Virus record (IMG/VR): IMGVR_UViG_3300033076_001343
Coordinates: 8,271 to 72,270 of that record
Strand: one strand, 5' to 3'
From: a virus
DNA: 64,000 bases
Shown here: positions 1 through 64,000 of the stretch, piece after piece
How the letters are laid out: each line of letters opens with the position of its first letter
Numbering within the stretch: position 1 is the first letter of the stretch
Program-made: the position numbers and the translations under genes
The notes under the pieces: model-generated
Database searches by the model: none
What the model was told of the DNA's origin: nothing
What the model saw: only the letters and a program-made list of their open reading frames with translations

Positions 1-116
1 CCTCAACCCAGTTAAACAAATACAGGTATTCCCCGTTCACATTCTTATAAAGTTTCTCTCTCGTTTTCATAGGTCAAAGATACAACAATTTTTTAAACTG
101 CCAAAATTTTTTTTGT

Positions 117-217
117 AGTCAGGACAGGATTTGAACCTGTACAGGGGGTCATTACTGAGGTCTAGAACATCCCCAAGGGCTGGTGTCCCTCGCGTTTACC
201 AATTCCGCCACCTGACT
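117..217 (-). tRNA. tRNA-like gene, atypical length (101 nt), isotype unresolved
   Basis: Minus strand: 7-bp acceptor AGTCAGG/CCTGACT, 3-bp D stem GCG..CGC with 11-nt loop, T arm ACAGG-TTCAAAT-CCTGT. The anticodon arm cannot be folded canonically and ~30 extra nt lie between the D and T arms. Confidence 0.4.
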
Positions 218-386
218 ATTTTTTACAGTAGGTAGTAAGGTACTAGTTAGTTAGACTTTCCCTTACCCCGTTATTAAACCTGCAATAACATTTTAGTTTT
301 GGACACTGCTGGTGGAAAGTTATCAAAACCACCTCACGCATAGTCTACTATCTAAGAACTACCAAAGAATCATAGCTAACTCTCGT

Positions 387-483
387 AGTCAGGACAGGAA
401 TCGAACCTGTTATCTCCCATTTGGATGCCTACTCCACACTCGGTGTCTCGGACTTGGTGCGTCTGCCAACACGCCACCTGACT
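387..483 (-). tRNA. tRNA-like gene, atypical length (97 nt), paralog of 117-217
   Basis: Same acceptor stem AGTCAGG/CCTGACT and T arm ACAGG-TTCGATT-CCTGT as 117-217; D arm GCG..CGC; central region divergent with no clean anticodon arm. Confidence 0.4.
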
Positions 484-603
484 AAATGTTTTTAGTTACT
501 TTATCAACACTTCTCCAAGAACCACCTCGGCCAGTTTATATCAATTTCACTTAGGTTACGTCATGATTCCGTTGGTTAGACCTCCTCAATCAAAACCTGT
601 TTG

Positions 604-712
604 TAGCCAAGGTCGGACTCGAACCGAATACCGTTCAAGACGGATTAGACAACCTTATAACTTCTCTCGTCCAAAGGGTTATGGACAGTAGTGTTTTTCG
701 GACTTGGGTACC
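604..712 (-). tRNA. tRNA-like element, 3' half convincing, 5' boundary uncertain
   Basis: T arm TCGG-TTCGAGT-CCGA followed by acceptor 3' strand CTTGGCT + A. Best 5' partner ACCCAAG at 703-709 has one mismatch, giving about 108 nt. Confidence 0.3.
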
Positions 713-813
713 ATCCCGCATTACGTCCACTTGACTATGTTCCTCGTCTTTCCGAGGTGTCAACCATCCATGTGCCATTCTGCTTACGCTTCTGTGGTTA
801 GGCAGGATTTTGT

Positions 814-903
814 AGTCAGGACAGGATTCGAACCTGTACTCCCCGTTACAGGGAGCGTGATACAGCCCCCGAAGCGGCTGTGACACCCAATTGCCACCTG
901 ACT
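814..903 (-). tRNA. tRNA-like, probably type II (long variable arm), 90 nt
   Basis: Same acceptor/T arm as 117-217 and 387-483. Variable-arm hairpin CTCCC-TGTAAC-GGGAG. Candidate anticodon stem CAGCC/GGCTG encloses an 8-nt loop GCTTCGGG, which is non-canonical. Confidence 0.45.
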
Positions 904-978
904 ATCTACCCCACTTCACCAGGTTAATGGACTGGCTGCCATATGGGAGTGGGGGTTTCCTGTTATTTCAGGACTCCG

Positions 979-1051
979 TGGTGAGAGCTGGAATCGAACC
1001 AGCGGCACGTGGATTTTCAGTCCACTGCTCTACCTACTGAGCTATCACACC
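979..1051 (-). tRNA. tRNA-Phe (GAA)
   Basis: Clean cloverleaf: GGTGTGA-TAGCTCAGTAGGTAGAGC-AGTGGA CTGAAAA TCCAC-GTGCC-GCTGG TTCGATT CCAGC-TCTCACC-A. CCA not encoded. Confidence 0.9.
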
Positions 1052-1546
1052 AAATGTGAGGTTGAGAACCTCTGTGTTGTTAGGTAAGACCCAATTAGTC
1101 ATCATTTCTGATGGGTTATCAATTATCCTACTTATGGTTAATTCCTTTCTCAAGGGAACAACACAATATTGTTGATAGTGTTGGAGTACCCATCTCGCTC
1201 CAATCTTAACTGCTTAATCGTAGTTTTACGAGGCCTCGGCAGAAACGGTGATGAATTCCGGTTCCACTCTGGATTGTCGACATCCGTTGAGCGGAGAAAA
1301 CCACTATCAATATCATTAAGTTACTCAACCCCTCACGTCCTTTCACTCTTGGGGTTAATGGTCTTGCGGACCACCATTACGGATTCATCTCTCACTAGGA
1401 AGACGCTCAGTTCATGAATCTTGCTCCTCTCTGAAGTAACTTTTTATTTATCTAATTTCAAAGAACTTTTTCTTTTTTGTTTTACAAAGATATGTAGGAT
1501 TTTTTAATCCGCCAAACACTTTGTAAAATATTTTTTATTTTTTTTG

Positions 1547-1668
1547 TAGTTAAGACAGGACTCGAACCTGTAACCAAGAGTCAAGCAGTTAGCCCTTTTC
1601 AGGGTTAGGGATTATGACCATTCCCACATTTAACACACCACTTCGTATACCACTTCCGACACTTAACT
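1547..1668 (-). tRNA. tRNA-like element, 122 nt span if the acceptor pairing is real; possibly interrupted or degenerate
   Basis: 3' end has T arm ACAGG-TTCGAGT-CCTGT + CTTAACT-A. A complementary AGTTAAG lies at 1662-1668. The interior contains a CTGAAAA (Phe-like) loop but no canonical fold. Confidence 0.3.
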
Positions 1669-1727
1669 TCCATTCTAATGAGAGCATCCCACCTCAAAGG
1701 CTGTTCATAAACTAGCTTAATTAGAGT

Positions 1728-1799
1728 AGTCCCTGTAGGATTCGAACCTACGACCACTTGCATGTAAGGCAAGAACTCTACCACTGAGTTAAGGGACTA
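1728..1799 (-). tRNA. tRNA-Val (TAC)
   Basis: AGTCCCT-TA-ACTC AGTGGTAG AGTT-CTTGC CTTACAT GCAAG-TGGTC-GTAGG TTCGAAT CCTAC-AGGGACT-A. Confidence 0.9.
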
Positions 1800-1883
1800 T
1801 TTTGGTTTCCAACATGTCAAAGAACTTTCTCTCTTGTTTGATGGTACAAAGATAAAAACTTTTTTCTAAACTTGCACCATCGG

Positions 1884-1925
1884 GTAAAAAAAAAACCCCA
1901 AACTTTTTTTGAAGTTCGGGGTTTA
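1884..1925 (-). terminator. intrinsic terminator (minus sense) ending one tRNA transcription unit
   Basis: ACCCCGAAC...GTTTGGGGT hairpin followed by a T9 run in minus sense. Confidence 0.55.
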
Positions 1926-2101
1926 ACCTTATTTGTTATTTCTAACTTGTTATTTTACCACATTTTCCGAACTACAATTTTCTACATAGCGATACCAGCT
2001 ACAAATCTCTTGTTGCTTAAACGACGATATATGGACCATTGTTGTTCTCATTGTTTTATAATTATACTCAATTATAGTAAAAGTTTATATTTTGTCAAAT
2101 T

Positions 2102-2392
2102 TTAATTAAAAAATTCTTCACCTTGTGGAAACCCACCAACGATTTTCCAAACTGCATTTGGGTTTTCTTCGTTGTAAGATACTTTATAATACCCATCCAC
2201 TACAGGTGTTGTTAAAGCAGCGTCAGAGAAAACTTGTTGAGATTCTTGTAGACACGCCCAACAACTTCCAACAATATCAACACATGGTTGACATAATCCT
2301 AAATCTTCAGCGTAAACTGTTGTTGATGGAGTTAATTCTAAAACACCCTCAAGTGTTGTTGAATATGCGGTTGTGAAACTAAGTGTTGCCAT
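2102..2392 (-). CDS. hypothetical protein embedded in the tRNA array
   Basis: 96-aa ORF on the tRNA strand. TATTTATAG motif directly upstream of the start (sense strand). The overlapping + ORF 2125-2376 is judged spurious. Confidence 0.45.
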   Translation of the reverse strand: MATLSFTTAYSTTLEGVLELTPSTTVYAEDLGLCQPCVDIVGSCWACLQESQQVFSDAALTTPVVDGYYKVSYNEENPNAVWKIVGGFPQGEEFFN

Positions 2393-2437
2393 AATTTTTC
2401 TTTTACTATAAATATATGGGAACCTTTAAATGTTTAG

Positions 2438-2518
2438 TACCTTAGGAGGGACTCGAACCCTCACGACTTATGTCACTAGTTCCTAAGACTAGCGTGTCTA
2501 CCATTCCACCACCAAGGC
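2438..2518 (-). tRNA. tRNA-Leu (TAG), type II
   Basis: Anticodon arm CTAGT-CTTAGGA-ACTAG; long variable arm TGACATAAGTCGT; T arm GAGGG-TTCGAGT-CCCTC; acceptor has G.U pairs. Confidence 0.8.
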
Positions 2519-2623
2519 ATATATATCACATCAGACGGGCATTCTACTTCCAGCACCGAGAAATCGTATCTAATTTAACCCTACTCACCGCTGTATGGGT
2601 ACCTGAAGATATGATATATTTTG

Positions 2624-2697
2624 TACCCCCGTCAGGATTCGAACCTGAGACCTACTGCTTAGAAGGCAGTTGCTCTATCCATCTGAGCTACGAAGGC
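2624..2697 (-). tRNA. tRNA-Arg (TCT)
   Basis: D arm TAGCTCAGATGGATAGAGC; anticodon arm ACTGC-CTTCTAA-GCAGT; T arm TCAGG-TTCGAAT-CCTGA; acceptor GCCTTCG/CGGGGGT has three wobble pairs. Confidence 0.75.
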
Positions 2698-2705
2698 AAA
2701 TTTAG

Positions 2706-2790
2706 TACTCGGAGCGGGAATCGAACCCGCACGGGCGTAAAGCCCACAAGATTTTAAGTCTGGCGTGTCTACCTATTCCACCACCCGAGC
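2706..2790 (-). tRNA. tRNA-Leu (TAA), type II
   Basis: D arm near-identical to Leu(TAG); anticodon loop CTTAAAA; variable-arm hairpin GGGC-TTTA-GCCC; T arm GCGGG-TTCGATT-CCCGC. Confidence 0.75.
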
Positions 2791-2848
2791 ATTTATTATT
2801 TCAAAGAACTATGGTACAAATATAATTGATTTTTTGGAAAGATACAAG

Positions 2849-3616
2849 TTACTCAGCAAAACTTTCTTCATAAATTGTATCGGTCTGATTTTCTTCAGTA
2901 TTGTAAGTGTGTTCTAAAGTCACTGTCGAATCGTTAAAGTTGAATGTAAAAACACCATCAGAACCTTCATTGATTTCCCACCCTCCAAAAGCATTTTCAA
3001 GCTCTCTGTAACACCAATTTTCTATTTCAGCGGGTACTGCATCGCCAGTTGGGTCGAATGAACTTTCAATATAACCTGAGTCACCTCCACCATTATATGG
3101 TAATGTTAATATACCATCATTTGGAATTTCAATTTCAGACATGTCATTTTCCATCCATCTATCAAATCTTTCTTTGTCTTCATCAGAATCAAATTCAACC
3201 AGATGACCATTGTCCCTACCATAATAATAAAGTTCATGTGTTACAGAAATTACTTTCTCTTCTGTGTCTATGCCAATTGATGCCCTTTGATTACTAATAT
3301 AATCAATGTCAATATCATTATTTAGATTGTCTAACGAATCGGCATATTCAAGAACTTTTTTTAAGATAGGCTTCAATCCTTCTGGTATGTCTGCAGTATA
3401 ACTGTTGTCAAATCTAGTTACGTGATTCCAATTAACGTCTTTTGAATTAATTTTATCGTCATCTTGTTCCATCTCAATGTCGACATATCCTCTTTTCAAA
3501 CCTAAAGAATTCAAATAGTTTGAGACTCTTCTTAGATATTTTTTTTCTTCTGGTGTTAATATTCCTTTCATATTATTAAATATCAGTCTTCTATGTTCAT
3601 TGTCCTCAACATCCAC
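2849..3616 (-). CDS. acidic hypothetical protein (in tRNA array)
   Basis: 255-aa ORF, D/E-rich; start may be the internal Met at about 3571 to avoid overlap with the upstream gene. Confidence 0.5.
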   Translation of the reverse strand: MDVEDNEHRRLIFNNMKGILTPEEKKYLRRVSNYLNSLGLKRGYVDIEMEQDDDKINSKDVNWNHVTRFDNSYTADIPEGLKPILKKVLEYADSLDNLNNDIDIDYISNQRASIGIDTEEKVISVTHELYYYGRDNGHLVEFDSDEDKERFDRWMENDMSEIEIPNDGILTLPYNGGGDSGYIESSFDPTGDAVPAEIENWCYRELENAFGGWEINEGSDGVFTFNFNDSTVTLEHTYNTEENQTDTIYEESFAE

Positions 3617-3930
3617 TGAGGTCGTTTATTTTCTGAAATATTTATAATCCATTCTTTTGCAGATGGAACATAGTTATTACAATCTTCTCTAACATGTTGT
3701 TCACCAACATAACGAGTGTAAACTATTTTTCCATCACTATTCAAGAATTCGGCACCAAATCTTTTTTCCATTTCAAAGATACCTTCACTGTGGTGTCGAA
3801 ACATTCTATGCAAAGAATCTCCCAACCAACCTTTGGTCTCATCCATCCATTCATGTAGATGAATATAATCTTCAGGTTTTCCACCGAACTTTTTTGCGGA
3901 ACTTTTTGCGTGTAAATTTGGATGTGCCAT
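3583..3930 (-). CDS. hypothetical His-rich protein (115 aa)
   Basis: The six-frame ORF 3583-4119 runs through the tRNA-like gene at 3946-4020; I truncated it to the Met at 3928-3930 (MAHPNLHAKSS...). Confidence 0.5.
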   Translation of the reverse strand: MAHPNLHAKSSAKKFGGKPEDYIHLHEWMDETKGWLGDSLHRMFRHHSEGIFEMEKRFGAEFLNSDGKIVYTRYVGEQHVREDCNNYVPSAKEWIINISENKRPQWMLRTMNIED

Positions 3931-3945
3931 AAGTTTATTTAATAG

Positions 3946-4020
3946 TGGAGCCAGTGGGAATCGAACCCACCTCAGAAACATTGCAAGTGTTTCTCGCCAA
4001 GCCTTGGTACATGTAACCCC
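3946..4020 (-). tRNA. tRNA-like, possible tRNA-Ala (TGC) with poorly formed D arm
   Basis: T arm GTGGG-TTCGATT-CCCAC; anticodon arm GAAACA-CTTGCAA-TGTTTC (anticodon TGC); acceptor GGGGTTA/TGGCTCC needs several G.U pairs; D arm non-canonical. Confidence 0.4.
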
Positions 4021-4247
4021 ATTAACTTGTCTTGTCTGTCTGTTCCATGTTTTGTTGACTGTAAGCATCACAATCAACTTTTTCAACTTTACATGAGAAC
4101 AAAGCAAACCCGAGAACAATCAAAATTATAACACCGAATGCGATACGAAATTTTGTTTCTAAATTTTTTTCATCTTGTTCCATAATCTTATTTTTATAGT
4201 ATAACGTATTAATTCGGTACTTTGGTTGTTCTTTGTTAAAAATTTTG

Positions 4248-4321
4248 AGCCTCCTGAGGGATTCGAACCCACGACCCGCTGATTACAAATCAGCTGCTCT
4301 GGCCAACTGAGCTAAGGAGGC
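4248..4321 (-). tRNA. tRNA-Thr (TGT)
   Basis: GCCTCCT-TAGCTCAGTTGGCCAGAGC-A-GCTGA TTTGTAA TCAGC; perfect acceptor pairing; one mismatch in the T stem. Confidence 0.85.
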
Positions 4322-4326
4322 GATTT

Positions 4327-4402
4327 TGGCGGTCCCAACGGGATTCGAACCCGTACCTCGCACCGTGACAGGGTGGAATTGTAACCATTCAACCATGAGA
4401 CC
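4327..4402 (-). tRNA. tRNA-Asp (GTC), CCA encoded
   Basis: Anticodon loop CTGTCAC on a 4-bp stem; T arm ACGGG-TTCGAAT-CCCGT; 3' end TGGGACC-G-CCA encoded. Confidence 0.7.
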
Positions 4403-4619
4403 AAGTTTCCCCACCTGAGATTACAGTAAGTAGATATTCATAGTTTTTCTATTCAAAACCCATAGCGTCTTACCGCTTAAAAGTCAACCATATACTCGGA
4501 GGTCAAGATGGTCTTCTTGCCTTTTTTCCGACGACCCCTTCTTCTAAAACCGTGAGAGGCGTTAGCTATACCATTTTTCAGTAACGGTACCAAAACTACT
4601 GAGTATCTCTTACTCATTG

Positions 4620-4692
4620 AGCGGGAGACGAGGTTCGAACTCGCGACTTATAGCTTGGAAGGCTATCGCTCTACCAACTGAGCTACTCCCGC
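4620..4692 (-). tRNA. tRNA-Gly (TCC)
   Basis: GCGGGAG-TAGCTCAGTTGGTAGAGC-G-ATAGC CTTCCAA GCTAT; acceptor perfectly paired. Confidence 0.85.
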
Positions 4693-4694
4693 AG

Positions 4695-4769
4695 TGGAGC
4701 GGGAAGGCGGAATCGAACCGCCGTATCCACCTTGGCAAGGTGGCGTAATAACCATTATACTACTCCCGC
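4695..4769 (-). tRNA. tRNA-Gly (GCC), CCA encoded
   Basis: Anticodon arm CCACC-TTGCCAA-GGTGG; T arm GGCGG-TTCGATT-CCGCC; 3' TTCCCGC-T-CCA. Separated from Gly(TCC) by 2 nt. Confidence 0.85.
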
Positions 4770-4912
4770 TTTTTTTATTTTCTCTTTCTAATCAGTTTCT
4801 TCAGTTTTCTTAACAAATTAATTTCTTTACCTGCAATTATAAATTCCTTTTTTCCTGATTCGAAAGTTCCTGATAAAACTTTTTTCATCATTCTTCTTTT
4901 TTATTGTTTATT

Positions 4913-4987
4913 TGGCGGTCTATGCGAGAATCGAACTCGCGGCACATCCGTGACAGGGATGTATGTTTGCCACTACACCAATAGACC
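4913..4987 (-). tRNA. tRNA-Asp (GTC), second copy, CCA encoded
   Basis: GGTCTAT-TG-GTGT AGTGGCAA ACAT-A-CATCC CTGTCAC GGATG-TGCC-GCGAG TTCGATT CTCGC-ATAGACC-G-CCA. Confidence 0.8.
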
Positions 4988-4993
4988 GTATTG

Positions 4994-5065
4994 CGTCCCC
5001 TCAAGGATTCGAACCTTGGACCTATTGGTTAACAGCCAATTGCTCTACCGCTGAGCTAAGAAGAC
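4994..5065 (-). tRNA. tRNA-Asn (GTT)
   Basis: Anticodon arm ATTGG-CTGTTAA-CCAAT; D arm TAGCTCAGCGGTAGAGC; T arm CAAGG-TTCGAAT-CCTTG. Confidence 0.85.
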
Positions 5066-5072
5066 GTAAATG

Positions 5073-5146
5073 TCGGGGTGGCAGGATTCGAACCTACGAC
5101 CTCTTGGTCCCAAACCAAGCGCGATACCTGGCTACGCTACACCCCG
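5073..5146 (-). tRNA. tRNA-Pro (TGG)
   Basis: Acceptor CGGGGTG/CACCCCG; anticodon arm CTTGG-TTTGGGA-CCAAG; T arm GTAGG-TTCGAAT-CCTGC. Confidence 0.85.
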
Positions 5147-5203
5147 ATTATATTTTTCCCATATGTCAAAGAACACTACAAAGATAATACAAAAATCCTA
5201 TAA

Positions 5204-5238
5204 AACAAAAAAACCCCGAACTTTTTGTGTTCAGGGTT
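5204..5238 (-). terminator. intrinsic terminator (minus sense), sequence-related to the one at 1884-1925
   Basis: AACCCTGAAC...GTTCGGGGT + T7 in minus sense; lies upstream (in transcription sense) of the tRNA array. Confidence 0.5.
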
Positions 5239-5421
5239 AATCATTTTTGGCTTCTTATTACCTTTGATTAAATCTGAACACGTGAGCATAAATCTCTCCC
5301 CCCGTCATTCGTCGGTGCTAAAGTCGCTCTAAGTGTGTTCAAATTTTTCATTGTTGTAATAATAGTATAAATAGTAACAAAAGTCAAAAAATCAATTGTA
5401 ATTCAATAAAAATTCGTATAT

Positions 5422-6003
5422 TTGTTTAAACGACATATCAATATGAAAAATCTATCATTAATTTTTACTTTATTCTTAATGACTAATTTACTTGGTCAAC
5501 ATAAAATCACATCTATTAGTGAATATAACGAATGGTCCACAAGAAAAAAAACTAACGACTTATTAAAAACAAATTTTGATGGTGGCACATACATTGATTC
5601 CGTTTTAATCTTATTAAACGAGTATCGTGTTGAGAATGGAGTTGAGCCTCTTATTTTAACCGACAACTTATGTAAAGTTGCCGAATTACAATCTCAATAT
5701 TGTGCAGACAATTTAATTCTAACTCACGACCAAGATGATGAATCTTTAAGTGACCCGTTTCTTCGTGGTTTAAAATTTAATGAAAGAGACGTAATGGGTG
5801 AAGTAGCCGCAGAATGTTCAATTGATATGTTATCAATTAAAAATAAAACTGTTTCATCATCACCAATTGAAAACTTAAAAACAAGTAGTGGTCATTCTCA
5901 AATCATGAGAGATGGAAAATATGTTAGTTGTGGTATTTCTTTAGTTCAATCAAAAAGAGACCTTAATCGTTACTATGTGGTAATTGTTTTTTCAACTAAT
6001 TAA
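5422..6003 (+). CDS. secreted CAP/SCP/PR-1-like domain protein
   Basis: N-terminal signal peptide (MKNLSLIFTLFLMTNLLG). CAP-like motifs: Y-R-x-x-N-G...PL (HNxxR region) and GHSQIMRDGKYVSCG (resembles GHYTQVVW...VGC). TATATTTG motif 5 nt upstream of the ATG. Confidence 0.5.
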   Translation: MFKRHINMKNLSLIFTLFLMTNLLGQHKITSISEYNEWSTRKKTNDLLKTNFDGGTYIDSVLILLNEYRVENGVEPLILTDNLCKVAELQSQYCADNLILTHDQDDESLSDPFLRGLKFNERDVMGEVAAECSIDMLSIKNKTVSSSPIENLKTSSGHSQIMRDGKYVSCGISLVQSKRDLNRYYVVIVFSTN

Positions 6004-7316
6004 CCATATGCAGCACATTGTACCAATTTACCCTTAACCTTTTTCACTTTTTCGGGACCGCCTCCGCCGCCTCCACCACCTTTTGGTTTATAGGTACCTT
6101 TTGCGGGTTTTAACTTACCATTAAACTCTTTTTGTTTATATAATGGATTTAATTCTAATGTATATCCTTGGGATTTTGTAACAATAGGTTTTACAGGTTC
6201 TACCCCTGTTTGACTTGCGGTTATCTTAATTTTTGCAACAACAAGACAGAATTTGTATTGGTCAGATTCAATTTGTGTGGATAATAATTGACCATAACCA
6301 AACACTTGTCTTTTACTATCGGGGCCAGATAATTTATCCGCACCATTTGATGAATAACTCATTCCGTTTGTGGTTCTCCCATCATAAAAAGTAAATCTGT
6401 TTGCTGGGTCGGGTCCACTAGAACCATCACCATTATATCCACCTCTTAAAACTTTTTGAAGACCTTGTCCTAACCCAACGCCGATTGATGATAACTTTTG
6501 AGTTATTAATTGGTAAACTTTTTCTCCCCTATCCATTGATAATTTGTTCCAAGTTTCTCCTTCGTAATCACCAGTGTTTCTTAATCTTGAACAACTTGAA
6601 GCAACTTCAATTGAAACTAGTTGAGCAATAGCGTTAGGATTGGTCGCCTTGATGTCATCAATTTGTCCCTTAGCGTCTGCAATCCAACTATCAATCGCTT
6701 GTATCAATGTCACGTCAGGTTCGTTTAAGTTGTCTTTATATACTGTTCTACCTGCAACCTCTAAAGGAATCTCAATTTCAACTGACGCTCCACCTGTTGC
6801 TGGTGATGCTGGTGTTGTAGTTTTAACAACATTACCCGCAACCAAGTCTGCTTCCCAATTATAAAGATTTTCTTCTCCTGTATAATTTTGATTTTTTGCA
6901 ATCTGTTTCTCTAATTGTCTTTTCTTAGTGAATGATTGTAAAAATTCTAAAGTTTGTTTTAAGAATTGTAGACGACTTGTTTGATTTAAGTTGAAATAAA
7001 AGATTGCCCTCTCATCATCATCTAACTTGTCCATTAGTGGTTTGTAAGCGGGGTCTTGCTTTAACTGATTAAGTTGATTATTAAAATTTGGATTTTTTGC
7101 GGTGATTTGTTTTTGCTTTGCGGGGGTAAGTCCTGCAGTACTATCTGCATACGTCTCATCAAATAAAACATCAGGATTTTCTTTACCAGTTCCCGATTGC
7201 GTAACTTGACCTGAACTACTCTTTGGGTCTTGCTCAGATATTAAAGGTTTAACTATTCCGTGTTCTGCAAGGAATAAATCCTTCATCCTTTTAATATGTT
7301 CATTTAAATCCATCAT
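6000..7316 (-). CDS. large hypothetical protein with Gly8/Lys-rich C-terminus
   Basis: 443-aa ORF. I set the start at MMDLNEH/MDLNEH, which is immediately preceded (sense) by GGTATTTATATTT. Confidence 0.55.
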   Translation of the reverse strand: MMDLNEHIKRMKDLFLAEHGIVKPLISEQDPKSSSGQVTQSGTGKENPDVLFDETYADSTAGLTPAKQKQITAKNPNFNNQLNQLKQDPAYKPLMDKLDDDERAIFYFNLNQTSRLQFLKQTLEFLQSFTKKRQLEKQIAKNQNYTGEENLYNWEADLVAGNVVKTTTPASPATGGASVEIEIPLEVAGRTVYKDNLNEPDVTLIQAIDSWIADAKGQIDDIKATNPNAIAQLVSIEVASSCSRLRNTGDYEGETWNKLSMDRGEKVYQLITQKLSSIGVGLGQGLQKVLRGGYNGDGSSGPDPANRFTFYDGRTTNGMSYSSNGADKLSGPDSKRQVFGYGQLLSTQIESDQYKFCLVVAKIKITASQTGVEPVKPIVTKSQGYTLELNPLYKQKEFNGKLKPAKGTYKPKGGGGGGGGPEKVKKVKGKLVQCAAYG

Positions 7317-7364
7317 AAATATAAATACCATTCACCATGGAAAAATATGACAATTTAATGTGTA

Positions 7365-7625
7365 TTAAACGTATTTTAAAAATATGTTTTTAAGTGCTTC
7401 CTCGTCTTCAGGTGATAAGTTGTAGTATTTCGACTTGAGTTTGTCAAGTTTTTCATGGAATTCCTGCTCCATTAAACTAATTTTCTCTTTGTCAACCAAA
7501 TCATCACTTTTTTTAATGTAACCGTGAAAAACCAATTCATCAATCAGTTCTTTGATTTCACTTTTTGAACACTCGTCAACATATTCTGACGGGTCGATGT
7601 CGATGTAAGTACTAAACTCTGGCAT
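7365..7625 (-). CDS. hypothetical protein
   Basis: 86-aa ORF in a co-directional tightly packed gene block. Confidence 0.45.
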   Translation of the reverse strand: MPEFSTYIDIDPSEYVDECSKSEIKELIDELVFHGYIKKSDDLVDKEKISLMEQEFHEKLDKLKSKYYNLSPEDEEALKNIFLKYV

Positions 7626-7626
7626 G

Positions 7627-7896
7627 TTATTTATTTTTTAATTGTTTGATAATTTCTTTGAATTTGAGCATGTAATCATAATTTTCATTTTCACCATGAA
7701 CATTGGACATTCTATCGTATATCCATTGTAGATGGTTAATATCCTTATCACTACACATTTGTTCTTTCTTCCATTCGGCACCAGCAATAAATGAACCATA
7801 GTTATCACCTGCGGTGTCATCATTGTTTGACCATTTGTGTGAGTTGGTTTCAAATACCCATTTATCTGCGGCGTCGTGCAATAGTTCTTGGTTCAT
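7627..7896 (-). CDS. hypothetical protein
   Basis: 89-aa ORF abutting its neighbours (1-nt spacing). Confidence 0.5.
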   Translation of the reverse strand: MNQELLHDAADKWVFETNSHKWSNNDDTAGDNYGSFIAGAEWKKEQMCSDKDINHLQWIYDRMSNVHGENENYDYMLKFKEIIKQLKNK

Positions 7897-7897
7897 G

Positions 7898-8362
7898 TTA
7901 TCTATTTTTCTTATAAAGTATTGTCAATGTTTCTTGATATGGATTACAACCTGGTAATCTATCATATCCTTTGGATATCATTTCCTGGTACTTTTCATCC
8001 ATCTCACAAATGTATGCCAATTCACCATTGTAATAAACACACGCAAAACTAAATCCGTTTTCGATGATAACCGTATACGCCTTAGTCATTGCAGAACCAC
8101 CAATACCTTGCCACCCACCTGAAGTATTACCCCAAGTTTGGGGAACCACGTGTAAATCAATTTCTTTCCATTGAACATACTCACCATGAGTAAGATGCGT
8201 TGATGTCTCACGTTTAACAACGTTCTTATTCCAAAACGCTTGTAAACGTTCATTTTGTTCTTTATTTCCCAAATGTTGGAAAATATTTGGTAAGTACTCA
8301 TAATCAGAGATTGCTCTTGTGATGTTTGAGATTTCTTGGATGTCTATATTAATCGTTCCCAT
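7898..8362 (-). CDS. hypothetical protein
   Basis: 154-aa ORF; the overlapping small ORF 8086-8301 in another frame is judged spurious. Confidence 0.5.
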   Translation of the reverse strand: MGTINIDIQEISNITRAISDYEYLPNIFQHLGNKEQNERLQAFWNKNVVKRETSTHLTHGEYVQWKEIDLHVVPQTWGNTSGGWQGIGGSAMTKAYTVIIENGFSFACVYYNGELAYICEMDEKYQEMISKGYDRLPGCNPYQETLTILYKKNR

Positions 8363-8377
8363 AATTATATTTTTTGT

Positions 8378-8632
8378 TTAGACATTGTGTGTTAATTCAT
8401 CCATCGTTGGTGTGAACCTATGTGCGGCTTCTCGTAAAATTGAAACCTGAACCATCGTTAGGTGTTCATAAGTGTTTCCACCCACAATATCATGAACCAT
8501 TTTACATTTAGAACGAACAATACCGTTCTCACGGATAATACCCAGTGGGTCGTCTTCTCTCATTTCATCAATTACCAAAACCAATTCTTCATCGGTCATA
8601 TCGGAGAATATTTTTGTTACCTCGTTTACCAT
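8378..8632 (-). CDS. hypothetical protein
   Basis: 84-aa ORF. Confidence 0.45.
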   Translation of the reverse strand: MVNEVTKIFSDMTDEELVLVIDEMREDDPLGIIRENGIVRSKCKMVHDIVGGNTYEHLTMVQVSILREAAHRFTPTMDELTHNV

Positions 8633-8666
8633 TGTCTTTTATTTTAGAATACAAAGATAATACTTT

Positions 8667-8894
8667 TTATTCTTCCAACCTATGTTCGGGATAAGTTTTT
8701 TTGATTATTTGTTCTAATTCTGATACAAACTTTCTTCTTTGACCGATTCTACCTTCATTCATATAAATGGTAACTCTATTTCGTTCAAATGATTTACTCA
8801 ATACTTCATTCTCGGCACAGTATTGTGCAATTTCTTCGTTGGTAATTCTTAAATCCTCCAACATTTCTTCTAATGGTATGTGTGAATTTTCCAT
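8667..8894 (-). CDS. hypothetical protein
   Basis: 75-aa ORF. Confidence 0.45.
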   Translation of the reverse strand: MENSHIPLEEMLEDLRITNEEIAQYCAENEVLSKSFERNRVTIYMNEGRIGQRRKFVSELEQIIKKTYPEHRLEE

Positions 8895-8986
8895 AATTTG
8901 TTATTTGAAATATGATTTAATCTTCATCCACACTATGTCGGGATAATTAAAGAGCCACCAAAAAAACCAATAAATTTTTTTCATTA

Positions 8987-9298
8987 TTACTCAATAATTT
9001 TATATGTTGTCTGTTTAACTTTATGATTTTCTTTAATAGAAAAATACTTTTTATATTCTTCAATAATTTTAAGGGCGTCTCTTTCTGTGGAATAAGAATG
9101 TGTTATAGTCTTCGATGTATCAAAAGAACCATATTGAGGTTCTTCAAGAATATACTCCCATTCCATATATTGTTTTCTTATCCAACCGCGTGTGGTGACT
9201 AAATACCCTCTCTGCGGGATATAACGTTTCTCACCATTATTCAATTCATTAATCTGTATTCTGTAAATGTACATAATATTATTTTTTAATCTCTCCAA
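8987..9298 (-). CDS. hypothetical protein
   Basis: 103-aa ORF. Confidence 0.45.
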   Translation of the reverse strand: MERLKNNIMYIYRIQINELNNGEKRYIPQRGYLVTTRGWIRKQYMEWEYILEEPQYGSFDTSKTITHSYSTERDALKIIEEYKKYFSIKENHKVKQTTYKIIE

Positions 9299-9471
9299 CT
9301 AATTAACATTTTGTCAGGACCTTTCTCCATTGCATCCAAATAATTATCCCACGCCATTTTGATACTTGGTGTGGTGAGTTCATTATTTGGAGCTTGAATC
9401 ACCAATGGCAATTTTCTTTTATCTTCACTAATTTGTTGAAGCTCTTTGATAAAGTCATCAATTGTTTTCAT
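9286..9471 (-). CDS. hypothetical small protein
   Basis: 61-aa ORF immediately downstream (minus sense) of tRNA-Met. Confidence 0.4.
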   Translation of the reverse strand: MKTIDDFIKELQQISEDKRKLPLVIQAPNNELTTPSIKMAWDNYLDAMEKGPDKMLISWRD

Positions 9472-9485
9472 CTTTTTTATTTTTG

Positions 9486-9559
9486 TGGTCCCTACAGGAC
9501 TTGAACCTGTGACCTACTGATTATGAGTCAGCTGCTCTGACCAACTGAGCTAAGGGACC
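9486..9559 (-). tRNA. tRNA-Met/Ile2 (CAT), outside the main array
   Basis: GGTCCCT-TAGCTCAGTTGGTCAGAGC-A-GCTGA CTCATAA TCAGT-AGGTC-ACAGG TTCAAGT CCTGT-AGGGACC-A. Confidence 0.85.
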
Positions 9560-9720
9560 TAAGACCTTAAAAGTGGATACAATCTCCGTGGATGTTATCC
9601 CATTCGTCTTCGATTGGTTTAGAAGGTGGAAGAACTACTTCCTCTTCTTGAGTTAGGATATTTGGGTCTGTAAACATGATATGAGGGTTTTTTATACCTT
9701 AAATACACACGTTCACAAAT

Positions 9721-10137
9721 TTACGCGGTGTGCTCCCAAACAACTCTAACACAGTTTTGAGGTAATCTGTGAATATGACGGTAATTGTTAATATAACCCA
9801 TCATATTTGCAGAACCAACAGCATTTGCAGAGTGTACAACAACATCAACCACAGGTTCACCATCCAACCATTTATTAACCAACCATTTGGTACAATCCAT
9901 ACCAGTTTTTTCGGTAATATTATCATAGTTGATTTCATAGTTTTTTACCACACCATGCAACCACTCTTTCATCGCACTATCACCCAAATCGTGGTCCAAA
10001 GAAATTAATTCAATATTCTTTAAACCAATCTCGTTGATTTTCTGTACGAATTCATCGTAAGAACGAACCACAACCCAATTATCCACGTCAACTGGTGTTC
10101 TTACGTCATCCAAATAAATTCTATATAATTTTTTCAT
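9721..10137 (-). CDS. conserved hypothetical protein (MKKLYRIYLDDVR...SLDHDLGD)
   Basis: 138-aa ORF. CAAAGATA on the + strand (the complement of TATCTTTG) lies directly upstream of its start. Confidence 0.5.
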   Translation of the reverse strand: MKKLYRIYLDDVRTPVDVDNWVVVRSYDEFVQKINEIGLKNIELISLDHDLGDSAMKEWLHGVVKNYEINYDNITEKTGMDCTKWLVNKWLDGEPVVDVVVHSANAVGSANMMGYINNYRHIHRLPQNCVRVVWEHTA

Positions 10138-10180
10138 ACTACAAAGATAAAATAAAAACTTGATACTTCAAATAAGTTTG

Positions 10181-10198
10181 GCGATATTTATAAGTAAG
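10181..10198 (+). promoter_or_regulatory. candidate promoter motif with no downstream protein gene
   Basis: GCGATATTTATAAGTAAG lies about 110 nt upstream of the orphan terminator at 10305-10333; intervening ORFs are 12 aa or shorter. Confidence 0.35.
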
Positions 10199-10304
10199 AC
10201 AAAATAAAGGTGTCTTTTGGATAAACCAAAAATGAGAACAAGGTCGCGATGAGAAGTGGAAAATCTCGAACCATAAACCGTAAATAAGTCTACTTATAAT
10301 AAGA

Positions 10305-10333
10305 AGGGGTGAAAAAGTTTCATCCCTTTTTTG
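10305..10333 (+). terminator. orphan plus-strand intrinsic terminator
   Basis: GGGGTGAAA-AAG-TTTCATCCC + T6; no plus-strand protein gene precedes it. Confidence 0.5.
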
Positions 10334-10377
10334 TTTTTATACAGAAAATAAACTATTCTTAAGAAAAAATTGAAGAA

Positions 10378-10866
10378 ATGAGTAATGTATTGGTATTGAA
10401 TTACGACTATACCCCGTTGAACCTAACTTCAACAAGGAGGGGGTTTGTACTTGTAGATAAAGGTAAAGCTGAAATTATCAAAGCGGATAATAACCCAATT
10501 GTGTGCGGTTATGAAACATATGTTCGACCTCTTATTATTAGATTATTGAACTACGTAAAGTTCAGTCGAAAAACTTCAAAGGTAAATCGTAATAGAATTT
10601 ATAAACGGGATGGTCATGAATGTGTGTATTGTGGTTCAAGTAAACAATTAACTCTTGACCACGTATTACCTAAATCACGTGGAGGTAAAAATGAATGGAC
10701 AAACTTGGTGACTTGTTGTTTTAAATGTAACTTAAGAAAAGGAAATAGAACACCTGAAGAGGCAAAGATGGTTATGAGACATAAACCATATGTGCCATCG
10801 ATTATGAACGACAGTGCGGTATTAAATAAAGCTTGGACAGAATACCAAGAATCCTTTGTTTATTAG
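10378..10866 (+). CDS. HNH endonuclease
   Basis: CVYCGSSKQLTLDHVLPKSRGGKNEWTNLVTCCFKCNLRKGNR matches the HNH motif (Cys pairs plus His and Asn). Confidence 0.85.
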   Translation: MSNVLVLNYDYTPLNLTSTRRGFVLVDKGKAEIIKADNNPIVCGYETYVRPLIIRLLNYVKFSRKTSKVNRNRIYKRDGHECVYCGSSKQLTLDHVLPKSRGGKNEWTNLVTCCFKCNLRKGNRTPEEAKMVMRHKPYVPSIMNDSAVLNKAWTEYQESFVY

Positions 10867-10904
10867 AAAAAATTACTAAACTTATAAGAAATAGAATATA
10901 AATT

Positions 10905-11201
10905 ATGGAAAATTACACAAACCCAGAACAAGAAGGTCAAGAACAAAACCAACAAGATTTGATTAACGCATCTTTAATCTTTGCAAGAGCATTAGGTCTC
11001 ATTTTCAGAGATGATGAAGGTATTGTTGTTGACGTTAAAGGTGATGTTAACTTAGGTGAAGAAGTAACTAAAGTTATTGTTTTCAAACAAAACAATCAGG
11101 TTCACATTTATCGTTGTGAAGAAGATGTAGAAGAAGGTACTGCAGTTAACTTAGGTATGCCACCAGTTGAAGGTGAAGAATTAACTGAACCAGAACAATA
11201 A
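10905..11201 (+). CDS. acidic hypothetical protein
   Basis: 98-aa E/D/Q-rich ORF. Confidence 0.45.
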   Translation: MENYTNPEQEGQEQNQQDLINASLIFARALGLIFRDDEGIVVDVKGDVNLGEEVTKVIVFKQNNQVHIYRCEEDVEEGTAVNLGMPPVEGEELTEPEQ

Positions 11202-11219
11202 AAAGACAAAACAAATTAG

Positions 11220-12890
11220 ATGAGGACATTAGGATTTTCTGTTGGCCACGACAAAGGTGCGGTAATAATTGAAGATGGAAAGGTAGTTGTCGGTATAACC
11301 CAAGAAAGACTATCAAGAATTAAACATGACGGTGCATATCAAGGCGGTAAAATACCCTATGAATCTATTTTATATTGTTTAAACCATTTGAATTTGACAA
11401 TCAACGACATACATTCAATTGCATACAGTACTACTGAATTACACGATGATGTTGAGGAACAATTCAAAGATAAATTTGGAAACAGGAACTTTAATTTAAC
11501 TTTTATACCTCACCATTTAGCTCACGCATATTCAAGTTTTTTTAGTTCAGGTTTTGAACAATCCGCAGTCATTGTTGCAGATGCATCTGGAAGTATTTTA
11601 AATAGACTAAACAAGTTACACCATTGGTATCCTGACGTTACAACAGAAGGGTTAGATAAGGGTGAGGATTGGACTGAGGGTATTTCTATTTATCACATAT
11701 CAAGAAACAACCATACAGAAGTTTACAAGAAATGGATTAAGTATCCCGTACCATTAGAAACTGAAGATTGTGTATCTGTGGGTACATTATATTCTGAAGG
11801 TTCTTTACAATTAATTTATGAACCAAATGAACACACTTGGCCGGCAGGTAAATTAATGGGTCTTGCATCTTATGCAAATCAAGACATAGTTAATGAAGCA
11901 CCTGACTATATTGTTAGAAAAGATGATGACATCTTTATTCCAAACAAGAGAATTTATCCTAAAGTAAATTATAATTCTGATTTCTATTCAAAGGCCTGTG
12001 TTGCAGGAATTTATCAAAGAGAACAAGAAAGAGCATCACTTATTTTGGCAAGAATGGCGAAAGAATTAACACAGTCAAATAATATCTGTGTTGCTGGTGG
12101 TTCGTTCTTAAATTGCAATTCAAATGAAAAGATATTGAATTCAGGTCTTTTTGAAAATTCCTTCTTTATCCCTCCCGCAGATGACAGTGGTATTCCTTTA
12201 GGTTGTGCGTGGTACGCATATCAAGAATTAGTGGATATTCAAGAAACTGAAGTGTTGAGTCCTTATATTGGAAAACCTTACTCTCGTTCTGAAATAATAT
12301 CCGCAATCAATCAATTCCCGAATTTAAAATTTGAGGAATACGATAATATGGACAATTTAATTGACCTTACTTCATATTGGTTAACACAAAATAGAGTAAT
12401 TGGTTGGTTCCAAGGAGGTGCAGAAATTGGTCCAAGAGCATTAGGTAATCGTTCAATCTTGGCGTCACCTATTGAACCTTGGATGACTGGTCACATTAAC
12501 TCAGATATTAAGAAAAGAGAATGGTATAGGCCATTTGCCCCAGCAGTACTATTTGAACACCAAGGAGAAGTATTTGAATCAGATGTTTATTCTCCATATA
12601 TGTTAGTAACAACTACCGTAAAAGAAGAGTGGAGAAGTAAAATTCCTGCAGTGACTCATATTGACTATTCAGCTAGACATCAATCAGTTACGGAGAAAAG
12701 CAATCCAAAATTCTACAAACTTATCTCCAAATTTTACGAAAAAACAAATGTACCTGTTTTATTGAATACGAGCTTTAACGGACCAAAAGAACCTATTGTT
12801 GAGACACCGTCAGACGCCATTAGATGTCTCTTTGAAACTAACTTAGACCATCTAATTATTGAAAATTTTATAATCCATAGAAACATTTAA
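11220..12890 (+). CDS. carbamoyltransferase (NodU/CmcH family)
   Basis: N-terminal HHLAHAYSSFFSSGFEQSAVIVADASG motif; the 556-aa length fits the family. Confidence 0.85.
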   Translation: MRTLGFSVGHDKGAVIIEDGKVVVGITQERLSRIKHDGAYQGGKIPYESILYCLNHLNLTINDIHSIAYSTTELHDDVEEQFKDKFGNRNFNLTFIPHHLAHAYSSFFSSGFEQSAVIVADASGSILNRLNKLHHWYPDVTTEGLDKGEDWTEGISIYHISRNNHTEVYKKWIKYPVPLETEDCVSVGTLYSEGSLQLIYEPNEHTWPAGKLMGLASYANQDIVNEAPDYIVRKDDDIFIPNKRIYPKVNYNSDFYSKACVAGIYQREQERASLILARMAKELTQSNNICVAGGSFLNCNSNEKILNSGLFENSFFIPPADDSGIPLGCAWYAYQELVDIQETEVLSPYIGKPYSRSEIISAINQFPNLKFEEYDNMDNLIDLTSYWLTQNRVIGWFQGGAEIGPRALGNRSILASPIEPWMTGHINSDIKKREWYRPFAPAVLFEHQGEVFESDVYSPYMLVTTTVKEEWRSKIPAVTHIDYSARHQSVTEKSNPKFYKLISKFYEKTNVPVLLNTSFNGPKEPIVETPSDAIRCLFETNLDHLIIENFIIHRNI

Positions 12891-12926
12891 TTTTACATTT
12901 GTCGTTATTGAAATTTTAATCTATAT

Positions 12927-13631
12927 TTGTATCATACTAAATTTTTAAACATGAATTACGGAAAAGAATTTTACGCTTATTACACAAAACACTTGGGAAA
13001 ACCATCATCACACTTGGATTATTTTTCCAACCAAATCGAATCATCTATGACTCCTTATATTTTGGAGGAAAGAGAAATGAGGGCAACACAAATGGATATT
13101 TTCTCTCGTTTGATGAGAGACCGTTTGTTATGGGTTGCTGGTCCTGTAAATGACCACATGTCAACGATTGTCCAAGCACAGTTAATGTTCCTCGATTCGA
13201 CTGATAAATCTGACATTACAATGCACATTGACTCACCAGGTGGTAGTGTAAAATCAGGATTGTCTATGGTTGATGTTATGGAATATATCTCATGTGATAT
13301 TCGTACAGTAAACACAGGAATGGCAGCGTCCATGGGTTCAGTGTTATTAGGCGCAGGAACCAAGGGTAAACGTTCATCATTACGTTTTTCTCAAACAATG
13401 CTACACCAATCTTCAGGTGGTGCGGTTGGTAATATTCAAGACGCTCGTATTAATATGATTGAGTGGGAGAAAGTTAATAATATTTTATTTGAGTTGTTAG
13501 GTTCTTACTGCGGTAAGCCAGCAAAACAGGTTATGGAAGATGCTACTCGTGATTTATGGTTAAGCGCGGAAGACGCTCTTCAGTACGGGATTATTGATGA
13601 AATCGTTAAAACAAAAAAGAAGGGTAATTAA
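12927..13631 (+). CDS. clpP: ClpP-family serine protease
   Basis: Ser-His-Asp ClpP core (DSPGGSV...MGSVLL...QTMLHQSSGG). TATATTTG motif upstream. Start may be the internal Met at about 12951. Confidence 0.85.
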   Translation: MYHTKFLNMNYGKEFYAYYTKHLGKPSSHLDYFSNQIESSMTPYILEEREMRATQMDIFSRLMRDRLLWVAGPVNDHMSTIVQAQLMFLDSTDKSDITMHIDSPGGSVKSGLSMVDVMEYISCDIRTVNTGMAASMGSVLLGAGTKGKRSSLRFSQTMLHQSSGGAVGNIQDARINMIEWEKVNNILFELLGSYCGKPAKQVMEDATRDLWLSAEDALQYGIIDEIVKTKKKGN

Positions 13632-13646
13632 CCCTTCTTTTTTTGA
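13612..13646 (+). terminator. intrinsic terminator after clpP
   Basis: AAGAAGGGT-AATTAA-CCCTTCTT + T7. Confidence 0.55.
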
Positions 13647-13723
13647 GATTTGGAACACCCCCTTTGTTTTTAGTTCTCATTTATATTCAAGAGCTTTCGC
13701 TCGATGAATCCCTTTTACCTAAA

Positions 13724-14395
13724 TTAAGATGTTTTTAATTTAGCCTCAACTTTTTTGGCGTTATTAGCAAATTTACCAAATAAGTCACAAACCGTGTCAG
13801 ATATACTGTTTTCAATACTTGTTGCGAATGAAGTACCTGTAATAGCGTCCGCTAATGTGTTTCTTAAAAACGAATATCCTGGTGCGTCAAATCCTTTTTG
13901 TCTTTGTAATGACATAACCATACCTTCAACAATACTTTCAGATACTAATTTTGTCATCAATTTACAATCAGACATTGACCTAATTACTTCGGAAGGTCTT
14001 GAAGTTAAGTACGATATAATAAAATTAGACATAAAACCTTCCCCAAATAAAGGAGTAACAATCTTACCTATTAAAGGTTCAAAAATTGTTTGAGTAGCAT
14101 TACCAAAAAATCCACCAAATAAGGATTTAAACACACCACTTAAATCTTGTTCAGATATTAATCCATTTGTTTGTAAGTATGACAATTCATTTAAAATATT
14201 GTAAGATAGTTGAGCCTTTTTATCTTCGGTTAATTCATTGAACTCGTCCTCACTTTGGACGTGTTCAACAAGAATTGAAAGTCTTGTTTTAACTAAATGA
14301 TTCTCAATAATTCTCTTTTCTTTTTGTTCTTTGGCCTCAAGTAGGGACCTTCTAATTTTTCTCTCTAACATGATTTTAATTATTTTAGCATCCAT
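13724..14395 (-). CDS. hypothetical protein
   Basis: 223-aa ORF; the overlapping + ORF 13755-14093 is judged spurious. Confidence 0.5.
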   Translation of the reverse strand: MDAKIIKIMLERKIRRSLLEAKEQKEKRIIENHLVKTRLSILVEHVQSEDEFNELTEDKKAQLSYNILNELSYLQTNGLISEQDLSGVFKSLFGGFFGNATQTIFEPLIGKIVTPLFGEGFMSNFIISYLTSRPSEVIRSMSDCKLMTKLVSESIVEGMVMSLQRQKGFDAPGYSFLRNTLADAITGTSFATSIENSISDTVCDLFGKFANNAKKVEAKLKTS

Positions 14396-15408
14396 TTAGA
14401 ATCATCATCCCATAATGTTGGCCCTCCAGACTTGGCACCTGTAAGTATGTCAATTATATCATCAGTTTTACCTCCACCTAATGCACCCCAATCACCATAG
14501 AATTCATTTTTACATGCCTGAGACTTCTCTTTTAAAGCATTAAATTCATTTGGTTTTAAAGGTCTCTTTTTCTTCCATGAAATGTAATATGCCTCTATTG
14601 TATCTTTACAGTCTTTTTTATCTGTAGGTATTCTACTTTCAACAGCATTTTGAATTACTGTTGTAATATTCTGACCAGATTGAAGACCTTGAGTACTTGC
14701 AGGGTTAAAATACATTACCAAGTCTTGAGGGAAATATCCGTCAGATGCGGGACTAACAACTTGAGATTTAAAAGTTTTAATTTCCTCAGGTGTGAGTTCA
14801 GATTTTAATTTATAACCTTTAGACTTATATTCATCAATAATTGATTGTGCTTTATCTCCAAGACCTTTTTCTAAATTGGAACCCTTTCTCCTGTATAAAT
14901 CAATTCCATCAATTACTTTTTTCTCATACATTGCGGGATTAGAAATATTTTCTTTAGTATCAATTTGTATTAACTCATCATATGATTTCCATCCTCCTTC
15001 TTTCTTAAGAAGTTCAATGTTTGAGTCTGCAACCTTTTTGTCTGCGGCATTTTTTTCTTGTGTTGCAGCATCTTGTGCTGCTTTATTAGCGGCACCTGCC
15101 AATGTAGTCTCAATTGCATCACACTTCCATTTACCACTTTGACTACCGTCAGCAAATTTGAATGTCATGTCCGCAAAAAAGTCAACTTCTTTACTTGGGT
15201 CTTTTGCACTTGGTTTACGATAAAAAACATTACCAGTAGATTTACTTCTTTTCAATGAACCATTTTTCAAACACCCCGCACTAATCGCAATTCTAAGCTT
15301 TTCTAAATCACTTGTAGCATCTTCTTTAATCAAAAATGTATTCTTTTTTTCATTAGAATGCATTTCTAATATAGTTTTAACTTCTTCGTTACTAATATTG
15401 AATTTCAT
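14380..15408 (-). CDS. hypothetical protein with conserved N-terminal leader (...LIKEDATSDLEK)
   Basis: N-terminal ~35 aa alignable with the 15421-16497 product; Lys-rich body. Confidence 0.55.
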   Translation of the reverse strand: MKFNISNEEVKTILEMHSNEKKNTFLIKEDATSDLEKLRIAISAGCLKNGSLKRSKSTGNVFYRKPSAKDPSKEVDFFADMTFKFADGSQSGKWKCDAIETTLAGAANKAAQDAATQEKNAADKKVADSNIELLKKEGGWKSYDELIQIDTKENISNPAMYEKKVIDGIDLYRRKGSNLEKGLGDKAQSIIDEYKSKGYKLKSELTPEEIKTFKSQVVSPASDGYFPQDLVMYFNPASTQGLQSGQNITTVIQNAVESRIPTDKKDCKDTIEAYYISWKKKRPLKPNEFNALKEKSQACKNEFYGDWGALGGGKTDDIIDILTGAKSGGPTLWDDDSKWMLK

Positions 15409-15420
15409 CTTATCTAGTTA

Positions 15421-16497
15421 TTAAATTGCGTTAGGGTCTAATGCATCTACATCCTCGATATCAGGATTTACTACTGTAGTTTTTTTACCACAGATTTTAT
15501 CTATGTCAGCGTCTGTAAAAGAGTCATATCCTAAAGATTTTAATTTTTCTTGTGTTTTTGGACCATACTTACCATCAGGAGTCATACCTAAACATGCCTG
15601 AACCGTCTCAATAGGTTTTGCGCTACAAAGATATTTGTATGTCCCTGTACATGGTTTGTATTTTGATACTCTTGGTACTGGTGGTACTGGATTTCCTCCT
15701 GTTGGGGTTGGTTTTTTATTACGAATTGAACTATCGTCAAAATCTTCAACTAATCTTTTTGTTTCAGATTCAACTACAACTTTTCTACCCTCACAAGTTA
15801 ATGATTTACCCGTATCAACCCATTTAGTACCATTCCAATCTTTTACTGCACCATCATAGAACAATTGGTAAACTCTACCTGAAGTACCTCTTACTTTAAT
15901 AAATGTGTATCTATTAGCATTTATATAAACTTTTTGGTCAACGTTTGAATCAGAATCAAAAACACAACGGAATTTTGCCTTAAATTGGTTAATATTCTTT
16001 TGCTCAGTACTATCAACTCTCAATTTAGACTCTTTTTTGGTTCTGTAATTCATCGCCGAAAATGTATCCATTAATTCCGCTAATTCTTCATCGTCTAACT
16101 CATCAACTAATTTTTGAGCAAAATCGCCATAACCTAATTCTTCAAATTCAGTTTTAATATTACATAAGTCATCCAAATTACCCTTTTTCATTATGTTTGC
16201 TTGAGCTCTCCAAAGACTGTCGTCAGTACCACCCATAAATCCAAGTGTTTGGTAGTTAAATGCTCTATTGAAATTACTTGCGATTGACGCGGCGTCAAGG
16301 GTTCCTTCACCTTCAGCTCTTGACCTACAAGCATCTAACATTTTTTTAACTGACTTTTCAGTGTCAGTATCAATATCATCCTCCTTAATCAATTTAATTG
16401 ATGTTTTATTTTCAGTTAAAGTTTTTGATGTATCGTATCCCATCATTAATTTTACTCTATTTAGAGCTTCTTGTGGGCTGTATTTTGGTTGTTTCAT
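15421..16497 (-). CDS. hypothetical protein with C-terminal peptidoglycan-binding-like domain
   Basis: Leader MKQPKYS...IKLIKEDDIDTDTEK paralogous to the 14380 gene. C-terminus TPDGKYGPKTQEKLKSLGY resembles PG_binding_1. TATTTATAA upstream. Confidence 0.55.
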   Translation of the reverse strand: MKQPKYSPQEALNRVKLMMGYDTSKTLTENKTSIKLIKEDDIDTDTEKSVKKMLDACRSRAEGEGTLDAASIASNFNRAFNYQTLGFMGGTDDSLWRAQANIMKKGNLDDLCNIKTEFEELGYGDFAQKLVDELDDEELAELMDTFSAMNYRTKKESKLRVDSTEQKNINQFKAKFRCVFDSDSNVDQKVYINANRYTFIKVRGTSGRVYQLFYDGAVKDWNGTKWVDTGKSLTCEGRKVVVESETKRLVEDFDDSSIRNKKPTPTGGNPVPPVPRVSKYKPCTGTYKYLCSAKPIETVQACLGMTPDGKYGPKTQEKLKSLGYDSFTDADIDKICGKKTTVVNPDIEDVDALDPNAI

Positions 16498-16543
16498 AAT
16501 CTTTTTTTTATAAATATAACGTTATTACTATAAATATGGTGTT

Positions 16544-16807
16544 TTACCAAATTTGGTTAGCTGCACCTCTAGCTATTCCTGTTTCCCATTTTTGACCTGA
16601 AGCCATTAGTGGATTTGCCTTACCTCTTTTTAATTGATAACTATCTGCCCATTTAGGTACAGAACCACCACCTGTAGAACCACCTGTTGATGGCGATGGT
16701 GTTGACGCCGCAGCATCTTGTTCTCCTAATTCTCCAGTTTCGTCATCTTCTATTGGTTCTGAGTTCTTATTAAAGAAATCAATTAAATAATCTACATCTA
16801 AATTCAT
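16544..16807 (-). CDS. hypothetical Gly/Ser/Thr-rich small protein
   Basis: 87-aa ORF. Confidence 0.4.
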   Translation of the reverse strand: MNLDVDYLIDFFNKNSEPIEDDETGELGEQDAAASTPSPSTGGSTGGGSVPKWADSYQLKRGKANPLMASGQKWETGIARGAANQIW

Positions 16808-16840
16808 ATCAATAAATATTTTTATAATTCGAAAAATGTA

Positions 16841-16854
16841 TTTATCTTTGTTGT
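16841..16854 (+). promoter_or_regulatory. Bacteroidetes-type -7 element TATCTTTG (TAnnTTTG)
   Basis: Same motif directly upstream of the genes at 5422, 12927, 22128, 24470 and 36019, and (as complement) the genes at 9721 and 55922. Confidence 0.4.
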
Positions 16855-17391
16855 ATGAAAAAAATCGTCGGTATATTAATGTTTTTGGTTCTCCTAACTG
16901 GTTGTGAGAAATACGTTGTTGAAAAAAGTGACATCACGTTAAGTGGTAAGTATGTAGTCTCAAAATTACATATCGTAAATGTTGACCAAAATCAAACGCC
17001 AGATTCATTATATCTTTTGGGTTCGACATATATCAACGATAAGTTACCGAAACCATTCGATTCAATTGTAATTGATGACTTTTACTTACACATGGATTAT
17101 TCAACCATGAGACTCAATCTATTGGGAGTGTCTCCAACAGGTCAGGACATTTGGGAATATGGAAATTCTCCTGATGAAATTTTTTATAGAATTCTTGGTA
17201 ATAACTCTTATAGTAATGGATACATTCAATTTACTTACATTACCTCAACAGGAGCTTCAGCAACAATGACGTTTTTAATCGAGGATGATGGTTTTGAATC
17301 TCTTCAACTTAAAAGTTCAGGAGCATGGTTTGAAAGTGAGATGGGTGAAAAACAAGTGATGACATTAAGTCTTACTCGAGTTGGACCTTAA
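16855..17391 (+). CDS. putative lipoprotein
   Basis: MKKIVGILMFLVLLTGCEK carries a lipobox L-T-G-C; TATCTTTG motif immediately upstream of the ATG. Confidence 0.6.
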   Translation: MKKIVGILMFLVLLTGCEKYVVEKSDITLSGKYVVSKLHIVNVDQNQTPDSLYLLGSTYINDKLPKPFDSIVIDDFYLHMDYSTMRLNLLGVSPTGQDIWEYGNSPDEIFYRILGNNSYSNGYIQFTYITSTGASATMTFLIEDDGFESLQLKSSGAWFESEMGEKQVMTLSLTRVGP

Positions 17392-17687
17392 TAATATTCA
17401 GGTTTAGGTAAAGACTTTGGATTTACTTCGTAGTATTCATTTAAGAATGAAATTAGAACATCTTCGTCTAATTCAAGTTGTAAGTCCATATAGTCATTTT
17501 CCTCGTCATCATCCTCAAAAAAATTGAAGTAGTCAGATTCTAAAACATAACCGTATTCTTCTGATATTGAATAATCAATATTGTCGGTTCTAAGAACATC
17601 ATCACTATCACTGATAGTTCTAAATGTCACTTCCAAAATGTTGGACTCAGCATTTAAGTAGTATGATACAATTTCTTTAATTTCCAT
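17388..17687 (-). CDS. acidic hypothetical protein
   Basis: 99-aa D/E-rich ORF. Confidence 0.45.
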   Translation of the reverse strand: MEIKEIVSYYLNAESNILEVTFRTISDSDDVLRTDNIDYSISEEYGYVLESDYFNFFEDDDEENDYMDLQLELDEDVLISFLNEYYEVNPKSLPKPEYY

Positions 17688-17805
17688 ATCTAAATTATAT
17701 ACTATGAAATATTACAAATCATGACAAAAGTCATGAATTTATTTAAAAACAACCATTTTTTTTTCAAAAGTAGTGGTCTATATTTAGTAGTATAAAATAT
17801 AATTT

Positions 17806-18387
17806 ATGAGAATCAACTCCTTAACAATCGATGATTTTTACGCAAACCCAATGGAGGTTAGAGAATTCGCACTTAAACAAGAATTTAAAGTCAGAGGTAA
17901 TTACCCAGGTCAAAGAACTGAACCATTTTTAACTGACAATACAAAACAAAAATTGAGGGAAATTCTTTATCCGTTTGCGGGTGAAATCACATGGTGGGGT
18001 GGAGAGTATACAGGTTCATTCCAATATACTACCTCAGCTGACAGGTCTTGGATTCATGCCGATTCAACTACTGATTGGGCCGCGGTATGTTATTTAACCC
18101 CTGATGCACCATTATCCGCAGGTACAGGTTTATTTAAACATAAAGAAACTGGTTGGTCTAATTTTGATTATAAAAGAGAAAATGACCCTGAATATATGAA
18201 AGGAGCTCCTCCAGGTCATGACATGCAAGATTACACTAAATGGGAAATGGTTGACCGTGTTGGGAATGTGTTCAACAGATTAATTATGTATCGTGCAGAT
18301 AACTATCACGTATCTTTAGATTATTTTGGTAAGGACATGTATGATGGTCGACTATTTCAAGTATTCTTTTTCAATACTGAACGTTAA
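17806..18387 (+). CDS. 2OG-Fe(II) oxygenase-like protein
   Basis: WIHADS...AAVCYLTPDAPLSAGTGLF...YRADNYH resembles the P4H-type HxD...YLN...GG.T.F...H arrangement. Confidence 0.5.
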   Translation: MRINSLTIDDFYANPMEVREFALKQEFKVRGNYPGQRTEPFLTDNTKQKLREILYPFAGEITWWGGEYTGSFQYTTSADRSWIHADSTTDWAAVCYLTPDAPLSAGTGLFKHKETGWSNFDYKRENDPEYMKGAPPGHDMQDYTKWEMVDRVGNVFNRLIMYRADNYHVSLDYFGKDMYDGRLFQVFFFNTER

Positions 18388-18803
18388 TCTAATTTAGCGT
18401 TCAGTACTATTTCAGGATTTAAGTCATATAATAAATCCGTAATTCCTTCAGGGCAAATACAAAAACCGTTATAGGTTGCGTTAACTAATCTCCTACGATT
18501 AAAAGTTAACATAATAGGTTTAATCATATCAGTATCTTTAATTCTCAAGTCATTTAACGGAGCACCTAAAGCATCTAAAAAATCCATACTATCTTGTATA
18601 TAGGATTCAAAATAAGGGACATCAAAAGACTCTAAAAAATATTTCAAATAATTACCATATTCAATATCTTTCTGACTCTCATCAAATATGGTACGCATCG
18701 AATAACACATACCTTCACCCTTCCAAATAAAGTTCCAAAGATAGTAGTCGTATTTTATACTAATTTTTTCGAAGTCCTGAACAAGAATCTGCTCTCTAAC
18801 CAT
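18384..18803 (-). CDS. hypothetical protein
   Basis: 139-aa ORF. Confidence 0.45.
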   Translation of the reverse strand: MVREQILVQDFEKISIKYDYYLWNFIWKGEGMCYSMRTIFDESQKDIEYGNYLKYFLESFDVPYFESYIQDSMDFLDALGAPLNDLRIKDTDMIKPIMLTFNRRRLVNATYNGFCICPEGITDLLYDLNPEIVLNAKLD

Positions 18804-18804
18804 A

Positions 18805-19392
18805 TTATCTTAAATTTGCCCCACAAAGCCAAGTAACCAAAGAAGTTCTTGTTCCTGAACTTAATGGGGTTACTCTATGTAATAAGAATGACGGAAAGAA
18901 ACACAATAAACCTTTAGATTTAGGGACCGTTAATATACTACCACCAACATTCATTTGTAAGTCGCCACCAACATATTCGCTCGGGTCCGATAATTGTAAT
19001 ACTACCGATAATTTTCTATTTGACAATCCAGGACCTAAATCTAAATGCCAATCATAATGACCTCCATCACCATAATATGTGGTATATTGTAATGAATCGT
19101 GGTATCCCCAAATGTCAAAATTCCACATCTCTCTATTTGCAGTTTTGGCATAATCCGCAATTTTAGAATATAACCAATCACTTTCATTACTTTCACCAAT
19201 CCAAGCAATATCACTAATTCTATAATCTGTGACATCACCATCTTTTCCTACCGACGCCTTTTCCTTAGATAATGAATCCCCTAATTGTTTTATTTTATTA
19301 ATCTCTTCTTCAGAGAATGCATTCTCAAAATAATAGTAATTTAAATGATTTACATTATTTCTTTGTTCAGGTAAAAAATATTTTGATGACAT
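18805..19392 (-). CDS. 2OG-Fe(II) oxygenase (prolyl-4-hydroxylase-like)
   Basis: HLDLGPG (HxD)...RKLSVVLQLSDPSEYVGGDL...FFPSFLLHRVTPLSSGTRTSL (second His and R-x-S). Confidence 0.75.
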   Translation of the reverse strand: MSSKYFLPEQRNNVNHLNYYYFENAFSEEEINKIKQLGDSLSKEKASVGKDGDVTDYRISDIAWIGESNESDWLYSKIADYAKTANREMWNFDIWGYHDSLQYTTYYGDGGHYDWHLDLGPGLSNRKLSVVLQLSDPSEYVGGDLQMNVGGSILTVPKSKGLLCFFPSFLLHRVTPLSSGTRTSLVTWLCGANLR

Positions 19393-19446
19393 TTTAATAT
19401 AATTTGTTATTATAAGTATAGTTGAAATGGGTTAGTATTTCAATAT

Positions 19447-20466
19447 TTGATTATGGTAAAAAAAATTAAATTCTTTGACTCAATAATATTCAGTGGTGAT
19501 GTTGAATTTTTGAAATTCAGATTGACTGAATTAGACCCTTACGTTGATTATTTTATCATTGCTGATTTCAACCATGTGGATAGTGATTTATCGTTCACTA
19601 AAAACAAACATTTATTTGAAATATGGGATGATAAAATTTCTCATTTATCTGTTACTGATACTACATTTTTAAATGACATTAAGAAACAATTTATCAGTTT
19701 AAAACCAAATTTTGAGGATGTTCTAATGATATCTCAAGTTAATGAATTACCCGATTTTAATGATGTAAACGAATTTTTAAATAAACTTAAATTTGATTCA
19801 TTAATGTTAGAACACACTAATTTTATTTGGAGTAAAGATTACATTGATAACGATTTACATAGGGGTACTTTAATGTTTTCGTTTAGTTTAATTTTAAGAC
19901 AAAATAATATAATTAAAACAATATTTGATAGGCGATTTAGTCCTACAATTTACAAAGATACAATTTTTAAAAACGGATGGAGGTTTTCAAATTTTGGGTA
20001 CGATGAAAATCACAAATATCAAATAAATGAATTACTACCTCCAACAGAAATCAATCCAATATCAACTTATAGGTTAATCAAACATAACAATAAAATCCCA
20101 CTACCTAAAAACATACACTTATTACCTTATTTTAAAATAGGACGTGATGAGATTAAAAAACATTTGTTTTTGGTTGAGTCGGATTTGGAGTTTGTTAATC
20201 AAGATTATTACGATACAATCACAATAATTAATTTTAATTCAAATCTCCAAGAAATTTTATGTGAAAAGATTTCAGACAAAATAACAAAAAGTGTGTTATA
20301 TCTACCAAGTAAAGTGTTGTATGGTGACCCTGAAACATTTCAGGACGAATACATGATGAATGAAACTAAACGAATGTTCTCTGTTGTGTTTCCACAAGAA
20401 CAAGATATTATTGAGGTAATCTTTAAAAATGAAAAACCCCTCGTTTTGGGAGGGGTTTCAAATTAA
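19447..20466 (+). CDS. GT17-like glycosyltransferase (putative)
   Basis: N-terminus KIKFFDSIIFSGDVEFLKFRLTELDPYVDYFIIAD resembles the Glyco_transf_17 signature (FNEldlLelRl.eL...vD.FvIvE). Confidence 0.5.
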   Translation: MIMVKKIKFFDSIIFSGDVEFLKFRLTELDPYVDYFIIADFNHVDSDLSFTKNKHLFEIWDDKISHLSVTDTTFLNDIKKQFISLKPNFEDVLMISQVNELPDFNDVNEFLNKLKFDSLMLEHTNFIWSKDYIDNDLHRGTLMFSFSLILRQNNIIKTIFDRRFSPTIYKDTIFKNGWRFSNFGYDENHKYQINELLPPTEINPISTYRLIKHNNKIPLPKNIHLLPYFKIGRDEIKKHLFLVESDLEFVNQDYYDTITIINFNSNLQEILCEKISDKITKSVLYLPSKVLYGDPETFQDEYMMNETKRMFSVVFPQEQDIIEVIFKNEKPLVLGGVSN

Positions 20467-21782
20467 TTGTATTTGTTAAATCTGTTGAACATTTCCATGA
20501 TTCGAGTTCTTTGATTGTTGAATGATTCTTTCAAATCTTCATCAACTTCTTCAAACTCATCTTCTGTTGAGGTAAACTCTTCGTCCTCCTCGTCTAATTC
20601 ACTTTCGTATGAGAATTCTTGGTATGGTCCACCTTTACCTGGTCCATCACTTGTGAAATTATAAGCTCTGTCCATGTCACCGTAGATTCCTTGAACTCCT
20701 GAAATGTCAGGTTGTTCTTCAAGTTCTTCGTCCGCCCAAGCAGATTCCATTTCATCATACTCATACATTTTTTCAGGGTCGTATGAATACATGTCATCCT
20801 CATTAACAGGATATACATCACCAGGACCATCAGATTGGAAATTGTATGCTGGTTCTACATCAGACACATCCATATCATCAGCATCGTACTCAAACATTTC
20901 CATTTCTTCTTCATCCTCAATATCTTCAAGATAATCCTCAATTGATTTTGACCCCATTAAATGTCCTGTATCACCTTGTCTAAAAGAATACATTGGATTT
21001 CCACTCTCATAATGGTGTTCTGAATCAAACTCAAGTTCATGTGGGTCTCCAAGAGGGTTATTATATCTATATTTTTTACCTTTAACTAATTCATGAGTAC
21101 CAAGTTCGTCTAATTCACCATCAGTTACTTCTGAAGAATTAATATCTTCAAACCCATCATCTTCGTTATCAGGGTCATCAACACCATCTTCGGTATAAGA
21201 TGATTCATAATCTTCAAAGTCATCATCATCTTGTTCTTTATAAAGGTTCTTGTGCATTCCTTCAAAAGTGTCATCATCGTTTGATGAACCTTCAATATAA
21301 TCAAAACCTGCGGTTGGGTTTAAATCTTCTTCATGGTAGATATCGTCAAGATGACCAGTACCTTCTTCCATATAGGAACTACCACATTCATTACAAACAC
21401 CTTCATACATAGTTCCACCACATTCACACATTTCTGAACCTTCAGTCATTTCTTCTTCCATGTGTCCGTAATTACATTCAGTACACATACCGTCCATAAT
21501 CATGGAACCACACTCATCACAAACTTCTTTGGTTTCAACTTGTTCGTTAATTCCCATGTTAGTGTATCTTTTTACCTCACCTTTATTGTTAACGACCATA
21601 CCTTCTTTATCCCCAGCAAAGTCGTATACTGTTAATGGTTGAGTGTTAGATACCTGTGGTTGCATTGTTTGGTATCCATTATATAAACTTTTATGTTGGT
21701 TCAAAATATCTTGTTTTTCATTTGCAGATAATTGACCTAGTCCGAAATATCCTCTCATAGTTTTTTTATTTATAAATACCAC
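20463..21782 (-). CDS. extremely acidic protein with tandem CxxC zinc-ribbon motifs
   Basis: CDECGS..CTECNY and CECGG..CNECGS pairs near the N-terminus, then long D/E/Y-rich low-complexity sequence with repeated NF(T/Q)SDGPG. Start is possibly the Met at about 21758, which is preceded by GGTATTTATAAATA. Confidence 0.6.
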   Translation of the reverse strand: MVFINKKTMRGYFGLGQLSANEKQDILNQHKSLYNGYQTMQPQVSNTQPLTVYDFAGDKEGMVVNNKGEVKRYTNMGINEQVETKEVCDECGSMIMDGMCTECNYGHMEEEMTEGSEMCECGGTMYEGVCNECGSSYMEEGTGHLDDIYHEEDLNPTAGFDYIEGSSNDDDTFEGMHKNLYKEQDDDDFEDYESSYTEDGVDDPDNEDDGFEDINSSEVTDGELDELGTHELVKGKKYRYNNPLGDPHELEFDSEHHYESGNPMYSFRQGDTGHLMGSKSIEDYLEDIEDEEEMEMFEYDADDMDVSDVEPAYNFQSDGPGDVYPVNEDDMYSYDPEKMYEYDEMESAWADEELEEQPDISGVQGIYGDMDRAYNFTSDGPGKGGPYQEFSYESELDEEDEEFTSTEDEFEEVDEDLKESFNNQRTRIMEMFNRFNKYN

Positions 21783-21833
21783 TAAAAACTCAATTTATTT
21801 GACCTAACCAAAAATAACGGTTATGATTACGGT

Positions 21834-22091
21834 ATGGGTACAATTGAAGAATACAATATACACGAGTTTGCCGAGGGGGCAATCATTTTGGATGGTTTGG
21901 ACGAAGCTATTGTTGGTATTACTGAAGAGTTTGGTAATGGTCGTAGAATACTTTATTCCAAAGATAAAATATTAGATATATTAATGAAACGTGACTCAAT
22001 GACTCACTCCGAGGCTGAAGAGTTTTATGACTATAATATTTTGGGATTATATGCTGGAGAACAAAATCCAGTTTTTTTGGTAACAGAATAA
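21834..22091 (+). CDS. hypothetical protein
   Basis: 85-aa ORF. Confidence 0.4.
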   Translation: MGTIEEYNIHEFAEGAIILDGLDEAIVGITEEFGNGRRILYSKDKILDILMKRDSMTHSEAEEFYDYNILGLYAGEQNPVFLVTE

Positions 22092-22127
22092 TTTGTATAT
22101 TTGTTGAATAATTAAACCTATTCAACT

Positions 22128-22625
22128 ATGAACATCTTTTTTCTTGATAACGATATCAAAAAATGTGCACAATATCACTGTGACAAACACGTGGTAAAAA
22201 TGATTTTGGAAACCGCTCAACTCCTATGTGGTGTTCATCATATGACCCCCCAAGTCGCCCCCCAAGTCCCATACAAATTGTCTCACAAAAATCACCCTTG
22301 TGCCATTTGGGCTCGTGAGTCATTAACCAACTATTTGGTATTGTGTGAACTTGGTTTGGAGTTATGTCTTGAATACACTTATCGTTATGGTAAAAGACAT
22401 AAGTCTCAAGATGTAATTGAATGGTGTGTCATCAATAAGCCAAGTATTCAGGACATTGGTCATACCGAACCTCCAAAGGCAATGCCTGATGAATACAAAG
22501 TGGATTCTGTGGTAGAATCCTATAGAAATTACTACAGAGGTGCAAAATCATCCTTTGCAGTTTGGAAAAATAGAGAAAAACCTTTTTGGTTTGAAGAAAA
22601 AGTATTAGATTTGCAGTATGATTAA
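22128..22625 (+). CDS. conserved hypothetical protein (FLDNDIKKCAQYHCDKHVVKMILETAQLL)
   Basis: 165-aa ORF; TATATTTG motif upstream. Confidence 0.5.
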   Translation: MNIFFLDNDIKKCAQYHCDKHVVKMILETAQLLCGVHHMTPQVAPQVPYKLSHKNHPCAIWARESLTNYLVLCELGLELCLEYTYRYGKRHKSQDVIEWCVINKPSIQDIGHTEPPKAMPDEYKVDSVVESYRNYYRGAKSSFAVWKNREKPFWFEEKVLDLQYD

Positions 22626-23280
22626 AATTGATAAAGACTTTAAAGGAAATGTGTGGATTTTTTCTGACCCACATTATAACCACAAAAACATCTGTCGTGG
22701 TACAACTAATTGGCGTTTACCAAATGGTGAAATTCCAATCGAGCAAACTCGTGATTTTCCTGACTTGAGTAAAATGAATGCCACAATCGTGAATAACATC
22801 AACGAGAATGTGATGCAAGATGATATCTTGATTTGTCTTGGTGATTGGTCTTTTGGTGGGTTCGAATCTATCAAAGAGTTTTGGGACCGAATAGTTTGTA
22901 AAAACATTCACTTGGTTCTTGGAAACCACGACCACCACATCGAGAACAACCGACAAGGGTGTCAGGGTTACTTCTTGAGTGTTTCTCACTACAACACTCT
23001 AAAAATTGGAGAGCATACCTTCAGATTGATGCACTACCCAATCAGTTCTTGGGATGGACTGAATAAAGGTGTGATGCACCTTCACGGTCACTGTCACTTA
23101 CCAACAAACTTACGTTTTGGTAAAGGACAACGAATGGATGTTGGAATGGACGGTCACCCTGAGTTTCGACCATACAATATTCTACGTGAAGTAGTTCCAA
23201 TGTTGAAAAAACGACCAATTACATCTGAAATGGATAATGACCACCACACAGATGAAATTCAAAACAAAGACCAAGGATGA
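22618..23280 (+). CDS. calcineurin-like metallophosphoesterase
   Basis: Motifs DPHYN (DxH), GDWSFGG (GD), GNHDHH (GNHD/E), HLHGHCH (GHxH). Confidence 0.85.
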   Translation: MIKIDKDFKGNVWIFSDPHYNHKNICRGTTNWRLPNGEIPIEQTRDFPDLSKMNATIVNNINENVMQDDILICLGDWSFGGFESIKEFWDRIVCKNIHLVLGNHDHHIENNRQGCQGYFLSVSHYNTLKIGEHTFRLMHYPISSWDGLNKGVMHLHGHCHLPTNLRFGKGQRMDVGMDGHPEFRPYNILREVVPMLKKRPITSEMDNDHHTDEIQNKDQG

Positions 23281-23615
23281 TTAAAATTGAATATTATTAT
23301 AAACAACCAAAACAAGAATACTTTGACGAGGTAAAATCGGCATGTATTAAGGCTTGGGGTTTGTTTGATGACCAATTTGGTTATGCGACCGAAAAGATTA
23401 ATAGTATCAAGGATTTGGAGAACAATGCAACAAATTACATGATGATGATTAAAATGTTTCATGTATTAAATTGGGAAATTCTCGCAGAAATGTTATCTTT
23501 GGAGACAAGAAACGATATCAGTATTAGATTGAATGCTGGTGTTGAACATTGTGAAACAGATTTCTTTAGTATTTGGGGAAAAAACGAAGCACAAGAAAAA
23601 TATGGCTACTTGTAA
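23277..23615 (+). CDS. hypothetical protein
   Basis: 112-aa ORF; shares its first 14 nt (ATGATTAAAATTGA) with the preceding gene. Confidence 0.45.
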   Translation: MIKIEYYYKQPKQEYFDEVKSACIKAWGLFDDQFGYATEKINSIKDLENNATNYMMMIKMFHVLNWEILAEMLSLETRNDISIRLNAGVEHCETDFFSIWGKNEAQEKYGYL

Positions 23616-23790
23616 AGAGTGTCCTTGGAGGATAAAAAATAAGCACAACGAATCAATTGTGGGGTTTTCCAAACGAATGGATAAACCTCACAATTGTCAC
23701 ATGGTAAAAGGAGGAAAAGACCTTTGGAATGTGGAAGAAAAAACAAAATGTAAAGGAAGACAAGATTATGAAAAATCTATATTTAGTTAG
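23602..23790 (+). CDS. small Cys/His-rich protein (possible zinc finger)
   Basis: MATCKECPWRIKNKHN...HNCHM; start chosen at the internal Met of ORF 23533-23790. Confidence 0.35.
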   Translation: MATCKECPWRIKNKHNESIVGFSKRMDKPHNCHMVKGGKDLWNVEEKTKCKGRQDYEKSIFS

Positions 23791-24178
23791 AGGACTACCT
23801 GGTTCAGGTAAATCAACATTCGCAAGGTCGATAGCCAAATCGTATCAGATATTTGAGGCCGACCAGTATTTCATGAAAAAGGGAAAATATAATTTTGACC
23901 CAAAAAAATTAAAAGACGCTCATCATGATTGCAAACAAAGAGTTGCAAGAAGAATGAGAGAAAGTTTGTTTAATGATATTTTTTTCAGTAATATTGTGGT
24001 GTCAAATACATTCACTCAAGATTGGGAAATGAAGTTTTATCGTTGTATTGCAAAACGATACGGCTATAAAGTTCATACCATTATTGTTGAGAATAGACAC
24101 GGAGGAACTAACGTCCATGGAGTTCCCGAAGAAAAAGTACAAATCATGGAAGACCGATTTGAAATAAAATTAAAATAA
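23768..24178 (+). CDS. P-loop polynucleotide kinase-like protein (kinase domain only)
   Basis: Walker A GLPGSGKST at the N-terminus; size and fold class resemble the 5'-kinase domain of T4 Pnk/bacterial Pnkp. Confidence 0.7.
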   Translation: MKNLYLVRGLPGSGKSTFARSIAKSYQIFEADQYFMKKGKYNFDPKKLKDAHHDCKQRVARRMRESLFNDIFFSNIVVSNTFTQDWEMKFYRCIAKRYGYKVHTIIVENRHGGTNVHGVPEEKVQIMEDRFEIKLK

Positions 24179-24183
24179 AACAT

Positions 24184-24402
24184 ATGCAAACGTTAATATT
24201 CAACACAACAACAAAAGAAGTAACTCTATTAGAGGGTGCGAGAGGTAAATCAGGTATTCTTGAAAACTTTAAAAACATATCAACCGTAAAAATCGAAGAT
24301 GGTTTTTATCAGGTAATGCAAAAGACAAGTGAGGATACAAATTCATCCATCCCTGTGATGAGGGTACCAATTTCAAACACAAACATGATTATCGAAAAAT
24401 AA
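24184..24402 (+). CDS. hypothetical protein
   Basis: 72-aa ORF followed by a strong intrinsic terminator. Confidence 0.4.
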   Translation: MQTLIFNTTTKEVTLLEGARGKSGILENFKNISTVKIEDGFYQVMQKTSEDTNSSIPVMRVPISNTNMIIEK

Positions 24403-24409
24403 TCAACTA

Positions 24410-24442
24410 ATCCCCATCTTTTTTACAGGTGGGGATTTTTTA
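24410..24442 (+). terminator. intrinsic terminator between the kinase block and the RNA ligase
   Basis: TCCCCATC-TTTTTTACAG-GTGGGGA + T6. Confidence 0.6.
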
Positions 24443-24469
24443 TTGCCAAAAAATTCGTATCTTTGTCCC

Positions 24470-25525
24470 ATGAGCGAATTTCTATACACTTTGGAACAAT
24501 ACAGTCGAACTGGTCATCTGTTTAAACAGACCCACCGCACTTTACCATTGTCTATATGGAACTACACTCCTGAAGTACAATACGGTCAAAAGTGGGATAA
24601 TATAACCCTACAATGCCGTGGTTTAGTAACCGACGACAAAGGTAACGTTATATCTTACCCATTCAAGAAATTCTTCAACATCGAAGAACAAAAACACACT
24701 CCAACTGAAAGTTTCGAGGTTTACGAAAAAATGGATGGTTCGTTAGGTATGTTGTTCTTTTATGAAGGTAAATGGGTGGTTGCCACTCGTGGTTCATTCC
24801 ATTCTGACCAAGCAAACAAAGCAACAGAATTGTTAAATTCAAAATACAACTTGGAATCTTTACCTAAAGGTTATACCACTTTATTTGAAATCATCTACCC
24901 TGAAAACCGTATCGTGGTTGATTATGGTAATGAAGAAATGTTGGTTGTATTGGGTATGACTAACCGATTCAACGGTAAAGAGTTGGACTATGAATCAGTT
25001 GTTAATTTGGCAAGTGAATCAGGTATGCCAGTTGTTAAGAGATATGACGGTATCAAAGATTACAACTCATTAAAGGCTTTGGTTGATAATAACTCTGAAG
25101 GTTTTGTTGTCAAATTCTCTAACGGTGACCGAATGAAAATCAAAGGTGAAGAATATCTACGACTTCACAAGATAATGACCAACGTATCAACTACTGGTGT
25201 GTGGGAAATGTTATCTTCAGGTGGTGATATCAACGAACATTTGAAAGACGTTCCTGATGAATTCTACAATAAAGTACAGGAGTATGCAAAAACTTTACAG
25301 TACGGTTTTTATCAAGTATCAGAACAATGCGGTAAAGCTCACGACTATTTCCGTTATGGAAAATATGGTGACCGTGAAACTGAACCAACTAAAAAAGAAT
25401 ATGCGGAACACGTAATGAAAAATTCGCATCCACCATATCGTTCAGTAATGTTTGCAATGTGGGATGGTAAACCATATGATAAACTTATATGGAACCTACT
25501 TAAACCTGAATTCAAAAAATTGTAA
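24470..25525 (+). CDS. ATP-dependent RNA ligase
   Basis: Nucleotidyltransferase motif I KMDGS (KxDG) and motif IV EGFVVK. Start set at MSEFLYT, directly preceded by TATCTTTG. Confidence 0.75.
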   Translation: MSEFLYTLEQYSRTGHLFKQTHRTLPLSIWNYTPEVQYGQKWDNITLQCRGLVTDDKGNVISYPFKKFFNIEEQKHTPTESFEVYEKMDGSLGMLFFYEGKWVVATRGSFHSDQANKATELLNSKYNLESLPKGYTTLFEIIYPENRIVVDYGNEEMLVVLGMTNRFNGKELDYESVVNLASESGMPVVKRYDGIKDYNSLKALVDNNSEGFVVKFSNGDRMKIKGEEYLRLHKIMTNVSTTGVWEMLSSGGDINEHLKDVPDEFYNKVQEYAKTLQYGFYQVSEQCGKAHDYFRYGKYGDRETEPTKKEYAEHVMKNSHPPYRSVMFAMWDGKPYDKLIWNLLKPEFKKL

Positions 25526-25526
25526 T

Positions 25527-25772
25527 ATGGAACAAGTGTTTAAAGAAATTTACGAACAGAATATAGACCATAGCATGATTCTTGACAAAGAATCTGTTAT
25601 GGTTTGTATTGAAAAATCTTACGAGATTGGGAAAGAAGAATCTCAAGAAAAATATGACAAACTGAAAAGTGCGTTTGAAGATTTGCTGGAACTTTGGGGT
25701 GACTACGGGAAATACAATTCTTCCCGTAATCACATGGAAGAGGACTGGAGAAAGGAGGCAGGACTATCATGA
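25527..25772 (+). CDS. hypothetical protein
   Basis: Start moved to MEQVFKE to avoid overlap with the ligase. Confidence 0.4.
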   Translation: MEQVFKEIYEQNIDHSMILDKESVMVCIEKSYEIGKEESQEKYDKLKSAFEDLLELWGDYGKYNSSRNHMEEDWRKEAGLS

Positions 25773-25975
25773 CAAATGAAGAAAGAATCGAAGAACGATT
25801 GATGCACGCACATGAAAGGGGTTATTACCATAAGGTTATGACTAAAGTTAAAGAATTGATTAAAATAAACCCAAAGGCAAACCAATATGAATTGTACGAA
25901 ACGGTTTGTGACGAATATAAACAAGAATGGTTGAACGAAAATGAAAATGGAACTACTGAACACACACCCAATTAA
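25769..25975 (+). CDS. hypothetical protein
   Basis: 68-aa ORF. Confidence 0.4.
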   Translation: MTNEERIEERLMHAHERGYYHKVMTKVKELIKINPKANQYELYETVCDEYKQEWLNENENGTTEHTPN

Positions 25976-26366
25976 GAAATCTGATTTAGGATTTCATGGA
26001 AACCTTTTTGGTGGAAAGTTATTAGCTTGGATTGACGCCGCGGCTGCAGGTTACTCAATGCAGTTGTGTGATAGTCCAAGGATGGTAACAGTATCTATTG
26101 ATAAATGTTATTTTGAAAAACCCGCAAGAGAAGGTCAATTATTGAAAATTTACGGACACCCAAGTAAGTTGGGTAATACGTCCATAACTCTTTACATGGA
26201 GGCAAGAGCACATAATGTTTACACAGGAAATCAAGTTGTGGTCTTGAAAACAAACATAAGATTTGTTAGAATTGACGAGGAAGGGAATCCGATTCCGATT
26301 GGAGAAAAGGGTAGAAACCGAATCGAAAAACTAATCAATGATTTTAAAGAAAATAATGAAGGGTAA
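25941..26366 (+). CDS. hotdog-fold acyl-CoA thioesterase
   Basis: HGNLFGGKLLAWIDAAAAGYSM is typical of YbgC/4HBT-like thioesterases. Confidence 0.7.
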   Translation: MKMELLNTHPIKKSDLGFHGNLFGGKLLAWIDAAAAGYSMQLCDSPRMVTVSIDKCYFEKPAREGQLLKIYGHPSKLGNTSITLYMEARAHNVYTGNQVVVLKTNIRFVRIDEEGNPIPIGEKGRNRIEKLINDFKENNEG

Positions 26367-26964
26367 ATTAGTATATCAAACTGCAGACCCAGAGATGGTC
26401 AATAGTGTGGAGGGATGGTTTATTCGTTCTGATTCCTCTTATCAAGTGTCGGAATTATCAGTTAAAAAAATTAACAGTGGCAAATACAACATCAAAGATG
26501 GTGATGAGGTAGAATTTGAGATTGAAACAAATTGCTCTGTTATTGATGGTGTTAAGGTTATCCACTCCGTTGTCGCAAAAATAGTAATGGAAGATAATCA
26601 ATACACAAAAGTTTTCCTAATTGATATTGATGGGACAATTTGTGATGATATTAAAAATGAAGAAAGTCACTTATATCCAACAGCCAAATTATTTCCATCG
26701 GCACTTGAGATAATCAATAAGTGGTATGACGAAGGTCATGTTATAACATTCTTTACCGCTCGTGAAGGTAAAGACCGTGAAGTAACTGAAACTTGGTTGA
26801 AAGAGAATGGTTTTAAATATCATGGTTTAGTGATGGACAAACCAAGAATTAAAGATAATCAAGAATACGTTTGGATTGATAATCGAAAAGTTAGAGCGGT
26901 CACTTATTTAGGTACTTGGTCAGAACTCAGAGAGGTTGATGCGAAAATACAAATATTTGAATAA
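26338..26964 (+). CDS. HAD-superfamily phosphatase (nucleotidase / polynucleotide 3'-phosphatase-like) with N-terminal extension
   Basis: Motif I LIDIDGTI (DxDGT), motif II TFFTAR, C-terminal WIDNRK. About 90-aa N-terminal domain of unknown function. Confidence 0.65.
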   Translation: MILKKIMKGKLVYQTADPEMVNSVEGWFIRSDSSYQVSELSVKKINSGKYNIKDGDEVEFEIETNCSVIDGVKVIHSVVAKIVMEDNQYTKVFLIDIDGTICDDIKNEESHLYPTAKLFPSALEIINKWYDEGHVITFFTAREGKDREVTETWLKENGFKYHGLVMDKPRIKDNQEYVWIDNRKVRAVTYLGTWSELREVDAKIQIFE

Positions 26965-27314
26965 TGGTAGATTTAACAAGATTATTAATAGGTATTATTT
27001 TTGGACTCATTGCACAGGTTGGAACATTTTTCCAATTGCAAGGACCCATGAAATATGAATGGTTGAAAACCCATTATTGGTTCAATGTGTTACTTGGTAT
27101 ACCTATTTCAATGTTATTCATATATTCAGTTCAGAATATGATATTGGCATTTGGTGGTCAAATGTGGCCTTCAAGGTTGATTGGTTTCAGTATTGGTGCA
27201 ATGGTATTCACCATATTAAGTTGGCAGATTTTCAACGAACCTTTGAGTTTGAAAACATTTGTGTGTTTAATGTTGGCATTTGGAATATTAATGGTACAAT
27301 TATTTTGGAAGTAA
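26964..27314 (+). CDS. small integral membrane protein
   Basis: 116 aa with about four hydrophobic segments. Confidence 0.5.
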   Translation: MVDLTRLLIGIIFGLIAQVGTFFQLQGPMKYEWLKTHYWFNVLLGIPISMLFIYSVQNMILAFGGQMWPSRLIGFSIGAMVFTILSWQIFNEPLSLKTFVCLMLAFGILMVQLFWK

Positions 27315-27318
27315 GATT

Positions 27319-27510
27319 ATGAATAATATGACTGATGTTGAAAAATCGGCACTAATATCAAAGTTAGATTATGAAATGACCAAAGCGATTTTAAATGGTC
27401 ATAAGTCAGTTGTTGGTGATAAATTCCAAGAACATAGGGACACAATATTAAAACTAAGAAAAGAATTATTTCCAAACTCAGTTTGGGCTTTAGGAACAAA
27501 ACAATATTAA
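27319..27510 (+). CDS. hypothetical protein
   Basis: 63-aa ORF. Confidence 0.4.
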   Translation: MNNMTDVEKSALISKLDYEMTKAILNGHKSVVGDKFQEHRDTILKLRKELFPNSVWALGTKQY

Positions 27511-27513
27511 AAT

Positions 27514-28578
27514 ATGAATAGTTTAGACAAACAATATCAAGATTTACTCCAATCAATTTTGGATTATGGGGTTGAAAAGAAAGACCGAACAGGTACAGGT
27601 ACCAAATCTATTTTTGGTTATACCATTCGTCATAATATGAGTGAAGGATTTCCTGTATTAACAACCAAGAAAATGGCTTGGAAGACTATGGTAACCGAAC
27701 TTCTATGGTTCCTTCGTGGTGATACAAACATCAAGTTCCTTGTCGATAATGGTTGTCATATTTGGGATGGCGATGCTTATAAGAATTATTTAATTGAAGA
27801 TGCTAAAATCTTACCTAATATGTCAAAGGAAAAAATGTTAGAGTTTGGATTTGGATTAACAAAAGAAGAATTCATCAACAAAATCAAAACAGATGATGAG
27901 TTTGCTAAGAAGTGGGGTGAATTAGGCCCTGTGTATGGTAAGCAATGGAGAAGTTGGGATGCTCATAATAAATACGATATTGACCCAACACCTGTAGACC
28001 AAATCACAAACCTAATTAACGACCTTAAAACAAATCCTGACTCAAGACGATTAATGGTTTCAGCTTGGAATGTAGGTGAATTAGACCAAATGGTTCTCCC
28101 TCCTTGTCATTATGGATTTCAAGTTTATACAAGAGAGTTGAGTGAAGGTGAAAGAGGATTGTTGTTACAACCCTACGGATTAGACCCATTAACAAAAGAA
28201 GGTAGAGATAGAGTATGGAAAGAAAATAATTTACCAACAAGAGCCATCTCTTTAATGTGGAATCAACGTTCAGTAGATACATTCTTAGGTTTACCATTTA
28301 ACATCGCATCTTACGGACTTCTATTGACTATTTTAGCAAAAGAAGTTAACATGGTTCCTGACCAACTGATTGGTAATTTAGGTGATACCCACCTTTACCT
28401 TAATCATATTGAACAGGCAAAAGAACAGATTACAAGAGAACCATTTAAGTTACCGACTCTCAATCAATTCCCAACTTACGAAGGTTCAAGACCATCAATA
28501 GAATCTTATGTGGTTAGTGATTTTACACTTAAAGATTATCAATCACACGAATCAATTAAAGCACCATTATCAAATTAA
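27514..28578 (+). CDS. thyA: thymidylate synthase (ThyA) with two insertions
   Basis: RTGTGT, LPPCH, FNIASY and DTHLYLNH motifs. 354 aa versus about 264 aa for a typical ThyA; extra segments lie near residues 95-140 and after PPCH. Confidence 0.9.
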   Translation: MNSLDKQYQDLLQSILDYGVEKKDRTGTGTKSIFGYTIRHNMSEGFPVLTTKKMAWKTMVTELLWFLRGDTNIKFLVDNGCHIWDGDAYKNYLIEDAKILPNMSKEKMLEFGFGLTKEEFINKIKTDDEFAKKWGELGPVYGKQWRSWDAHNKYDIDPTPVDQITNLINDLKTNPDSRRLMVSAWNVGELDQMVLPPCHYGFQVYTRELSEGERGLLLQPYGLDPLTKEGRDRVWKENNLPTRAISLMWNQRSVDTFLGLPFNIASYGLLLTILAKEVNMVPDQLIGNLGDTHLYLNHIEQAKEQITREPFKLPTLNQFPTYEGSRPSIESYVVSDFTLKDYQSHESIKAPLSN

Positions 28579-28579
28579 T

Positions 28580-28762
28580 ATGACAAAAGAAACAAAATTT
28601 AAAGTAGGAGACAAAGCAATCAAAGTTAAGGGATACAAATTCCCATGCACCATCGTATCAGTTTTTGAAACAGTTGAAGGAAATGTTAGAGTAGTCGGAG
28701 AAATGGATGACTACGGATTATTACACATTTTTAACGAAGACCAACTAGAAAAAGTTGATTAA
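28580..28762 (+). CDS. hypothetical small protein
   Basis: MTKETKFKVGDKAIKVKGYKF...; start chosen at the internal Met of ORF 28508-28762. Confidence 0.4.
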   Translation: MTKETKFKVGDKAIKVKGYKFPCTIVSVFETVEGNVRVVGEMDDYGLLHIFNEDQLEKVD

Positions 28763-29364
28763 TAAAAATGCATGTACATCTGTACTATTTTTTGAGCAAA
28801 TCTTTGGATTAGAATATTAAACCGATGCATGTCGTCAAAATCATTATTTTTTGATGACATGTATTTTATTAAACCTTGAATCATCTTATCTTTTGATTCA
28901 TCCGCCATATCTAATACTTCTTGGAACGCCTCATTATCTTCTCTGTCTTCACCATAGTATCTGTCAATCCAATCTCTACCTGAAAATAAAAATGCACCTG
29001 ACTGAAACATGTTAATTGCACCAGATTTCTGTACTTTCTTAAGGTACTCTCTAAAAAATCTGTAGTCAAAATTTTCAAAAATATCAGGGTTTTTCTCAAA
29101 GAATTCATATTGGTTTGAACCCTCATCAATTCTTTCTTCAGGAGCCTTAACCCAACTGTCTGTAAGTGATAATAAACTTAAAGAACTACCATTATCCCAC
29201 ATAACATTAATAATCTCAGCATCTTCTTCAAAAGGGTCTCTACTCACATTTCTAACAGTACCAAGTGTGCCAGGAGGAATCCCAGTTTCACCATCCATGT
29301 GAAGACACATCACTCTATCACCTTTAGTTAATTGCGGATTTAATTCTCTTCTTGGCTTACTCAT
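28759..29364 (-). CDS. hypothetical protein
   Basis: 201-aa ORF. Confidence 0.5.
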   Translation of the reverse strand: MSKPRRELNPQLTKGDRVMCLHMDGETGIPPGTLGTVRNVSRDPFEEDAEIINVMWDNGSSLSLLSLTDSWVKAPEERIDEGSNQYEFFEKNPDIFENFDYRFFREYLKKVQKSGAINMFQSGAFLFSGRDWIDRYYGEDREDNEAFQEVLDMADESKDKMIQGLIKYMSSKNNDFDDMHRFNILIQRFAQKIVQMYMHFY

Positions 29365-29380
29365 AACATTAAATATCTTT

Positions 29381-29397
29381 GATATATTTATAAGTAT
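29381..29397 (+). promoter_or_regulatory. candidate promoter motif GATATATTTATAAGTAT abutting the ATG
   Basis: Near-identical to GCGATATTTATAAGTAAG at 10181-10198. Confidence 0.4.
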
Positions 29398-30021
29398 ATG
29401 GATTTTTTAATTAACGAATCTCAACTGAGATTAATACTTCAAGAACAAGACCAATCTAAAATGACCGATTACATGAAAGAAATGTATTCGTTCACTAAAA
29501 GTTTGGTTGAAAAGTCAAAGAAGATTTATGGTTTGAACCTTAAATTACTTTTGACTTGGGGTGCATCAGTTGGTGGATTTGTATTACCATTAGATAACTT
29601 CATCAAAACAGGGAGATTCAATTTAACTGAAGAACAACAAGTTCTTATCTTGGTTGGTATTGCCTGTACTTACTTTTACGACAACTCAAGAGCCATTAGA
29701 TTAATTTATAAGAAGATTAAAGCTGAAGGTCTTGAAGATGTGTTCAAAGAAGTTTTAGTTAAATCTAAAAACCTAAAAAATTCATTCTTCAAATTCTTAA
29801 ATTCATCTAACATAACTTTAGGTTCAAGTATGGACTTAATAGCATATTCATTTCTAATCCCAATTGTAAATGATATTATGGATGTTGCATATCATGGTGG
29901 TAGTGTGGATACTGCAGTTAATCTAATAGTTAAAAGATTAGTCGCCTCAGGTGTAATTATTGTCAGTAAAATAATATTAACTGACGCAATCAAGAAATTA
30001 GTTAAGAAGTTTAGTCGATAA
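29398..30021 (+). CDS. hypothetical protein with MDFLINESQL leader
   Basis: N-terminus matches the MKYLIKESQ leader family; preceded by GATATATTTATAAGTAT. Confidence 0.5.
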   Translation: MDFLINESQLRLILQEQDQSKMTDYMKEMYSFTKSLVEKSKKIYGLNLKLLLTWGASVGGFVLPLDNFIKTGRFNLTEEQQVLILVGIACTYFYDNSRAIRLIYKKIKAEGLEDVFKEVLVKSKNLKNSFFKFLNSSNITLGSSMDLIAYSFLIPIVNDIMDVAYHGGSVDTAVNLIVKRLVASGVIIVSKIILTDAIKKLVKKFSR

Positions 30022-30751
30022 ACATACGAAGTTTAAAACCCATGGCAGGTGATGTCGGTCGGTATTCTTTACCATTAATTTTATTAAGGTAATAATTTGC
30101 ATTGAAATAAACTTCAAGATATTCTATTTGAACACTAGGTTCTAAGACCCTATAAATTATATCTTGTGCCTTATCTCTTAATTGGTCATTATCTTGTAGT
30201 CTATCATTCAAGGTTGATGCGAATTCATCAATTTGACTTGGGTTAATGCTGAATTCTCCATTATTCACTATAATATCTGAAACATTAAAATAAAAATAAA
30301 AATCAATATCAGACCCATTAACTTCATAAAATCGTATCTTTGATTTTTCCCAATCCATACTACCTCTAACTTCAAAGGTATCGTAATCTGAACCCATACT
30401 GCGAATTGAAAAATTTGACAAATTACCATTCAAAGAATTTATAATTTCATTTTGGTCTTCTTCGTTAATATATGCCTTTCTTTTTGGTAACTGACCTTCA
30501 ACTAATATTACTTCTTGATAAGAAATACCTGAACCATAATATTGATTCATATTTTCAAGTATATGGTACACATCATAACTAAACTTTTCAACAACATATG
30601 ATTGTCCCTTTTTAGGTAAAATAACATTTACAGTTATCTCAATCCCAAAATCTTCGTGAGGTTCAACGGAAATAAATTGGTATTCAAATCCATCAACTAT
30701 GAATGGTTCTGACATTAAAAAGTTTTTTGCAAATTTAACTAAATTGTTCAT
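30011..30751 (-). CDS. hypothetical protein
   Basis: 246-aa ORF. Confidence 0.5.
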   Translation of the reverse strand: MNNLVKFAKNFLMSEPFIVDGFEYQFISVEPHEDFGIEITVNVILPKKGQSYVVEKFSYDVYHILENMNQYYGSGISYQEVILVEGQLPKRKAYINEEDQNEIINSLNGNLSNFSIRSMGSDYDTFEVRGSMDWEKSKIRFYEVNGSDIDFYFYFNVSDIIVNNGEFSINPSQIDEFASTLNDRLQDNDQLRDKAQDIIYRVLEPSVQIEYLEVYFNANYYLNKINGKEYRPTSPAMGFKLRMFID

Positions 30752-31749
30752 TATAAACTATCCAATATTTTGTCGACAACAATATCGATTTCGTCGTCAG
30801 TTAAACCATGTTTGTGACGATTTTTATCAAACCAATCATCAACCACATCCGCAAATGGTCTTCTTTGTTTTTGGGCTCGTTTTTTAAATCCAGCAATTTG
30901 AGCTTCGATTTCGTGAGGTTGTGTATAATATTTCAATGATTTTTTTGGTTCTTTTCTTGGGAACTTATAACCTCTTTCGTTTTGTTCTAAATGTTTTATT
31001 TCATGAGAAATTAATTCAACCAATTCAAAATGTAATTCTTCCAACATTTCACGGTCTAAATTCGGATTTGATTTTATTCTAACAACAATGGTGTCATCAT
31101 CTGCATAGTATTCCCCATCAACATCTACCGTGTCAACATCATCATCCACTTCCATATATAATTCAACCGAAAATGGTGAGTCTATATTAGGGAAAATATA
31201 GACCATCTCTTCACCACCAAGAATATCTTCAGGTAAATTAAACTCACCCTCTTTTTGATATTTGAATGTCGTTAGAATGTCTTTTACCACATTTTTTATT
31301 GCGATATCGTATCTACCTTCATTTATCACTCCTTCCAACATATACTTTGGGTCAACATCAGTCACTTTATCAATAATTCTGGTACAAGTCACATAGTTAT
31401 CAATACCCCAATATTTTAAAAATTTACGTAATAGTTCATTGACTTGAGATGTTAATGAGTAGAATTTAGTATCAGTATTTGATATAACATAATCGTGTGT
31501 TTTTGCTGCTGCAAACACATAACCCAATATTTGTCTTAAGTGTTCGTCGTCAACTTTTTCTAATATTAAAGTATATTCAATAAAATTTTTCCATTCACCA
31601 ATAGAAATCATTGGTTTCATTCCTGTCAATTTTACTTTAACATCTATTTTACTGACATCATTTGGCAACCCATAAGGATTTGTAATTACAAATGAGTGGT
31701 CGCTTAAAAACTCATTAAGACGTTCAATAGGGAAATCAATAATATCCAT
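30751..31749 (-). CDS. hypothetical protein with HExxH motif
   Basis: ELISHEIKHLEQ (H-E-I-K-H); possible zincin-like peptidase, weak. Confidence 0.45.
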   Translation of the reverse strand: MDIIDFPIERLNEFLSDHSFVITNPYGLPNDVSKIDVKVKLTGMKPMISIGEWKNFIEYTLILEKVDDEHLRQILGYVFAAAKTHDYVISNTDTKFYSLTSQVNELLRKFLKYWGIDNYVTCTRIIDKVTDVDPKYMLEGVINEGRYDIAIKNVVKDILTTFKYQKEGEFNLPEDILGGEEMVYIFPNIDSPFSVELYMEVDDDVDTVDVDGEYYADDDTIVVRIKSNPNLDREMLEELHFELVELISHEIKHLEQNERGYKFPRKEPKKSLKYYTQPHEIEAQIAGFKKRAQKQRRPFADVVDDWFDKNRHKHGLTDDEIDIVVDKILDSL

Positions 31750-32201
31750 TACTTATAAATACTACCATATGGAATAGATAATCCAATTCCGAACCTAAAT
31801 CCATCCATATAGTTAATACCTACCGCAAAATCCATGTTGGTTTTCTCACCAGTAATCATTCTGATAGGATAAATTTTTACCCAAATATCAGGACTTAATT
31901 CAGGTCCATCAAAGTAAGCTTTGAGGTATGCTCCACCCATAATACTAAATGTGTTTTTTTCATTAACATAGGTTAGACCAACCCTGTTGATAATTGTTAA
32001 TGGTGTTGTGTAGATGTAAGGATGTGGAAAAGTTGTCACATAATACCCTCCACAATACAATCCAATTTGTTTATAGTTGTAAGAAGCAACCAAACTTTTT
32101 TGACTTGGAACATATAAAACATCACACTGTTGAGCCTTGACAGTTATAAATAAAAAAAGTAAAATTGTTGTGAGTATCGTTTTCATATAACAAAGATACA
32201 A
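31749..32201 (-). CDS. secreted small beta-rich protein (outer-membrane protein-like)
   Basis: Signal peptide MKTILTTILLFLFITVKAQQ; alternating hydrophobic pattern; aromatic-rich C-terminus. Confidence 0.45.
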   Translation of the reverse strand: MYLCYMKTILTTILLFLFITVKAQQCDVLYVPSQKSLVASYNYKQIGLYCGGYYVTTFPHPYIYTTPLTIINRVGLTYVNEKNTFSIMGGAYLKAYFDGPELSPDIWVKIYPIRMITGEKTNMDFAVGINYMDGFRFGIGLSIPYGSIYK

Positions 32202-32256
32202 AAAAAGTTTGAACTTAAAATTTTATTTTACTATAATTTAAAAAACGAAATATAAC

Positions 32257-33309
32257 ATGTCACGAATTAATGAACTTAAGAAACAAAATCCATTCCTAAC
32301 CATAGACGGTATTGATTTTATCACCGAATTGGTGGGTAAGAGTAAATACACAGAAATGTTGGTTAATTTAATTAAAAATGACCGAATGAAAGAATTTGAC
32401 TCCGAAAGTCGTCGAAATGATTATGAGTACGAGCTAAAAGAATTCGGTTATGATGATGAAGCCCTTAAAAACATGGATATTACCGAACTAATGAGAAGAG
32501 TAATGTTTTTGAGTTATTATGTTGGTCATAATCATTTAAGAATGATTAAACAATTTATTGACTTAAACGAACGAAACTTAATTTCTCAAAATGATATAAC
32601 CAAATACAAAACTTTTAGGGATGTTGAATTAGAGATTTCTTTGTCAGAACTTAAAAATATGGACAAAGAATTATCTAAACAAACTCATAAATTATATGAA
32701 GATAATGAGTGGTTGGTAATTAAACCTATGTCATACCAAGCATCTTTAAAATATGGTGCAAGTACTAAATGGTGTACCGCGTCAAAAGAAAATTCTGACT
32801 ATTACTTGAGATATTCTAGAAAGGGTATTTTAATTTATTGTATTAACAAAATTACAGGTGATAAAGTTGCGACATTTAAATCCCATGAACAATACGAAAA
32901 AGAAACATCATTTTGGGATATTGTAGACCAAAGAATTGATTCAATGGAAAGTGGTTTACCGAATGTTGTAATTGACGTAATTAAGAAAGAATTCAAAGAG
33001 CAAGTTAAATCTAACTTTGAATTATTATCTGACGAAGAAAGAAACCGACAATTAATGGAATTGGAAGGTAGATATTTAAAAGTTTCTGAGGGGGAACAAC
33101 CACAACCAACTGAACAAGAGGTTATTCCTAGATTCCGAAATGTTGCAAGATTAGTACCTAGGAGAACTCGTAATATTGAGGAAACAGTTACAGAACAAAT
33201 AACTGAAGATATTAATGAAGATATTATTAATCAACTACGTAGATTGGTTAATTACGAAAATCAAGATGAGGTAGTTGATGGTTATGAATATCCAAACCAA
33301 GCAGGTTAA
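32257..33309 (+). CDS. hypothetical protein
   Basis: 350-aa ORF. Confidence 0.5.
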   Translation: MSRINELKKQNPFLTIDGIDFITELVGKSKYTEMLVNLIKNDRMKEFDSESRRNDYEYELKEFGYDDEALKNMDITELMRRVMFLSYYVGHNHLRMIKQFIDLNERNLISQNDITKYKTFRDVELEISLSELKNMDKELSKQTHKLYEDNEWLVIKPMSYQASLKYGASTKWCTASKENSDYYLRYSRKGILIYCINKITGDKVATFKSHEQYEKETSFWDIVDQRIDSMESGLPNVVIDVIKKEFKEQVKSNFELLSDEERNRQLMELEGRYLKVSEGEQPQPTEQEVIPRFRNVARLVPRRTRNIEETVTEQITEDINEDIINQLRRLVNYENQDEVVDGYEYPNQAG

Positions 33310-33623
33310 TCAAATTCTTCAATTTCAACTATTAAGTTACCAGAACCTTTTAGAACACGATGCCAAGCAAGTTTCGGAATGAATATTTGTTTGGCATTTT
33401 CTAATTTGTTTGGCAATTCATTTTCCATTTGAAATAACCAACCGTTACCTTCAATCACAGTAACTTTACGGTCTTTAAGGTCTTGATGCCATTTTAATTC
33501 ATCTTCTTCCACGTCAGGACTAAATGTTCTAACTAATTTACCTTCTTTTTCAATCTGTTCAAATGGGAACTCCATACTAAAATAATGGTCTTTTATTCCA
33601 ATAAATGTGTAGTTGTTTATCAA
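33306..33623 (-). CDS. hypothetical protein
   Basis: 105-aa ORF; start possibly the internal MEFPFEQ. Confidence 0.45.
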   Translation of the reverse strand: MINNYTFIGIKDHYFSMEFPFEQIEKEGKLVRTFSPDVEEDELKWHQDLKDRKVTVIEGNGWLFQMENELPNKLENAKQIFIPKLAWHRVLKGSGNLIVEIEEFD

Positions 33624-33876
33624 CTCCTAACATTTTAAAAAAATTTGATATGTCTAAATTAATTCTATTTGTAATACTTCCTTTTGAATAATCAGGTTCC
33701 ATATCAATAAAAAAATTAATTCTATTTGGATTTGATGGACCATAATTAACTTTATAAACTATCATTGTAATAGGTTCATCATCTTCACCAACTAATTCAC
33801 TATTAATTTCAGGTGAAATTACATCATCTAAATAATTTTGTAAGTATTTTTCAATCTTATCAGTTTCCATTACCAA
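33577..33876 (-). CDS. hypothetical protein
   Basis: 99-aa ORF. Confidence 0.45.
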   Translation of the reverse strand: MVMETDKIEKYLQNYLDDVISPEINSELVGEDDEPITMIVYKVNYGPSNPNRINFFIDMEPDYSKGSITNRINLDISNFFKMLGVDKQLHIYWNKRPLF

Positions 33877-34493
33877 GAATTTGAAGATGATAGACCTAAT
33901 TGTTTTGCATATCTACCAACATTACAAGACCAGTAACCTGCAGTTGTCCTATCTTTCTTTTGGTCACACTTGTGTCTTGCTCTAAATGATTTGGCTCTTT
34001 TCTTATTTGAGTTTTTTATCTTTAATCCTGGGTCACCAAAAGTAACTTTTTTAACACCACCATTTTTACTTTTAACATAAACCGCAAATTTCTTTGGTCC
34101 ACCTGGTGTTCTAAATGGTTTACCTAATTTAACATTTTTACCACGATGTTTAGCTTCTGCTAAAATATCCTCTTCAGTTTCTGTTTCATAAATGTAAGGT
34201 GCATCTAAATAAACAATTTCATTACCTATTTTAACTCTTTTACCCAAATCAGATTCAACCATTAACCTATCTTCTTCGTTCAAATCAATAACACCTTCAT
34301 TATATAATGCTCTAACTTCGTTTACTAAATCGAAGTAACCTTCAGAATAAACTCTAAATACATTATCAGTTAAAGACAATCCATTATCAATATGATATTG
34401 TAATGCTTCTGAAATCTCAACATTCTCTTTCAAGATTAAAGTTTGGTCAAGATGTTGTTCTAACGCTTCTCTGATTAATTTTTTTAAATTCAT
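33870..34493 (-). CDS. hypothetical basic protein
   Basis: 207-aa ORF with Lys/Arg-rich C-terminus; AGTATTTATAATAAAA motif upstream. Confidence 0.5.
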   Translation of the reverse strand: MNLKKLIREALEQHLDQTLILKENVEISEALQYHIDNGLSLTDNVFRVYSEGYFDLVNEVRALYNEGVIDLNEEDRLMVESDLGKRVKIGNEIVYLDAPYIYETETEEDILAEAKHRGKNVKLGKPFRTPGGPKKFAVYVKSKNGGVKKVTFGDPGLKIKNSNKKRAKSFRARHKCDQKKDRTTAGYWSCNVGRYAKQLGLSSSNSW

Positions 34494-34530
34494 ATTTGTG
34501 AGTATTTTATTATAAATACTTCGATTATCC

Positions 34531-34971
34531 TTGTTTGTGGTATTTATGATAAAGAATAATATGGAAGAGTCTGAACCATTATTTTACGAAAGTGAATTTT
34601 TACCAAATGTCCAAATTGCGGTGGTATCTGAAGATAATCCACAATACAAAGATTTGAAACCATTTTTTGATGAATATGGTTATGGGTTTATGGTTCCTGG
34701 TAAAAATTTAATTATTGTTGATGGTGAACAGGTAGATAACTTTGACAATTTAAAGTTTATTGAGGCTCACGAAGTGTCACATATTATTATGGGTCACGAT
34801 GGTCCAAGAAACCAAGATGACGAAGTTGATGCTGATTTAGGAGCATATATTTTATTAAAACAATCAGGTAAAAATGAATCCCTAAAACAATTATTAAAGT
34901 ATTTCAAAACTCGTCATGGGATTAAATTCGACGAAAATTTACTAGAAAGAGTAAAAAATTACTTTTCTTAA
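34531..34971 (+). CDS. putative zinc metallopeptidase-like protein (HExxH)
   Basis: EAHEVSHIIMGHDG resembles ImmA/IrrE-type HExxH...H cores; followed by a strong terminator. Confidence 0.45.
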   Translation: MFVVFMIKNNMEESEPLFYESEFLPNVQIAVVSEDNPQYKDLKPFFDEYGYGFMVPGKNLIIVDGEQVDNFDNLKFIEAHEVSHIIMGHDGPRNQDDEVDADLGAYILLKQSGKNESLKQLLKYFKTRHGIKFDENLLERVKNYFS

Positions 34972-34972
34972 C

Positions 34973-34992
34973 ACCTACAAGTAGGTTTTTTT
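34973..34992 (+). terminator. intrinsic terminator
   Basis: ACCTAC-AAG-TAGGT + T7. Confidence 0.5.
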
Positions 34993-35059
34993 CAAAAGTT
35001 TGTTATATTTATTTGTACATCGCTCCTTACGGAGTGTTCTCATATATACCTTTTCCAAA

Positions 35060-35097
35060 AGACCCGTGAATTTATTTTGACGGGTCTTATTTTTTTA
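35060..35097 (+). terminator. second tandem intrinsic terminator
   Basis: AGACCCGT-(12 nt)-ACGGGTCT + T8. Confidence 0.55.
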
Positions 35098-35122
35098 TTA
35101 CATTTGTAGAAATCTAAAAATT

Positions 35123-35362
35123 ATGGGAGCAACAAGTAATCATTACGGAGATATCTCGGCTTGGGTCGAAAAAGTTATCGAATCATGTGAAACATCTAAA
35201 CAGGCAATTACTGCACATAGATTATTAAGAAATTTTGAAGACCGTCTTATATCGGAATTTCAAGAAACTTATTGGCCAAATCAACACTACGATATCATTC
35301 GTCCTTTGAGTTTAAAGTTACTTGACAAAAAAGATGAAATATTAAAAAAAGAATTATTATGA
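35123..35362 (+). CDS. hypothetical protein
   Basis: 79-aa ORF downstream of two tandem terminators. Confidence 0.4.
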   Translation: MGATSNHYGDISAWVEKVIESCETSKQAITAHRLLRNFEDRLISEFQETYWPNQHYDIIRPLSLKLLDKKDEILKKELL

Positions 35363-35982
35363 AGGTAGAATTTGCAGACTCTTTTAGTAAGAGCATAAAA
35401 AGATTAATACGTCACAACACTTGGTGGTATAAAACATACTCCCTGTTTCGTTATGACTTACCAAGATTTTTCAAAAACATTTGGAAATTCAGAAAAGGAT
35501 TATGGAACCATTATTGGTTTGACCATCACGGTACCTTGAGATTTTTGGAAATAGGTCTTACCGATATGGCGGATAGGATTGAGAGAGATGGTTTGGAGGT
35601 TGATTCGTCTCGTTTGAAGAAAGTCGCCAAAATGCGTAGAGCCGTTGAGTTAATTAAAAACTACAACGAAGACAACTACATTGAAATGGCTGAAAAAGAA
35701 CTTGGAGAAATAGTTCTTCATGAATGGGAATTTGAAGATGTTGAAGGCAAGCCAGGTTATTCTCGTCTAGTTGATAATGACACTGAAGAGGAAAAAGACC
35801 ATAATCACAAAGTATTTGAAAGAGCCCATGAAATCGAAGAAAGTGAGTGGAATGAGTTGTTTACGATTTTAAAAGGTCGACCTTCACCTGAATTTCAAAT
35901 GTTTTTAGACAAATCTGAAAACAAAGAGTCCGCTTGGGATAATTGGTTTGATGGTTCTGGTATGCGAGGTTGGTGGGATTGA
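35359..35982 (+). CDS. hypothetical protein
   Basis: 207-aa ORF. Confidence 0.5.
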   Translation: MKVEFADSFSKSIKRLIRHNTWWYKTYSLFRYDLPRFFKNIWKFRKGLWNHYWFDHHGTLRFLEIGLTDMADRIERDGLEVDSSRLKKVAKMRRAVELIKNYNEDNYIEMAEKELGEIVLHEWEFEDVEGKPGYSRLVDNDTEEEKDHNHKVFERAHEIEESEWNELFTILKGRPSPEFQMFLDKSENKESAWDNWFDGSGMRGWWD

Positions 35983-36018
35983 TAAAAAGTTGTATATTTG
36001 TATTCTAAAATTTAAGTC

Positions 36019-36693
36019 ATGAAAATAGTATTCATCAGCGACACACACGGAAAACATGAAGTTTTAACAACCAAGGCATATAATAACATCTTGGGTGAAG
36101 GGGATATCCTTGTCCACGCAGGAGATTGCACCAACTTAGGAAAAACTCACGAAGTTAAAGAGTTTTTGGATTGGTTTTCTAACACACCATTCACTCATAA
36201 AGTATTCATCGCAGGTAACCATGATTGGGGATTTGTAAAAAACCACGACATTGCACCTGAATATAAAGAAAAAGGGGTTCATTACCTTTTTGACAGTATG
36301 GTTGAATTGGGTGGTGTTAAAATCTACGGAAGTCCATGGCAACCTGAATTCTACAATTGGGCATTCAACCTACCAAGAGGAGAAAAACTAGCTGAGAAGT
36401 GGGCAAAAATCCCTGAAGGTCTTGATATCTTAATTACTCATGGTCCCGCACATGGAATGGTTGACCACACTATGCAAGGTCTAAATGTTGGTTGTGAAGA
36501 TTTGTTCACCAAAATTTTGGAAGTTCAACCAAAAATCCATGTTTGTGGTCATATCCATTGGGCTTATGGTCAGAAATCATTCCATGGGGTTGAGTTCTTA
36601 AATGCAAGTGTCTTAAATGAAAGATATCAATACCAAAACAAACCAATCGTAATTGAGTATAATCCTGAAACTAAAGAAATTGAGTATGTCTAA
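36019..36693 (+). CDS. calcineurin-like metallophosphoesterase (second copy, distinct family)
   Basis: SDTHGKHE, HAGDCTNLG, AGNHDWGF, ITHGPAHG, VCGHIHWAYG motifs; TATATTTG upstream. Confidence 0.85.
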   Translation: MKIVFISDTHGKHEVLTTKAYNNILGEGDILVHAGDCTNLGKTHEVKEFLDWFSNTPFTHKVFIAGNHDWGFVKNHDIAPEYKEKGVHYLFDSMVELGGVKIYGSPWQPEFYNWAFNLPRGEKLAEKWAKIPEGLDILITHGPAHGMVDHTMQGLNVGCEDLFTKILEVQPKIHVCGHIHWAYGQKSFHGVEFLNASVLNERYQYQNKPIVIEYNPETKEIEYV

Positions 36694-36997
36694 AGATTTG
36701 TGTGATTGCGGAAAAGTTGCAATTTGGAGTTATGGTCCTGGGTTTTCAAGTGGGGAGAATCCAAACTTTTGTGATGATTGTGTCCCTCGTGGATGTGATT
36801 GTAATCACAGATATACTGATGTCAATGCATACCATCCCGCATTAGAAAATCCTGATTTACCTGAAGGTGAGGAAGGGAAGGATTGGAAATGGGTTGATGA
36901 TGAAAAAAGATGTTGGTGTAATATAGATGAAAAAGGAAGAGAATATCCATGTGCGGAGTATTTCTACGATGAAGAAGGTTGGGATTCCGAAGATTAA
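36686..36997 (+). CDS. small Cys-rich protein
   Basis: MSKDLCDCG...CDDCVPRGCDCNHRY...CWCN; start chosen at the internal Met. Confidence 0.45.
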   Translation: MSKDLCDCGKVAIWSYGPGFSSGENPNFCDDCVPRGCDCNHRYTDVNAYHPALENPDLPEGEEGKDWKWVDDEKRCWCNIDEKGREYPCAEYFYDEEGWDSED

Positions 36998-37000
36998 GAA

Positions 37001-37038
37001 AAAGGAATATGTAAATTAAACATATTCCTTTTTTTTTT
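37001..37038 (+). terminator. intrinsic terminator
   Basis: GGAATATG-TAAATTAAA-CATATTCC + T10. Confidence 0.6.
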
Positions 37039-37050
37039 ATATTTATTAAT

Positions 37051-37686
37051 ATGGCAGAACAAAGTCAATTTTCAAAATTACCAAAAAAACAATTAGTGTT
37101 AATTGCTGAAAAGTTAATTGATGAGGATTTTCCAACAGGGAATCCTTATGATAGTTATAGTTTTTCTGAGGCGTATGAGACATTATCAACCATTGGTAAA
37201 TATTTTAGTATTACTGCGGTTCATGAAGATGTTGAGTTCTTCTCAAAATTTCTTGAAATGAATGATGATGTTCTTGCAGACATATTTGAAACGGGGGACA
37301 AAACTCTATATGACAAACTTGTAATCCCTGTGGCACAAACATATGAATTACGTTACAATGTTTGGGGGTCGTGTACCTTTGACGACTATATGGGCCAAAA
37401 ATTTGATTCTTATGATATGAATTGGGTTGAGGATTCCGCAAGACAACAAAGAGATGACGGTAACTGGGATTTATTTGATGGTTATAATGTTAGTGACACA
37501 ACATACGATAACTTTGATACCTCAGATTATAGTTTTGATGAGGTAAGATATGTTAGTGAACCAGTTAAAGAATCTTTATTAAATAGATTGGTTCTTGAAA
37601 ATACAAGTGAAGTTGTTTCGTCTTTAGATAGAGAAACATTATTAAAATTAAAATCAATTATTGATTCAAGACTTAGGTCCCTTTGA
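37051..37686 (+). CDS. hypothetical protein
   Basis: 211-aa ORF. Confidence 0.5.
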   Translation: MAEQSQFSKLPKKQLVLIAEKLIDEDFPTGNPYDSYSFSEAYETLSTIGKYFSITAVHEDVEFFSKFLEMNDDVLADIFETGDKTLYDKLVIPVAQTYELRYNVWGSCTFDDYMGQKFDSYDMNWVEDSARQQRDDGNWDLFDGYNVSDTTYDNFDTSDYSFDEVRYVSEPVKESLLNRLVLENTSEVVSSLDRETLLKLKSIIDSRLRSL

Positions 37687-37974
37687 TTTTCTCTTTGGTT
37701 TCATTTCATCAACCAAATCACCTAATGTTTTTTTCTTAGTATTTGCAGTTTCAAAACCTTTCTTCCATTTGTGTTCAACAGAAACAGGTCCTGATTGGGT
37801 TTTAGAATAATCATACTTCCAAATTGAAATACAATCTTCCGTTTCGTATACTCTCTCGAATTTTGTTTGTTTTTCTGGTTTTTGTGACATATCACAAATA
37901 TACGAATTTTTTTTATTCTTCGTTAAGTTTTTTCTCTTTTTGTATTTGACTAACAATGTAACCAGCAATTGCAA
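37666..37974 (-). CDS. hypothetical basic protein
   Basis: 102-aa ORF. Confidence 0.4.
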   Translation of the reverse strand: MQLLVTLLVKYKKRKNLTKNKKNSYICDMSQKPEKQTKFERVYETEDCISIWKYDYSKTQSGPVSVEHKWKKGFETANTKKKTLGDLVDEMKPKRKSKGPKS

Positions 37975-38188
37975 ATTCTAAACCAGCCCAAAGAGTGATG
38001 TCGGATGATGATAAGTTATCAATATTCTTAATTAGGAAATAAATCATTCCCCACTGACCAACAATAAATGCAATACCTGATTCGATTCTTTTTTTAGAAA
38101 AATAAGAATCTTTATTACTATATAAATTAATTAACTCTTTAGTTAACCATTTAATGTTTGTCCAACCTAAAAACCATTTTTTCTTCAT
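37913..38188 (-). CDS. small membrane protein
   Basis: 91 aa with two hydrophobic segments. Confidence 0.4.
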   Translation of the reverse strand: MKKKWFLGWTNIKWLTKELINLYSNKDSYFSKKRIESGIAFIVGQWGMIYFLIKNIDNLSSSDITLWAGLEFAIAGYIVSQIQKEKKLNEE

Positions 38189-38201
38189 ATCTATAAATAT
38201 C

Positions 38202-40022
38202 TTAAGGTGTTACTCCAACATGGAGTATTAAATTACCTATATGAGCACCACTACCCCAACTATAAGTATACGACCCCACAGTACAACCTAAAGTCGATAA
38301 TGTTTGTCCTGTGAAAGTTGATTGAGACGTTAAAGTTGTGTTTGAAACATATCCCGTAGGAACAAGTAATTGGTAATCACCTGGCCCGAATAGAAGAATA
38401 CCCATAGGGTCTCCACTTCCAGTATTTGCATTAATTTGACCACCAGAACCAAAATTACTTGGGTATGTTGTTACGCCGCTATATACATCGGATGAGACAA
38501 CTGAACCACCCGCACCTGAACGTAAAATTGATGTACTGGCTCTAACCAATCCTTGGAATGAGGCATTGAATGAATATGACAAATCAGTTGTGTCGAATTT
38601 ACCCGTACCCGACATAACTACATCGGAACCTGATTCAAATAAATACATATTAAACACCGAAGAAATTAATGGTTGTGACCCTGTTGGTGTCTGAGTTACT
38701 GTTGGTGTGTTAGTATTTGTTGGTGTTGGAGTATTAGTTGGTGTTTCAGTATTAGTTGGAGTCGGGCTAACCTCAATAAAATTAGATGATAAGAAATCGT
38801 ACATTTGACCTATTTCAGGGAAAGTTAATTTTCTATCATAGAAATAAAGATTTGCAACGTAACCAAAAGGTTGTCCACCTAATAAATTATTTGCCCACAT
38901 AACATGTATATCTCCACCAGCACCTGCGGCAACAGTACCAACTTGAGTTCCATTAATATAGAAAATTTCAGAAACATTGTCACCAACAACGGCATATTGT
39001 ACCCACATATCTTGAATTGAAGTAACGTCGTATCCTGAATCCACAAACCCAAAATTGTAATATCCTAAATTATCGGTACCAACCTCAACTAACATTGGTA
39101 TATTATTATTTGTCCTAAATAACGTTCTCCAATTAGCGGAACTTGAATTTATTCTTGCCCATCCAACATAAGTATAACCACTCGTAGGCAGGGACGGACC
39201 TGTACCAATTACTTGAATTAGGCTATTACCTGTAGTACAATCAAAACACTTAATACCGTTTAATGTCGTAAAGGCCGCTCCCGAAGATAAAATATTATCA
39301 TATGAACCAGCCAAATCATAAACAGTTGTACCTGAACCAGGATAACTAATAATATTATTAGCATCTAATTGCATTATAAGGCCATTAGTTACAATATTTG
39401 ATGTTGGGGTAACTGTTGGAGTATTGGTTGGTGTTTGAGTCGGTGTCTCAGTATTAGTTGGTGTTTGAGTTACTGTTGGTGTTTGAGTCGGAGTCTCAGT
39501 GTTAGTTGGCGTCGGTGTCTGAGTTGAAGTTTCCGTATTAGTTGGTGTTGAAGTTACAGATGGAGTACCTGTTGGTGTTGGTGTTTCAGTATTTGTTGGT
39601 GTAACCGTAGGAGTTGGAGTTGGATTATTAGTAGGTGTCGGTGTTGGAGTTGATAAAACCCATGAATTCCAATATCCGTTATTTGTTAAATAAATAGATG
39701 CATCATTCCCACTTGCAAATGGTGCTGGAGGACCTCCAACAAATTCATTTGCCAATTCTAAGAAAGAAGGTTCAGTTAGAGCTTGGGACCTTTTAAATCC
39801 TAAACAAGCAAGAATCCCAACGGGTGTTGGTCTATCACAACTAGGCACTGGATAACATATCACATAACCATTTGTTTGGTCTGGACCTCCCCACCATTGT
39901 AGTCCTCCAAAATTCGCACTATACTCCACATCAACCTCTTTGACTGCAATATTACCAACTTGTGTTGTACCTGAAATTAAAGAACCCGTATTATATGCGA
40001 ATATATTTTGAACTACTGACAT
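38202..40022 (-). CDS. fibre-like protein with Thr/Pro linkers and concanavalin/LamG-like domain
   Basis: N-terminal ~130 aa paralogous to the 40058 product; (TPTxTNTE)n linkers; central LamG-like beta-sandwich signature. Confidence 0.65.
   Translation of the reverse strand: MSVVQNIFAYNTGSLISGTTQVGNIAVKEVDVEYSANFGGLQWWGGPDQTNGYVICYPVPSCDRPTPVGILACLGFKRSQALTEPSFLELANEFVGGPPAPFASGNDASIYLTNNGYWNSWVLSTPTPTPTNNPTPTPTVTPTNTETPTPTGTPSVTSTPTNTETSTQTPTPTNTETPTQTPTVTQTPTNTETPTQTPTNTPTVTPTSNIVTNGLIMQLDANNIISYPGSGTTVYDLAGSYDNILSSGAAFTTLNGIKCFDCTTGNSLIQVIGTGPSLPTSGYTYVGWARINSSSANWRTLFRTNNNIPMLVEVGTDNLGYYNFGFVDSGYDVTSIQDMWVQYAVVGDNVSEIFYINGTQVGTVAAGAGGDIHVMWANNLLGGQPFGYVANLYFYDRKLTFPEIGQMYDFLSSNFIEVSPTPTNTETPTNTPTPTNTNTPTVTQTPTGSQPLISSVFNMYLFESGSDVVMSGTGKFDTTDLSYSFNASFQGLVRASTSILRSGAGGSVVSSDVYSGVTTYPSNFGSGGQINANTGSGDPMGILLFGPGDYQLLVPTGYVSNTTLTSQSTFTGQTLSTLGCTVGSYTYSWGSGAHIGNLILHVGVTP
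39400..39660 (-). repeat. in-frame degenerate tandem repeats encoding the (TPTxTNTE)n linker
   Basis: Repeating GGTGTTTGAGT/GGTGTCTCAGT/TTAGTTGG units; similar tracts at 38680-38770, 40500-40570 and 41390-41580. Confidence 0.6.
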
Positions 40023-40057
40023 GAATTAAATTGATTACTAATAAATACTTTTATATC

Positions 40058-41941
40058 TTAATAAGTTTGTGCAGTATTCCAAGTGTTCCTTGATGCGGTT
40101 GCCGAGAATCCTGAAATAGTACTTAATGTTGTCCATGTAGTACCGTTATTACTTCCTGCAATAGTCCAAGATGCAGGGTCTCTACTTACCTCATCATTTG
40201 CAGTTGCCCATCTATACCCTGTAAATGCCTTAGCACTTGAGAATTGGAATATGAAGTTAGTTATGTTTCCATTTGTTACAAAGTTCAAGTCAAGCGCTTT
40301 AGTTGTTAAGTTTCCGTCAACCAAGTTTGGTGGAGTTTCTCCTACAGGATTATTTCCATTAGGATTTGTAACAGTCACACCCGCCATACTTTGGTCAACA
40401 CCTCCAATTTGGAATACAAATTCTGCCGCCTGTACACAATTACCATTAGGTGGGGTTGCTCTAGCCTCGGTTATTTGCCATCTATAATATGTGTATGCAG
40501 GTCTTGTTGGTGTTGGGGTTTGTGTTTTTGTTGGAGTTTGTGTCGTTGTAGGAGTTGGTGTTGGAGCAATTGATGTTGCAACATATGTACCATTTCCTGT
40601 AAATGTTAGAATGGTATTTGAACCGTTAGTTGTTACGATTGGTGAACCAGTGTAAGTACCAAGTTGGTTTGTCGGTATTGATAAGATAACAACCCCTTTG
40701 GACCCATTACCACCAGCACCGCCATTTGTGGCGCCACCTCCACCACCAGAACCATATCCTGTTGCATTGGCTCCCGAGCCACCATTTTCAACGCCACCAT
40801 TTCCACCTCCTCCAGTCCCACCTGAAGACGCAGATACACCAGTTCCTCCACCTCCACCACCACCGCCAGCATATACTACTGCTGAACCTGTAATGTTAGA
40901 TGTGGTACCATTACCACCATTACCACCAGTTGCACCTGAACCTGAAAGACCAACTGATGATGAACCACCACCTCCACCTGCTGCAACATTACCTGGATTT
41001 GTACCTCCACTATAACCTGCAGTTGCGCTTCCACCCAAACCACTACCAGAACCTGCACCACCAGCTCCACCACCTGAAGCGCCAGTACTACCTGAGGTAA
41101 CTTGTGTTAGGTTAATATTATAACCTCCTCCACCACCACCAACTGCAGACAATGAAATTGAACCTCCGACAAATGTAGTTGTGCTACCATTAGACCCTTG
41201 ACCTGAACTTGCACCAGTACCTCCATTACCAATTGTAATTGTATATGTGGTATTACTTGTTAAATTAGTAGTACCACTGATAACTTGACCGGCACCACCA
41301 CCGCCACCCCAGTTAGCACCACCACCAGCACCACCACCAATAACTAAGTAATTGGATGGAGTTATTAATCCTGTTGATGTTGGAGTTTGAGTAACTGTCG
41401 GAGTTGGTGTTTTGGTTGCTGTATTAGTCGGCGTTACGGTATTAGTCGGCGTTACGGTATTAGTTGGTGTTTGAGTTTGGCTGGCAGTAATACTTGGAGT
41501 TGGTGTTTGAGTCGGAGTTGATGTTAATGTTGTTGTTGGTGTTTGAGTCGGAGTTGGCGTTACAAGTACAATGACCCATGAATTCCAATAACCGTTATTC
41601 GTTAACCATATTGATGCGTCATTACCTGTTGTAAAATTTTGACCAAACGAATTATTTACCAAAGATAAAAATGACGATTCATCAAATGGATTTATCATTG
41701 TCTCAGTACCATAAAACCCTACGGATGCCGTAACACCTGATATATTTGTTGGTTGGGTATTATCGGGTACAGGTACCGCAATAACATAACCCAAGTCTTC
41801 ATCAGGTCCCATCCACCATGTTACACCACCAGGTCCTGAACCATAATCCTGTGGAACATTCCCAATTGCCAAATCACCAAGTTGGGTTGTACCCGAAATT
41901 GATGGTCCTGGATTATATGCAAAGGGTCTTGTTGTTGCCAT
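40058..41941 (-). CDS. fibre-like protein with Thr/Pro linkers, Gly-rich region and C-terminal F5/8 type C (discoidin)-like domain
   Basis: Paralogous N-terminus; 200-aa poly-Gly/Ser/Ala tract; C-terminal ...RDPASWTIAGSNNGTTWTTL... is typical of discoidin domains. Confidence 0.65.
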   Translation of the reverse strand: MATTRPFAYNPGPSISGTTQLGDLAIGNVPQDYGSGPGGVTWWMGPDEDLGYVIAVPVPDNTQPTNISGVTASVGFYGTETMINPFDESSFLSLVNNSFGQNFTTGNDASIWLTNNGYWNSWVIVLVTPTPTQTPTTTLTSTPTQTPTPSITASQTQTPTNTVTPTNTVTPTNTATKTPTPTVTQTPTSTGLITPSNYLVIGGGAGGGANWGGGGGAGQVISGTTNLTSNTTYTITIGNGGTGASSGQGSNGSTTTFVGGSISLSAVGGGGGGYNINLTQVTSGSTGASGGGAGGAGSGSGLGGSATAGYSGGTNPGNVAAGGGGGSSSVGLSGSGATGGNGGNGTTSNITGSAVVYAGGGGGGGGTGVSASSGGTGGGGNGGVENGGSGANATGYGSGGGGGATNGGAGGNGSKGVVILSIPTNQLGTYTGSPIVTTNGSNTILTFTGNGTYVATSIAPTPTPTTTQTPTKTQTPTPTRPAYTYYRWQITEARATPPNGNCVQAAEFVFQIGGVDQSMAGVTVTNPNGNNPVGETPPNLVDGNLTTKALDLNFVTNGNITNFIFQFSSAKAFTGYRWATANDEVSRDPASWTIAGSNNGTTWTTLSTISGFSATASRNTWNTAQTY

Positions 41942-41962
41942 TTACAATAAATATAACACAAT

Positions 41963-41993
41963 AAAAAAGGGGGACTAAACCCCCTCCTTTTAT
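41963..41993. terminator. bidirectional hairpin terminator
   Basis: A6-GGGGG-ACTAAA-CCCCC-TCCTTTT. Confidence 0.5.
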
Positions 41994-42592
41994 TTAATTA
42001 TTCTATCGTCGTGAGTGAAAATCTCCAAAGTGGACGACTTACCACTATTGTCTAACCAATCGACAATTTCAAGTTCTTGACCTTTATAAAAAATCTTGTC
42101 AATAAAATCCCAATCACCATTTGGAGTTTCAATACTTCCTGTTGAGTAAGTGAAGTCTTTTGCGGTTGGGATTTCATCTGTTTCAAATTCCATATAATAT
42201 AAACCACCTTTACTTTCATCAACACTCAAGTAAACGTTTCTTGTCTCATCTTCTTTTGGAAATGCATCGTACCCAACGTAATCATTTTCTTCATGATAGT
42301 TTTCATCTAACTCACCAGTCTCATCAATGTCAAAAGCTAAAACTTCTTTTTCCATATCATCTTCAACCGTGAAATACATGGTTCCATTATCAAATGATTT
42401 TGAGATATGGAATAACTCACCATCCCAAATGTCGATGTTTATTAATTCATCGAGGTCATAACGAACTTCCCAAAGTTCCTCATAACCCACTTTTTTCATT
42501 AAGTCTTCAATTTTTTTAACTTGTTCATCTGTAAGTGATTTACCAATCGCTTCCAACGACCATCCATAACAATTTAATTTATACTTCGCCAT
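41990..42592 (-). CDS. hypothetical acidic protein
   Basis: 200-aa ORF. Confidence 0.5.
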   Translation of the reverse strand: MAKYKLNCYGWSLEAIGKSLTDEQVKKIEDLMKKVGYEELWEVRYDLDELINIDIWDGELFHISKSFDNGTMYFTVEDDMEKEVLAFDIDETGELDENYHEENDYVGYDAFPKEDETRNVYLSVDESKGGLYYMEFETDEIPTAKDFTYSTGSIETPNGDWDFIDKIFYKGQELEIVDWLDNSGKSSTLEIFTHDDRIIK

Positions 42593-42682
42593 AATGTTTC
42601 AAATGTAATTAAATATTTATGGTAAAACAAGCCTCCCAACTTAGTTGGGACTTTTAGGACCGTTACTGTTATGGTAACACGA

Positions 42683-42712
42683 AAAGGAGGGATTCGCTAC
42701 CCCTCTTTTTTT
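42683..42712. terminator. hairpin + T10, bidirectional
   Basis: GGAGGG-ATTCGCTAC-CCCTC + T10, preceded by two further hairpins at 42638-42680. Confidence 0.45.
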
Positions 42713-42713
42713 T

Positions 42714-43007
42714 TTATAAGTTAATCCCGTCTAAAAATTTTTTAATAGTTCTTCTAAGTGTTGGCGTGTCTATATGTACCCATTCTTCCTGAAGATAATT
42801 AAACAATTTACCCACCAAATATTTTTTGTTTGAATTAATTGTATAGGTTTTACTGTCTATTGATAACTGTTTAATTGGAACTTCCATCCAATCAAATTTA
42901 AATTCACTAACTGGGAAATTTCGTTTAAGGTGTCTTAATAAATCATCAGAAGTATTTCCTTCATATTTGGACATAATTTCTTTACGTTCTTCTTCTGTGA
43001 TTCTCAT
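42714..43007 (-). CDS. hypothetical protein
   Basis: 97-aa ORF; TATATTTATTATT upstream. Confidence 0.45.
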   Translation of the reverse strand: MRITEEERKEIMSKYEGNTSDDLLRHLKRNFPVSEFKFDWMEVPIKQLSIDSKTYTINSNKKYLVGKLFNYLQEEWVHIDTPTLRRTIKKFLDGINL

Positions 43008-43242
43008 AATAATAAATATAGTAGTATTTATTTGTAACTAAATTATAAGATATGGCAAAAGCATCAAAAGGCTCAAATTCAGTTTCAGTTAAAAGAGAGA
43101 AAAGAAAAGTTTCAAGACCTGGAATCCACTCAAAAACTAAAACTTCAAAATTGAAAAATTCCAAAAATTATAAAAAGATTAACCGAGGACAAGGGTAATC
43201 CAACTATAGATTTTTGGTCTATCTTATTGTATTATTATCGTA

Positions 43243-43527
43243 ATGGATAATAAACGAAGACTCTATCGCCTACTCGAAGTATACCTTAATGGTTTTAAAG
43301 GTGACTTGGTGGAAAGTATCTATGGTAAAAAATCACTAATTAAAGTACACACCGTAACTTTTGGTATTTCAGATAACAGTGTACTTGTAGAACTCGTAGT
43401 TGTTTTGGGTGACGTAATAAACGAAGAGACTTTGGACACCTCATTAGCTGAGGTATTAATTCAAGATGCTTTGGTTTATTTTTGGCCTGAGAAAAAAATC
43501 AGGACTTTAGTTAGATGGGATGTTTAA
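43243..43527 (+). CDS. hypothetical protein
   Basis: 94-aa ORF, the only + gene in this block. Confidence 0.4.
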   Translation: MDNKRRLYRLLEVYLNGFKGDLVESIYGKKSLIKVHTVTFGISDNSVLVELVVVLGDVINEETLDTSLAEVLIQDALVYFWPEKKIRTLVRWDV

Positions 43528-43838
43528 TTGATATTATTTCTTAATAACGAACTCATTAGTTCGGCATTTTCTTTCTGTAAATATTCAACTTTAACCGTAA
43601 GCTGAGCAACTTTCTCAGTCAATTCTAAGATAGTTTTTCTCATATTATCTTTTTCATTTGCACTTGTTTCTAATAATGCTTCTAATTTGGCTATTCTGTC
43701 TCTGCAGTCATGACGGATAAAATCCTCATCTTTTTCTCTTTGCATGGCTCTCTTCTCATAAAATCTCCAAGCTGCCGTACTTCCTAAAACCGTGATAAGT
43801 GTAACCACTACCGCCCAAACTGATTCAACGTTCTGCAT
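43524..43838 (-). CDS. membrane-anchored coiled-coil protein
   Basis: N-terminal TM (VWAVVVTLITVLGSTAAW) followed by heptad-like sequence. Confidence 0.45.
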   Translation of the reverse strand: MQNVESVWAVVVTLITVLGSTAAWRFYEKRAMQREKDEDFIRHDCRDRIAKLEALLETSANEKDNMRKTILELTEKVAQLTVKVEYLQKENAELMSSLLRNNIN

Positions 43839-44009
43839 ATTTTTACATTTTTCTAATAAATATGATAAATAAAGAAAAAAGGTCGATTTAGAAAGTTTTT
43901 TGTCTTTTGGTCAGGAGCGAAATAATTATTATTCTTATAGAATAATAATATAATATATAAAAATCTTAAAAATTAAAAAAAAAATAAAAATACTAGTCTA
44001 GTACTAGTT

Positions 44010-44261
44010 CTAGAGAAAATCCAAACAACACTCAAACCCAAAGGTCCCTTCTAATTTTGCACAAATCCCAAGTTCTCTAATATTTTGAGGTTGTTTATCT
44101 TTTAACATTACAAACACACTAAATGAATCAGGAACCCATTTTGATTTTTCATTATCATACACTGAGGTGGGTAATGCTCTGAACTCAAATATTTGATATC
44201 TCTTATCGTATGAATCATCCAATAAAGTTTGGTACATCATCTTTAATCTATCTTTGTCCAT
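44010..44261 (-). CDS. hypothetical protein
   Basis: 83-aa ORF. Confidence 0.4.
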   Translation of the reverse strand: MDKDRLKMMYQTLLDDSYDKRYQIFEFRALPTSVYDNEKSKWVPDSFSVFVMLKDKQPQNIRELGICAKLEGTFGFECCLDFL

Positions 44262-44668
44262 GTCATGTCAGAATTTAACACCACAGAATAGACGTGTTTT
44301 TTATTCCATTCAGATGGTTTAATTAATGATAATGAATGACCACCATCAGAATCCTCATATAAATGATATATTTCACCTACAATTGGTTCAAATTTATATT
44401 TGGACTCGTATACCGTTTGAGTGATTAAAAATGATTTCTGAAGGGTTTCTGCTTGTTCTACGATTTCTTTATATCGTCTGTCAAAAACTTTGTTGACTTT
44501 GTCGAGACCGTTTTTCTTAAATGACGTTAAGTCGGTGGGTTTAATGGACGGGGCACCCACGTTACTTGCATATGGTAATAATCCAGGTCTGTCTGCAACG
44601 TTATCGGGTTTCTTGGTTTCCATGTAAAAAAAAAATGTCCCACTAGTGTGAGACATTAATATAAACAA
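44243..44668 (-). CDS. hypothetical protein
   Basis: 141-aa ORF. Confidence 0.45.
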   Translation of the reverse strand: MFILMSHTSGTFFFYMETKKPDNVADRPGLLPYASNVGAPSIKPTDLTSFKKNGLDKVNKVFDRRYKEIVEQAETLQKSFLITQTVYESKYKFEPIVGEIYHLYEDSDGGHSLSLIKPSEWNKKHVYSVVLNSDMTWTKID

Positions 44669-44687
44669 TCTTTAAATAAAAATCAAA

Positions 44688-45191
44688 TTACTGACCTTTA
44701 ATCATTCCCATCCCGTGTTTTAAGAATTCTTTAGCTCTTGCTGAAATGTGTTGCATTCCATAAACTTTTTCGATGTCTTTTACCAACTCTTCACCATGTT
44801 CATTCTCACGATAAAGCTCGATTATTTTATCCATGGCTGAACCACATTCTTTTTTTGTTTCGTCAAAATAGTTATAAGGTTTGAATGACTTTAAATGATT
44901 CATCACTTCACTTGCCAAGTGTTCACCACCATCCGAAATTTTTGGATGTAATCGAAGGGTCTTTAACAACTCAATTTTATCAACCAAACCATTAACTCCG
45001 TTTGGTCTAATCTGAACACCCTCAATATAATCTTCGGTATCATCGTCACCAACAATTTCTTCAAGAGACTTTACATTCCCACCATGGCAGAATTTTCTGT
45101 CGTCTTCTTTTGTCTCGGACTCTTCTTTAATAAGATAAAGTCTTTTAATTTCTTCTTTATCTGATTCTGTAAGTTGAAATCTTTTTCCCAT
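44688..45191 (-). CDS. hypothetical protein, weak leader-family member (MGKRFQLTESD...LYLIKEE)
   Basis: 167-aa ORF; TATATTTATTGTT upstream. Confidence 0.45.
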   Translation of the reverse strand: MGKRFQLTESDKEEIKRLYLIKEESETKEDDRKFCHGGNVKSLEEIVGDDDTEDYIEGVQIRPNGVNGLVDKIELLKTLRLHPKISDGGEHLASEVMNHLKSFKPYNYFDETKKECGSAMDKIIELYRENEHGEELVKDIEKVYGMQHISARAKEFLKHGMGMIKGQ

Positions 45192-45217
45192 AACAATAAA
45201 TATAACAATAAAGTGAA

Positions 45218-45877
45218 TTATAATAATCCGTGTAAAAAAGAGATTTTTTCTTCTTTTGTCAATTCTTGATGGGTAAATGAGAACGGGTCATAATCACAGA
45301 GGTAAAAATGTTTTTTTAAGTTATGGTATACCTTTTTTGCTGTAGAAAAATCATACATAGACCTATAATCATATAAATCCTCATAAATTATACGTTTTTT
45401 ATCTATAATAGGGTCTATAAAGTCAATTTTATCTAAATCATCATAAAAATGTTCAATTCTAACAAAGTAATCAGGTATTTTATCATCAAATACCCATTTT
45501 TTAAAGTATTTCATGTTATTTGACTCATTTTCTAAAAAATCAACAGGATTTACGACCAATTTCCCTGATTTTAACGATTTTTCCACAAATTTGTTGAATT
45601 TTTCCCTTAAATCAGGTATAAATTTCTTTTTTACGACCTTATTTGGTGATACAAACCCTAAAAATAGGTCAAAAACCCTATAATATGGGTTGGATATCGT
45701 ACAAATTACCTTATAATCGGGAAATTGGGTTGATTCCGTCACACAGTGGTCATAATTTGTGATATTTTCACTATTTTCGACTGAAAACCCGTAGTTTTTA
45801 AGGATTTCATACATTTTATCCTCACCACTTGATTCAAGTGCCCACCAAATTACCTTATGTTCATGAGAAATGTTCAT
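45218..45877 (-). CDS. sulfotransferase-like protein (tentative)
   Basis: HKVIWWALESSG (PAPS 5'-PSB-like loop) and ISNPYYRVFDLF (resembles RNPxDRxxSxY). Confidence 0.35.
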   Translation of the reverse strand: MNISHEHKVIWWALESSGEDKMYEILKNYGFSVENSENITNYDHCVTESTQFPDYKVICTISNPYYRVFDLFLGFVSPNKVVKKKFIPDLREKFNKFVEKSLKSGKLVVNPVDFLENESNNMKYFKKWVFDDKIPDYFVRIEHFYDDLDKIDFIDPIIDKKRIIYEDLYDYRSMYDFSTAKKVYHNLKKHFYLCDYDPFSFTHQELTKEEKISFLHGLL

Positions 45878-45892
45878 TTTTCAATATTAAAT

Positions 45893-45921
45893 AAAAAAAC
45901 CCCTAATTTGGGGTCTTTTTT
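45893..45921 (-). terminator. intrinsic terminator
   Basis: A7-CCCC-TAATTT-GGGG-TCTTTTT. Confidence 0.5.
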
Positions 45922-46117
45922 AGAATAATTTTTGACTATCGTTGTAGAGTTTTTTCATTGACGCTTCAATTATGTTGATTTGTCTTTGGTCTTCATCTGT
46001 GACCTCAAAATTTTTGGCCTTAATTTGACGAACTTGTTCTTGCATTCGTTGATATCGGGTAATCATATCATCGTATAGTCTTGCCTTTTCTTGTTGTGTT
46101 AAATGTTGTGCTCCCAT
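45920..46117 (-). CDS. hypothetical protein
   Basis: 65-aa ORF. Confidence 0.4.
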   Translation of the reverse strand: MGAQHLTQQEKARLYDDMITRYQRMQEQVRQIKAKNFEVTDEDQRQINIIEASMKKLYNDSQKLF

Positions 46118-46147
46118 GTTGTGTTTTTTTATAAGGATAGTCTATAA

Positions 46148-46354
46148 TTATTTTTTATCAATAGGATTTGTTTTTTTATGTTCCTTCCATTCCAACCAAA
46201 AGGCTAAAGCAACTACAATATTCATTCCAGCGGACATTATTATCTCATGAATATCTTTGTATACATTCATAGTTAAATGAATATGACCAACCACCCAAAA
46301 CGGTATTGCCATATTGGAGCCTATCCATCGTATTGAGTATAATAAGAATGACAT
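46148..46354 (-). CDS. small two-TM membrane protein (holin-like candidate)
   Basis: 68 aa; two hydrophobic segments; charged C-terminus; immediately downstream of the transglycosylase. Confidence 0.4.
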   Translation of the reverse strand: MSFLLYSIRWIGSNMAIPFWVVGHIHLTMNVYKDIHEIIMSAGMNIVVALAFWLEWKEHKKTNPIDKK

Positions 46355-46355
46355 A

Positions 46356-47015
46356 TTATACCATTCCTGTTTGTTTGTAGTATTGCTTTAAATCTCCAAC
46401 AGTTAACGGAGATTCAATTGGCTTACCTAATTTTTTGTTGAATCCTGGATTTGCTTTAGCTACTGTTTTTGCTGAAAGGCCTTTAGCTTGTAAAACAAAA
46501 TCATCAGGTTTTCCCGCCGCAACAGGGAAGAAATTATAAATGTATAAATCTGCAGGGTTTTTTATTTTCCCTCGTTCATAACCACTTACCCAAAAGTCTT
46601 TGATTGCATCCATTTGAACCCCCAAATCATTTCTCAGTTCCTCTAACGTATATGTTTTACCATTTACAGTTTTAGTTCGACCACCTCCAGGACAAAACTG
46701 AATTAAACCAACACACCCAATACTATTTTTAATTTTTGGGTCCAATCCTGATTCGTGTTTCATTAGTTTAATTATTGAACTTTCAGGTATATTAATCGCA
46801 TTTGAAATCTCTTTCAATTTCTTTTTGAAAATAGGATTATTTAAAAGTTCTTGACCTTTTGCGGATATATTTGTTAATTCACTACTTTCGGTATTGCCTC
46901 CTGTTGAAGAAGTTTTGGTTGAAGTACTAATTGACTTTCCACCTGTAACCATTTTTATCAAATCAGATAAAAGACCTTTTAATTCTTGTTCTGTAAGTCT
47001 TACTACTCTTCCCAT
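46356..47015 (-). CDS. lytic transglycosylase (SLT-like) carrying an MGRVVRLTEQELKGLLSDLIKMV leader
   Basis: HESGLDP...GCVGLIQF matches the SLT catalytic E-S and GLMQ motifs; N-terminus belongs to the RLTESDL leader family. Confidence 0.65.
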   Translation of the reverse strand: MGRVVRLTEQELKGLLSDLIKMVTGGKSISTSTKTSSTGGNTESSELTNISAKGQELLNNPIFKKKLKEISNAINIPESSIIKLMKHESGLDPKIKNSIGCVGLIQFCPGGGRTKTVNGKTYTLEELRNDLGVQMDAIKDFWVSGYERGKIKNPADLYIYNFFPVAAGKPDDFVLQAKGLSAKTVAKANPGFNKKLGKPIESPLTVGDLKQYYKQTGMV

Positions 47016-47037
47016 ATTAAATAAATACCATAATAAA

Positions 47038-47066
47038 CAAAAAACCCCACCTGTGAGATGGGGTTT
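47038..47066 (-). terminator. member of conserved CCCCACC...GATGGGG terminator family
   Basis: AAAAACCCCACCTGTGAGATGGGGTTT; in minus sense, hairpin then T5. Confidence 0.6.
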
Positions 47067-47070
47067 GATG

Positions 47071-47520
47071 TTAAATCATTTCGATTGAGTTGATTTTGTC
47101 TCCTTGTTGGATTTGGTCTACAAGGTCAAGACCCTCAACCACTCTACCAAAACATGTATGGTTTCCATCCAAGTGTTGTGTGTTTTGTCGGTTATGACAG
47201 ATGAAGAACTGAGAACCACCTGTGTTACGACCTGCGTGTGCCATAGAAAGAACACCTTTGTCGTGGAATTGTTTTGGTGCGGTAACTTCACATTGAATTG
47301 TGTAACCTGGTCCACCATTACCCATTCCGTTTGGACATCCACCTTGAGCAACAAATCCTGGAATTACTCTGTGGAAATTAAGTCCGTCATAGAACTTTTT
47401 ATTAATCAAACTTTTGAAGTTCTCAACCGTGATTGGTGTTTCGTTGTCATACAACTCGGCAATCATATCACCCTTACTTGTAGAAATTTTTACTTTGCTC
47501 ATATAATTTGTTTTTGACAA
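47071..47520 (-). CDS. cyclophilin-type peptidyl-prolyl cis-trans isomerase
   Basis: FHRVIPGFVAQGG...HAGRNTGGSQFFI...GRVVEG, classic cyclophilin signature. Confidence 0.9.
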   Translation of the reverse strand: MSKTNYMSKVKISTSKGDMIAELYDNETPITVENFKSLINKKFYDGLNFHRVIPGFVAQGGCPNGMGNGGPGYTIQCEVTAPKQFHDKGVLSMAHAGRNTGGSQFFICHNRQNTQHLDGNHTCFGRVVEGLDLVDQIQQGDKINSIEMI

Positions 47521-47536
47521 TTATAGACAATTAAAA

Positions 47537-48388
47537 TTAGTGAATCAACACCTTCTTACGACTTCCATCATCATAAAGATAAATCAAGGTTTCTTCTTTC
47601 CTCATATGAGTGACCGGCTTACCCAACATATCGTAAACCCCAATTAGTTTTGGTTCAGGACGAGTTAGTACAACCATATTTGTTGTTGTTCTCTTACAAA
47701 CGTCTAATCGTCTGAACATAAACGTATCTTGTCTCAAACATTTATTCCACCACTGAGCAATCATCAATACACGGCCACTATCTTTAAAAGTATAATCAAC
47801 AACTCTAGTTGTAGTATAACCCAAAAAGTCATCATCAGGGAAATCATACTCCATACCAATTTGGTAATCAGTTAAGTTATCCCATTCTTTTTGAGACATA
47901 GTATCCATCCAAGGGCCCTTGTAGAACATTAGGTAGTATTCCATACAAGTATCTTTTAATGGGTAACCTTTAATATAACTCATTTCAAAGATATACTGTT
48001 TACAGTTTTGAGACATTGAATGATATCCAACACCAGCACCAGGGAACTGAATTATGTCGATTGGTCGTACCATTCCTGTGTCGCACTTTTCACATTTGTT
48101 CCATACTTTAACATAAAGTCTGTATCTACCCTTTTTGTTAAATTGTACTTCAACAATACCTCTAAAAGAATTTACAGTATCAATTTTCTTAGTTTGGTCA
48201 TCATAAACCATAAACATGTAATCAACACAAGTATCATCCAATACTTGACCACTTAAATACCACTTGTAATAATTACGTTCATTCCATTGTTGGAGTTTCA
48301 ATGTGCTCCAATCACATTTTGCATTTGCCGTTGCCAAGGAGACCAAAAGCATTAACAGCGATAATATACGTTTCATTTTCGAATACAA
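47537..48388 (-). CDS. secreted Cys-rich protein with internal duplication
   Basis: Signal peptide; two ~110-aa repeats (DDTCVDYMFMVYD.../KDTCMEYYLMFYK...). Confidence 0.5.
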   Translation of the reverse strand: MYSKMKRILSLLMLLVSLATANAKCDWSTLKLQQWNERNYYKWYLSGQVLDDTCVDYMFMVYDDQTKKIDTVNSFRGIVEVQFNKKGRYRLYVKVWNKCEKCDTGMVRPIDIIQFPGAGVGYHSMSQNCKQYIFEMSYIKGYPLKDTCMEYYLMFYKGPWMDTMSQKEWDNLTDYQIGMEYDFPDDDFLGYTTTRVVDYTFKDSGRVLMIAQWWNKCLRQDTFMFRRLDVCKRTTTNMVVLTRPEPKLIGVYDMLGKPVTHMRKEETLIYLYDDGSRKKVLIH

Positions 48389-48435
48389 ATATAGACAACA
48401 GGATTCGAAAAATGTGTCTTTGTAATGTCAAAAAA

Positions 48436-48765
48436 TTAGAATGGGAGCCACTCGTAAATTAAATCACCTTCAAGATTGTGTACGGTGAAAAAGATATTTC
48501 TAAAATTAATACTCAAATATTTGGATAAATCCACAATATATTTGTCTACCATCCAATGTGGGTCAAAATCTGAATCAAACATATTATCCTTAGTCATTAG
48601 CGAATCATTAACTACTATATCGAGAGTCATTACATAATATGGATTACCGTTCTTTGAAGATAACGACATATTGCTAATATCGATATGGTCGACCATCGGA
48701 TATATATTTTTAATAGCGTCCGAATTAATTAATTTACCTAATGCACTACGTATTGAACTTTCCAT
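48436..48765 (-). CDS. hypothetical protein
   Basis: 109-aa ORF. Confidence 0.45.
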   Translation of the reverse strand: MESSIRSALGKLINSDAIKNIYPMVDHIDISNMSLSSKNGNPYYVMTLDIVVNDSLMTKDNMFDSDFDPHWMVDKYIVDLSKYLSINFRNIFFTVHNLEGDLIYEWLPF

Positions 48766-49016
48766 TAGTACCTCCCTTGTAAATACACATAAACCACTTC
48801 AGGAATTTTGGTACAAGTATGTGGATTACCACTACCATCAACACAATCAATGTGGGGTAGCTCTTTAATGAATTTTTTTAGTTCTCTTGGTCCTTGTTTT
48901 AATCTAAAGACAACATAATTACGACTATAAAGTTTTTCAGGATTGTAATCCTCAGTCAATATTTTTTTGATAAGTGAGACCATATCCGATTCGGTTAACC
49001 TTATAGTTTTTTTCAT
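48765..49016 (-). CDS. leader-family A protein (MKKTIRLTESDMVSLIKKILTE)
   Basis: N-terminal 22 aa conserved with six paralogs. Confidence 0.5.
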   Translation of the reverse strand: MKKTIRLTESDMVSLIKKILTEDYNPEKLYSRNYVVFRLKQGPRELKKFIKELPHIDCVDGSGNPHTCTKIPEVVYVYLQGRY

Positions 49017-49087
49017 AATAGAACTTAATCTATTATAAATACCAAATTAATGGTGTTTATGTTGATAAATTGAGGATAAATACCAAA

Positions 49088-49294
49088 TCAATATGATTTA
49101 ATTGTTATGTATTCAGATTTATCAATCTTTTTGGTAATCTCCTCGGGAGTTTCGGTCACTCTAATAGCCGAATGGTCTGAAAATGAGAATTTAACATATG
49201 ACCCATCCTCAACTTTTTCAATATATAAAATATATGACGAGTTAACCATAACCTCATCACCGTCTCTGTTTGTTAGTTTAATAAAATTTCTCAT
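49088..49294 (-). CDS. hypothetical protein
   Basis: 68-aa ORF. Confidence 0.4.
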   Translation of the reverse strand: MRNFIKLTNRDGDEVMVNSSYILYIEKVEDGSYVKFSFSDHSAIRVTETPEEITKKIDKSEYITIKSY

Positions 49295-49295
49295 A

Positions 49296-49763
49296 TCAAT
49301 TTACAATTAAATTCTCAATAATCACAAAACCAATTAATCCTTCAATATAATTTGTAATTTCTTCTTCAGTACAATCCACAATTCGTTTCATATTAACTTC
49401 ACCATGAGTTGACAAATCAGGAATTACCTTTAAATCTTCAAGAACTCTGAGATTTTTAAGCTCAATTGCATATTTGTCCATTGTATCATCAAGAACAACA
49501 TTAAGTCCCATTAAAGTTTTTCTATGATTATCATAATAATCAGGATGTAGTAACCCTTCCAATGCGGGATACATTGTTATGGTGTCAGCACCACCTCTCA
49601 TAGAATTCCTATTAATTTGAGATGAAATTTGTGTAATTTTTTCTAAAAGAGTTTTATTCCAATTTAATTGGACTCCAACATCAGGGGCCGTAGTTTCTTG
49701 CCAACCCATAAAATTCCAAATAACAATATTATTCTCCATTTTTTTTATTTTTTTCTTCTTCAA
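49296..49763 (-). CDS. hypothetical protein
   Basis: 155-aa ORF. Confidence 0.45.
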   Translation of the reverse strand: MKKKKIKKMENNIVIWNFMGWQETTAPDVGVQLNWNKTLLEKITQISSQINRNSMRGGADTITMYPALEGLLHPDYYDNHRKTLMGLNVVLDDTMDKYAIELKNLRVLEDLKVIPDLSTHGEVNMKRIVDCTEEEITNYIEGLIGFVIIENLIVN

Positions 49764-49962
49764 AAAAAAGTATAATCTCTTTCTTATAGTGAATAATTAA
49801 AGGGTGAACAATAAAATACCCAATTAAGCCAAAAAATAATGAAAAAATACTAAACTCTAATGATAGATATGCAACAACCAATAATACCCCAATTGTAACT
49901 ATTAACGATGCCAACACACTCAATCCAAAATCCTTCAATTTATCCATAATATACTTTTTCAT
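49729..49962 (-). CDS. small membrane protein
   Basis: 77 aa with two TM segments. Confidence 0.35.
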   Translation of the reverse strand: MKKYIMDKLKDFGLSVLASLIVTIGVLLVVAYLSLEFSIFSLFFGLIGYFIVHPLIIHYKKEIILFFEEEKNKKNGE

Positions 49963-49986
49963 AATAATAAAAAAATTAATTGAAAT

Positions 49987-50014
49987 AAAAAACCCCTTAG
50001 TTAAGGGGTTCTTT
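49987..50014 (-). terminator. intrinsic terminator
   Basis: AAAAAACCCCTTAGTTAAGGGGTTCTTT. Confidence 0.5.
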
Positions 50015-50135
50015 CATTTTCTGTATAAGTTCATTAACTTTTTCGATTCTTTTAAGGTTTTTAACCAAATTTCCTCGATTTCTTTTTTTCTTACCTTCTT
50101 TTCTCGCCTTCGCCATAGAACTAATTTAAAACTAT

Positions 50136-50717
50136 TTATTTTTTTCCAACTAATTGGGATGGTTGTCCAGGTCTTTGAACTGTACCTGTAGGTAATGTTG
50201 GTAATGTTTGTATCGGTTCTTGAGCAGGTGATGATTGTTGTTGTGTAGACCCTAACGCTTTTTCAATCGCATTTAAAGTCGTATTTCCTAATACCCCATC
50301 GACACCATCTTTTTTAGGTCCTGAAGTACCCAAATTTATACCTTTACCCTTCAACAAATTTTGGATGTTCATAACCGTTGTTTTATTAAGATTTGGTTGT
50401 GTCGATACTTGTTTTTGGGGTGATGGGGTTTCTTTAGTTGGTGTTGTTGTCGTATTTGTTACTTTAGTTTCTTTAGGATTTGGTTTTTTACCACTACCTT
50501 TAGGACATTCCCAACCTGAGTTCTTATATCCCTCAACATCTGGAGACGACACACCACTTTCAGAATTGTAATTTGACCATCCACACGCCTTAGCTCTTGA
50601 CTGTAATTGTGCAACGTCTTCACTTATCACATTTAAATAATGTGATTTAGTTCTATTCTCATGTAAATTAAGAATTCTTTCTCTCTCTTCTTTTAATATT
50701 TCAAATATCTTACTCAT
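50136..50717 (-). CDS. hypothetical protein with Thr/Pro-rich linker and PG-binding-like C-terminal motif
   Basis: DGVDGVLGNTTLNAIEKALG resembles peptidoglycan-binding repeats; TATTTATTTATAAAA upstream. Confidence 0.45.
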   Translation of the reverse strand: MSKIFEILKEERERILNLHENRTKSHYLNVISEDVAQLQSRAKACGWSNYNSESGVSSPDVEGYKNSGWECPKGSGKKPNPKETKVTNTTTTPTKETPSPQKQVSTQPNLNKTTVMNIQNLLKGKGINLGTSGPKKDGVDGVLGNTTLNAIEKALGSTQQQSSPAQEPIQTLPTLPTGTVQRPGQPSQLVGKK

Positions 50718-50863
50718 ACAATTATTTTATAAATAAATACAACGAATTTGCAATTATAAAACTAACCAGTATTGTACCAGTGATATACAATATTTTATAT
50801 GTCAACTCAACTTGGTCTTTTCTTCGACCTTGATTTTCATTACAATCCCACTCTTCCATAATT

Positions 50864-51712
50864 TTAGTTTTTTCGTACTCTTAATCTATCTGTGTTATAA
50901 CCTTGCTCTCTCAAGTATTCTTCAATTATATTAACGACTGCATGTTCATTAGACCAGCTAGTCCATCTTTTAAATATTAAAATTATATCAGCAACTAACT
51001 GATTAGAACTAAAAGATATTTTAACCGAATGCAAATAGTTTGAAACTCCTGTTAGTTGTTTTATTTCTTTTTTGAAAACTTTATTGAAATATCCTTTAAC
51101 CCATTCTTCAGTACCTATAAATCTAGGGTCACCAACATTCAACTGTATCTTACCGTGGGCTGGACTACCTTGTTCTAATCCAAGATAATTGTTAACAAAA
51201 TGTCTAAATTCTCTTGGGAATGCCTTAACATGATTAAGATTACCGTCATATTTCATTGTAGGTACAAAATCGGCTTCTAAATAAGCATAAACATTAAATG
51301 GACTCCTCTCTTCAATTTTAAAAGTTATGAAATCAGGTAAATCATAACTTTCAACAAAATGGTTAATAGCCTTTGCAAATCTTTCACTAAATTTAAAACC
51401 TTTACCCATGTTTGGTAATTCTTTAATTCTTTTTTCAACCAAAGACCTACCTACTCTAACTAATTTATCTAAAGCATTACCATAACCAAAACGAGTTTCC
51501 AACTTATAATCCTTATCAAAATCTTCAAGATATTTTTTTACCAAATAAGACATTGGGTATTTACCAACCTCGTCACCATGAGTTTTTTTTATCCAAGGTC
51601 TAAAATTTTCAACAAACACCTCTATAAAATCCTCATTTGAATACCCTGATAAATCTAATGGTTCCAAATCCTCTGAATCTTCCTTCAAATATATTTTATA
51701 ATTTTCACTCAT
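50864..51712 (-). CDS. hypothetical protein
   Basis: 282-aa ORF; GGTATTTATAGATAC immediately upstream. Confidence 0.5.
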   Translation of the reverse strand: MSENYKIYLKEDSEDLEPLDLSGYSNEDFIEVFVENFRPWIKKTHGDEVGKYPMSYLVKKYLEDFDKDYKLETRFGYGNALDKLVRVGRSLVEKRIKELPNMGKGFKFSERFAKAINHFVESYDLPDFITFKIEERSPFNVYAYLEADFVPTMKYDGNLNHVKAFPREFRHFVNNYLGLEQGSPAHGKIQLNVGDPRFIGTEEWVKGYFNKVFKKEIKQLTGVSNYLHSVKISFSSNQLVADIILIFKRWTSWSNEHAVVNIIEEYLREQGYNTDRLRVRKN

Positions 51713-51770
51713 GTATCTATAAATACCATAAAAATAAAAAAACCTCGAATAAAAATCCGAGGCTCAAAAT

Positions 51771-51816
51771 GAGGAAGGGCCCAGCGTGCCGTCTTTCAGG
51801 AAGGGCCCAGCATGCC
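51771..51816. repeat. tandem direct repeat AGGAAGGGCCCAGC(G/A)TGCC x2
   Basis: Two 19-nt copies 6 nt apart, each containing the palindrome GGGCCC; intergenic (the + ORF 51637-51897 over it is judged spurious). Confidence 0.55.
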
Positions 51817-52004
51817 TCTATTTTAGTATTTTTTAAATCTGTGGTAAAAGTATGTTACAGTAACAACCCAACCCCAAAATATTGCTGGTGCCAATAACAC
51901 CCCTAATAAAATTTTCATCACAAAAACATTTCTAAAAGACCTAAGAATCCAATACCCGCCAAGAAGTATATTAGATTGTTAAGCCATTGCGGATAATTCT
52001 CCAT

Positions 52005-52226
52005 TTATTTTACAATTTTACAATTATTAACTAATACATCATGAAAAAAGTTTTCACCTTTTACTCTGAAATAACTACCATTAAAATTAGACCACTCCGT
52101 ATCAACATCATACTGTTCACCAACTTTAAATTCTTTTTTTAGTTTGTCTAACCCTGGCCTTGGGTAATTCATAATTTCATGTAAGTAGTGTTCGCAAGTA
52201 CAATCTTTGGTAATCTCTATTTTCAT
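52005..52226 (-). CDS. hypothetical protein
   Basis: 73-aa ORF. Confidence 0.4.
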   Translation of the reverse strand: MKIEITKDCTCEHYLHEIMNYPRPGLDKLKKEFKVGEQYDVDTEWSNFNGSYFRVKGENFFHDVLVNNCKIVK

Positions 52227-52265
52227 AATAAACTAATAATAAGAATAATAAATCATTAATTCAAT

Positions 52266-52297
52266 AAAAAACCCCACTTATTAGGTGGGGTTTTTTA
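52266..52297. terminator. family terminator (bidirectional A/T runs)
   Basis: AAAAAACCCCACTTATTAGGTGGGGTTTTTT. Confidence 0.6.
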
Positions 52298-52310
52298 TAT
52301 TATAGTTTTT

Positions 52311-52667
52311 TTATTCAGGCCAACTATTTCCGTAATATTTTTGTTTAGGTCCTTTATACCTCACTTTGGTAGAACAACCTTTTTTCTTAACCTTATATTT
52401 TCCACCGTGGTTTAGACCAACTTTTTTAGCCTCTTCAGCACTAATGTCGTCAAAACATTTCATGTCTTCAGATGCAATTTTAGTTGAGTCCACAACAACT
52501 CCTGAGTCATCATCACCTTCATCTTCGTTAACTAATGGTTTTGCATCTCCAAGTTTGGCATTTAATAATCTTGAGAAACTTTCGGTCATAACATTCATTC
52601 CCCCTGTATGTTGCTCACGGATACTATTTTTCTCCTGTTCTGATAAATCATTTAAAATATGTTTCAT
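52311..52667 (-). CDS. hypothetical basic protein
   Basis: 118-aa ORF; AGTATTTATAATAAAACAA directly upstream of the ATG. Confidence 0.45.
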   Translation of the reverse strand: MKHILNDLSEQEKNSIREQHTGGMNVMTESFSRLLNAKLGDAKPLVNEDEGDDDSGVVVDSTKIASEDMKCFDDISAEEAKKVGLNHGGKYKVKKKGCSTKVRYKGPKQKYYGNSWPE

Positions 52668-52671
52668 AATT

Positions 52672-52690
52672 TGTTTTATTATAAATACTA
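52672..52690 (-). promoter_or_regulatory. candidate phage-specific promoter motif AGTATTTATAATAAAACAA (sense) upstream of ATG
   Basis: One of more than 20 instances of (G)TATTTATA(A/T) located 5-25 nt upstream of minus-strand gene starts. Confidence 0.45.
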
Positions 52691-52691
52691 G

Positions 52692-53720
52692 TTAATGTTC
52701 AAATGTGTTACGTGTTTTGTAATCAAATACAACCATTAATCCACCTGAGGACTTTCTTATGAGATATTTAAGGTCATATATTAAATCTTCGTATCCATAT
52801 CCTGTACGAGCGGATGAAATATTGAATGTAATTTTAATATATAAACCAGGAGTTGTCTCATACATATTACCATCCATGTCAGTTCTTGAACCTGAAATCA
52901 TATTAATTTCGTCTACGGTAATACTATCAACATTATCAATTACATCACAAGAACTGAAACTAATATCATTTGGGAATGATTCATGACTTATGTCATTACA
53001 ACCTTTTTTAATGTAATCCAATTTTTCATTAATCAGTTCTTGGAATACTTCTTTTCTATCTGATTTTTGTTCTTGTAACGTCTCTTGGTCATCAAGGTCT
53101 AAATCTTGATTGGGTGAAGTTTTTGGGGGTAATGGTGGGTCCAACACAAATTTATCATTAACCCAATTTCTTAATTCATTTTCAACAAAATATTCAGGAA
53201 CCTCTTCGTCGTCAGGTTTTTCATCTGCCAAATCTGCAATGTAACGAGCAAATTTAACTTTATACTTATCATCCATCATGGTCATTAAACCATCGGAAAT
53301 GAAAAATATTTTTGATAATGGGTCTTCTAAATCAAGGTCACCTTCAGCAAGTTTAAACGCTCTTAATATGGATTTACCCCAAAATGTTTTATAACTTTCA
53401 GTTTCGGTAAGTCCTGGCTTTAATATCTTATTAACTGCTCTTGCAGCTCCTGCAACAATACCTGGAATCATTAGTTGTGGTAAAAAGAACGGGATTAATC
53501 TGATTGTTGCTTTGAAACCTCCTTCACCCATGTGTTTATACAAACGAGTTTTGGCTGCGGCTTTAACTAATTCTTTTAACTGACCAAAAGTAATCTTACC
53601 CTGAGCACTACAAAACTTTTTACTATCACAAATATTTTTAACCGCAGTTTTTGATGGCTCGACATCAAGTCCATCTTCCATGATTGTTTTATATTGTGAT
53701 TCTGTTATAACGTATTTCAT
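52692..53720 (-). CDS. leader-family B protein (MKYVITESQYKTIMEDG)
   Basis: 342-aa ORF; the N-terminal heptapeptide motif is shared with six other genes. Confidence 0.55.
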   Translation of the reverse strand: MKYVITESQYKTIMEDGLDVEPSKTAVKNICDSKKFCSAQGKITFGQLKELVKAAAKTRLYKHMGEGGFKATIRLIPFFLPQLMIPGIVAGAARAVNKILKPGLTETESYKTFWGKSILRAFKLAEGDLDLEDPLSKIFFISDGLMTMMDDKYKVKFARYIADLADEKPDDEEVPEYFVENELRNWVNDKFVLDPPLPPKTSPNQDLDLDDQETLQEQKSDRKEVFQELINEKLDYIKKGCNDISHESFPNDISFSSCDVIDNVDSITVDEINMISGSRTDMDGNMYETTPGLYIKITFNISSARTGYGYEDLIYDLKYLIRKSSGGLMVVFDYKTRNTFEH

Positions 53721-53721
53721 A

Positions 53722-53982
53722 TTAGAAATTTCTTATCTCGTCTCCGTCTTCGTAACTGTTATATTCTTCTTCGCTAATTTTGACAGGTTTAAGTCCAAGT
53801 TCAAAAATCCCTTCGATAAAATAAACTTCATTTCGAGAACCCTTTTCAGTTGCCCCAACACCTACGGTATCACCATCCTCATCAATAATCTTAAAATAGT
53901 TAAATACGGTTTTGGACTCATTCACTACCTTATTTACTAATTTAACTAAATCAGACTCCGTAAGTCTTATTATTTTCTTCAT
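53722..53982 (-). CDS. leader-family A protein (MKKIIRLTESDLVKLVNKVVNE)
   Basis: 86-aa ORF; TCATATTTATTTAAT upstream. Confidence 0.5.
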   Translation of the reverse strand: MKKIIRLTESDLVKLVNKVVNESKTVFNYFKIIDEDGDTVGVGATEKGSRNEVYFIEGIFELGLKPVKISEEEYNSYEDGDEIRNF

Positions 53983-54005
53983 ATTAAATAAATATGAAGA
54001 ACAAC

Positions 54006-54033
54006 AAAAAACCCCACCTGTTAGATGGGGTTT
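54006..54033 (-). terminator. family terminator
   Basis: AAAAAACCCCACCTGTTAGATGGGGTTT. Confidence 0.6.
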
Positions 54034-54288
54034 CAGATATATTTAGGAGAGAATCTCTTTACCCAAAATTAATGGGGATGCGGTCTCATTCTTTTTGACC
54101 GTGAAGTGACTCTCGTGTTCATGGATAATCAATGTATCCTCTTTCTTAAACATCAAGAAATACTTTTTTCTTACGTACTCCTCTACCTTCTCATAAATTG
54201 CTTGTGTCATGTCGTATATGTTTTTAATTGTTTAGACAAATTTACACAAATTATTTATTTACGACAAACAAAATGATGGTTTTTTTTT

Positions 54289-54501
54289 TTAGTTATGTGA
54301 AAAAACTTTAATTGATTTTTCATCTATGTATACTTCATCGATATCCCAAATACCATGACGACACCAAATACAGTATTTTGTCTTACGACCTTTGGTAATT
54401 GTAACATCTTTATCTTTTTCAAGAATAAAAATATTATCGGGATGTGAATAATCATCAGAAAGAAGTAATCTTCTGGCCAGTTTTGCCTTTGCAGCCCACA
54501 T
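54289..54501 (-). CDS. hypothetical protein
   Basis: 70-aa ORF. Confidence 0.35.
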   Translation of the reverse strand: MWAAKAKLARRLLLSDDYSHPDNIFILEKDKDVTITKGRKTKYCIWCRHGIWDIDEVYIDEKSIKVFSHN

Positions 54502-54668
54502 ATTATTCCACCATTTTATTTAATGCCATGTCTAACGCATGGTCTTCATCAAATTCTTCAACCAATGAAAATTCCCCATGCTTCCATTTTTTCCAAATCT
54601 CAAAATCTTTGAGTTGTTCCAACAATTCTTTATTGACTAAAATATGAGTCTCGTTTGTGTTTTCCATG

Positions 54669-54938
54669 TCAAAAATTAATTTTATATACTCGTTTATACT
54701 CGTCCAAAGACTTTTTTAAGTTTTTAATACAAGTTTTGTAATCAATTTCACCACCCAAACCAAATCTTTCATTTTCTTGTTCTAATTCGAACAAGTCCTT
54801 AATGGAATTATTTATTTCCGATAAGATTTCTTGGTAAAACATTTCTTTTTTATGAGAGTCTTGAAGTTTTGCCCTTAATTCAAATATCTCACCCTCCAAT
54901 CTTTGGATTTCAGTTTCGTTGTGCTCTTCTTCAATCAT
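54669..54938 (-). CDS. hypothetical coiled-coil protein
   Basis: 89-aa ORF. Confidence 0.4.
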   Translation of the reverse strand: MIEEEHNETEIQRLEGEIFELRAKLQDSHKKEMFYQEILSEINNSIKDLFELEQENERFGLGGEIDYKTCIKNLKKSLDEYKRVYKINF

Positions 54939-54953
54939 AGTCTAAAGGTATTA

Positions 54954-54980
54954 AAAAACCCCACCTTGTGAGTGGGGTTT
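54954..54980 (-). terminator. family terminator
   Basis: AAAAAACCCCACCTTGTGAGTGGGGTTT. Confidence 0.6.
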
Positions 54981-54984
54981 AAGG

Positions 54985-55929
54985 TTATTTTATATTCAAA
55001 AATGTTCCTGAACTTCCCGCCACCGTAGTTGGTAACTTTCCATCCCATGCTTGAGCTTTCAAAAACTCAACATATAGAGGTGTAAGTTCTCGTTGTTTAA
55101 TCTTCATGGACAAAGCCGCAGCACTTGCCTTGATGATTGTTTCTGCGGAGTCAGCTCGTGCTACAGCCACCTTACGTTTACCGTCAGCGATTGCTGTAAG
55201 AGCTTGTTGTTCAGCTGCTTCTGCTTGTTGGATTGCCTTAGTTTTAGAGATAATCGCTTCTTGTAGAGATTCAGGTGGAACGATATTAGTTCTCAACTGA
55301 CTTACGTTAAACCATTTAGAAAGACGCTTATTACACTCAATAACAATAGAAGATTCAAATTGTTGACGGTGATTAAAGATACTATCTACTTCCCATGTAT
55401 TTGCCACGTCATTAACCGCTCCGATAATTGCGTTCTTTAACCAATTCTGTTCAACCTCACGAATATCTTTACGTAGATTCACAAACATATCACCAATCGC
55501 GTCTTCTTTTAAGGAATAGTTGAATGTCGGTTTGATAGTTGCAGAGAATCCACCTTTAAGGATTACACCTTGGTCTTCATATTCAATATGTTGTTGGAAT
55601 GTAGGGAACTCCAATACTTGTTCTGTCCATGTATTATACACAACCCAACCTGTTTTGTATTGGTAACTTGATACTCCACGTTGATTACCGATGAGGTTAA
55701 TCTTCAAACCTTTGTGTCCCGCATCAATCTTCTCGATTGCGTATGGTTGAACGATTGAAAGAATCGTACCGACCAAAAATAATAGAATCGGTTTTAGTAA
55801 CCATAAAGGTTTGAACTCACTCTCGTCACCATATCTTGTTTGGGTGACGGTAAACATTTCATTTCTTGTCTTGTATGCAACAAGACCCGCGGCGATTAAA
55901 AATCCGAAAAAAATTAAAGTACTAATCAT
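54985..55929 (-). CDS. SPFH/band-7 (prohibitin/HflK-like) membrane protein
   Basis: N-terminal TM; SPFH core; C-terminal Ala/Gln-rich coiled coil (AIQQAEAAEQQALTAIADGKRK). Confidence 0.75.
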   Translation of the reverse strand: MISTLIFFGFLIAAGLVAYKTRNEMFTVTQTRYGDESEFKPLWLLKPILLFLVGTILSIVQPYAIEKIDAGHKGLKINLIGNQRGVSSYQYKTGWVVYNTWTEQVLEFPTFQQHIEYEDQGVILKGGFSATIKPTFNYSLKEDAIGDMFVNLRKDIREVEQNWLKNAIIGAVNDVANTWEVDSIFNHRQQFESSIVIECNKRLSKWFNVSQLRTNIVPPESLQEAIISKTKAIQQAEAAEQQALTAIADGKRKVAVARADSAETIIKASAAALSMKIKQRELTPLYVEFLKAQAWDGKLPTTVAGSSGTFLNIK

Positions 55930-56146
55930 TTTGTTTTTCTTTTTGTTTTAAATTGTTTTGAACTAAATTAACTATGAGTTTTACGATTAAAACTGTGTAG
56001 GTCAAAACTCCCAATCCCAACACAATTTGTAATTCTTTTGCCACTTCTCGGTTTATCACATACTCAAAGTATAATGATAAAACGTGTAAGTAGATAAATG
56101 TAAGGATGATTAATCCCCAACCACTCGAAATAAATTTTTTTAACAT
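55922..56146 (-). CDS. small two-TM membrane protein co-transcribed with the SPFH gene
   Basis: 74 aa; overlaps the SPFH start by 8 nt; TATCTTTG-type motif upstream. Confidence 0.45.
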   Translation of the reverse strand: MLKKFISSGWGLIILTFIYLHVLSLYFEYVINREVAKELQIVLGLGVLTYTVLIVKLIVNLVQNNLKQKEKQND

Positions 56147-56186
56147 CTCTTTTAATTTGATACAAAGATAATAGGTTTTTTTGAAT

Positions 56187-56579
56187 CTACCAAATCCTTA
56201 CAACATTTTCTGTAGATAATTCCATCCCTGTAATAACAAAATAAGCATTCTGTAGTTGATGAACGTATTTCAAAGGTTTCATTATGCTCATCCCCTCAAT
56301 ACCATACAAACCTTCGTGAAGATGAGTTAATGATATTTCATCGTTTTCCCACCATCCATAGTTTCCAATACCAGGTGCATGGTCTTCCATATATCTAAAT
56401 CCAAGTTGTTCTAACAATACATCAGTAATTGTAACTGGTGTAAAGTCATCAATATGAATTGCATTACCTCTTGGAGTTCCAATATAAAATCCGTTAAATG
56501 CTGTTGAACGAATAATCGTATAATCACCAAATATTGGGTGGTGAACCAAATTTCCTACTCTTACTTCTTCTATTGTCAT
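56187..56579 (-). CDS. hypothetical protein
   Basis: 130-aa ORF. Confidence 0.45.
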   Translation of the reverse strand: MTIEEVRVGNLVHHPIFGDYTIIRSTAFNGFYIGTPRGNAIHIDDFTPVTITDVLLEQLGFRYMEDHAPGIGNYGWWENDEISLTHLHEGLYGIEGMSIMKPLKYVHQLQNAYFVITGMELSTENVVRIW

Positions 56580-56745
56580 CTTTAATCTATTGGATGTGCG
56601 TCTTTAGGGTATATATTATTTAGTGCTCGGAATATGTCAACCGACATAACATCTAACTCTTCTTGCATTCTTTTATAATCAACATTATGTATTGATGTAC
56701 CTCCTGACATGGAAAACATTTCGTATAGTGGATTATCATTCATAA

Positions 56746-56946
56746 TTAATCAATTGGGTGAGCGTCTCTATGTGATAAACTCATACGTTTTACCGTAGTT
56801 TTATATTTCCATATCATTTCATCAGAATAGTGGTTATTATATTCATAATAGTATTCATCTTTATCTGATGCACTCACGTAGTTATAACTCACATAATCAT
56901 ATGTACGATTATCAACAACAGAATAACTCCAATATTCTTCTTTCAT
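56746..56946 (-). CDS. hypothetical Tyr-rich small protein
   Basis: 66-aa ORF. Confidence 0.35.
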   Translation of the reverse strand: MKEEYWSYSVVDNRTYDYVSYNYVSASDKDEYYYEYNNHYSDEMIWKYKTTVKRMSLSHRDAHPID

Positions 56947-57118
56947 TATGACAACTCCCTACTATATAAATTCGCCAAGATAATTCTTGCGAATCTAAAA
57001 TCTTTGGCGCGATTTAACTTTAACCCATATGCCAAGGCGATTGGTTTAAGGTGGGGATATGCTTCACTGATTGTCATTTTTCCGATTTCCATAACGTGTT
57101 TTTTACAAATATAATAAA

Positions 57119-57526
57119 TTATTCTTCAGGTAAAAACAATCTACCAAAAAGCTCTCTATTTGATGGTGGTCTAACTAAAGTCATCTCCACGACTCCAAAT
57201 TTTACAAATTCATAGTCAGGATATGTAAAATTGAATAGTTTATTAATTTCTTCAGAATAATAATCCTTAACACCTTGAGGTTGTTGATTAGGTTTAATAT
57301 CTACCGATAAATTTAATCTAAATTTCTCAATAGGTTCAAACGTTGCTGGGTTATATACCAATGATGATTGTACATCAGTTATTCTAAAATTAAGAATTTC
57401 AGGAAACATTTTCATTACAACTTGATAAAGTTGATTAGGTATTACCAACATGGAATTATCAAATACTTTGTATCTGGTATCATGATTCACTGACAATGTT
57501 TCGGTAAATTTTGGAAAATCACACAT
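57119..57526 (-). CDS. hypothetical protein
   Basis: 135-aa ORF. Confidence 0.45.
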   Translation of the reverse strand: MCDFPKFTETLSVNHDTRYKVFDNSMLVIPNQLYQVVMKMFPEILNFRITDVQSSLVYNPATFEPIEKFRLNLSVDIKPNQQPQGVKDYYSEEINKLFNFTYPDYEFVKFGVVEMTLVRPPSNRELFGRLFLPEE

Positions 57527-57554
57527 GGCAGAATTATAAGAAAATAAAATGAAA

Positions 57555-57584
57555 CAAAAAACCCATCCTTGTGAGATGGGTTAA
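57555..57584 (-). terminator. family terminator (variant)
   Basis: AAAAAACCCATCCTTGTGAGATGGGTT. Confidence 0.5.
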
Positions 57585-57586
57585 AA

Positions 57587-58969
57587 TTATTTCTTTTTAT
57601 ATGCTTTAAATGGTTTGTCTTTATGTATGACTTCTCGACCTTTACCCGCAGGAGTTACATAATAATTTTTATTCTTAAAGATTATAAAACTATTTCCTTT
57701 GTTATATAAGATATACCCCAAGTCTTTTTTATTTTTATAACTATTGTTCATACCATAGGTATAAACCTTAATATCACCATTTGGCATTCTTTCAGTTCTA
57801 TCAACAGGTTTTATTTGAATGGTCATCGGTTGTTCTCCTGCGATTTTTAATGTAAGGTCAATAGAATCGTATCGGTCTCTCTTATTACCAGGGGGATAAA
57901 CCTCATATTCAAAATTTATTCCATTACTCTCCAAAAAATCGCTAAGATTTTTCAACGCCAAAAGTTCATTTTCAATACCACCTTTAATTGAGTTCCATTG
58001 TTTATTTAATAATGTCTTTAGAAATTTATCATCATTTTGGAACACCGAGCTCAACCATTCAATTTTATCACCCGAACCTTCTTCCCTCCATTTTTTATTA
58101 ATCAAGGCTTTGACCTCCGACTTTGTATCAAAAAAGTTCATTATTGACCAATCAATATCCATGTCAGTTTTTTCTCCAATTGTATGAATACCTCTAATAC
58201 CTGCAGTGGAATCACCATCTTCTTCAAACCAATTATCAGGAAAGGCCATTTTTAACGATTCTAAAATTTCGTCAGATGTAAAATCACCTTCAGTTGGTTT
58301 TTGTTCTTTCACTTTCATCAATGATAAAAGTTTATCATAATAAACATTTTTTAAATCAGTACCATAAACATATGGAGAGTTACCTTTAGTATGGATTATT
58401 CTACTATCAAATTCAAATTCACCAAAAGGACCTATAAAATATACCGTTCTTGGAGTTTCAGGTTCACGGTATTCACTTGAGTTAAAATCTGGTCCGTTAA
58501 AAAATACTACTCCAATTTGTGACTCACTATCTTTTTTTGGGAGAACTCCAATTCGACTATATTCATAATCAGGATAATCCTCATCAAAGTCTTCAACTTT
58601 TGTTACCTCAGATATTTCTTCATTAATTGAAATTGGCCAAATTCTTGTAAAGTCAAACTCCACACCCAAAACATCACTACAATATTCTCCAATAAGTGCA
58701 CTCGCCTCAAATCTATTGACATCAAACATTGACATAATGTTTTTAACAAATGATGAAGAAATTGCCAATTGCAGTTCACCTGCATTATTTTTTCGAACTT
58801 TAACTTGATATTGGTTATCTCCATCAAACTTATATCCTGGACCATCCTCATCACCAACACGAACCATATTTGCAAACGTCATATCCAAAAACCTTTTGAC
58901 CATACCACTTGTACGGTCTTCAGTTTCCATCAACTTTTCAAACTGTGATTCAGTTATAATATATCTCAT
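57587..58969 (-). CDS. leader-family B protein (MRYIITESQFEKLMETED), 460 aa
   Basis: Leader motif; the internal − ORF 58603-58875 in another frame is judged spurious. Confidence 0.55.
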   Translation of the reverse strand: MRYIITESQFEKLMETEDRTSGMVKRFLDMTFANMVRVGDEDGPGYKFDGDNQYQVKVRKNNAGELQLAISSSFVKNIMSMFDVNRFEASALIGEYCSDVLGVEFDFTRIWPISINEEISEVTKVEDFDEDYPDYEYSRIGVLPKKDSESQIGVVFFNGPDFNSSEYREPETPRTVYFIGPFGEFEFDSRIIHTKGNSPYVYGTDLKNVYYDKLLSLMKVKEQKPTEGDFTSDEILESLKMAFPDNWFEEDGDSTAGIRGIHTIGEKTDMDIDWSIMNFFDTKSEVKALINKKWREEGSGDKIEWLSSVFQNDDKFLKTLLNKQWNSIKGGIENELLALKNLSDFLESNGINFEYEVYPPGNKRDRYDSIDLTLKIAGEQPMTIQIKPVDRTERMPNGDIKVYTYGMNNSYKNKKDLGYILYNKGNSFIIFKNKNYYVTPAGKGREVIHKDKPFKAYKKK

Positions 58970-58987
58970 AATAATAAATACCTTTAA

Positions 58988-59563
58988 TTAACCTTCACTA
59001 AACCCTCCACTCGACGATAATTCATCTGTATCAATATCATAGTTGTCTTTTAACCATTTAGTTAACATCTCTTCAATTCTGAGGTGGTTAATACCAAAAA
59101 TATAAGATAATACACCTCCAAGTATTCTATTATTAACTGTTACTCTTATCTTCCCAGAAGGGAAAGTAATTACACCAGCAATTTTAGTCCCATTATGGTC
59201 TTTTAGAAACGTCCATTGTGGGTTTGGCTCGAACTCATCAAATTTTAAGTTATCAAATAATTTTAAAAAATCATCAGGAGTATTTATTTCAAGTATTTTT
59301 GCGAAATTTTTGGCACCACCAGCAACAATTACTGCAGCTTCATAACCTCTTGTAGTTAAAATGTCATATACATCTGATTTTGTAAGTCTGTTCTTAAGAA
59401 TCGTTTTAACGTTTTCAATATCACCAAAATATTTTTCAACATTTCTTAAACCATGAGATTTAATTAAATCAACCAACGCATCCCCCTTTGGCTGATTTTC
59501 AGCGATAACTCGTTTGACAATTCTAGTTAAGTCAGATTCCGTTAGTTTTATGATTTTTGGCAA
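58988..59563 (-). CDS. leader-family A protein (MPKIIKLTESDLTRIVKRVIAE) with probable TTG start
   Basis: Leader alignment requires initiation at TTG (plus-strand CAA, 59561-59563); TTGTATTTATAATAAACAAATTTAATT upstream. Confidence 0.5.
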   Translation of the reverse strand: MPKIIKLTESDLTRIVKRVIAENQPKGDALVDLIKSHGLRNVEKYFGDIENVKTILKNRLTKSDVYDILTTRGYEAAVIVAGGAKNFAKILEINTPDDFLKLFDNLKFDEFEPNPQWTFLKDHNGTKIAGVITFPSGKIRVTVNNRILGGVLSYIFGINHLRIEEMLTKWLKDNYDIDTDELSSSGGFSEG

Positions 59564-59614
59564 AATTAAATTTGTTTATTATAAATACAATTAAGGGTTA
59601 AAAAACTTTGCAGA

Positions 59615-60163
59615 TTGATTTTATTTAATTATCTTTGTTATATGAAAAAGTTAGTCACATTATTATCATTACTCTTAAGTGTTGTGGGCTTTACTCAAAC
59701 AAGAAAAGATATTGTCCCTAACAATATTGATATCAACTACCTTAACTCTTTAGTTCTCCAAATTTGTAATGAAAGAACCAAAGATAGTTCCGTATTCAAA
59801 ACAACAAGTTCTGTAACATTCAAATGTGCTGAATACCAATCAAGCTACATGGCTAAATACTCCATTTGTACTCACAATAATTTAAATACTCACAGAGGTG
59901 TAACTTTGAAAACAATTGTTGACCGAAAAAAATATTTTGATAAGTCTTCAGTGAATTCAATCGCTGAGATTTGCACATTCGCAACAGTAACAAAAAAAGT
60001 AACTTACGAAGAGTTGGCAAATACAATTATTGATAATTACTTCCTATCATCAGTTCATAAAAAAACTATCTTTAATGATTATCCATATGGTAGTTTTTCG
60101 TGTACTGTGGGAACATACGAAGGACAAAATGGTGTATACGTTACAGGATTCTTTAGTCGATGA
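59615..60163 (+). CDS. secreted hypothetical protein
   Basis: Signal peptide MKKLVTLLSLLLSVVGFTQ; the only + gene in the 44-64 kb block. Confidence 0.45.
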   Translation: MILFNYLCYMKKLVTLLSLLLSVVGFTQTRKDIVPNNIDINYLNSLVLQICNERTKDSSVFKTTSSVTFKCAEYQSSYMAKYSICTHNNLNTHRGVTLKTIVDRKKYFDKSSVNSIAEICTFATVTKKVTYEELANTIIDNYFLSSVHKKTIFNDYPYGSFSCTVGTYEGQNGVYVTGFFSR

Positions 60164-61420
60164 TTATTCGTATGATACGAATGAAAAACTCAACATCTCA
60201 ATAAACAGAAGACCGTCAGCTTCTTTAACAATAACAGGTCGAGAATCTGTAACAAACTTAGTACTTGAGTCAACTCTTGTATCGTAAGTCCTATCGTCGA
60301 AACTAGCGGTAACTATTTCACCAAAAGACATTCCGTCAACAATAAATGTATTACCTTTAATTTCACCAGAAACCTCTTTTTTGTTTAGGAAATTACCTGC
60401 AGTTCTATAACCCATAATACCTTTTCCGTCACCAGTAAATAATCCTTTAACTGATGTAACATCGCCTCTTTTAACTGCAACGGCACCATTAGGGAATTTT
60501 ACCGCTTCTAATTTTGGCCCTCCCCACTTTGTCAAATCAAGGTATTCTTTCTTAGCTTCAGCAGGTTTGTCAGTAGTTGTAGATGAGATTGAACCTGGTT
60601 CATCTTTAACGACAACATCAGGTTTTGGAATATCAATAGTGGTTTGTGAAGGTACAACAGTAACACTCTTATAGTCAAAACCTCTTTTACCTTCTTGACC
60701 ATAATAGTTTATACCTGGTTTATAGATAATGTTTTTTGATATGTTAATACCACCAGTCCTATCCATAACGTCTTGAACAATTAAGTTACCCAATTCTTTA
60801 GCTCTTGTATCTGCTAAATATTGGTTCATTTCACTTGGATTTTTAAGTCCATTATATAATGTACCAGGGTGGTCCAATTTAGAATAACCTTTAGGTACAT
60901 CATAAGTTGGTCTTGCAGCGTCTGCAGTACCTTGTATTGTTAATGTACCCATTTGACTCATATGGGCTGATTTAAGGAAGTCCACAATATTTTGAATGAA
61001 TATGTCATACTGAGCTTTAGCATCAGGGAAACTTTCAAATTTTGGTTTAACCATGTTATCAGGGTATGGGAATGCACTATCACTAAGATTTAATGAACTT
61101 AACACTGGTTTTTTCTCTTTTTCAGGTGGAGTTTGTGTTTTGACCTGCTCACCTCCACCAATTATTCGTGGAATGGATGAACCTGAAGTAATACCATATA
61201 GTTTTTTACCATATCCAACATTAACGGCATGGAAATTACTATCTCCTGCAAAGTTTAACATTCCCTTTTTACGACCTTGCCAGTTATATGGTGATTGTTC
61301 TTCGAATGGGTCATAAGCGGATTTTTTATCAATTTGTTCTTGTTCGCTAACCACAACACCTCTTTGATAACCAAAAAGATATTTTATTTTATTTACTTCT
61401 TCATTAATTAAGTTCCCCAT
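60164..61420 (-). CDS. hypothetical protein with MGNLINEE leader-like N-terminus
   Basis: Six-frame ORF extends to 61468, but TGTATTTATAGTTATAGTAGAATTATT precedes the internal Met; start set there. Confidence 0.5.
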   Translation of the reverse strand: MGNLINEEVNKIKYLFGYQRGVVVSEQEQIDKKSAYDPFEEQSPYNWQGRKKGMLNFAGDSNFHAVNVGYGKKLYGITSGSSIPRIIGGGEQVKTQTPPEKEKKPVLSSLNLSDSAFPYPDNMVKPKFESFPDAKAQYDIFIQNIVDFLKSAHMSQMGTLTIQGTADAARPTYDVPKGYSKLDHPGTLYNGLKNPSEMNQYLADTRAKELGNLIVQDVMDRTGGINISKNIIYKPGINYYGQEGKRGFDYKSVTVVPSQTTIDIPKPDVVVKDEPGSISSTTTDKPAEAKKEYLDLTKWGGPKLEAVKFPNGAVAVKRGDVTSVKGLFTGDGKGIMGYRTAGNFLNKKEVSGEIKGNTFIVDGMSFGEIVTASFDDRTYDTRVDSSTKFVTDSRPVIVKEADGLLFIEMLSFSFVSYE

Positions 61421-61455
61421 AATAATTCTACTATAACTATAAATACAATGATAAA

Positions 61456-61486
61456 CAAAAAACCCCACCTGATAAAGATGGGGTTT
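61456..61486 (-). terminator. family terminator
   Basis: AAAAAACCCCACCTGATAAAGATGGGGTTT. Confidence 0.6.
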
Positions 61487-61514
61487 ATATGTAAAAAAAA
61501 AATATTTTATAGGT

Positions 61515-61973
61515 TTAAAACCATTTTTCTGCTTTATTAAATTTCTGCATATAATTTTGGATTTTCATAAAGTGTTGAAAATTCTCATCCGTATAATTAT
61601 TTCCCGCACCCAACATTGCAATTTTTTGTGCCCATTGTTGTATGGTTGATTGAGGTCCAGTCTGTCCTCTTGAACGAATAGCACTTAAAATAGCACTTAA
61701 AATAGTTGGTTTATTTAATTGAGTTTTTACCATTGATAAAAATTTTGAATATTCATTATAATCGGAAAAAAATCCTTTAATCATTACCATATCTTCATTC
61801 CAGTCATCCCCCCATACATGTTTAAAGAACCTTTCAAAACGGTCTTGTTCCTTTGACTTTTTAGGCTGAGGTCCTAATCCAGGATTAATCCCTGATTGAG
61901 GTCCCTGTTCTTGAATAACTCGTTTAACGATACGAGCCAAATCGGATTCTGTAAGTCTTACTATTTTTTTCAT
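61515..61973 (-). CDS. leader-family A protein (MKKIVRLTESDLARIVKRVIQE)
   Basis: 152-aa ORF. Confidence 0.5.
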   Translation of the reverse strand: MKKIVRLTESDLARIVKRVIQEQGPQSGINPGLGPQPKKSKEQDRFERFFKHVWGDDWNEDMVMIKGFFSDYNEYSKFLSMVKTQLNKPTILSAILSAIRSRGQTGPQSTIQQWAQKIAMLGAGNNYTDENFQHFMKIQNYMQKFNKAEKWF

Positions 61974-61986
61974 AATTAAATCACTC

Positions 61987-62727
61987 TTAATCTCGTGTTG
62001 GTATTTTATTAGTAATTGTTAATTTACCTGATGAACAAACCCAATTGATTTCTTGTTTTTTTGGATAACCCTCACCTTTATCTATAACACCAGTACCTCT
62101 TGTCCAATCACTACCAGTTTTGAATAAATGTGTTTCGGACCCGTCACTATTCGTTTTAGAAAATACCTGACCCTCAAAATGTTTAGGTATTCTCATGTAA
62201 TCAATTTGACCCCATTTATACCCTTTAAAACAAGGATTTTCTGGTCTTGTCATACGAACATTCTTTATTAACGGTATTGTTTTTTTTGATACTTCGGCAT
62301 CATCCAAACTAATCAATTCACCTTTCTCAGGAAAAACAAATGTTCTACTTATCGACACAGGTACTCCCTTTTCTAAATTAACACCAAATTCGATTGACAT
62401 TTTCTGAATTTTACTTCCTCCTGAACTTTTTGGAAAAAATCTTCCTCTGAAAGCCATATTAACATATTTAATATCCATTACATTCTTAGCATTAGTATCA
62501 TAAGACATATATATAGGTTCTTCTTTAAGACTATCTAAAAAATAACATTCGTAATTATATCCATCATCTCTATCTTCAGCACAAATTGCCTTATTAATTA
62601 ATTTAGCGGCAACATCTTTAGTGAATTTTGATGCTTGTTTGTCAAATTTACCTGTAGTTTGTTCACTTATCACTCGTTTAACGATACGAGTCAAATCGGC
62701 TTCCGTTAATCTTATAATTTTTTTCAT
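61987..62727 (-). CDS. leader-family A protein (MKKIIRLTEADLTRIVKRVISE)
   Basis: 246-aa ORF; TTGTATATTTATTATAAACGAATTTAATA upstream. Confidence 0.5.
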   Translation of the reverse strand: MKKIIRLTEADLTRIVKRVISEQTTGKFDKQASKFTKDVAAKLINKAICAEDRDDGYNYECYFLDSLKEEPIYMSYDTNAKNVMDIKYVNMAFRGRFFPKSSGGSKIQKMSIEFGVNLEKGVPVSISRTFVFPEKGELISLDDAEVSKKTIPLIKNVRMTRPENPCFKGYKWGQIDYMRIPKHFEGQVFSKTNSDGSETHLFKTGSDWTRGTGVIDKGEGYPKKQEINWVCSSGKLTITNKIPTRD

Positions 62728-62815
62728 TATTAAATTCGTTTATAATAAATATACAATAGGATAAAAAAACCGACCCTTTTTCTGAGATGACACCAACGAG
62801 ATGTCCAAAATATAA

Positions 62816-62900
62816 GGGAAAATAACCGACGAAGTCGGTCGGGGACCGTCGCCACAAAAACGAGGAAAATATCCGACGAAGTCGGTCACCGTCGGCGCGT
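62816..62900 (-). repeat. GC-rich tandem hairpin repeat (two copies of AAAATA(A/T)CCGACGAAGTCGGTC + ACCGTCGSC)
   Basis: 22-nt direct repeats at 62819-62840 and 62867-62888, each an internal palindrome (CCGAC-GAA-GTCGG); GC content far above the genome background. Confidence 0.6.
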
Positions 62901-63013
62901 TCTGGTTAAAAAGATGAATAAAAGATACTATTTTTTATGATTAGATAGATAATCCATCAAAGATAAGAATGAATATACCAATATAAATCCAACTAAGGTA
63001 ATAACATTATTCA

Positions 63014-63307
63014 TTATAAGTTCCAATTAATAATTTCCTCAACAGGAAAATCATACTTATCTTCAAACCATTCACCAGCATATTCCAATGTATCGTCAAA
63101 TGATACTCCAAACATACCCTCAACAGCAGTAATTATATTATTATCAACAAACAATCTTCCACCCTCAAAAACATAATTCCAATCAGTATTGCCGTTTTCA
63201 TCAATAAGAAAAATTTCAACTTCATCTTCGGCAATATCATAGTCTTTAGAATCAAAATAATTCCAAATAAACTTTTTAATTTGTGATTCTTTAATTAGAT
63301 ACTTCAT
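63014..63307 (-). CDS. leader-family B protein (MKYLIKESQIKKFIWNYF)
   Basis: 97 aa, acidic/aromatic-rich. Confidence 0.5.
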   Translation of the reverse strand: MKYLIKESQIKKFIWNYFDSKDYDIAEDEVEIFLIDENGNTDWNYVFEGGRLFVDNNIITAVEGMFGVSFDDTLEYAGEWFEDKYDFPVEEIINWNL

Positions 63308-63608
63308 CGCCTATTACTTTATATTCATAAACCTTTAATCCTGTATGTTCTTCAAACCATGTCATAAAAATATCTTTCCATAAATTACCAAAATAGTTAT
63401 CAAGGTCAGGTGATTCACCAACAGTTAGTTTTCCATCAATGTACTTATACTTAACATAATCATTAACCTCAAAATAAACTTCACCCCAATTGTGATATTC
63501 ATCCTTATAATCTTCATGTTCTAACCAACCAAAGTCAGGATAATAATTATCATCCAAATATTTTCGAATAATTCCATCTATTTGTGATTCTTTAATTAGA
63601 TATTTCAT
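63291..63608 (-). CDS. leader-family B protein (MKYLIKESQIDGIIRKYL)
   Basis: 105 aa; body paralogous to the 63014 product (W/Y/E-rich). Confidence 0.5.
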   Translation of the reverse strand: MKYLIKESQIDGIIRKYLDDNYYPDFGWLEHEDYKDEYHNWGEVYFEVNDYVKYKYIDGKLTVGESPDLDNYFGNLWKDIFMTWFEEHTGLKVYEYKVIGDEVSN

Positions 63609-63940
63609 TACATACTCAAATTTGCATCTGCCATAGAGCCGCCATAAACTCTAATTTCTAAATCGTTAATATCGACATTTATTTTTTTAGAGACCCAATC
63701 ACCAATCACTTTTTTAGAATCGTATCGGTCCAAACCAAACATACTCTCAATTTCATCGGCCAATTCAATATTAATAATTAATGCATCTGCTGACGGAATG
63801 TATCGAAGTTGTGCCCAGCTATCAGAATCTGAATATGCAAAAAATGTTCCATATCGACTATCAATGATTTTAAAGTCCTTAGAGTCCAAGAAATTACCAA
63901 TCATTCGGTCCAACTGTGATTCGTTAATTAGATACTTCAT
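63608..63940 (-). CDS. leader-family B protein (MKYLINESQLDRMIGNFL)
   Basis: 110 aa. Confidence 0.5.
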   Translation of the reverse strand: MKYLINESQLDRMIGNFLDSKDFKIIDSRYGTFFAYSDSDSWAQLRYIPSADALIINIELADEIESMFGLDRYDSKKVIGDWVSKKINVDINDLEIRVYGGSMADANLSM

Positions 63941-64000
63941 TGTCCATAAAGTGTTTTATAATCCATTCCTGTTTTATCTTTAAACCATTGTTTAAAAACT

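What the first reader, a model, noticed from the sequence alone, without database searches (positions are those of the whole stretch)
117..903. Three paralogous tRNA-like genes with identical acceptor and T arms but divergent, over-long interiors
Genes at 117-217, 387-483 and 814-903 share the exact acceptor stem AGTCAGG/CCTGACT and the T arm ACAGG-TTC(A/G)A(A/T)T-CCTGT. The first two also share a 3-bp D stem (GCG/CGC) enclosing a long D-loop. They are 101, 97 and 90 nt long, and I could not fold a canonical 5-bp/7-nt anticodon arm in any of them. The best candidate in 814-903 has an 8-nt loop. They are therefore not ordinary tRNAs. They could be type II tRNAs with unusual anticodon arms, intron-containing tRNAs, or a family of tRNA-mimic RNAs that keep only the end-recognition elements (CCA addition/RNase P/EF-Tu) while varying the middle.
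Basis: seen in the sequence. Interest (0 to 1): 0.65.

Follow-up and report, generated by a model that had tools for sequence, protein, structure and literature searches.

The report
Phage tRNA-shell RNAs with swapped interiors
A phage tRNA cluster holds at least five RNA genes that keep the ends and elbow of a leucine tRNA but replace the anticodon region with unrelated structured inserts; the same shell recurs in well over 100 uncultured phage contigs, so this looks like a large, apparently undescribed family of non-decoding tRNA-framed RNAs.

Summary
The genes lie on the minus strand: A 116-217, B 386-483, C 813-903. Two more were missed: D 604-736 and E 1547-1668. A, B and C share an identical acceptor stem, T stem and discriminator A. 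Their D regions are of bacterial tRNA-Leu type. None has a usable anticodon arm. ARAGORN's "tRNA-Pro(CGG)" for C sits on a UUCG-capped helix, and an orthologue reads AUUG at that spot. The distance between the shell halves runs continuously from about 55 to 180 nt, with over 100 unrelated interiors. The tertiary-core bases stay fixed: U8, A14, A15, G18G19, U48, T loop, A73. This is the LeuRS identity set, which does not need the anticodon arm. Interiors are conserved within subfamilies, and variable pairs mostly stay paired. Best reading: these are tRNA "top-half" scaffolds, processed like tRNAs, that carry variable structured cargo and do not decode. What the cargo does is unknown. The closest classical analogue is T4 species 1 RNA. 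I found no prior description.

The parts
116..217 (-). Shell RNA A (102 nt). Layout: acceptor AGUCAGG, U8 G9, tRNA-Leu-type D arm GCG-GAAUUGGUAAA-CGC, hairpin 1 GAGGG(A)C-ACCA-GCCCUU, hairpin 2 GGGG...CCCC (30 nt), CUGU, T arm ACAGG-UUCAAAU-CCUGU, CCUGACU, A73.
   Evidence: Rfam tRNA gives 45.4 bits, but only with a 38-nt insert in the anticodon region. ARAGORN default makes no call. Orthologues exist in metagenome contigs: L227 and L228 are identical, L230 and L231 are variants.
386..483 (-). Shell RNA B (98 nt). Same acceptor and T stem as A, D arm GCG-UGUUGGCAGA-CGC, and a 48-nt interior ACCAAGUCCGAGACACC..GGAGUAGGCAUCCAAAUGGGAGAUA.
   Evidence: There is no Rfam tRNA hit, only tRNA-Sec at 19.6 bits against a 47-bit gathering score. 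Orthologues lie at L156:3069-3165 and L197:6120-6217. Differences cluster in one small hairpin loop.
604..736 (-). It has a variant shell: acceptor AGUCAAG/CUUGGCU with U3.G70, and a 4-bp T stem UCGG/CCGA. A D-arm-like hairpin GGGAUGGUACCC is displaced inward. A long central hairpin and an extra CCGU-CUUGA-ACGG hairpin precede the T arm.
   Evidence: It belongs to a conserved family of 14 distinct sequences in IMG/VR. In the 13 aligned, acceptor, T stem and internal helices covary: 10 of 24 pairs show compensatory changes. No Rfam hit and no INPHARED hit.
813..903 (-). Shell RNA C (91 nt). Same acceptor and T arm as A; D arm GGCA-AUUGGG-UGUC. Hairpin 1 is ACAGCCGC-UUCG-GGGGCUGU, about 8 bp with a tetraloop cap. 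Hairpin 2 is GCUCCCUG-UAA-CGGGGAGU.
   Evidence: Folding z-score is -4.2. ARAGORN calls tRNA-Pro(cgg), 92 nt, using a mismatched stem. Rfam tRNA reaches 30.6 bits through the shell alone. Orthologues are at L156:690-779 and on the minus strand of L153. In L153 the G.G mismatch becomes A-U and the loop reads AUUG.
1547..1668 (-). It has acceptor AGUUAAG/CUUAACU, D arm UCG-GAAGUGGUAUA-CGA, T arm ACAGG-UUCGAGU-CCUGU and A73. The interior holds a GGGA..UCCC hairpin and a CCCU-GAAA-AGGG hairpin.
   Evidence: Rfam tRNA scores 17.6 bits, below the 29-bit gathering score. ARAGORN makes no call. No orthologue was found in the loci held.

Best explanation
These are non-decoding RNAs built on a tRNA 'top half'. 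The top half is the acceptor/T-arm stack plus the D-loop/T-loop elbow of a bacterial-type tRNA-Leu. The anticodon arm and variable arm are replaced by a variable, structured insert (the cargo).

Proposed mechanism, all steps inferred: they are transcribed with the phage tRNA cluster. The 5' end is cut by RNase P, as U is conserved at -1. The 3' end is trimmed and completed by the host CCA-adding enzyme, since C74 is encoded but CCA is not. The invariant tertiary core then folds them into a nuclease-resistant L-shaped body. The shell would thus serve as a processing and stability chassis, possibly also chargeable by LeuRS. The insert would carry the specific function, probably binding a host or phage factor. 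This is the natural counterpart of the engineered tRNA scaffold used to express recombinant RNAs.

Shown: the anatomy, the family, the shell/interior contrast, structural conservation of interiors within subfamilies, and the absence of a conserved anticodon. Inferred: processing, stability, charging, and any cargo function.
For: 1. Shell identity in the window is far beyond chance.
Shell-to-shell length runs continuously from 54 to 182 nt across 119 distinct sequences.
3. In the fetched loci the AGTCAGG acceptor is borne by 181 non-canonical closures against at most 17 ARAGORN-canonical ones, several of which are dubious. The 221 canonical tRNAs in those loci use many different acceptors.
4. 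Tertiary-core bases are conserved although the search did not select for them: U8 146/150, A14 96/99, A15 89/99, GG in the D loop 99/99, U48 125/150. U is at -1 in 140/170, C74 in 170/178, and CCA is encoded in only 3/178.
5. These bases are the bacterial LeuRS identity set, and deleting the anticodon stem-loop costs only 2.5-fold in affinity (PMC2377443).
6. No anticodon is present. ARAGORN's intron mode gives scattered isotypes or nothing. The apical loop of C differs between orthologues.
7. Interiors appear to be under selection. In 22 subfamilies, 23 of 29 variable interior pairs stay paired (11 compensatory), against 30 of 220 when partners are shifted. In the D-type family 10 of 24 pairs are compensatory. 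Interior GC exceeds locus GC in 71 of 91 cases. A, B, C and D all have 91-97% identical orthologues in other contigs, in rearranged order or with different flanks.
8. The elements sit among canonical tRNAs in every locus checked. This phage already has two normal tRNA-Leu genes.
Against: - There is no expression, processing or aminoacylation data.
- For A, B and C the orthologues are too close to show double compensatory changes; only wobble-preserving or loop changes are seen. The folds of A and B are no more stable than shuffles (z -0.3 and -1.2).
- The covariation control uses structures derived from the same alignments, which favours kept pairs.
- Some interiors contain pieces of other shell RNAs, such as internal T arms in L156:4030-4121 and L035. 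This looks like recombination debris.
- Average interior GC (41%) is only modestly above genome GC (34%).
- No conserved partner protein was found near the elements.
- No cargo matches any Rfam family, so the cargo function is entirely hypothetical.
Confidence: 0.5

Rival explanations
1. The shell itself is the functional part. On this view these are tRNA-Leu top-half mimics. They could act as decoys or sponges for proteins that read the acceptor/elbow: LeuRS, EF-Tu, tRNA-targeting toxins or anticodon nucleases, or modification and processing enzymes. Alternatively they could be leucine-charged carriers that cannot decode. The interior would only need to be a compact, uncleavable filler, so it turns over quickly.
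For: The complete LeuRS identity set is conserved while the interior is not. In A and C the anticodon loop is replaced by stable tetraloop-capped helices. The phage carries an RNA healing-and-sealing cassette: P-loop kinase, Rnl1-type ligase and phosphatases at 22.6-27 kb. That suggests it faces tRNA-cleaving host defences. The repertoire differs between close relatives.
Against: A filler would not need conserved loop sequences. In several subfamilies the loops and single-stranded stretches are invariant while the stems covary, for example UAUACUUAAGCA and GCUGGGUAA in L012/L041 and the D-type core. One decoy would do, yet genomes carry 5-10 different ones. The D-type family keeps its core while changing shell sequence and even discriminator, A or U.
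Confidence: 0.25
2. They are decaying tRNA-Leu duplicates or recombination debris in a fast-evolving tRNA cluster. Gene conversion or homing-endonuclease-driven exchange keeps the shell halves uniform, and the RNAs have no function of their own.
For: Identical 25-30 nt shells are good recombination substrates. Gene order is rearranged between the window and L156. Some interiors hold fragments of other members. At least one copy lacks its 5' shell (L120). GIY-YIG or HNH endonuclease genes lie near many clusters, in 12 loci and in the window at 10378-10866. T stems are weakened in some D-type copies.
Against: Pseudogenes would decay uniformly, yet tertiary-core bases scattered along the shell are kept. 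Interior pairs are preferentially maintained. Interiors stay GC-rich in a 34% GC genome: A, B and C come to roughly 55-65% GC by my own count of the sequences. Specific interiors persist at 91-97% identity in different phages and flanks. The -1 and +74 positions are conserved.
Confidence: 0.12
3. They are genuine decoding tRNAs, either type II tRNAs with odd anticodon arms or tRNAs with small introns that are removed after transcription.
For: Rfam tRNA scores A at 45.4 bits and C at 30.6 bits. ARAGORN calls C as tRNA-Pro(cgg). A few RNAs with the same acceptor/T shell elsewhere do have canonical anticodon arms, such as L038 tRNA-Lys(UUU). An Rnl1-type ligase is encoded in the window.
Against: The scores come from the shell only (alignments). 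No 5-bp stem with a 7-nt loop carrying U33 and R37 exists in A to E. ARAGORN's intron solutions put introns at positions 29, 32 and 37, with isotypes Arg, Ser and Pro that clash with a Leu-type body. The supposed anticodon of C changes from CGG to AUUG in an orthologue. Interiors of 20-130 nt are too short for group I introns, and no such Rfam hit appears. No intron-splicing endonuclease appeared among the window ORFs I scanned, and about 20 ORFs of 120 aa or more were not scanned.
Confidence: 0.04

Closest known systems
Bacteriophage T4 species 1 RNA (rnaC), with species 2 RNA (rnaD): small stable RNAs of the T4 tRNA cluster
   Same: It is encoded inside a phage tRNA cluster on the same strand as the tRNAs. 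It is 139 nt long. It ends in a canonical T arm (CCGGG-UUCGAAU-CCCGG) followed by a strand that pairs with the 5' end. Its long, stably folded interior (z -4.6) replaces the anticodon region. GenBank annotates it only as a 'small, stable RNA'. To my knowledge its function is still unknown.
   Different: No sequence similarity is evident. T4 rnaC has no tRNA-Leu-type D arm and an irregular acceptor-like stem. T4 has one such gene, not a multi-copy family sharing one invariant shell with interchangeable interiors.
Engineered 'tRNA scaffold' for recombinant RNA expression (cargo replaces the anticodon arm of a tRNA; Ponchon and Dardel approach, cited from my own knowledge; scaffold reviews listed)
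   Same: The topology and presumed logic are the same. The acceptor, D and T parts are kept so the cell processes and protects the RNA, and an arbitrary structured RNA is inserted where the anticodon stem-loop was.
   Different: That is a laboratory construct. Here the arrangement is natural, phage-encoded, based on a type II (Leu) body, and replaces the variable arm as well. Processing and stabilisation are not shown for these RNAs.
tmRNA tRNA-like domain
   Same: It has an acceptor stem plus T arm, with a large body inserted in place of the anticodon arm. It is non-decoding in the usual sense and is sometimes phage-encoded (one tmRNA lies next to shell RNAs in L065).
   Different: These RNAs lack the G3:U70 alanine determinant, a tag reading frame and pseudoknot series. 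They have a full D arm and are 90-135 nt rather than about 350 nt. ARAGORN and Rfam make no tmRNA call here.
Bacterial type II tRNA-Leu
   Same: The shell sequence matches: GUGGCGGAAUUGGUAGACGC with a 3-bp D stem, A73, U8-A14, A15-U48, G18G19 and the UUCRAAU T loop. The 5' half finds annotated tRNA-Leu genes in BLAST. The identity set is described in PMC2377443.
   Different: There is no anticodon arm and no Leu anticodon. The interior is 20-130 nt of unrelated sequence. A1-U72 replaces the usual G1-C72. The phage also has two ordinary tRNA-Leu genes, at 2438-2518 and 2706-2790.
YrlA / bacterial Y RNA tRNA-like module
   Same: It is a non-coding RNA that mimics the tRNA elbow and acceptor/T stack, and it occurs in some phages.
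   Different: The topology is the reverse: in YrlA the RNA's 5' and 3' ends form the Ro-binding stem, not the acceptor stem. Rfam YrlA gives only sub-threshold chance-level hits over ordinary tRNAs here (15-27 bits against a 69-bit gathering score). I did not look for an rsr gene, and none appeared among the window ORFs I scanned.

Membership tests
Canonical decoding tRNA (Rfam RF00005) | 7-bp acceptor stem closed by the 5' and 3' ends, plus a discriminator base | tested here: met
   A, B and C have AGUCAGG/CCUGACU plus A73. D has AGUCAAG/CUUGGCU and E has AGUUAAG/CUUAACU.
Canonical decoding tRNA (Rfam RF00005) | T arm: 5-bp stem and 7-nt UUCRANY loop | tested here: met
   A, B, C and E have ACAGG-UUC(A/G)A(A/U/G)U-CCUGU. 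D has a 4-bp stem with a 49:65 mismatch.
Canonical decoding tRNA (Rfam RF00005) | D arm with G18G19, plus U8 and A14 | tested here: met
   A, B and E have 3-bp D stems with GG-containing loops. C has a 4-bp stem with loop AUUGGG. In D the GG hairpin is displaced inward. Family-wide: U8 146/150, A14 96/99, GG 99/99.
Canonical decoding tRNA (Rfam RF00005) | Anticodon arm: 5-bp stem and 7-nt loop with U33 and purine 37, with the anticodon conserved among orthologues | tested here: not met
   No such arm is present in A to E. ARAGORN's CGG for C lies on a UUCG-capped helix and becomes AUUG in the L153 orthologue.
Canonical decoding tRNA (Rfam RF00005) | Score at or above the Rfam gathering threshold (29 bits) | tested here: inconclusive
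   A scores 45.4 bits and C 30.6 bits (C only in the small search), both through the shell alone. B and D have no tRNA hit and E scores 17.6 bits. True tRNAs in the window score 52-76 bits.
Bacterial tRNA-Leu (LeuRS substrate) | Identity set: A73 plus tertiary core U8-A14, A15-U48, G18-U55 and G19-C56 (anticodon not required) | tested here: met
   All these bases are present in A and B and conserved family-wide. The definition is taken from PMC2377443. This is met at sequence level only.
Bacterial tRNA-Leu (LeuRS substrate) | Actual leucylation, and correct orientation of a long variable arm | not testable with these tools
   This needs in vitro aminoacylation or acid-gel northern blots. The hairpin next to the T arm in A, C and D could play the variable-arm role, but its geometry is unknown.
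Intron-containing tRNA (group I intron or protein-spliced intron in the anticodon loop) | A contiguous insert, canonically between positions 37 and 38, whose removal leaves a canonical anticodon arm; for bacteria, a group I intron core | tested here: not met
   ARAGORN -i places 'introns' at positions 29, 32 and 37, with mismatched stems and isotypes Pro, Arg and Ser. There is no Intron_gpI or other Rfam hit. The inserts of 20-130 nt are shorter than any group I intron.
tmRNA | G3:U70 alanine determinant, internal tag reading frame with resume codon, pseudoknots | tested here: not met
   The pair at 3:70 is U3-A70. ARAGORN makes no tmRNA call and Rfam tmRNA has no hit in the window.
tRNA-Sec / allo-tRNA (8/4 or 9/3-9/4 acceptor/T geometry) | Acceptor plus T helix of 12-13 bp split 8/4, 9/3 or 9/4; long D stem | tested here: not met
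   The geometry is 7/5 in A, B, C and E. Rfam tRNA-Sec scores 19.6 bits for B against a 47-bit gathering score.
T4 species 1 RNA type (stable tRNA-like RNA of phage tRNA clusters) | Encoded within a phage tRNA cluster; T arm plus end-to-end closing stem; long non-anticodon interior | tested here: met
   The anatomy was compared with T4 rnaC. This is an analogy of kind. No sequence homology was detected or claimed, and no curated family definition exists.

The most novel reading that the evidence does not exclude
Phages of low-GC hosts, apparently mostly freshwater judging from contig names, maintain a rapidly shuffling 'display library' of structured RNA modules. Each module is mounted on one invariant, LeuRS-competent tRNA top half. 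Cargoes would act as RNA decoys or inhibitors of host factors, for example mimics of defence-system RNAs or uncleavable baits for tRNA-targeting nucleases. That would make this an RNA-based counter-defence arsenal with 5-10 members per genome. A variant reading is that they are leucine-charged RNAs that never decode.
Probability: 0.2. Interest if true: 0.9.

Novelty: new variant of a known kind. Interest (0 to 1): 0.72.

Why it matters
- **An old open question.** Stable tRNA-like RNAs in phage tRNA clusters have been known since T4 species 1 and 2 RNAs, yet to my knowledge their role has never been settled. This family offers hundreds of natural variants with one constant chassis. The question becomes testable by comparative genomics and by simple biochemistry (RNase P, CCA addition, LeuRS charging, pull-downs).
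- **A natural tRNA scaffold.** If the scaffold reading holds, nature anticipated the tRNA-scaffold trick used to express recombinant RNAs. The cargoes would then be a catalogue of over 100 uncharacterised structured RNA modules carried by phages.
- **Annotation.** tRNA finders either miss these genes or give them arbitrary isotypes, such as 'tRNA-Pro(cgg)' for C. That distorts phage tRNA inventories and codon-usage inferences.

Tried and rejected
- **Stop-codon recoding or suppressor tRNAs.** ORF statistics fit the standard code. The UUCUAGA motif in A has no supporting stem.
- **Near relatives among cultured phages.** Megablast of window 1-6000 hit only ordinary tRNA genes. A two-half shell query and the D-type RNA found no cultured phage carrying the element.
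- **A host tRNA with the same shell** (attP/att-site or host-mimic idea). The GTDB scan gave only 21 hits, all on MAG contigs of scattered taxa and none in cultured genomes.
- **Antisense targets.** BLAST of the interiors against the window gave nothing above chance.
- **Known RNA families in interiors.** Rfam at gathering and E-value thresholds on the window and 19 loci returned only tRNA and one tmRNA. The raiA-hairpin, YrlA and tRNA-Sec hits are sub-threshold.
- **A conserved neighbouring protein.** The commonest protein cluster, whose representative reads like a large terminase by eye, is in only 17 of about 140 loci.
- **Protein-anchored retrieval of syntenic relatives.** This failed for two neighbouring ORFs. 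Relatives were found instead through interior DNA motifs. One motif scan for A in IMG/VR returned only chance hits.
- **Literature.** Six full-text searches found no description of such a family. The T4 genome review was not held.
- **An SRL-like reading** of the CGAGAG motif in D, and a purine-riboswitch-like reading of L119/L038. Both were considered by eye and dropped for lack of matching consensus.
Full report
**Where it is**

The window has 33.6% GC, uses the standard genetic code and is a tailed-phage fragment. Its markers include a head maturation protease, an Rnl1-type RNA ligase, an HNH endonuclease and thymidylate synthase. Its first 10 kb carry a minus-strand tRNA cluster. ARAGORN finds 14 genes there, and Rfam finds 13 good tRNAs at 52-76 bits.

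**Checking the observation**

Read on the minus strand, the three RNAs are:
- A, 217->116 (102 nt)
- B, 483->386 (98 nt)
- C, 903->813 (91 nt)

All three begin AGUCAGG-UG-GC and end ACAGG-UUC(A/G)A(A/U)U-CCUGU-CCUGACU-A. The 25-nt 3' block occurs three times exactly, against 0.00 expected. The 11-nt 5' block occurs three times, against 0.19 expected. A and B have the 3-bp GCG/CGC D stem. C has a 4-bp D stem with loop AUUGGG.

A structural scan found two more members:
- D, 736->604, with acceptor AGUCAAG/CUUGGCU and a 4-bp T stem.
- E, 1668->1547, with acceptor AGUUAAG/CUUAACU and the same T stem as A to C.

**They are not ordinary tRNAs**

- ARAGORN in default mode calls only C, as a 92-nt tRNA-Pro(cgg).
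- Rfam tRNA gives A 45.4 bits, but with a 38-nt insert in the anticodon region. It gives C 30.6 bits with the D and anticodon arms unaligned.
- B has no tRNA hit (tRNA-Sec 19.6 bits against 47). D has nothing and E scores 17.6 bits.
- C folds very stably (z -4.2) into two hairpins between the D and T arms. The first is an 8-bp helix capped by UUCG.
- ARAGORN's Pro model for C uses a mismatched stem. On the L153 orthologue the same program returns 'tRNA-?(attg)'. The supposed anticodon is therefore not conserved. The same orthologue turns the window's G.G mismatch into an A-U pair, which extends the helix.
- A has a similar two-hairpin layout, with the first hairpin capped by ACCA.
- In intron mode ARAGORN gives A, B and C the labels Arg, Ser and Pro, with 'introns' at positions 32, 37 and 29. 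None of these is canonical.
- The phage also carries two normal tRNA-Leu genes with different acceptor stems.

**The shell is a widespread phage family**

The distance from AGTCAGG to the 3' end varies continuously from 54 to 182 nt. There are 119 distinct sequences, and their interiors are mostly unrelated to one another.

The 5' half was not part of the query. It is nevertheless almost always AGUCAGG-UG-GCGGAAU(U)GGUAGACGC, the D arm typical of bacterial tRNA-Leu.

The same 25-mer is absent from cultured phages. Across 185,579 species genomes it hits only 21 MAG contigs of scattered taxa, many with lake- or river-derived isolate names. The shell is therefore phage-specific and is not copied from a known host tRNA.

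A looser structural census of the fetched loci found 181 non-canonical closures with the AGTCAGG acceptor. At most 17 ARAGORN-canonical tRNAs carried it, and several of those are dubious on inspection. The 221 canonical tRNAs in those loci use many other acceptors. A few members, such as L038 tRNA-Lys(UUU), do look like real tRNAs on the same acceptor/T chassis.

Rfam on 19 such loci shows the elements embedded in tRNA clusters. They score 31-50 bits as tRNA, and no other family matches their interiors. L156, a relative of this phage, carries ten of them in 4 kb.

**What is conserved and what is not**

Family-wide counts:
- U8 146/150
- A14 96/99
- A15 89/99
- GG in the D loop 99/99
- U just before the T stem (position 48) 125/150
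- U at -1 140/170
- C after A73 170/178
- CCA encoded 3/178

The conserved unit is therefore the whole tRNA top half plus the tertiary core. By Yao et al. 2008 (PMC2377443), A73 together with U8-A14, A15-U48, G18-U55 and G19-C56 defines leucine identity for bacterial LeuRS. In that study, deleting the whole anticodon stem-loop lowered affinity only 2.5-fold. The part of tRNA-Leu that these RNAs discard is thus the part LeuRS does not need. This is a sequence-level inference; charging was not tested.

**Interiors appear to be under selection**

- Interior GC exceeds locus GC in 71 of 91 cases (median 41% against 34%). In the window, A, B and C come to roughly 55-65% GC by my own count of the sequences.
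- Clustering gave 22 subfamilies. Of their 29 variable interior pairs, 23 stay paired and 11 of those are compensatory. With partners shifted by 1-3 columns, only 30 of 220 stay paired. The caveat is that the structures come from the same alignments.
- Examples: in L012/L041 the stem changes from GUUGAA/UUCAAC to GAGCAA/UUGCUC, while the loop GCUGGGUAA and the 5' stretch UAUACUUAAGCA stay invariant. In L011/L076 two helices change by double substitutions.
- The D type is a family in its own right. It has 14 distinct sequences whose acceptor and T stems differ and covary. Its core ACACCACGGUCCA...UGGACGCGAGAAGUUAUAAGGUUG is conserved. In the 13 aligned sequences, 10 of 24 consensus pairs show compensatory changes.

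**Orthologues of the window's own elements**

- C: L156 (97%) and L153 (93%).
- B: L156 and L197 (91-95%). The differences are concentrated in one small hairpin loop, GAG/CUU/GAU.
- D: many loci.
- A: only in metagenome contigs. Two variants have different flanks and a C->U change. In one predicted fold this keeps a pair as G.U, but the consensus fold leaves that position unpaired.

For A, B and C the orthologues are too close to give double compensatory changes. Direct covariation support for these three is therefore weak, and the claim rests on the family as a whole.

Gene order is rearranged between the window and L156. The repertoire also differs among close relatives. L187, L212 and L222 keep D but carry other members. 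This indicates rapid turnover, probably through recombination between the identical shells.

**Mechanism proposed**

Shown:
- The anatomy and the cluster context.
- The contrast between the invariant shell and the variable interior.
- The absence of a conserved anticodon.
- Structural conservation of interiors within subfamilies.

Inferred:
- Co-transcription with the tRNAs. Promoter-like sites exist, but consensus matches are weak evidence.
- RNase P cleavage at A1, with U at -1.
- 3' trimming and CCA completion.
- Folding into an L-shaped body whose lower limb is the cargo.
- Possible leucylation.

I favour the scaffold-plus-cargo reading (0.5). The main rival is that the shell is the active part and the interior is filler (0.25). 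The loops and single-stranded segments of cargo subfamilies are sequence-conserved while the stems covary, and genomes keep 5-10 different cargoes. Both points favour the scaffold reading. Debris or pseudogenes (0.12) and true decoding tRNAs (0.04) are less likely, for the reasons given under the rivals.

**Comparison with known systems**

- The closest classical analogue is T4 species 1 RNA (rnaC). It is a 139-nt 'small, stable RNA' in the T4 tRNA cluster with a canonical T arm, an end-closing stem and a stable interior. No homology is claimed.
- The topology matches the tmRNA tRNA-like domain, but the determinants do not.
- It also matches the engineered tRNA scaffold.
- It fails the defining anticodon-arm test for a decoding tRNA.
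- It fails the tests for tmRNA, tRNA-Sec or allo-tRNA, and intron-bearing tRNA.

**Novelty**

Six full-text searches found no description. Rfam 15 has no family for it. I rate it a new variant of a known kind, namely phage tRNA-like stable RNAs. It is unusual for one invariant Leu-type chassis, over 100 cargoes and multi-copy presence in many uncultured phages.

**Limits**

- The collection scans were capped and seeded with exact motifs, so family size and diversity are lower bounds.
- The hosts are unknown.
- No expression data were available.

Noticed in passing
window 3946-4020 (minus strand): A 75-nt cloverleaf missed by both ARAGORN and Rfam. It has acceptor GGGGUUA/UGGCUCC with G3:U70, anticodon loop CUUGCAA (UGC, Ala), T arm GUGGG-UUCGAUU-CCCAC and A73. 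Its D arm is only a 4-bp stem with a 3-nt loop. It is probably a tRNA-Ala with a reduced D arm. It overlaps the 5' part of the mechanical ORF 3583-4119, whose PHROG match covers only aa 64-171.
   Followed up: partly
window 22618-26964: An RNA healing-and-sealing gene set: calcineurin-like phosphoesterase (22618-23280), AAA_33 P-loop kinase (23729-24178), T4 Rnl1-type RNA ligase (24443-25525) and HAD-type phosphatase (26338-26964). It resembles the T4 Pnkp/Rnl1 tRNA repair pathway, which suggests the phage faces tRNA-cleaving host defences.
   Followed up: partly
window 1893-2098 (minus strand): A perfect sigma-70 consensus promoter (TTGACA-16-TATAAT, 2098->2071) is followed about 150 nt later by a strong intrinsic terminator (13-bp stem plus T run, 1924->1893). 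This is a likely small RNA or peptide unit just upstream of tRNA-Val. The block 1726-2110 is 94.6% identical in L156.
   Followed up: partly
window 1052-1546 (minus strand): This region between E and tRNA-Phe folds better than all shuffles (z -3.1) and has no Rfam match. 1141-1318 is 93.8% identical to L156:1808-1985. A 38-nt piece (1141-1178, containing TTGAGA-17-TAGGAT) is repeated four times in L156. It may be another structured RNA and/or a repeated promoter.
   Followed up: partly
L156 (IMGVR_UViG_3300032229_000578) 690-4121; also L035, L011: Relatives carry 9-10 shell RNAs within a few kb. Some interiors contain a complete internal T arm copied from another member (for example L156:4030-4121, and L187, L212, L222 at 93 nt). 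This indicates frequent recombination between members.
   Followed up: partly
L012/L039/L041 and L072/L081/L112 interiors: Two cargo subfamilies keep the hexamer CUUAAG, which is the anticodon-loop sequence of tRNA-Leu(UAA) and is also self-complementary, but outside any canonical anticodon stem. It may be a relic of the ancestral tRNA-Leu or a kissing-loop motif.
   Followed up: no
window 10378-10866 (+); 12 of about 140 related loci: An HNH homing-endonuclease gene lies beside the tRNA cluster in the window. In 12 related loci, ORFs near the clusters read like GIY-YIG endonucleases by eye; I did not scan them against a family library. This recalls segB in the T4 tRNA region, and such enzymes could spread or homogenise the shell at DNA level.
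   Followed up: no
L065 553-939 (minus strand): A phage-encoded tmRNA (Rfam 68.8 bits) sits directly next to shell RNAs in one related contig.
   Followed up: no

Follow-up and report, generated by a model that had tools for sequence, protein, structure and literature searches.

In phage T4, late promoters carry TATAAATA at -10, which is recognized by gp55 together with gp33 and the gp45 clamp. T4-like cyanophages and other phages that encode gp55 have late promoters of the NATAAATA type, which keep a TAAATA core. Promoter elements can also lie very close to the start codon, as in leaderless mRNAs, which are known from lambda cI transcribed from PRM and are common in Actinobacteria and Deinococcus. 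The primary-sigma promoters of Bacteroidetes comprise -33 TTTG and -7 TAnnTTTG elements. Transcription in Flavobacterium johnsoniae starts 4-5 nt downstream of the TAHHTTTG -7 element, T-12, A-11, T-8, T-7, T-6 and G-5 are nearly invariant, and 87% of leaders are longer than 10 nt (PMC6847099); leaderless genes are reported to be rare in Bacteroidetes, with 2.4% predicted (PMC3160421).

Here, a 64-kb stretch of DNA from an uncultivated large phage (the window, 33% G+C, along which all positions are numbered) was analyzed for the TATTTATW 8-mer (the P motif, consensus RTATTTATW), for which no report of use as a phage promoter was found in the literature searched. Megablast with 20 kb and tblastn with two proteins gave no match among GenBank phages, and hits to the RNA ligase told nothing about lineage. 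Exact-protein look-ups and exact 34-mer scans of IMG/VR and JGI metagenomes for further parts of the genome were likewise negative. RTATTTATW is probably the -10-type core of a phage-specific promoter that has no -35 box, most probably belongs to the late class and would be read by a gp55-like sigma factor, a reading drawn from sequence comparison.

An oriented element upstream of genes in the window

The gene set comprised 99 genes curated via a codon-usage score, with spurious TTG or GTG starts moved to the first ATG and tRNA-overlapping ORFs dropped. The commonest 7-mer in positions -40 to -1 of these genes was TATTTAT, found in sense orientation before 25 genes and in antisense before 7. 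Dinucleotide shuffling of the upstream regions left 4.9±2.1 genes with TATTTAT (maximum 12 in 1000 shuffles), so that the initial annotation, which had placed the octamer upstream of more than 20 genes, was upheld and the chance expectation for random AT-rich sequence was exceeded. Both strands of the window together held 42 copies of TATTTATW, compared with 24.4±4.9 after dinucleotide shuffling (0 of 100 shuffles reached 42), and 33 copies of RTATTTATW, compared with 11.9±3.5 (highest shuffle, 22). More than half of the TATTTAT copies (27/50) lay in sense no more than 20 nt upstream of a gene start, and only 9/50 were intragenic although coding sequence makes up 85% of the window. The sites, with distances measured from the 8-mer to the start codon, are as follows.

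2407-2414, minus strand: P motif TATTTATA, 14 nt before the ATG of 2102-2392
7320-7327, minus strand: P motif GTATTTATA, 3 nt before the corrected ATG of gene 6000-7316
16509-16536, minus strand: two P motifs (16509-16516 and 16529-16536), 11 and 31 nt before 15421-16497
16811-16818, minus strand: P motif, 3 nt before the ATG of 16544-16807, predicted leaderless
21771-21778, minus strand: P motif within palindrome TATTTATAAATA, 12 nt before the corrected ATG of 20463-21758
29385-29392, plus strand: P motif, 5 nt before the ATG of 29398-30021
31754-31761, minus strand: P motif, 4 nt before the ATG of 30751-31749
34511-34518, minus strand: P motif, 17 nt before the ATG of 33870-34493
37040-37047, plus strand: P motif, 3 nt before the ATG of 37051-37686, with a terminator T-run 1 nt upstream
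38192-38199, minus strand: P motif, 3 nt before the ATG of 37913-38188
40040-40047, minus strand: P motif, 17 nt before the ATG of 38202-40022 (Laminin_G_3, tail-fibre-like paralogue)
41946-41953, minus strand: P motif, 4 nt before the ATG of 40058-41941 (Gly_rich_2, weak tail-protein match), 9 nt past terminator 41963-41985
43011-43018, minus strand: P motif, 3 nt before the ATG of 42714-43007
43855-43862, minus strand: P motif, 16 nt before the ATG of 43524-43838 (holin-like)
45195-45202, minus strand: P motif, 3 nt before the ATG of 44688-45191
47020-47027, minus strand: P motif, 4 nt before the ATG of 46356-47015 (SLT transglycosylase / baseplate-hub-like), 11 nt past terminator 47039-47063
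49034-49041, minus strand: P motif, 17 nt before the ATG of 48765-49016; second GGTATTTAT copy at 49076-49082
50728-50739, minus strand: two overlapping P motifs, 10 and 14 nt before the ATG of 50136-50717
51718-51725, minus strand: P motif, 5 nt before the ATG of 50864-51712, 10 nt past terminator 51736-51762
52680-52687, minus strand: P motif, 12 nt before the ATG of 52311-52667
53987-53994, minus strand: P motif, 4 nt before the ATG of 53722-53982, 11 nt past terminator 54006-54030
58973-58980, minus strand: P motif, 3 nt before the ATG of 57587-58969, overlapping the end of the upstream gene
59580-59587, minus strand: P motif, 16 nt before the TTG start of 58988-59563
61438-61445, minus strand: P motif, 17 nt before the corrected ATG of 60164-61420, 11 nt past terminator 61457-61483
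62744-62751, minus strand: P motif, 16 nt before the ATG of 61987-62727, following a hairpin and T-run
34541-34548, plus strand: candidate P motif GGTATTTATG, 13 nt before in-frame ATG 34561 of gene 34546-34971
43025-43032, plus strand: candidate P motif, 19 nt before a plus-strand 48-codon ORF
5366-5373, minus strand: candidate P motif, 14 nt before a 27-codon ORF adjoining the tRNA cluster

Nineteen of the 20 genes named initially are among these, while 52005 lacks an exact motif; sites at 16544, 30751, 37051, 37913, 43524 and 48765 were additional. The leaders of 58988 and 61987, and those of 46356 and 53722, are indeed alike, as had been claimed for these paralogues, leaving about 22 P sites independent of duplication. 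At 6000, 20463 and 60164 the motif falls within the longest ORF and the real ATG lies 15, 24 and 48 nt further in, respectively; TTG was taken as the start of 58988-59563 because of an N-terminal match to its paralogues.

Some sites showed further local features. The operons of 15421-16497, 53722-53982 and 61987-62727 run on into 14380-15408 and 13724-14395, 52692-53720, and 61515-61973, respectively. Gene 29398-30021 has a second, host-type element (TATCTTTG, 16 nt before its ATG), and the P motif at 31754-31761 lies within the 3' end of gene 31749-32186 as a predicted internal promoter. One copy, TATTTATC before 16855, was left uncounted as it overlaps host-type TTATCTTTG.

Predicted transcription starts and the genes concerned

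Spacing between the 8-mer and the ATG fell into two classes, 3-5 nt (13 sites) and 10-17 nt (12 sites), and in both of them an A recurred at the fifth base after TATTTAT (i.e., 3 nt past the 8-mer; 21 of 26 aligned sites). Where the upstream gap was 25 nt or more, 21 of 63 genes had the motif, compared with 4 of 36 internal genes. A hairpin and T-run ended 1-11 nt upstream of six P sites (9-11 nt for five of these), and another was spotted by eye next to a seventh site (62744); with terminators this close, there is no room for a -35 box. Consistent with this, the alignment of 26 P sites showed no conserved position upstream of -1 and no -35 partner. A Shine-Dalgarno core preceded only 4 of the 99 genes and the P motif itself is AT-only, so that it is not a ribosome-binding signal. 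Overall, the P motif behaves like a core promoter that marks the starts of transcription units rather than like a ribosome site.

From this geometry, transcription would start at the conserved A, about 4 nt past the last T of TATTTAT. At the 13 sites with 3-5 nt spacing, the mRNA would begin on the AUG or 1-2 nt before it and would thus be leaderless; from the remaining 12 sites, leaders of 10-17 nt would be expected, short and rich in A. The initial proposal of leaderless or near-leaderless mRNAs therefore holds as a prediction for 13 of 25 sites, whereas about half would have leaders of 10-17 nt.

Host-type TAHHTTTG promoters preceded 16 genes of the window. TAnnTTTG promoters had been described as belonging to plus-strand metabolic genes; their presence was confirmed, though with 10 on the plus strand and 7 on the minus strand. 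Their genes encode enzymes of nucleotide metabolism and include ThyA, Rnl1, PNK, ClpP, phosphoesterases and a denV-like gene, and these enzyme genes, presumed early or middle, would be driven via the unmodified host holoenzyme. The P motif shares with the Bacteroidetes promoter its distance to the start codon and the presence of two spacing classes (4 nt or 16-24 nt for the host-type element here), and it agrees with TAnnTTTG at T1, A2, T5 and T7. It nonetheless forms a separate class and precedes other kinds of genes. Placed in the host register, it departs from the sigma-A -7 consensus, with A in place of T-7 and A/T in place of G-5. Judged by spacing, leaderless geometry is predicted for 6 of about 17 host-type and 13 of 25 phage-type promoters, both standing out against the reported rarity of leaderless genes in Bacteroidetes.

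Genes behind the P motif include the only recognizable virion and lysis genes of the window, with annotations as tail-fibre-like (40058 and 38202), holin-like (43524) and SLT (46356); the tail fibre of locus L021 also belongs to the class. Most P-driven genes are, however, small ORFs without assigned function that are bracketed by terminators, a pattern that early genes of large phages typically show as well. The class is most probably late, an assignment that draws on few, mostly weak annotations. The original suggestion of a candidate phage-specific, possibly late, promoter thus stands for a discrete, oriented element that is set apart from the host-type class and found before virion and lysis genes.

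A gp55-like protein and a sister motif in related phages

Orthologues of 40058 in many distinct phage fragments had TATTTAT 5-20 nt upstream, and the motif was present in 93 of 705 non-redundant upstream regions of relatives, where its spacing peaked at 4-6 nt. Motif and spacing recurred across hundreds of divergent phage fragments. A sister group has GATATATA in place of TATTTAT; both motifs were never found in one locus, and TAHHTTTG was present in loci of both groups. No IMG/VR relatives of protein 57587 were found, and the motif is not shared by Tenacibaculum jumbo phage PTm1.

Relatives' fragments that carry the motif and several of the window's genes code for a protein with T4 gp55 as its nearest solved structure. 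It is longer than gp55 (~235 aa compared with 185 aa), and its second helical domain gave a weak HTH-like match. The lead was a weak one from a 6-member gp55 HMM and was then confirmed; phmmer with T4 gp55 alone gave no matches. Homologues of this sigma comprised more than 8000 near-identical sequences and 1581 family representatives at 50% identity. The search for a gp55-like sigma, which had been suggested initially, was therefore positive in motif-using relatives and negative in the 64-kb window, and neither a gp55-like nor another sigma was found in the loci of the closest relatives. PHROGs and Pfam scans covering nearly all proteins of the window likewise found no sigma or RNA polymerase. 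The sigma-bearing fragments are more distant, with 34-44% identity in the tail-fibre N-domain, and they have a handful of genes in common with the window (E 1e-36 to 1e-64). Motif sites were taken from the best 80 of more than 554 sigma-centred loci, and many of them are likely to be orthologous rather than independent. A degenerate-pattern scan with at least 120 matches listed gave, among these, no overlap between the sigma gene and the contigs of the closest relatives, and the extra loci it produced had little in common with the window. Sigma and motif are associated by co-occurrence, from which we infer their pairing.

By analogy with T4 late transcription, the host RNA polymerase core together with a phage-encoded gp55-like sigma would read RTATTTATW. 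The resemblance to T4 that was proposed initially applies to mechanism, in that both systems have a single -10-region element without a -35 and relatives encode a gp55-like protein, but it does not extend to sequence, as the P consensus in sense is not TATAAATA. The P motif sequence TATTTATA is the reverse complement of the T4 box, read here in sense. An antisense T4 late box was considered and rejected, since transcription from it would head for the upstream terminators and run opposite to all genes; ATAAATA in sense preceded only 7 genes, compared with 25 for TATTTAT. Unlike in T4, the predicted start is only ~4 nt downstream of the motif, which would make half of the mRNAs leaderless. The P motif may be likened to cyanophage-type late promoters as a lineage-specific version of a gp55-read, -10-only box, with a core of TATTTAT (or GATATATA in the sister group) instead of TAAATA.

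Alternative readings and implications

The P motif could instead be a variant of the host -7 element, read by the host sigma-A holoenzyme, perhaps weakly or with a phage activator. Host-sigma recognition is conceivable because TATTTATW shares 6 of 8 positions with TAnnTTTG and lies equally far from the ATG, and the window contains no sigma gene of its own. We consider this unlikely, as the mismatches affect T-7 and G-5, two positions at which host promoters hardly vary (PMC6847099), and the P sites form a tight second class without a continuum between the two. Moreover, the sister group exchanges the motif for GATATATA while retaining TAHHTTTG, and motif-using relatives encode the gp55-like protein. 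Promoters of a phage RNA polymerase, either virion-packaged and early or non-virion, would be a further source of such an element. In phiKZ-like jumbo phages, many small hypothetical genes are preceded by an AT-rich box that stands ~10 bp upstream of the start. Early AT-rich motifs preceding hypothetical genes have been described for this group (PMC11512511), and the many small motif genes of no known function, each with its own terminator, as well as relatives on contigs of up to 335 kb, would fit. Yet the motif is found on tail-fibre-like, holin-like and lysozyme-like genes, and PHROGs detected no polymerase subunit in the window or in 74 proteins of relatives. The abundance of host-type promoters argues for dependence on the host polymerase, and a gp55-like sigma, as in the relatives, is a trait of phages without their own polymerase (PMC7824862), making this reading quite improbable.

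Two further explanations do not involve a promoter. Bacteroidetes do without Shine-Dalgarno sequences and AT-rich upstream signals have been reported (PMC3160421; PMC6847099), and with a motif this near to start codons, an SD-independent translation enhancer or standby site, as proposed for that phylum, could be envisaged. Such a role seems very unlikely for an exact 7-8-mer, as opposed to a composition bias, that is found on only a quarter of genes, chiefly the first in transcription units, often directly past terminators and with a bimodal spacing that parallels a known promoter element. Finally, given the low G+C content of the window and the similar leaders of some paralogous motif genes, the pattern might be artefactual, stemming from AT-rich intergenic DNA or from paralogues duplicated along with their upstream regions. 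To this we attach almost no weight, as it is contradicted by the shuffle and orientation controls (25 genes compared with 4.9±2.1 in same-region dinucleotide shuffles; sense to antisense 25:7), by unrelated flanks at most sites and by the recurrence of motif and spacing in hundreds of divergent fragments.

Returning to the gp55-like sigma reading, it is possible, though we offer it only tentatively, that very abundant uncultivated AT-rich aquatic phages have re-tuned the T4 late system, with a two-domain gp55-like sigma (a gp55 fold and a further helical domain at the C-terminus), TATTTATW or GATATATA as its promoter, a start on the A of the ATG and many leaderless late mRNAs, in hosts that are probably Bacteroidetes, without SD-driven initiation and with leaderless mRNAs otherwise rare. 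If true, the switch between TATTTATW and GATATATA would be a natural experiment in sigma-promoter co-evolution. If the promoter assignment is correct, the genes of a large uncultivated phage group that is abundant in the environment could be split into temporal classes from sequence only, and the motif would help to call start codons, several longest-ORF starts here being promoter artefacts. The T4 gp55 paradigm would then be widened to include another promoter sequence and a new, longer sigma, and leaderless expression would be frequent in a phylum whose translation initiation is poorly understood.

Distribution of the TATTTAT element in the window

The gene set was built by codon-usage scoring, with open reading frames overlapping tRNAs excluded, and TTG or GTG "starts" that coincided with a promoter TTTG or contained the motif were shifted to the first ATG. 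Several "TTG starts" of longest open reading frames proved to be the TTTG of host-type promoters (the Bacteroidetes -7 element TAnnTTTG, or TAHHTTTG). The 64-kb window (G+C 31–39%) carries ~99 protein genes (70 on the minus strand), and no near relative of the phage was found among the GenBank phages searched. The identifiable enzymes are thymidylate synthase, T4-type RNA ligase 1, polynucleotide kinase, ClpP, phosphoesterases, a denV-like glycosylase, a carbamoyltransferase and an HNH endonuclease, while virion- or lysis-type products comprise two tail-fiber-like paralogs, an SLT transglycosylase and a holin-like protein. A Shine-Dalgarno core precedes only 4 of the 99 genes and TAHHTTTG is found in sense orientation before 16, from which we infer a Bacteroidetes host.

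A recurrent element immediately before start codons, as claimed in the initial annotation, was recovered at 19 of the 20 genes named there (52005 being the exception) and at six further genes. An enrichment analysis of the kind proposed at the same time identified TATTTAT as the commonest 7-mer within 40 nt upstream of genes (25 sense vs 7 antisense), compared with 4.9 ± 2.1 genes (maximum 12, n = 1000) in dinucleotide-preserving shuffles of the same upstream regions. Window-wide, TATTTATW occurs 42 times and RTATTTATW 33 times, against 24.4 ± 4.9 and 11.9 ± 3.5 in shuffles. More than half of the TATTTAT copies (27/50) are sense-oriented and lie ≤20 nt upstream of a gene start, and only 9/50 are intragenic, though coding sequence makes up 85% of the window. 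In its extended form the consensus reads R-TATTTAT-W with an A-rich stretch after it, and no position farther upstream is conserved.

Other upstream elements were also observed. A one-mismatch relative of the motif, (A/C)CTTATAA (e.g., ATATACTTATAA, seen twice), precedes genes without either main motif and is possibly either a weak variant or a third class of element. The perfect palindrome TATTTATAAATA lies between two divergent genes and makes the motif readable on both strands; bidirectional use is possible. The near-identical terminator CCCCATCT(n)ACAGGTGGGGTTTTTT flanks small genes at seven places, is followed by either promoter class, and may represent a mobile terminator-promoter cassette. 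An extended AAAAATTCGTATMTTTG is common to three host-type sites (before 5443, 24470 and 37666).

Upstream elements and associated features in the window.
116–5146 and 9485–9559 (-): tRNA cluster, 14–15 genes
1886–1921, 5207–5236: terminator-like hairpins followed by TAnnTTTG, in the tRNA cluster region
10142–10149: host-type element 4 nt before ATG of 9721 (9721–10137)
16843–16850: the same, gene 16855
24458–24465: the same, gene 24470
32191–32198: the same, gene 31749
37895–37902: the same, gene 37666
59630–59637: the same, gene 59642
21767–21778: palindrome between 20463–21758 (-) and 21834–22091 (+)
18805–19392, 28759–29364, 45920–46117, 57119–57526, 10905–11201: genes preceded by (A/C)CTTATAA
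24411–24441 (+): repeated terminator
47039–47063, 52266–52290, 54006–54030, 54953–54977, 57556–57580, 61457–61483 (-): repeated terminator

Promoter-like geometry and the associated genes

Of the 63 genes preceded by a gap of ≥25 nt, 21 carry the motif, vs 4 of the 36 internal genes; it thus marks the starts of transcription units. At three sites (30751, 37913, 57587) it lies inside the 3' end of the preceding gene. Six motif sites follow the T-run of a GC-rich hairpin by 1–11 nt, five of them by 9–11 nt, and a seventh post-hairpin site (62744) has a hairpin identified by eye; with terminators this close upstream, the position of a -35 box is taken up by the terminator. The distance between the 8-mer and the start codon is bimodal, with 13 sites at 3–5 nt and 12 at 10–17 nt. 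Among 26 aligned sites from both spacing classes, 21 have an A as the fifth base downstream of TATTTAT; in the short class this is the A of the ATG. Host-type TAnnTTTG shows the same two spacing classes in the window: exactly 4 nt in six genes, for which leaderless mRNAs are therefore predicted, and 16–24 nt in the rest (~10). In Flavobacterium johnsoniae the host element spans -12 to -5 and transcription starts 4–5 nt downstream of it, with 87% of leaders longer than 10 nt (PMC6847099). By this geometry, both motif classes lie where a -10-type element would start RNA on or next to the ATG. Together, unit starts, terminators, bimodal spacing and the host-type parallel argue for a core promoter.

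For the 33 proteins of motif-headed units, the PHROG and Pfam matches were confined to tail, baseplate-hub, lytic-tail, transglycosylase and holin families, the remainder being unknowns. Host-type-headed units encode thymidylate synthase, RNA ligase, kinase, phosphoesterases, ClpP, ATPase and DNA-binding proteins. Judged from gene content, this split fits a putative division into early/middle (host-type) and late (motif) genes, though most motif genes are without assigned function.

Many motif-driven gene products, the SLT transglycosylase among them, carry one of two N-terminal peptides, M(K)K(I/V)IRLTESDL..RIVKRVI or MKY(L/I/V)I(K/T/N)ESQ, although the proteins are otherwise unrelated. Speculatively, the peptides could be a shared signal for targeting or assembly, with the LTE recalling the LxE site of the T4 prohead protease.

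Genes sharing the N-terminal peptides.
46356, 48765, 53722, 58988, 61515, 61987
29398, 52692, 57587, 63014, 63291, 63608

Conservation of the motif in related phages

The N-terminal domain of the tail-fiber-like protein 40058–41941 retrieved 54 IMG/VR loci on contigs of up to 335 kb, and many distinct loci carry TATTTAT(A/T) 5–20 nt before the 40058 ortholog. Locus by locus, TATTTAT is the top upstream 7-mer among relatives. It was found in 93 of 705 non-redundant upstream regions with a spacing peak at 4–6 nt; TAnnTTTG again has its peak at 4 nt. One motif-driven gene of L021 is a clear tail fiber. Sister loci (L029, L031, L033, L035, L036, L038/L039) carry GATATATA in place of TATTTAT, mostly 4 nt before the ATG. 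The two are mutually exclusive per locus, and TAHHTTTG is found in both sets, a pattern that would be expected from a phage-encoded specificity factor. The motif is absent from the examined part (1–50000) of Tenacibaculum phage PTm1, a cultured Bacteroidetes jumbo phage. There, ATACATA-like words are repeated upstream of structural genes and may be PTm1's own late motif.

A gp55-like sigma candidate and the reading of the motif

T4 gp55 as a single query gave no match. In eight motif-using loci (L030, L034, L037, L040, L048, L050, L051, L053), a profile HMM built from six gp55 homologs repeatedly but weakly matched a single conserved protein of ~235 aa. Its family has >8000 close homologs and 1581 cluster representatives at 50% identity, is very abundant in aquatic metagenomes, and has no Pfam assignment; one homolog is labeled "sigma-24 family protein" by JGI. 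Using hhalign, an 80-member alignment matched the gp55 family over residues 10–123 (93% probability, E 3.4e-7). The AlphaFold model (pLDDT 90.2) consists of two helical domains; sigma factors ranked first in Foldseek, not significantly, and the C-terminal domain weakly matched TrpR-like HTH proteins.

In 80 further IMG/VR fragments with the gp55-like gene (L062–L141, the best 80 of >554), the most frequent 8-mer upstream is ATATTTAT (132 sense vs 6 antisense among 937 regions), with spacing peaks at 4–5 and 19–23 nt, and the motif is present in 77/80. The motif does not drive the gp55-like gene. Several window proteins have homologs in these fragments: 17806 (4e-64), 35359 (9e-40) and 26964 (7e-36). 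No family member was found in the 64-kb window or in loci of its closest relatives. Separately, 38 non-redundant upstream regions of L062–L141 carry (A/G)TTAGATA exactly 4 nt from the ATG; this may reflect either an additional promoter class or a single conserved orthologous site.

The motif might instead be a variant host promoter, the promoter of a phage RNA polymerase, a translation signal or an artefact, each of which we consider of low probability. The host-type element shares its spacing classes. Aligned in register, TATTTATW departs from TAHHTTTG at -7 and -5, positions nearly invariant in host promoters, and its sites form a discrete second class with no continuum. According to Iyer et al. 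2021 (PMC7824862), every T4-related "group 2" large phage, Bacteroidetes ones included, encodes sigma factors and has no polymerase of its own. The T4-like late promoter proposed in the initial annotation is supported in its -10-only placement and, through the sigma candidate in relatives, in a probable gp55-type mechanism. The consensus differs from the T4 box, and by this sequence the motif falls outside the T4 late-promoter family; further departures from T4 are the predicted start distance, the frequency of leaderless geometry and the two-domain structure of the sigma candidate. Overall, the element is genuine, oriented and conserved, is positioned as a -10-only promoter, and is most probably the late promoter of this phage lineage, which host core polymerase carrying a gp55-like sigma would read.

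Follow-up and report, generated by a model that had tools for sequence, protein, structure and literature searches.

We analysed a window of 64,000 nt (positions 8,271 to 72,270 of the IMG/VR virus record IMGVR_UViG_3300033076_001343), which holds on its minus strand an uninterrupted ORF at 20463-21782, counting 439 codons from a GTG at 21782; the + strand frame across the same interval is full of stops. Translation very probably begins at the ATG at 21758 (MRGYFGLGQL...), because homologues begin there (MRGYF/MK..) and a conserved upstream element lies 12-22 nt before that ATG. Read from this start, the coding sequence spans 20463..21758 on the minus strand, with its stop codon at 20463-20465, and translates to a hyper-acidic protein of 431 aa; the length of 439 aa given by an earlier sequence-only reading holds for the ORF from the GTG, but the likely real product is eight residues shorter. 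That reading had called the protein hyper-acidic and rich in D, E, Y and M, and the residue counts of the 439-aa form agree (E 68, D 53, Y 30 and M 25; D+E = 121, or 28%, with K+R = 26). It overstated the net charge as well below -100, where we compute -95 when all 439 residues are counted and -97 for the 431 residues read from the ATG, and it quoted as EDDDDFEDYESS... an acidic run that in fact reads EQDDDDFEDYESS... The protein is by far the most negative in the window (the second most negative has -36), with a charge per residue of -0.225 where proteins of the window average -0.029 (sd 0.063), and few phage proteins could be expected to exceed it in negative charge. Some + strand ORFs within the gene (e.g. 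the Ser-rich 20704-20934) were set aside as antisense artefacts of GAN-rich codons. The parts of the gene described below are all on the minus strand.

The family-defining part is a conserved N-domain (residues 1-80; 21519..21758), and in most distant homologues the best-matching stretches lie within it. Within it, short hairpins come after an N-terminal helix, LSANEKQDILNQHK (residues 10-23; 21690-21731); the AF2 pLDDT of the domain is 55-75. Near-invariant residues run through its length: E14, I18, L19, H22, Y26, G28, Y29, P41, L42, D46, D50, K51, G53, G60, Y65, N67, I70, N71 and E72.

Two putative zinc knuckles come next, CDECGSMIMDGMCTEC (C-x2-C-x8-C-x2-C, residues 80-95; 21474..21521) and CECGGTMYEGVCNEC (C-x1-C-x8-C-x2-C, residues 111-125; 21384..21428). 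The sequence-only reading had given them as two CxxC-x9-CxxC ribbons, but the spacer is x8 and the second unit opens with CxC. All eight Cys fall within 46 residues, a clustering with a chance of ~1.5e-6 by simulation, and among the knuckle units of the family 229/340 have 2-8-2 spacing and 60/340 have 1-8-2 spacing. A homologue may have from 0 to 3 knuckles, and 42/243 have none. With four Cys in two CxxC-type pairs at conserved spacing, the sequence supports a metal-dependent Cys cluster. The proposal of a metal-dependent fold at one end of the protein thus stands as to the Cys spacing, which the family conserves, but the units would be minimal knuckles that follow an 80-residue N-domain and are not terminal. 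AlphaFold, which had been suggested for this region, gave no confident fold: confidence for the knuckles is low (44-60), and a model of the N-terminal 140 residues from a 143-sequence alignment (pLDDT 58, pTM 0.21) was too poor for fold search. The units resemble minimal zinc ribbons or rubredoxin-type knuckles (CxxCG ... CxxC) in having two Cys pairs ~8 residues apart, often with CxxCG; they differ in the one CxC pair, the copy number of 0-3, the lack of a Pfam zinc-ribbon match and the low AF2 confidence.

Small regulators often contain Cys4 knuckles, which counts for a reading in which the protein would behave like an anti-sigma factor or acidic activator, engaging RNA polymerase or a phage sigma factor through its knuckles and acidic region. 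Related phages do encode an ECF-type sigma factor (locus L086, 6539-7462). The knuckles are dispensable, however, as the 42 homologues lacking them attest, and the protein is without a ZAS motif (H-x3-C-x2-C), sigma-gene adjacency or a family match; we consider such a regulatory role very improbable.

Most of the remaining protein appears to lack a stable fold. The whole-protein AF2 model has a mean pLDDT of 54.6, with 228/431 residues below 50, and is confident only for the N-terminal helix at 12-23, a barrel at 221-285 and a helix at 407-430; ~75% of the protein is predicted to be low-confidence or disordered. The first acidic disordered region (residues 126-220; 21099..21383; pLDDT <50) keeps the short motifs GHLDDIY and DLNPxxGFDYIEG in the conservation profile. 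The second (residues 286-402; 20553..20903) has the conserved motifs MESAW and SGVQGIYG and two AYNF(Q/T)SDGPG repeats (residues 304-313 and 365-374 of the 431-aa form; nt 20820-20849 and 20637-20666), a fuller form of the NF(T/Q)SDGPG repeats that had already been recognised from the sequence. These are old copies, since only 22/30 of their nt are identical, and two copies occur in 121/243 homologues. We also looked by eye for EF-hand-like Ca loops along the acidic tract and rejected them.

The sole domain predicted with confidence is an optional, putatively SH3/Tudor-like small beta-barrel (residues 221-285; 20904..21098), with a pLDDT of 81-89 and an alignment occupancy of ~50%. It is also the least constrained region (dN/dS 0.17-0.56). 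Foldseek searches against the PDB returned Tudor/chromo barrels, the best being the 53BP1 Tudor with an E of 0.037 (not significant) and a target-normalised TM of 0.37; together with those against BFVD they produced nothing beyond small barrels of a generic kind and a single sequence relative, and similar barrels are found in uncharacterised phage proteins. The protein ends in a conserved segment, EEVDEDLKESFNNQRTRIMEMFNRFNKYN (20466..20552), which is net positive and is predicted to form an amphipathic helix (residues 407-430; pLDDT ~75). E411 is invariant there, S412, Q416, I420, E422, M423 and R426 are near-invariant, and the segment is present in 172/270 retrieved proteins. Conserved [LI]xE triplets occur at residues 70-72, 409-411 and 420-422, of which the near-invariant I-N-E (70-72) and L-K-E (409-411) sit exactly at the borders of the conserved termini.

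The acidic tracts are under purifying selection (dN/dS 0.05-0.17), and this, together with their conserved aromatic short motifs, argues that they make specific protein contacts and do not provide bulk charge alone. The same two observations weigh against the idea that the protein is a buffer, binding Mg2+, Ca2+ or polyamines, or an anchored anti-adhesive polyanionic surface brush. Such a role would suit an aquatic or marine organism and a family (~200-600 aa, median D+E 26%) in which the acidic part varies widely in length and the termini are kept. Pfam, though, detects neither an EF-hand nor any other recognised motif for cation binding, and we think it improbable that the protein works in this way.

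The gene as a whole is likewise under purifying selection (dN/dS 0.10-0.19 against five homologues). It belongs to an unannotated family of >2000 proteins in protein clusters, with members on 404 viral contigs of IMG/VR, up to 326 kb long. Homologues span 37-91% identity, the gene is single-copy and syntenic, and in contigs of 310-326 kb it is mid-contig, not at an end. By alignment profile the termini are the most conserved parts of the protein. A search of 185,579 species genomes found no bacterial relatives, with the sensitivity limited by the use of a single peptide pattern as query. Pfam hmmscan hit no family, zinc-ribbon models included, PHROGs and NCBIfam gave no match, and the family profile had no match at E <= 1 among all PDB sequences; across these four resources there was no structural, scaffold or internal-protein homology. 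Neither tblastn of the protein nor blastn of the neighbourhood DNA matched any of 50,697 annotated phage records. The protein belongs to a ~320-kb aquatic jumbo-phage lineage, the host of which is probably a member of the Bacteroidota.

In most related phages the next same-strand gene downstream encodes a 99-aa acidic protein (17388..17687, minus strand; -0.232 per residue), which is present in 77/85 loci. The rest of the conserved same-strand block (13724..16807, minus strand), found in 60-70/85 loci, encodes proteins of 87, 358, 342 and 223 aa; none has a significant family match, the 358-aa protein showing only a weak match to PG_binding_1 (E = 0.028). A variable island adjoining the acidic gene is present in only 32-37/85 loci. 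Genes for a capsid, portal, terminase or prohead protease were recognised neither in the window nor in the flanks of the homologues (+/-10 kb), and on this evidence the block cannot be called a morphogenesis module. An adjacent ClpP was considered as a prohead protease and rejected, scoring 230 bits as cellular ClpP against 69-77 bits with head-maturation protease models.

A promoter-like element, GGTATTTATAAATA, lies 9-22 nt upstream of the ATG (21767..21780, minus strand). The TATTTATA-type element is kept in loci L001-L005 despite their differing flanks, and GTATTTATA is upstream of the acidic gene in all 37 homologue loci with a locatable start (37/37). A host-type TAnnTTTG box lies ~50 nt upstream. 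Directly after the stop codon is an intrinsic-terminator-like hairpin of 10 pairs, 5 of them G-C, followed by a T-run (20433..20459, minus strand); with its element and terminator, the acidic gene would form its own transcription unit. Across the window TATTTAT occurs 50 times, on both strands, and it lies <=40 nt upstream of 23/90 genes, preceding 0/16 Pfam-recognised enzyme genes vs 23/74 other genes (Fisher p = 0.009). It stands ahead of two fibre-like genes (38202-41941), of an SLT transglycosylase gene (46356-47015) that matches PHROG baseplate hub/lytic tail families and of many genes with a shared N-terminal leader. Judged only by which genes carry the element, the class would be 'late'.

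The sequence-only reading had named as candidate roles an Ocr-like DNA mimicry and the neutralising of packaged DNA or binding of polyamines. In the first of these the protein would be a soluble cytoplasmic mimic of DNA or another polyanion, sequestering host DNA-binding proteins such as type I restriction or BREX-type defences, nucleoid proteins or RNA polymerase. Like Ocr (T7 gp0.3) and ArdA, it is encoded by a phage or mobile element, the gene being found in viral contigs only, and its negative charge density is extreme: a net charge of -97 amounts to ~-0.22 per residue, which we take to be in Ocr's range. Tyr and Phe are interspersed in the acidic tracts, and the adjoining variable island could hold counter-defence genes. 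Ocr and ArdA, however, are dimers of small, compactly folded subunits that have no metal sites, and known DNA mimics in general are compact folds with their carboxylates fixed in a DNA-like pattern. The present protein has 431 aa, is predicted to be mostly disordered, with a 65-residue barrel as its only confident domain, and bears putative Zn knuckles; searches with Pfam, PDB sequences and Foldseek link it neither by sequence nor by fold to Ocr, ArdA or another solved mimic. Its gene is conserved and syntenic, unlike the mostly patchy anti-defence genes, and lies mid-contig. Ocr is the first gene expressed, and the combination of synteny with an element common to fibre-like, transglycosylase (lysin) and leader genes argues against an early gene of that style. 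We regard DNA mimicry of this kind as unlikely. The gene context is compatible with a virion-packaged polyanion.

A separate observation, more striking than the acidic protein itself, is that many unrelated proteins share a near-identical 22-residue N-terminal leader, MKKIIRLTESDLTRIVKRVIxE. A text search of the literature for its motif LTESDL found no match, and a search with a 45-residue leader profile matched only short or truncated proteins.

The N-domain of the acidic protein recurs in the window in a 118-aa paralogue (52311..52667, minus strand), which shares the helix, there LSEQEKNSIREQH, and a hairpin, and has a GTATTTATAA element upstream; hmmsearch with the N-domain profile hits this protein with E = 7e-6 over profile positions 1-59. 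In addition, the helix pattern LSxxEKxxILxxH matches the extreme N-termini (residues 1-20) of the window proteins at 52311, 50136, 14380 and 42714, and these four are among the five best matches, after the query, to a 36-residue N-terminal profile applied to 306 ORFs. The matches tie the acidic protein to the leader-bearing gene set, with a similarity to the other leaders that is weak (E = 0.0004 to 0.13).

T4 IPI* is an injected internal protein that protects DNA, and the acidic protein might similarly be a polyanionic decoy, loaded in the capsid and co-injected like IPI* or the P1 Dar proteins. The N-terminal helix matches, the upstream element and its gene class, and the charge all speak for this. 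Every step of it is one that we infer, and a -97 polyanion beside DNA is energetically awkward unless neutralised by cations or basic partners; we give it little credence. The injection of internal proteins does offer a precedent (PMC5694885). A more specific version would make the acidic protein one cargo of an undescribed leader-based capsid targeting. Dozens of unrelated proteins, including a transglycosylase and, in a relative, an ECF sigma factor, carry the leader or diverged forms of it, of which the LSxxEKxxILxxH helix would be one; the leader would load proteins into the capsid and be cut off after Glu, in the manner of an enlarged version of the T4 capsid-targeting sequence, after which the -97 polyanion, injected along with the DNA, would serve as a disordered DNA decoy against host defences. 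This version too we hold to be improbable.

We favour, tentatively and as a possibility still short of an even chance, a different role for the acidic protein, that of a polyanion of the late class which is associated with the virion or its assembly and docks by way of its conserved termini. It would be a disordered chain with two docking ends, namely the N-domain with one to two Zn knuckles and the short basic amphipathic C-helix, separated by ~270 D/E/Y-rich residues in which short aromatic motifs are conserved. Anchored by its termini to other proteins of the assembly, it would be a scaffold/core-like or internal (ejected) component of the head. We infer that it is made late and joins the virion, where its charge would let the acidic chain act as DNA-repelling or DNA-like filler, resembling the acidic T4 prohead core and giant-phage internal proteins in role and not in ancestry. 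In favour of this role are the predicted disorder with the most conserved parts at the two ends, the selection on the acidic tracts, the gene's own element and terminator and the class of genes that share the element, the N-terminal helix matches, the single-copy, syntenic and virus-only distribution, and the T4 and giant-phage precedent. Against it count the failure of the searches to find homology to structural, scaffold or internal proteins, the absence of recognised head genes, the cellular type of the ClpP, the weak leader similarity, the host-type TAnnTTTG box, and a 'late' label drawn only from which genes carry the element.

Classical scaffolds are helical, which counts against a particle scaffold that is disordered, and T4 gp22 is likewise helical where the acidic protein is predicted to be disordered. 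The T4 core (gp22, gp67, gp68), the internal proteins and the ejection proteins of SPN3US and phiKZ are non-shell components of the head, those of the core being acidic and the internal ones numerous. The acidic protein shows no homology to any of these, and neither a prohead protease nor head genes were recognised near its gene. T4 core and internal proteins are incorporated via short N-terminal targeting sequences that are cut after Glu, and paralogues among giant-phage ejection proteins have identical N-terminal propeptides (PMC5694885). This docking by short terminal sequences and cleavage after Glu in T4, SPN3US and phiKZ head proteins (PMC5694885) may be compared with the [LI]xE triplets at the borders in the acidic protein, for which Glu cleavage is purely hypothetical.

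A further likeness, by analogy only, is to prothymosin-alpha, nucleoplasmin tails and histone-chaperone motifs, which share the long D/E tracts, embedded aromatics and disorder. Eukaryotic acidic disordered proteins bind through short motifs. They are of an unrelated lineage.

Should the protein prove to be associated with the particle, it would reveal what disordered polyanions do for very large capsids, during assembly or when DNA is delivered. Should it prove to be a decoy, no disordered DNA mimic with Zn knuckles would have come before it, and it would have fourfold the size of Ocr. Either way, it marks a widespread lineage of uncultured jumbo phages in which nearly all conserved genes lack annotation, and the shared N-terminal leader provides a concrete starting point, open to testing, for work on how proteins are targeted in these jumbo phages.

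The acidic gene is real and constrained. The sequence-only reading had placed a 439-aa protein at 20463-21782, and the interval does hold one long ORF, of 439 codons from a GTG at 21782; it lies on the minus strand (the plus-strand frame across the interval contains dozens of stops), and its likely start is later. The ATG at 21758, the eighth codon after that GTG, gives a 431-aa protein beginning MRGYFGLGQL. More than 100 full-length homologues start exactly at the matching position, and an AT-rich, conserved element is found 12-22 nt ahead of this ATG; for both reasons we place the start at 21758. In pairwise comparisons with five homologues, dN/dS comes to 0.10-0.19 for the whole gene and 0.05-0.17 for the acidic tracts, values that cover aligned positions only and have dS near saturation. 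Ser-rich plus-strand ORFs antisense to the gene (20515-20934, 49-76 aa) were rejected as artefacts of GAN-rich codons.

The 439-aa form contains 68 E, 53 D, 40 G, 30 Y, 28 S, 27 N and 25 M, with 26 K+R. Its net charge had been put well below -100, a slight overstatement; we compute -95 for the 439-aa form and -97 for the 431-aa form. This is the most negative protein of the window (the runner-up has -36), and its charge per residue, -0.225, is about 3 sd off the window mean. Further strongly acidic proteins, all on the minus strand, are encoded at 17388-17687, 41990-42592 and 2849-3616 (-0.23, -0.16 and -0.14 per residue, respectively).

Two cysteine clusters had also been noticed, and both exist, as CDEC-x8-CTEC at residues 80-95 and CEC-x8-CNEC at 111-125 (431-aa numbering); the spacer has 8 residues rather than 9, and the third pair is CxC. 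All eight Cys fall inside 46 residues; under random placement, such clustering has a probability of about 1.5e-6. The NF(T/Q)SDGPG repeats were found as described, AYNFQSDGPG at residues 304-313 and AYNFTSDGPG at 365-374; they are identical at 22 of 30 nt and are therefore old copies, with no recent duplication.

A word-indexed search found 2031 related proteins, every one unnamed, and an exhaustive search of 50%-identity representatives gave 284 clusters. The family had no match in Pfam, PHROG, NCBIfam or PDB sequences; it is unannotated and without detectable relatives among known families. Alignments of 94 and of 143 members outline its layout. A strongly conserved N-terminal domain of about 80 residues (consensus M..YF....LS..EK..IL.QHK..YNGY.TMQP.VSN.QPLYV.DFA.DK.G..VNNKGEVK.Y.N.GINE.) is followed by zero to three Cys4 knuckles (none in 42 members, one in 73, two in 117 and three in 11), with 2-8-2 spacing in 229 of the knuckle units. 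Then comes an acidic region of highly variable length, with short conserved aromatic motifs (GHLDDIY, DLNP..GFDYIEG, AY(N/D)FxS(D/N)GPG, MESAW, SGVQGIYG) and, in about half of the aligned members, a beta-barrel insert; a conserved C-terminal segment, ..EVDEDLKESFxxQKxxIxEMFNRxxKY, ends the protein. Members are about 200-600 aa long, with a median D+E of 26%.

AlphaFold2, supplied with the family alignment, gave pLDDT values that average 54.6 and fall below 50 at 228 residues; the only confident elements are a helix at 12-23, the barrel at 221-285 (pLDDT 81-89) and a helix at 407-430. When residues 1-140 were modelled separately (pLDDT 58, pTM 0.21), the N-terminal domain and knuckles were no better predicted. 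The barrel bears a weak likeness to Tudor/chromo/SH3-like barrels (Foldseek E = 0.04), and by dN/dS it is the least constrained part of the protein. Hyper-acidic phage proteins already known include DNA mimics and acidic core or scaffold proteins. That the present one acts as a free Ocr-like mimic is favoured by its charge but seems unlikely to us, since it shows neither a compact fold nor homology nor the early, accessory character of such a protein.

The N-terminus links the acidic protein to others in the window. A profile built from residues 1-36 of the family detects four further proteins of the window, each time at the N-terminus within residues 1-20 (52311-52667, 50136-50717, 14380-15408 and 42714-43007); the first of these scores E = 4e-4 with the 36-residue profile and E = 7e-6 with one of 80 residues. 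Such N-termini grade into a far more conserved leader, M(K/P)K(I/T)(I/V)(R/K)LTESDLTRIVKRVIxE(Q/N), and a shorter MKY(L/I)I(K/T/N)ESQ. Of 100 ORFs, 11 show the leader pattern in their first 25 residues, where about 0.8 are expected from its internal frequency. The proteins that carry it are otherwise unrelated. The long form is found on the minus strand at 61987-62727, 61515-61973, 58988-59563, 48765-49016, 46356-47015 and 44688-45191; shorter forms are found at 63014-63940 (three tandem genes), 57587-58969 and 52692-53720, all minus, and at 29398-30021 on the plus strand. Hundreds of metagenomic proteins have these 22 residues almost without change and lose all similarity beyond them. Where leaders of the window agree in residue, their codons often differ (9-10 of 16-17), so it is the peptide that is under selection.

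A search of literature text found no paper containing the motif. Short N-terminal capsid-targeting sequences of T4 are cut after Glu, and the N-terminal propeptides of paralogous SPN3US ejection proteins are identical (PMC5694885). The leader ends in (V/I)(I/L)xE, to be compared with the Glu cut of T4, and in the acidic protein the triplets INE (70-72) and LKE (409-411), both near-invariant, border its conserved termini; we regard this likeness to Glu-cut targeting sequences as a lead rather than a result. By analogy with T4 (PMC5694885), the leader may be a capsid-targeting or propeptide signal, or it may be a degron. In the related viral locus L086 (contig IMGVR_UViG_3300043466_002831), an ECF-type sigma factor gene (6539-7462, plus strand; Sigma70_r2 and r4_2) encodes a MKYIITESQ N-terminus and an internal leader copy, IKITESDLTRIIERIIQEQ, ahead of the sigma domain; it may have arisen by gene fusion or be a sigma factor tagged with the leader. 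We find the shared leader more surprising than the acidic protein.

The element upstream of the acidic gene, GGTATTTATAAATA (21767-21780, minus strand), has the core TATTTAT, which stands 12-22 nt ahead of the ATG in every one of the 37 homologue loci with a placeable start, while the flanks diverge. The window holds 50 occurrences on both strands; in the 40 nt ahead of the starts, sense copies occur at 23 of 90, at distances of 10-30 nt, where about 1.4 are expected, and before none of the 16 Pfam-recognised enzyme genes (Fisher p = 0.009). This distribution suggests a phage-specific transcription class separate from the enzyme genes, which we infer to be 'late'. (G)TATTTAT(A/T) precedes 38202-40022, 40058-41941, 46356-47015, 50136-50717, 52311-52667 and 57587-58969, and carriers include many leader-bearing genes. 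The first two, adjacent on the minus strand, encode fibre-like proteins of about 600 aa each with a shared N-terminus and long PT-rich linkers, one with Laminin_G_3 and the other glycine-rich. In the 219-aa product of 46356-47015, a Ser/Thr-rich linker connects the leader to an SLT lytic transglycosylase domain, which is similar to the PHROG families 'baseplate hub' and 'lytic tail protein'. Weak PG_binding_1 matches (E about 0.03) were seen in a 358-aa protein (15421-16497, minus) and in the 50136-50717 (minus) protein, whose N-terminus is of the LSxxEKxxILxxH type; this hints at a cell-wall activity for some of the group. Bacteroidota-type TAnnTTTG boxes precede ClpP, a phosphoesterase, a Pyr_excise-like gene, a cREC-like gene and others. 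There are two upstream-element classes, then, which suggests phage-specific promoters as against host-type ones.

Across 85 related loci, five genes come after the acidic gene on its own strand, none with an annotation, encoding 99 aa (17388-17687; as acidic as the protein itself and its conserved downstream neighbour, 77 loci), 87 aa (70), 358 aa (the weak PG_binding_1 match; 61), 342 aa (60) and 223 aa (64). An opposite-strand lipoprotein gene occurs in 68 loci, with ClpP beyond it in 67. Here a variable island (17806-20466: DUF6445, a 139-aa ORF, a 2OG-Fe(II) oxygenase and a GT17-like glycosyltransferase), found in only 32-37 of the loci, separates the acidic gene from the 99-aa gene. A terminator-like hairpin (20433-20459) directly follows the acidic gene's stop; the 3' end of the glycosyltransferase gene overlaps that stop codon and contains the terminator.

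The window has 33.6% G+C, and most of its ORFs lack a PHROG match; a DNA-level search among 50,697 phage records found nothing similar to the region. Its auxiliary enzymes are a carbamoyltransferase, thymidylate synthase, T4-type RNA ligase, 2OG-Fe(II) oxygenases, phosphoesterases and a cellular-type ClpP (12927-13631, plus; 230 bits to NCBIfam ClpP models vs 69-77 to head-maturation protease models), which has an N-terminal extension of about 40 residues. A cluster of fourteen minus-strand tRNA genes (812-5146 and 9485-9559) covers Pro x2, Phe, Val, Leu x2, Arg, Thr, Asp x2, Gly x2, Asn and Met; acidic proteins are plentiful in this phage's proteome, and two of the tRNAs are for Asp. The closest relative of ClpP (64% identity) belongs to the 635-kb 'huge phage' LR745206, of which Mar_Mega_1 has been described as a sister (PMC9723777). 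Acidic-protein homologues lie on contigs of up to 309-326 kb, several of them of 317-326 kb, which suggests genomes of about that size. Some of the signal peptides have AQ, GQ or TQ at their end, and TAnnTTTG boxes precede several enzyme genes; given what is known of Bacteroidota promoters, this fits a Bacteroidota host. The family is present in 404 IMG/VR viral contigs, and a scan by a single peptide pattern found none in 185,579 bacterial and archaeal species genomes.

Anatomy, transcription-class companions, the weakly leader-like N-terminus, conserved single-copy status and restriction to viruses together make a particle- or assembly-associated role, as a scaffold/core-like or an internal, ejected protein, the likeliest reading, which we hold tentatively. 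The protein would be an adaptor or filler docking to partners through its conserved ends, given those ends, the long, constrained, polyanionic disordered middle with its aromatic motifs, and the optional knuckles and barrel. A packaged and injected decoy, which would join the particle and mimic ideas, is improbable, as is cation buffering or a surface brush; a regulatory role we consider slighter still. Whatever its role, this protein is real, extreme in charge and widespread.
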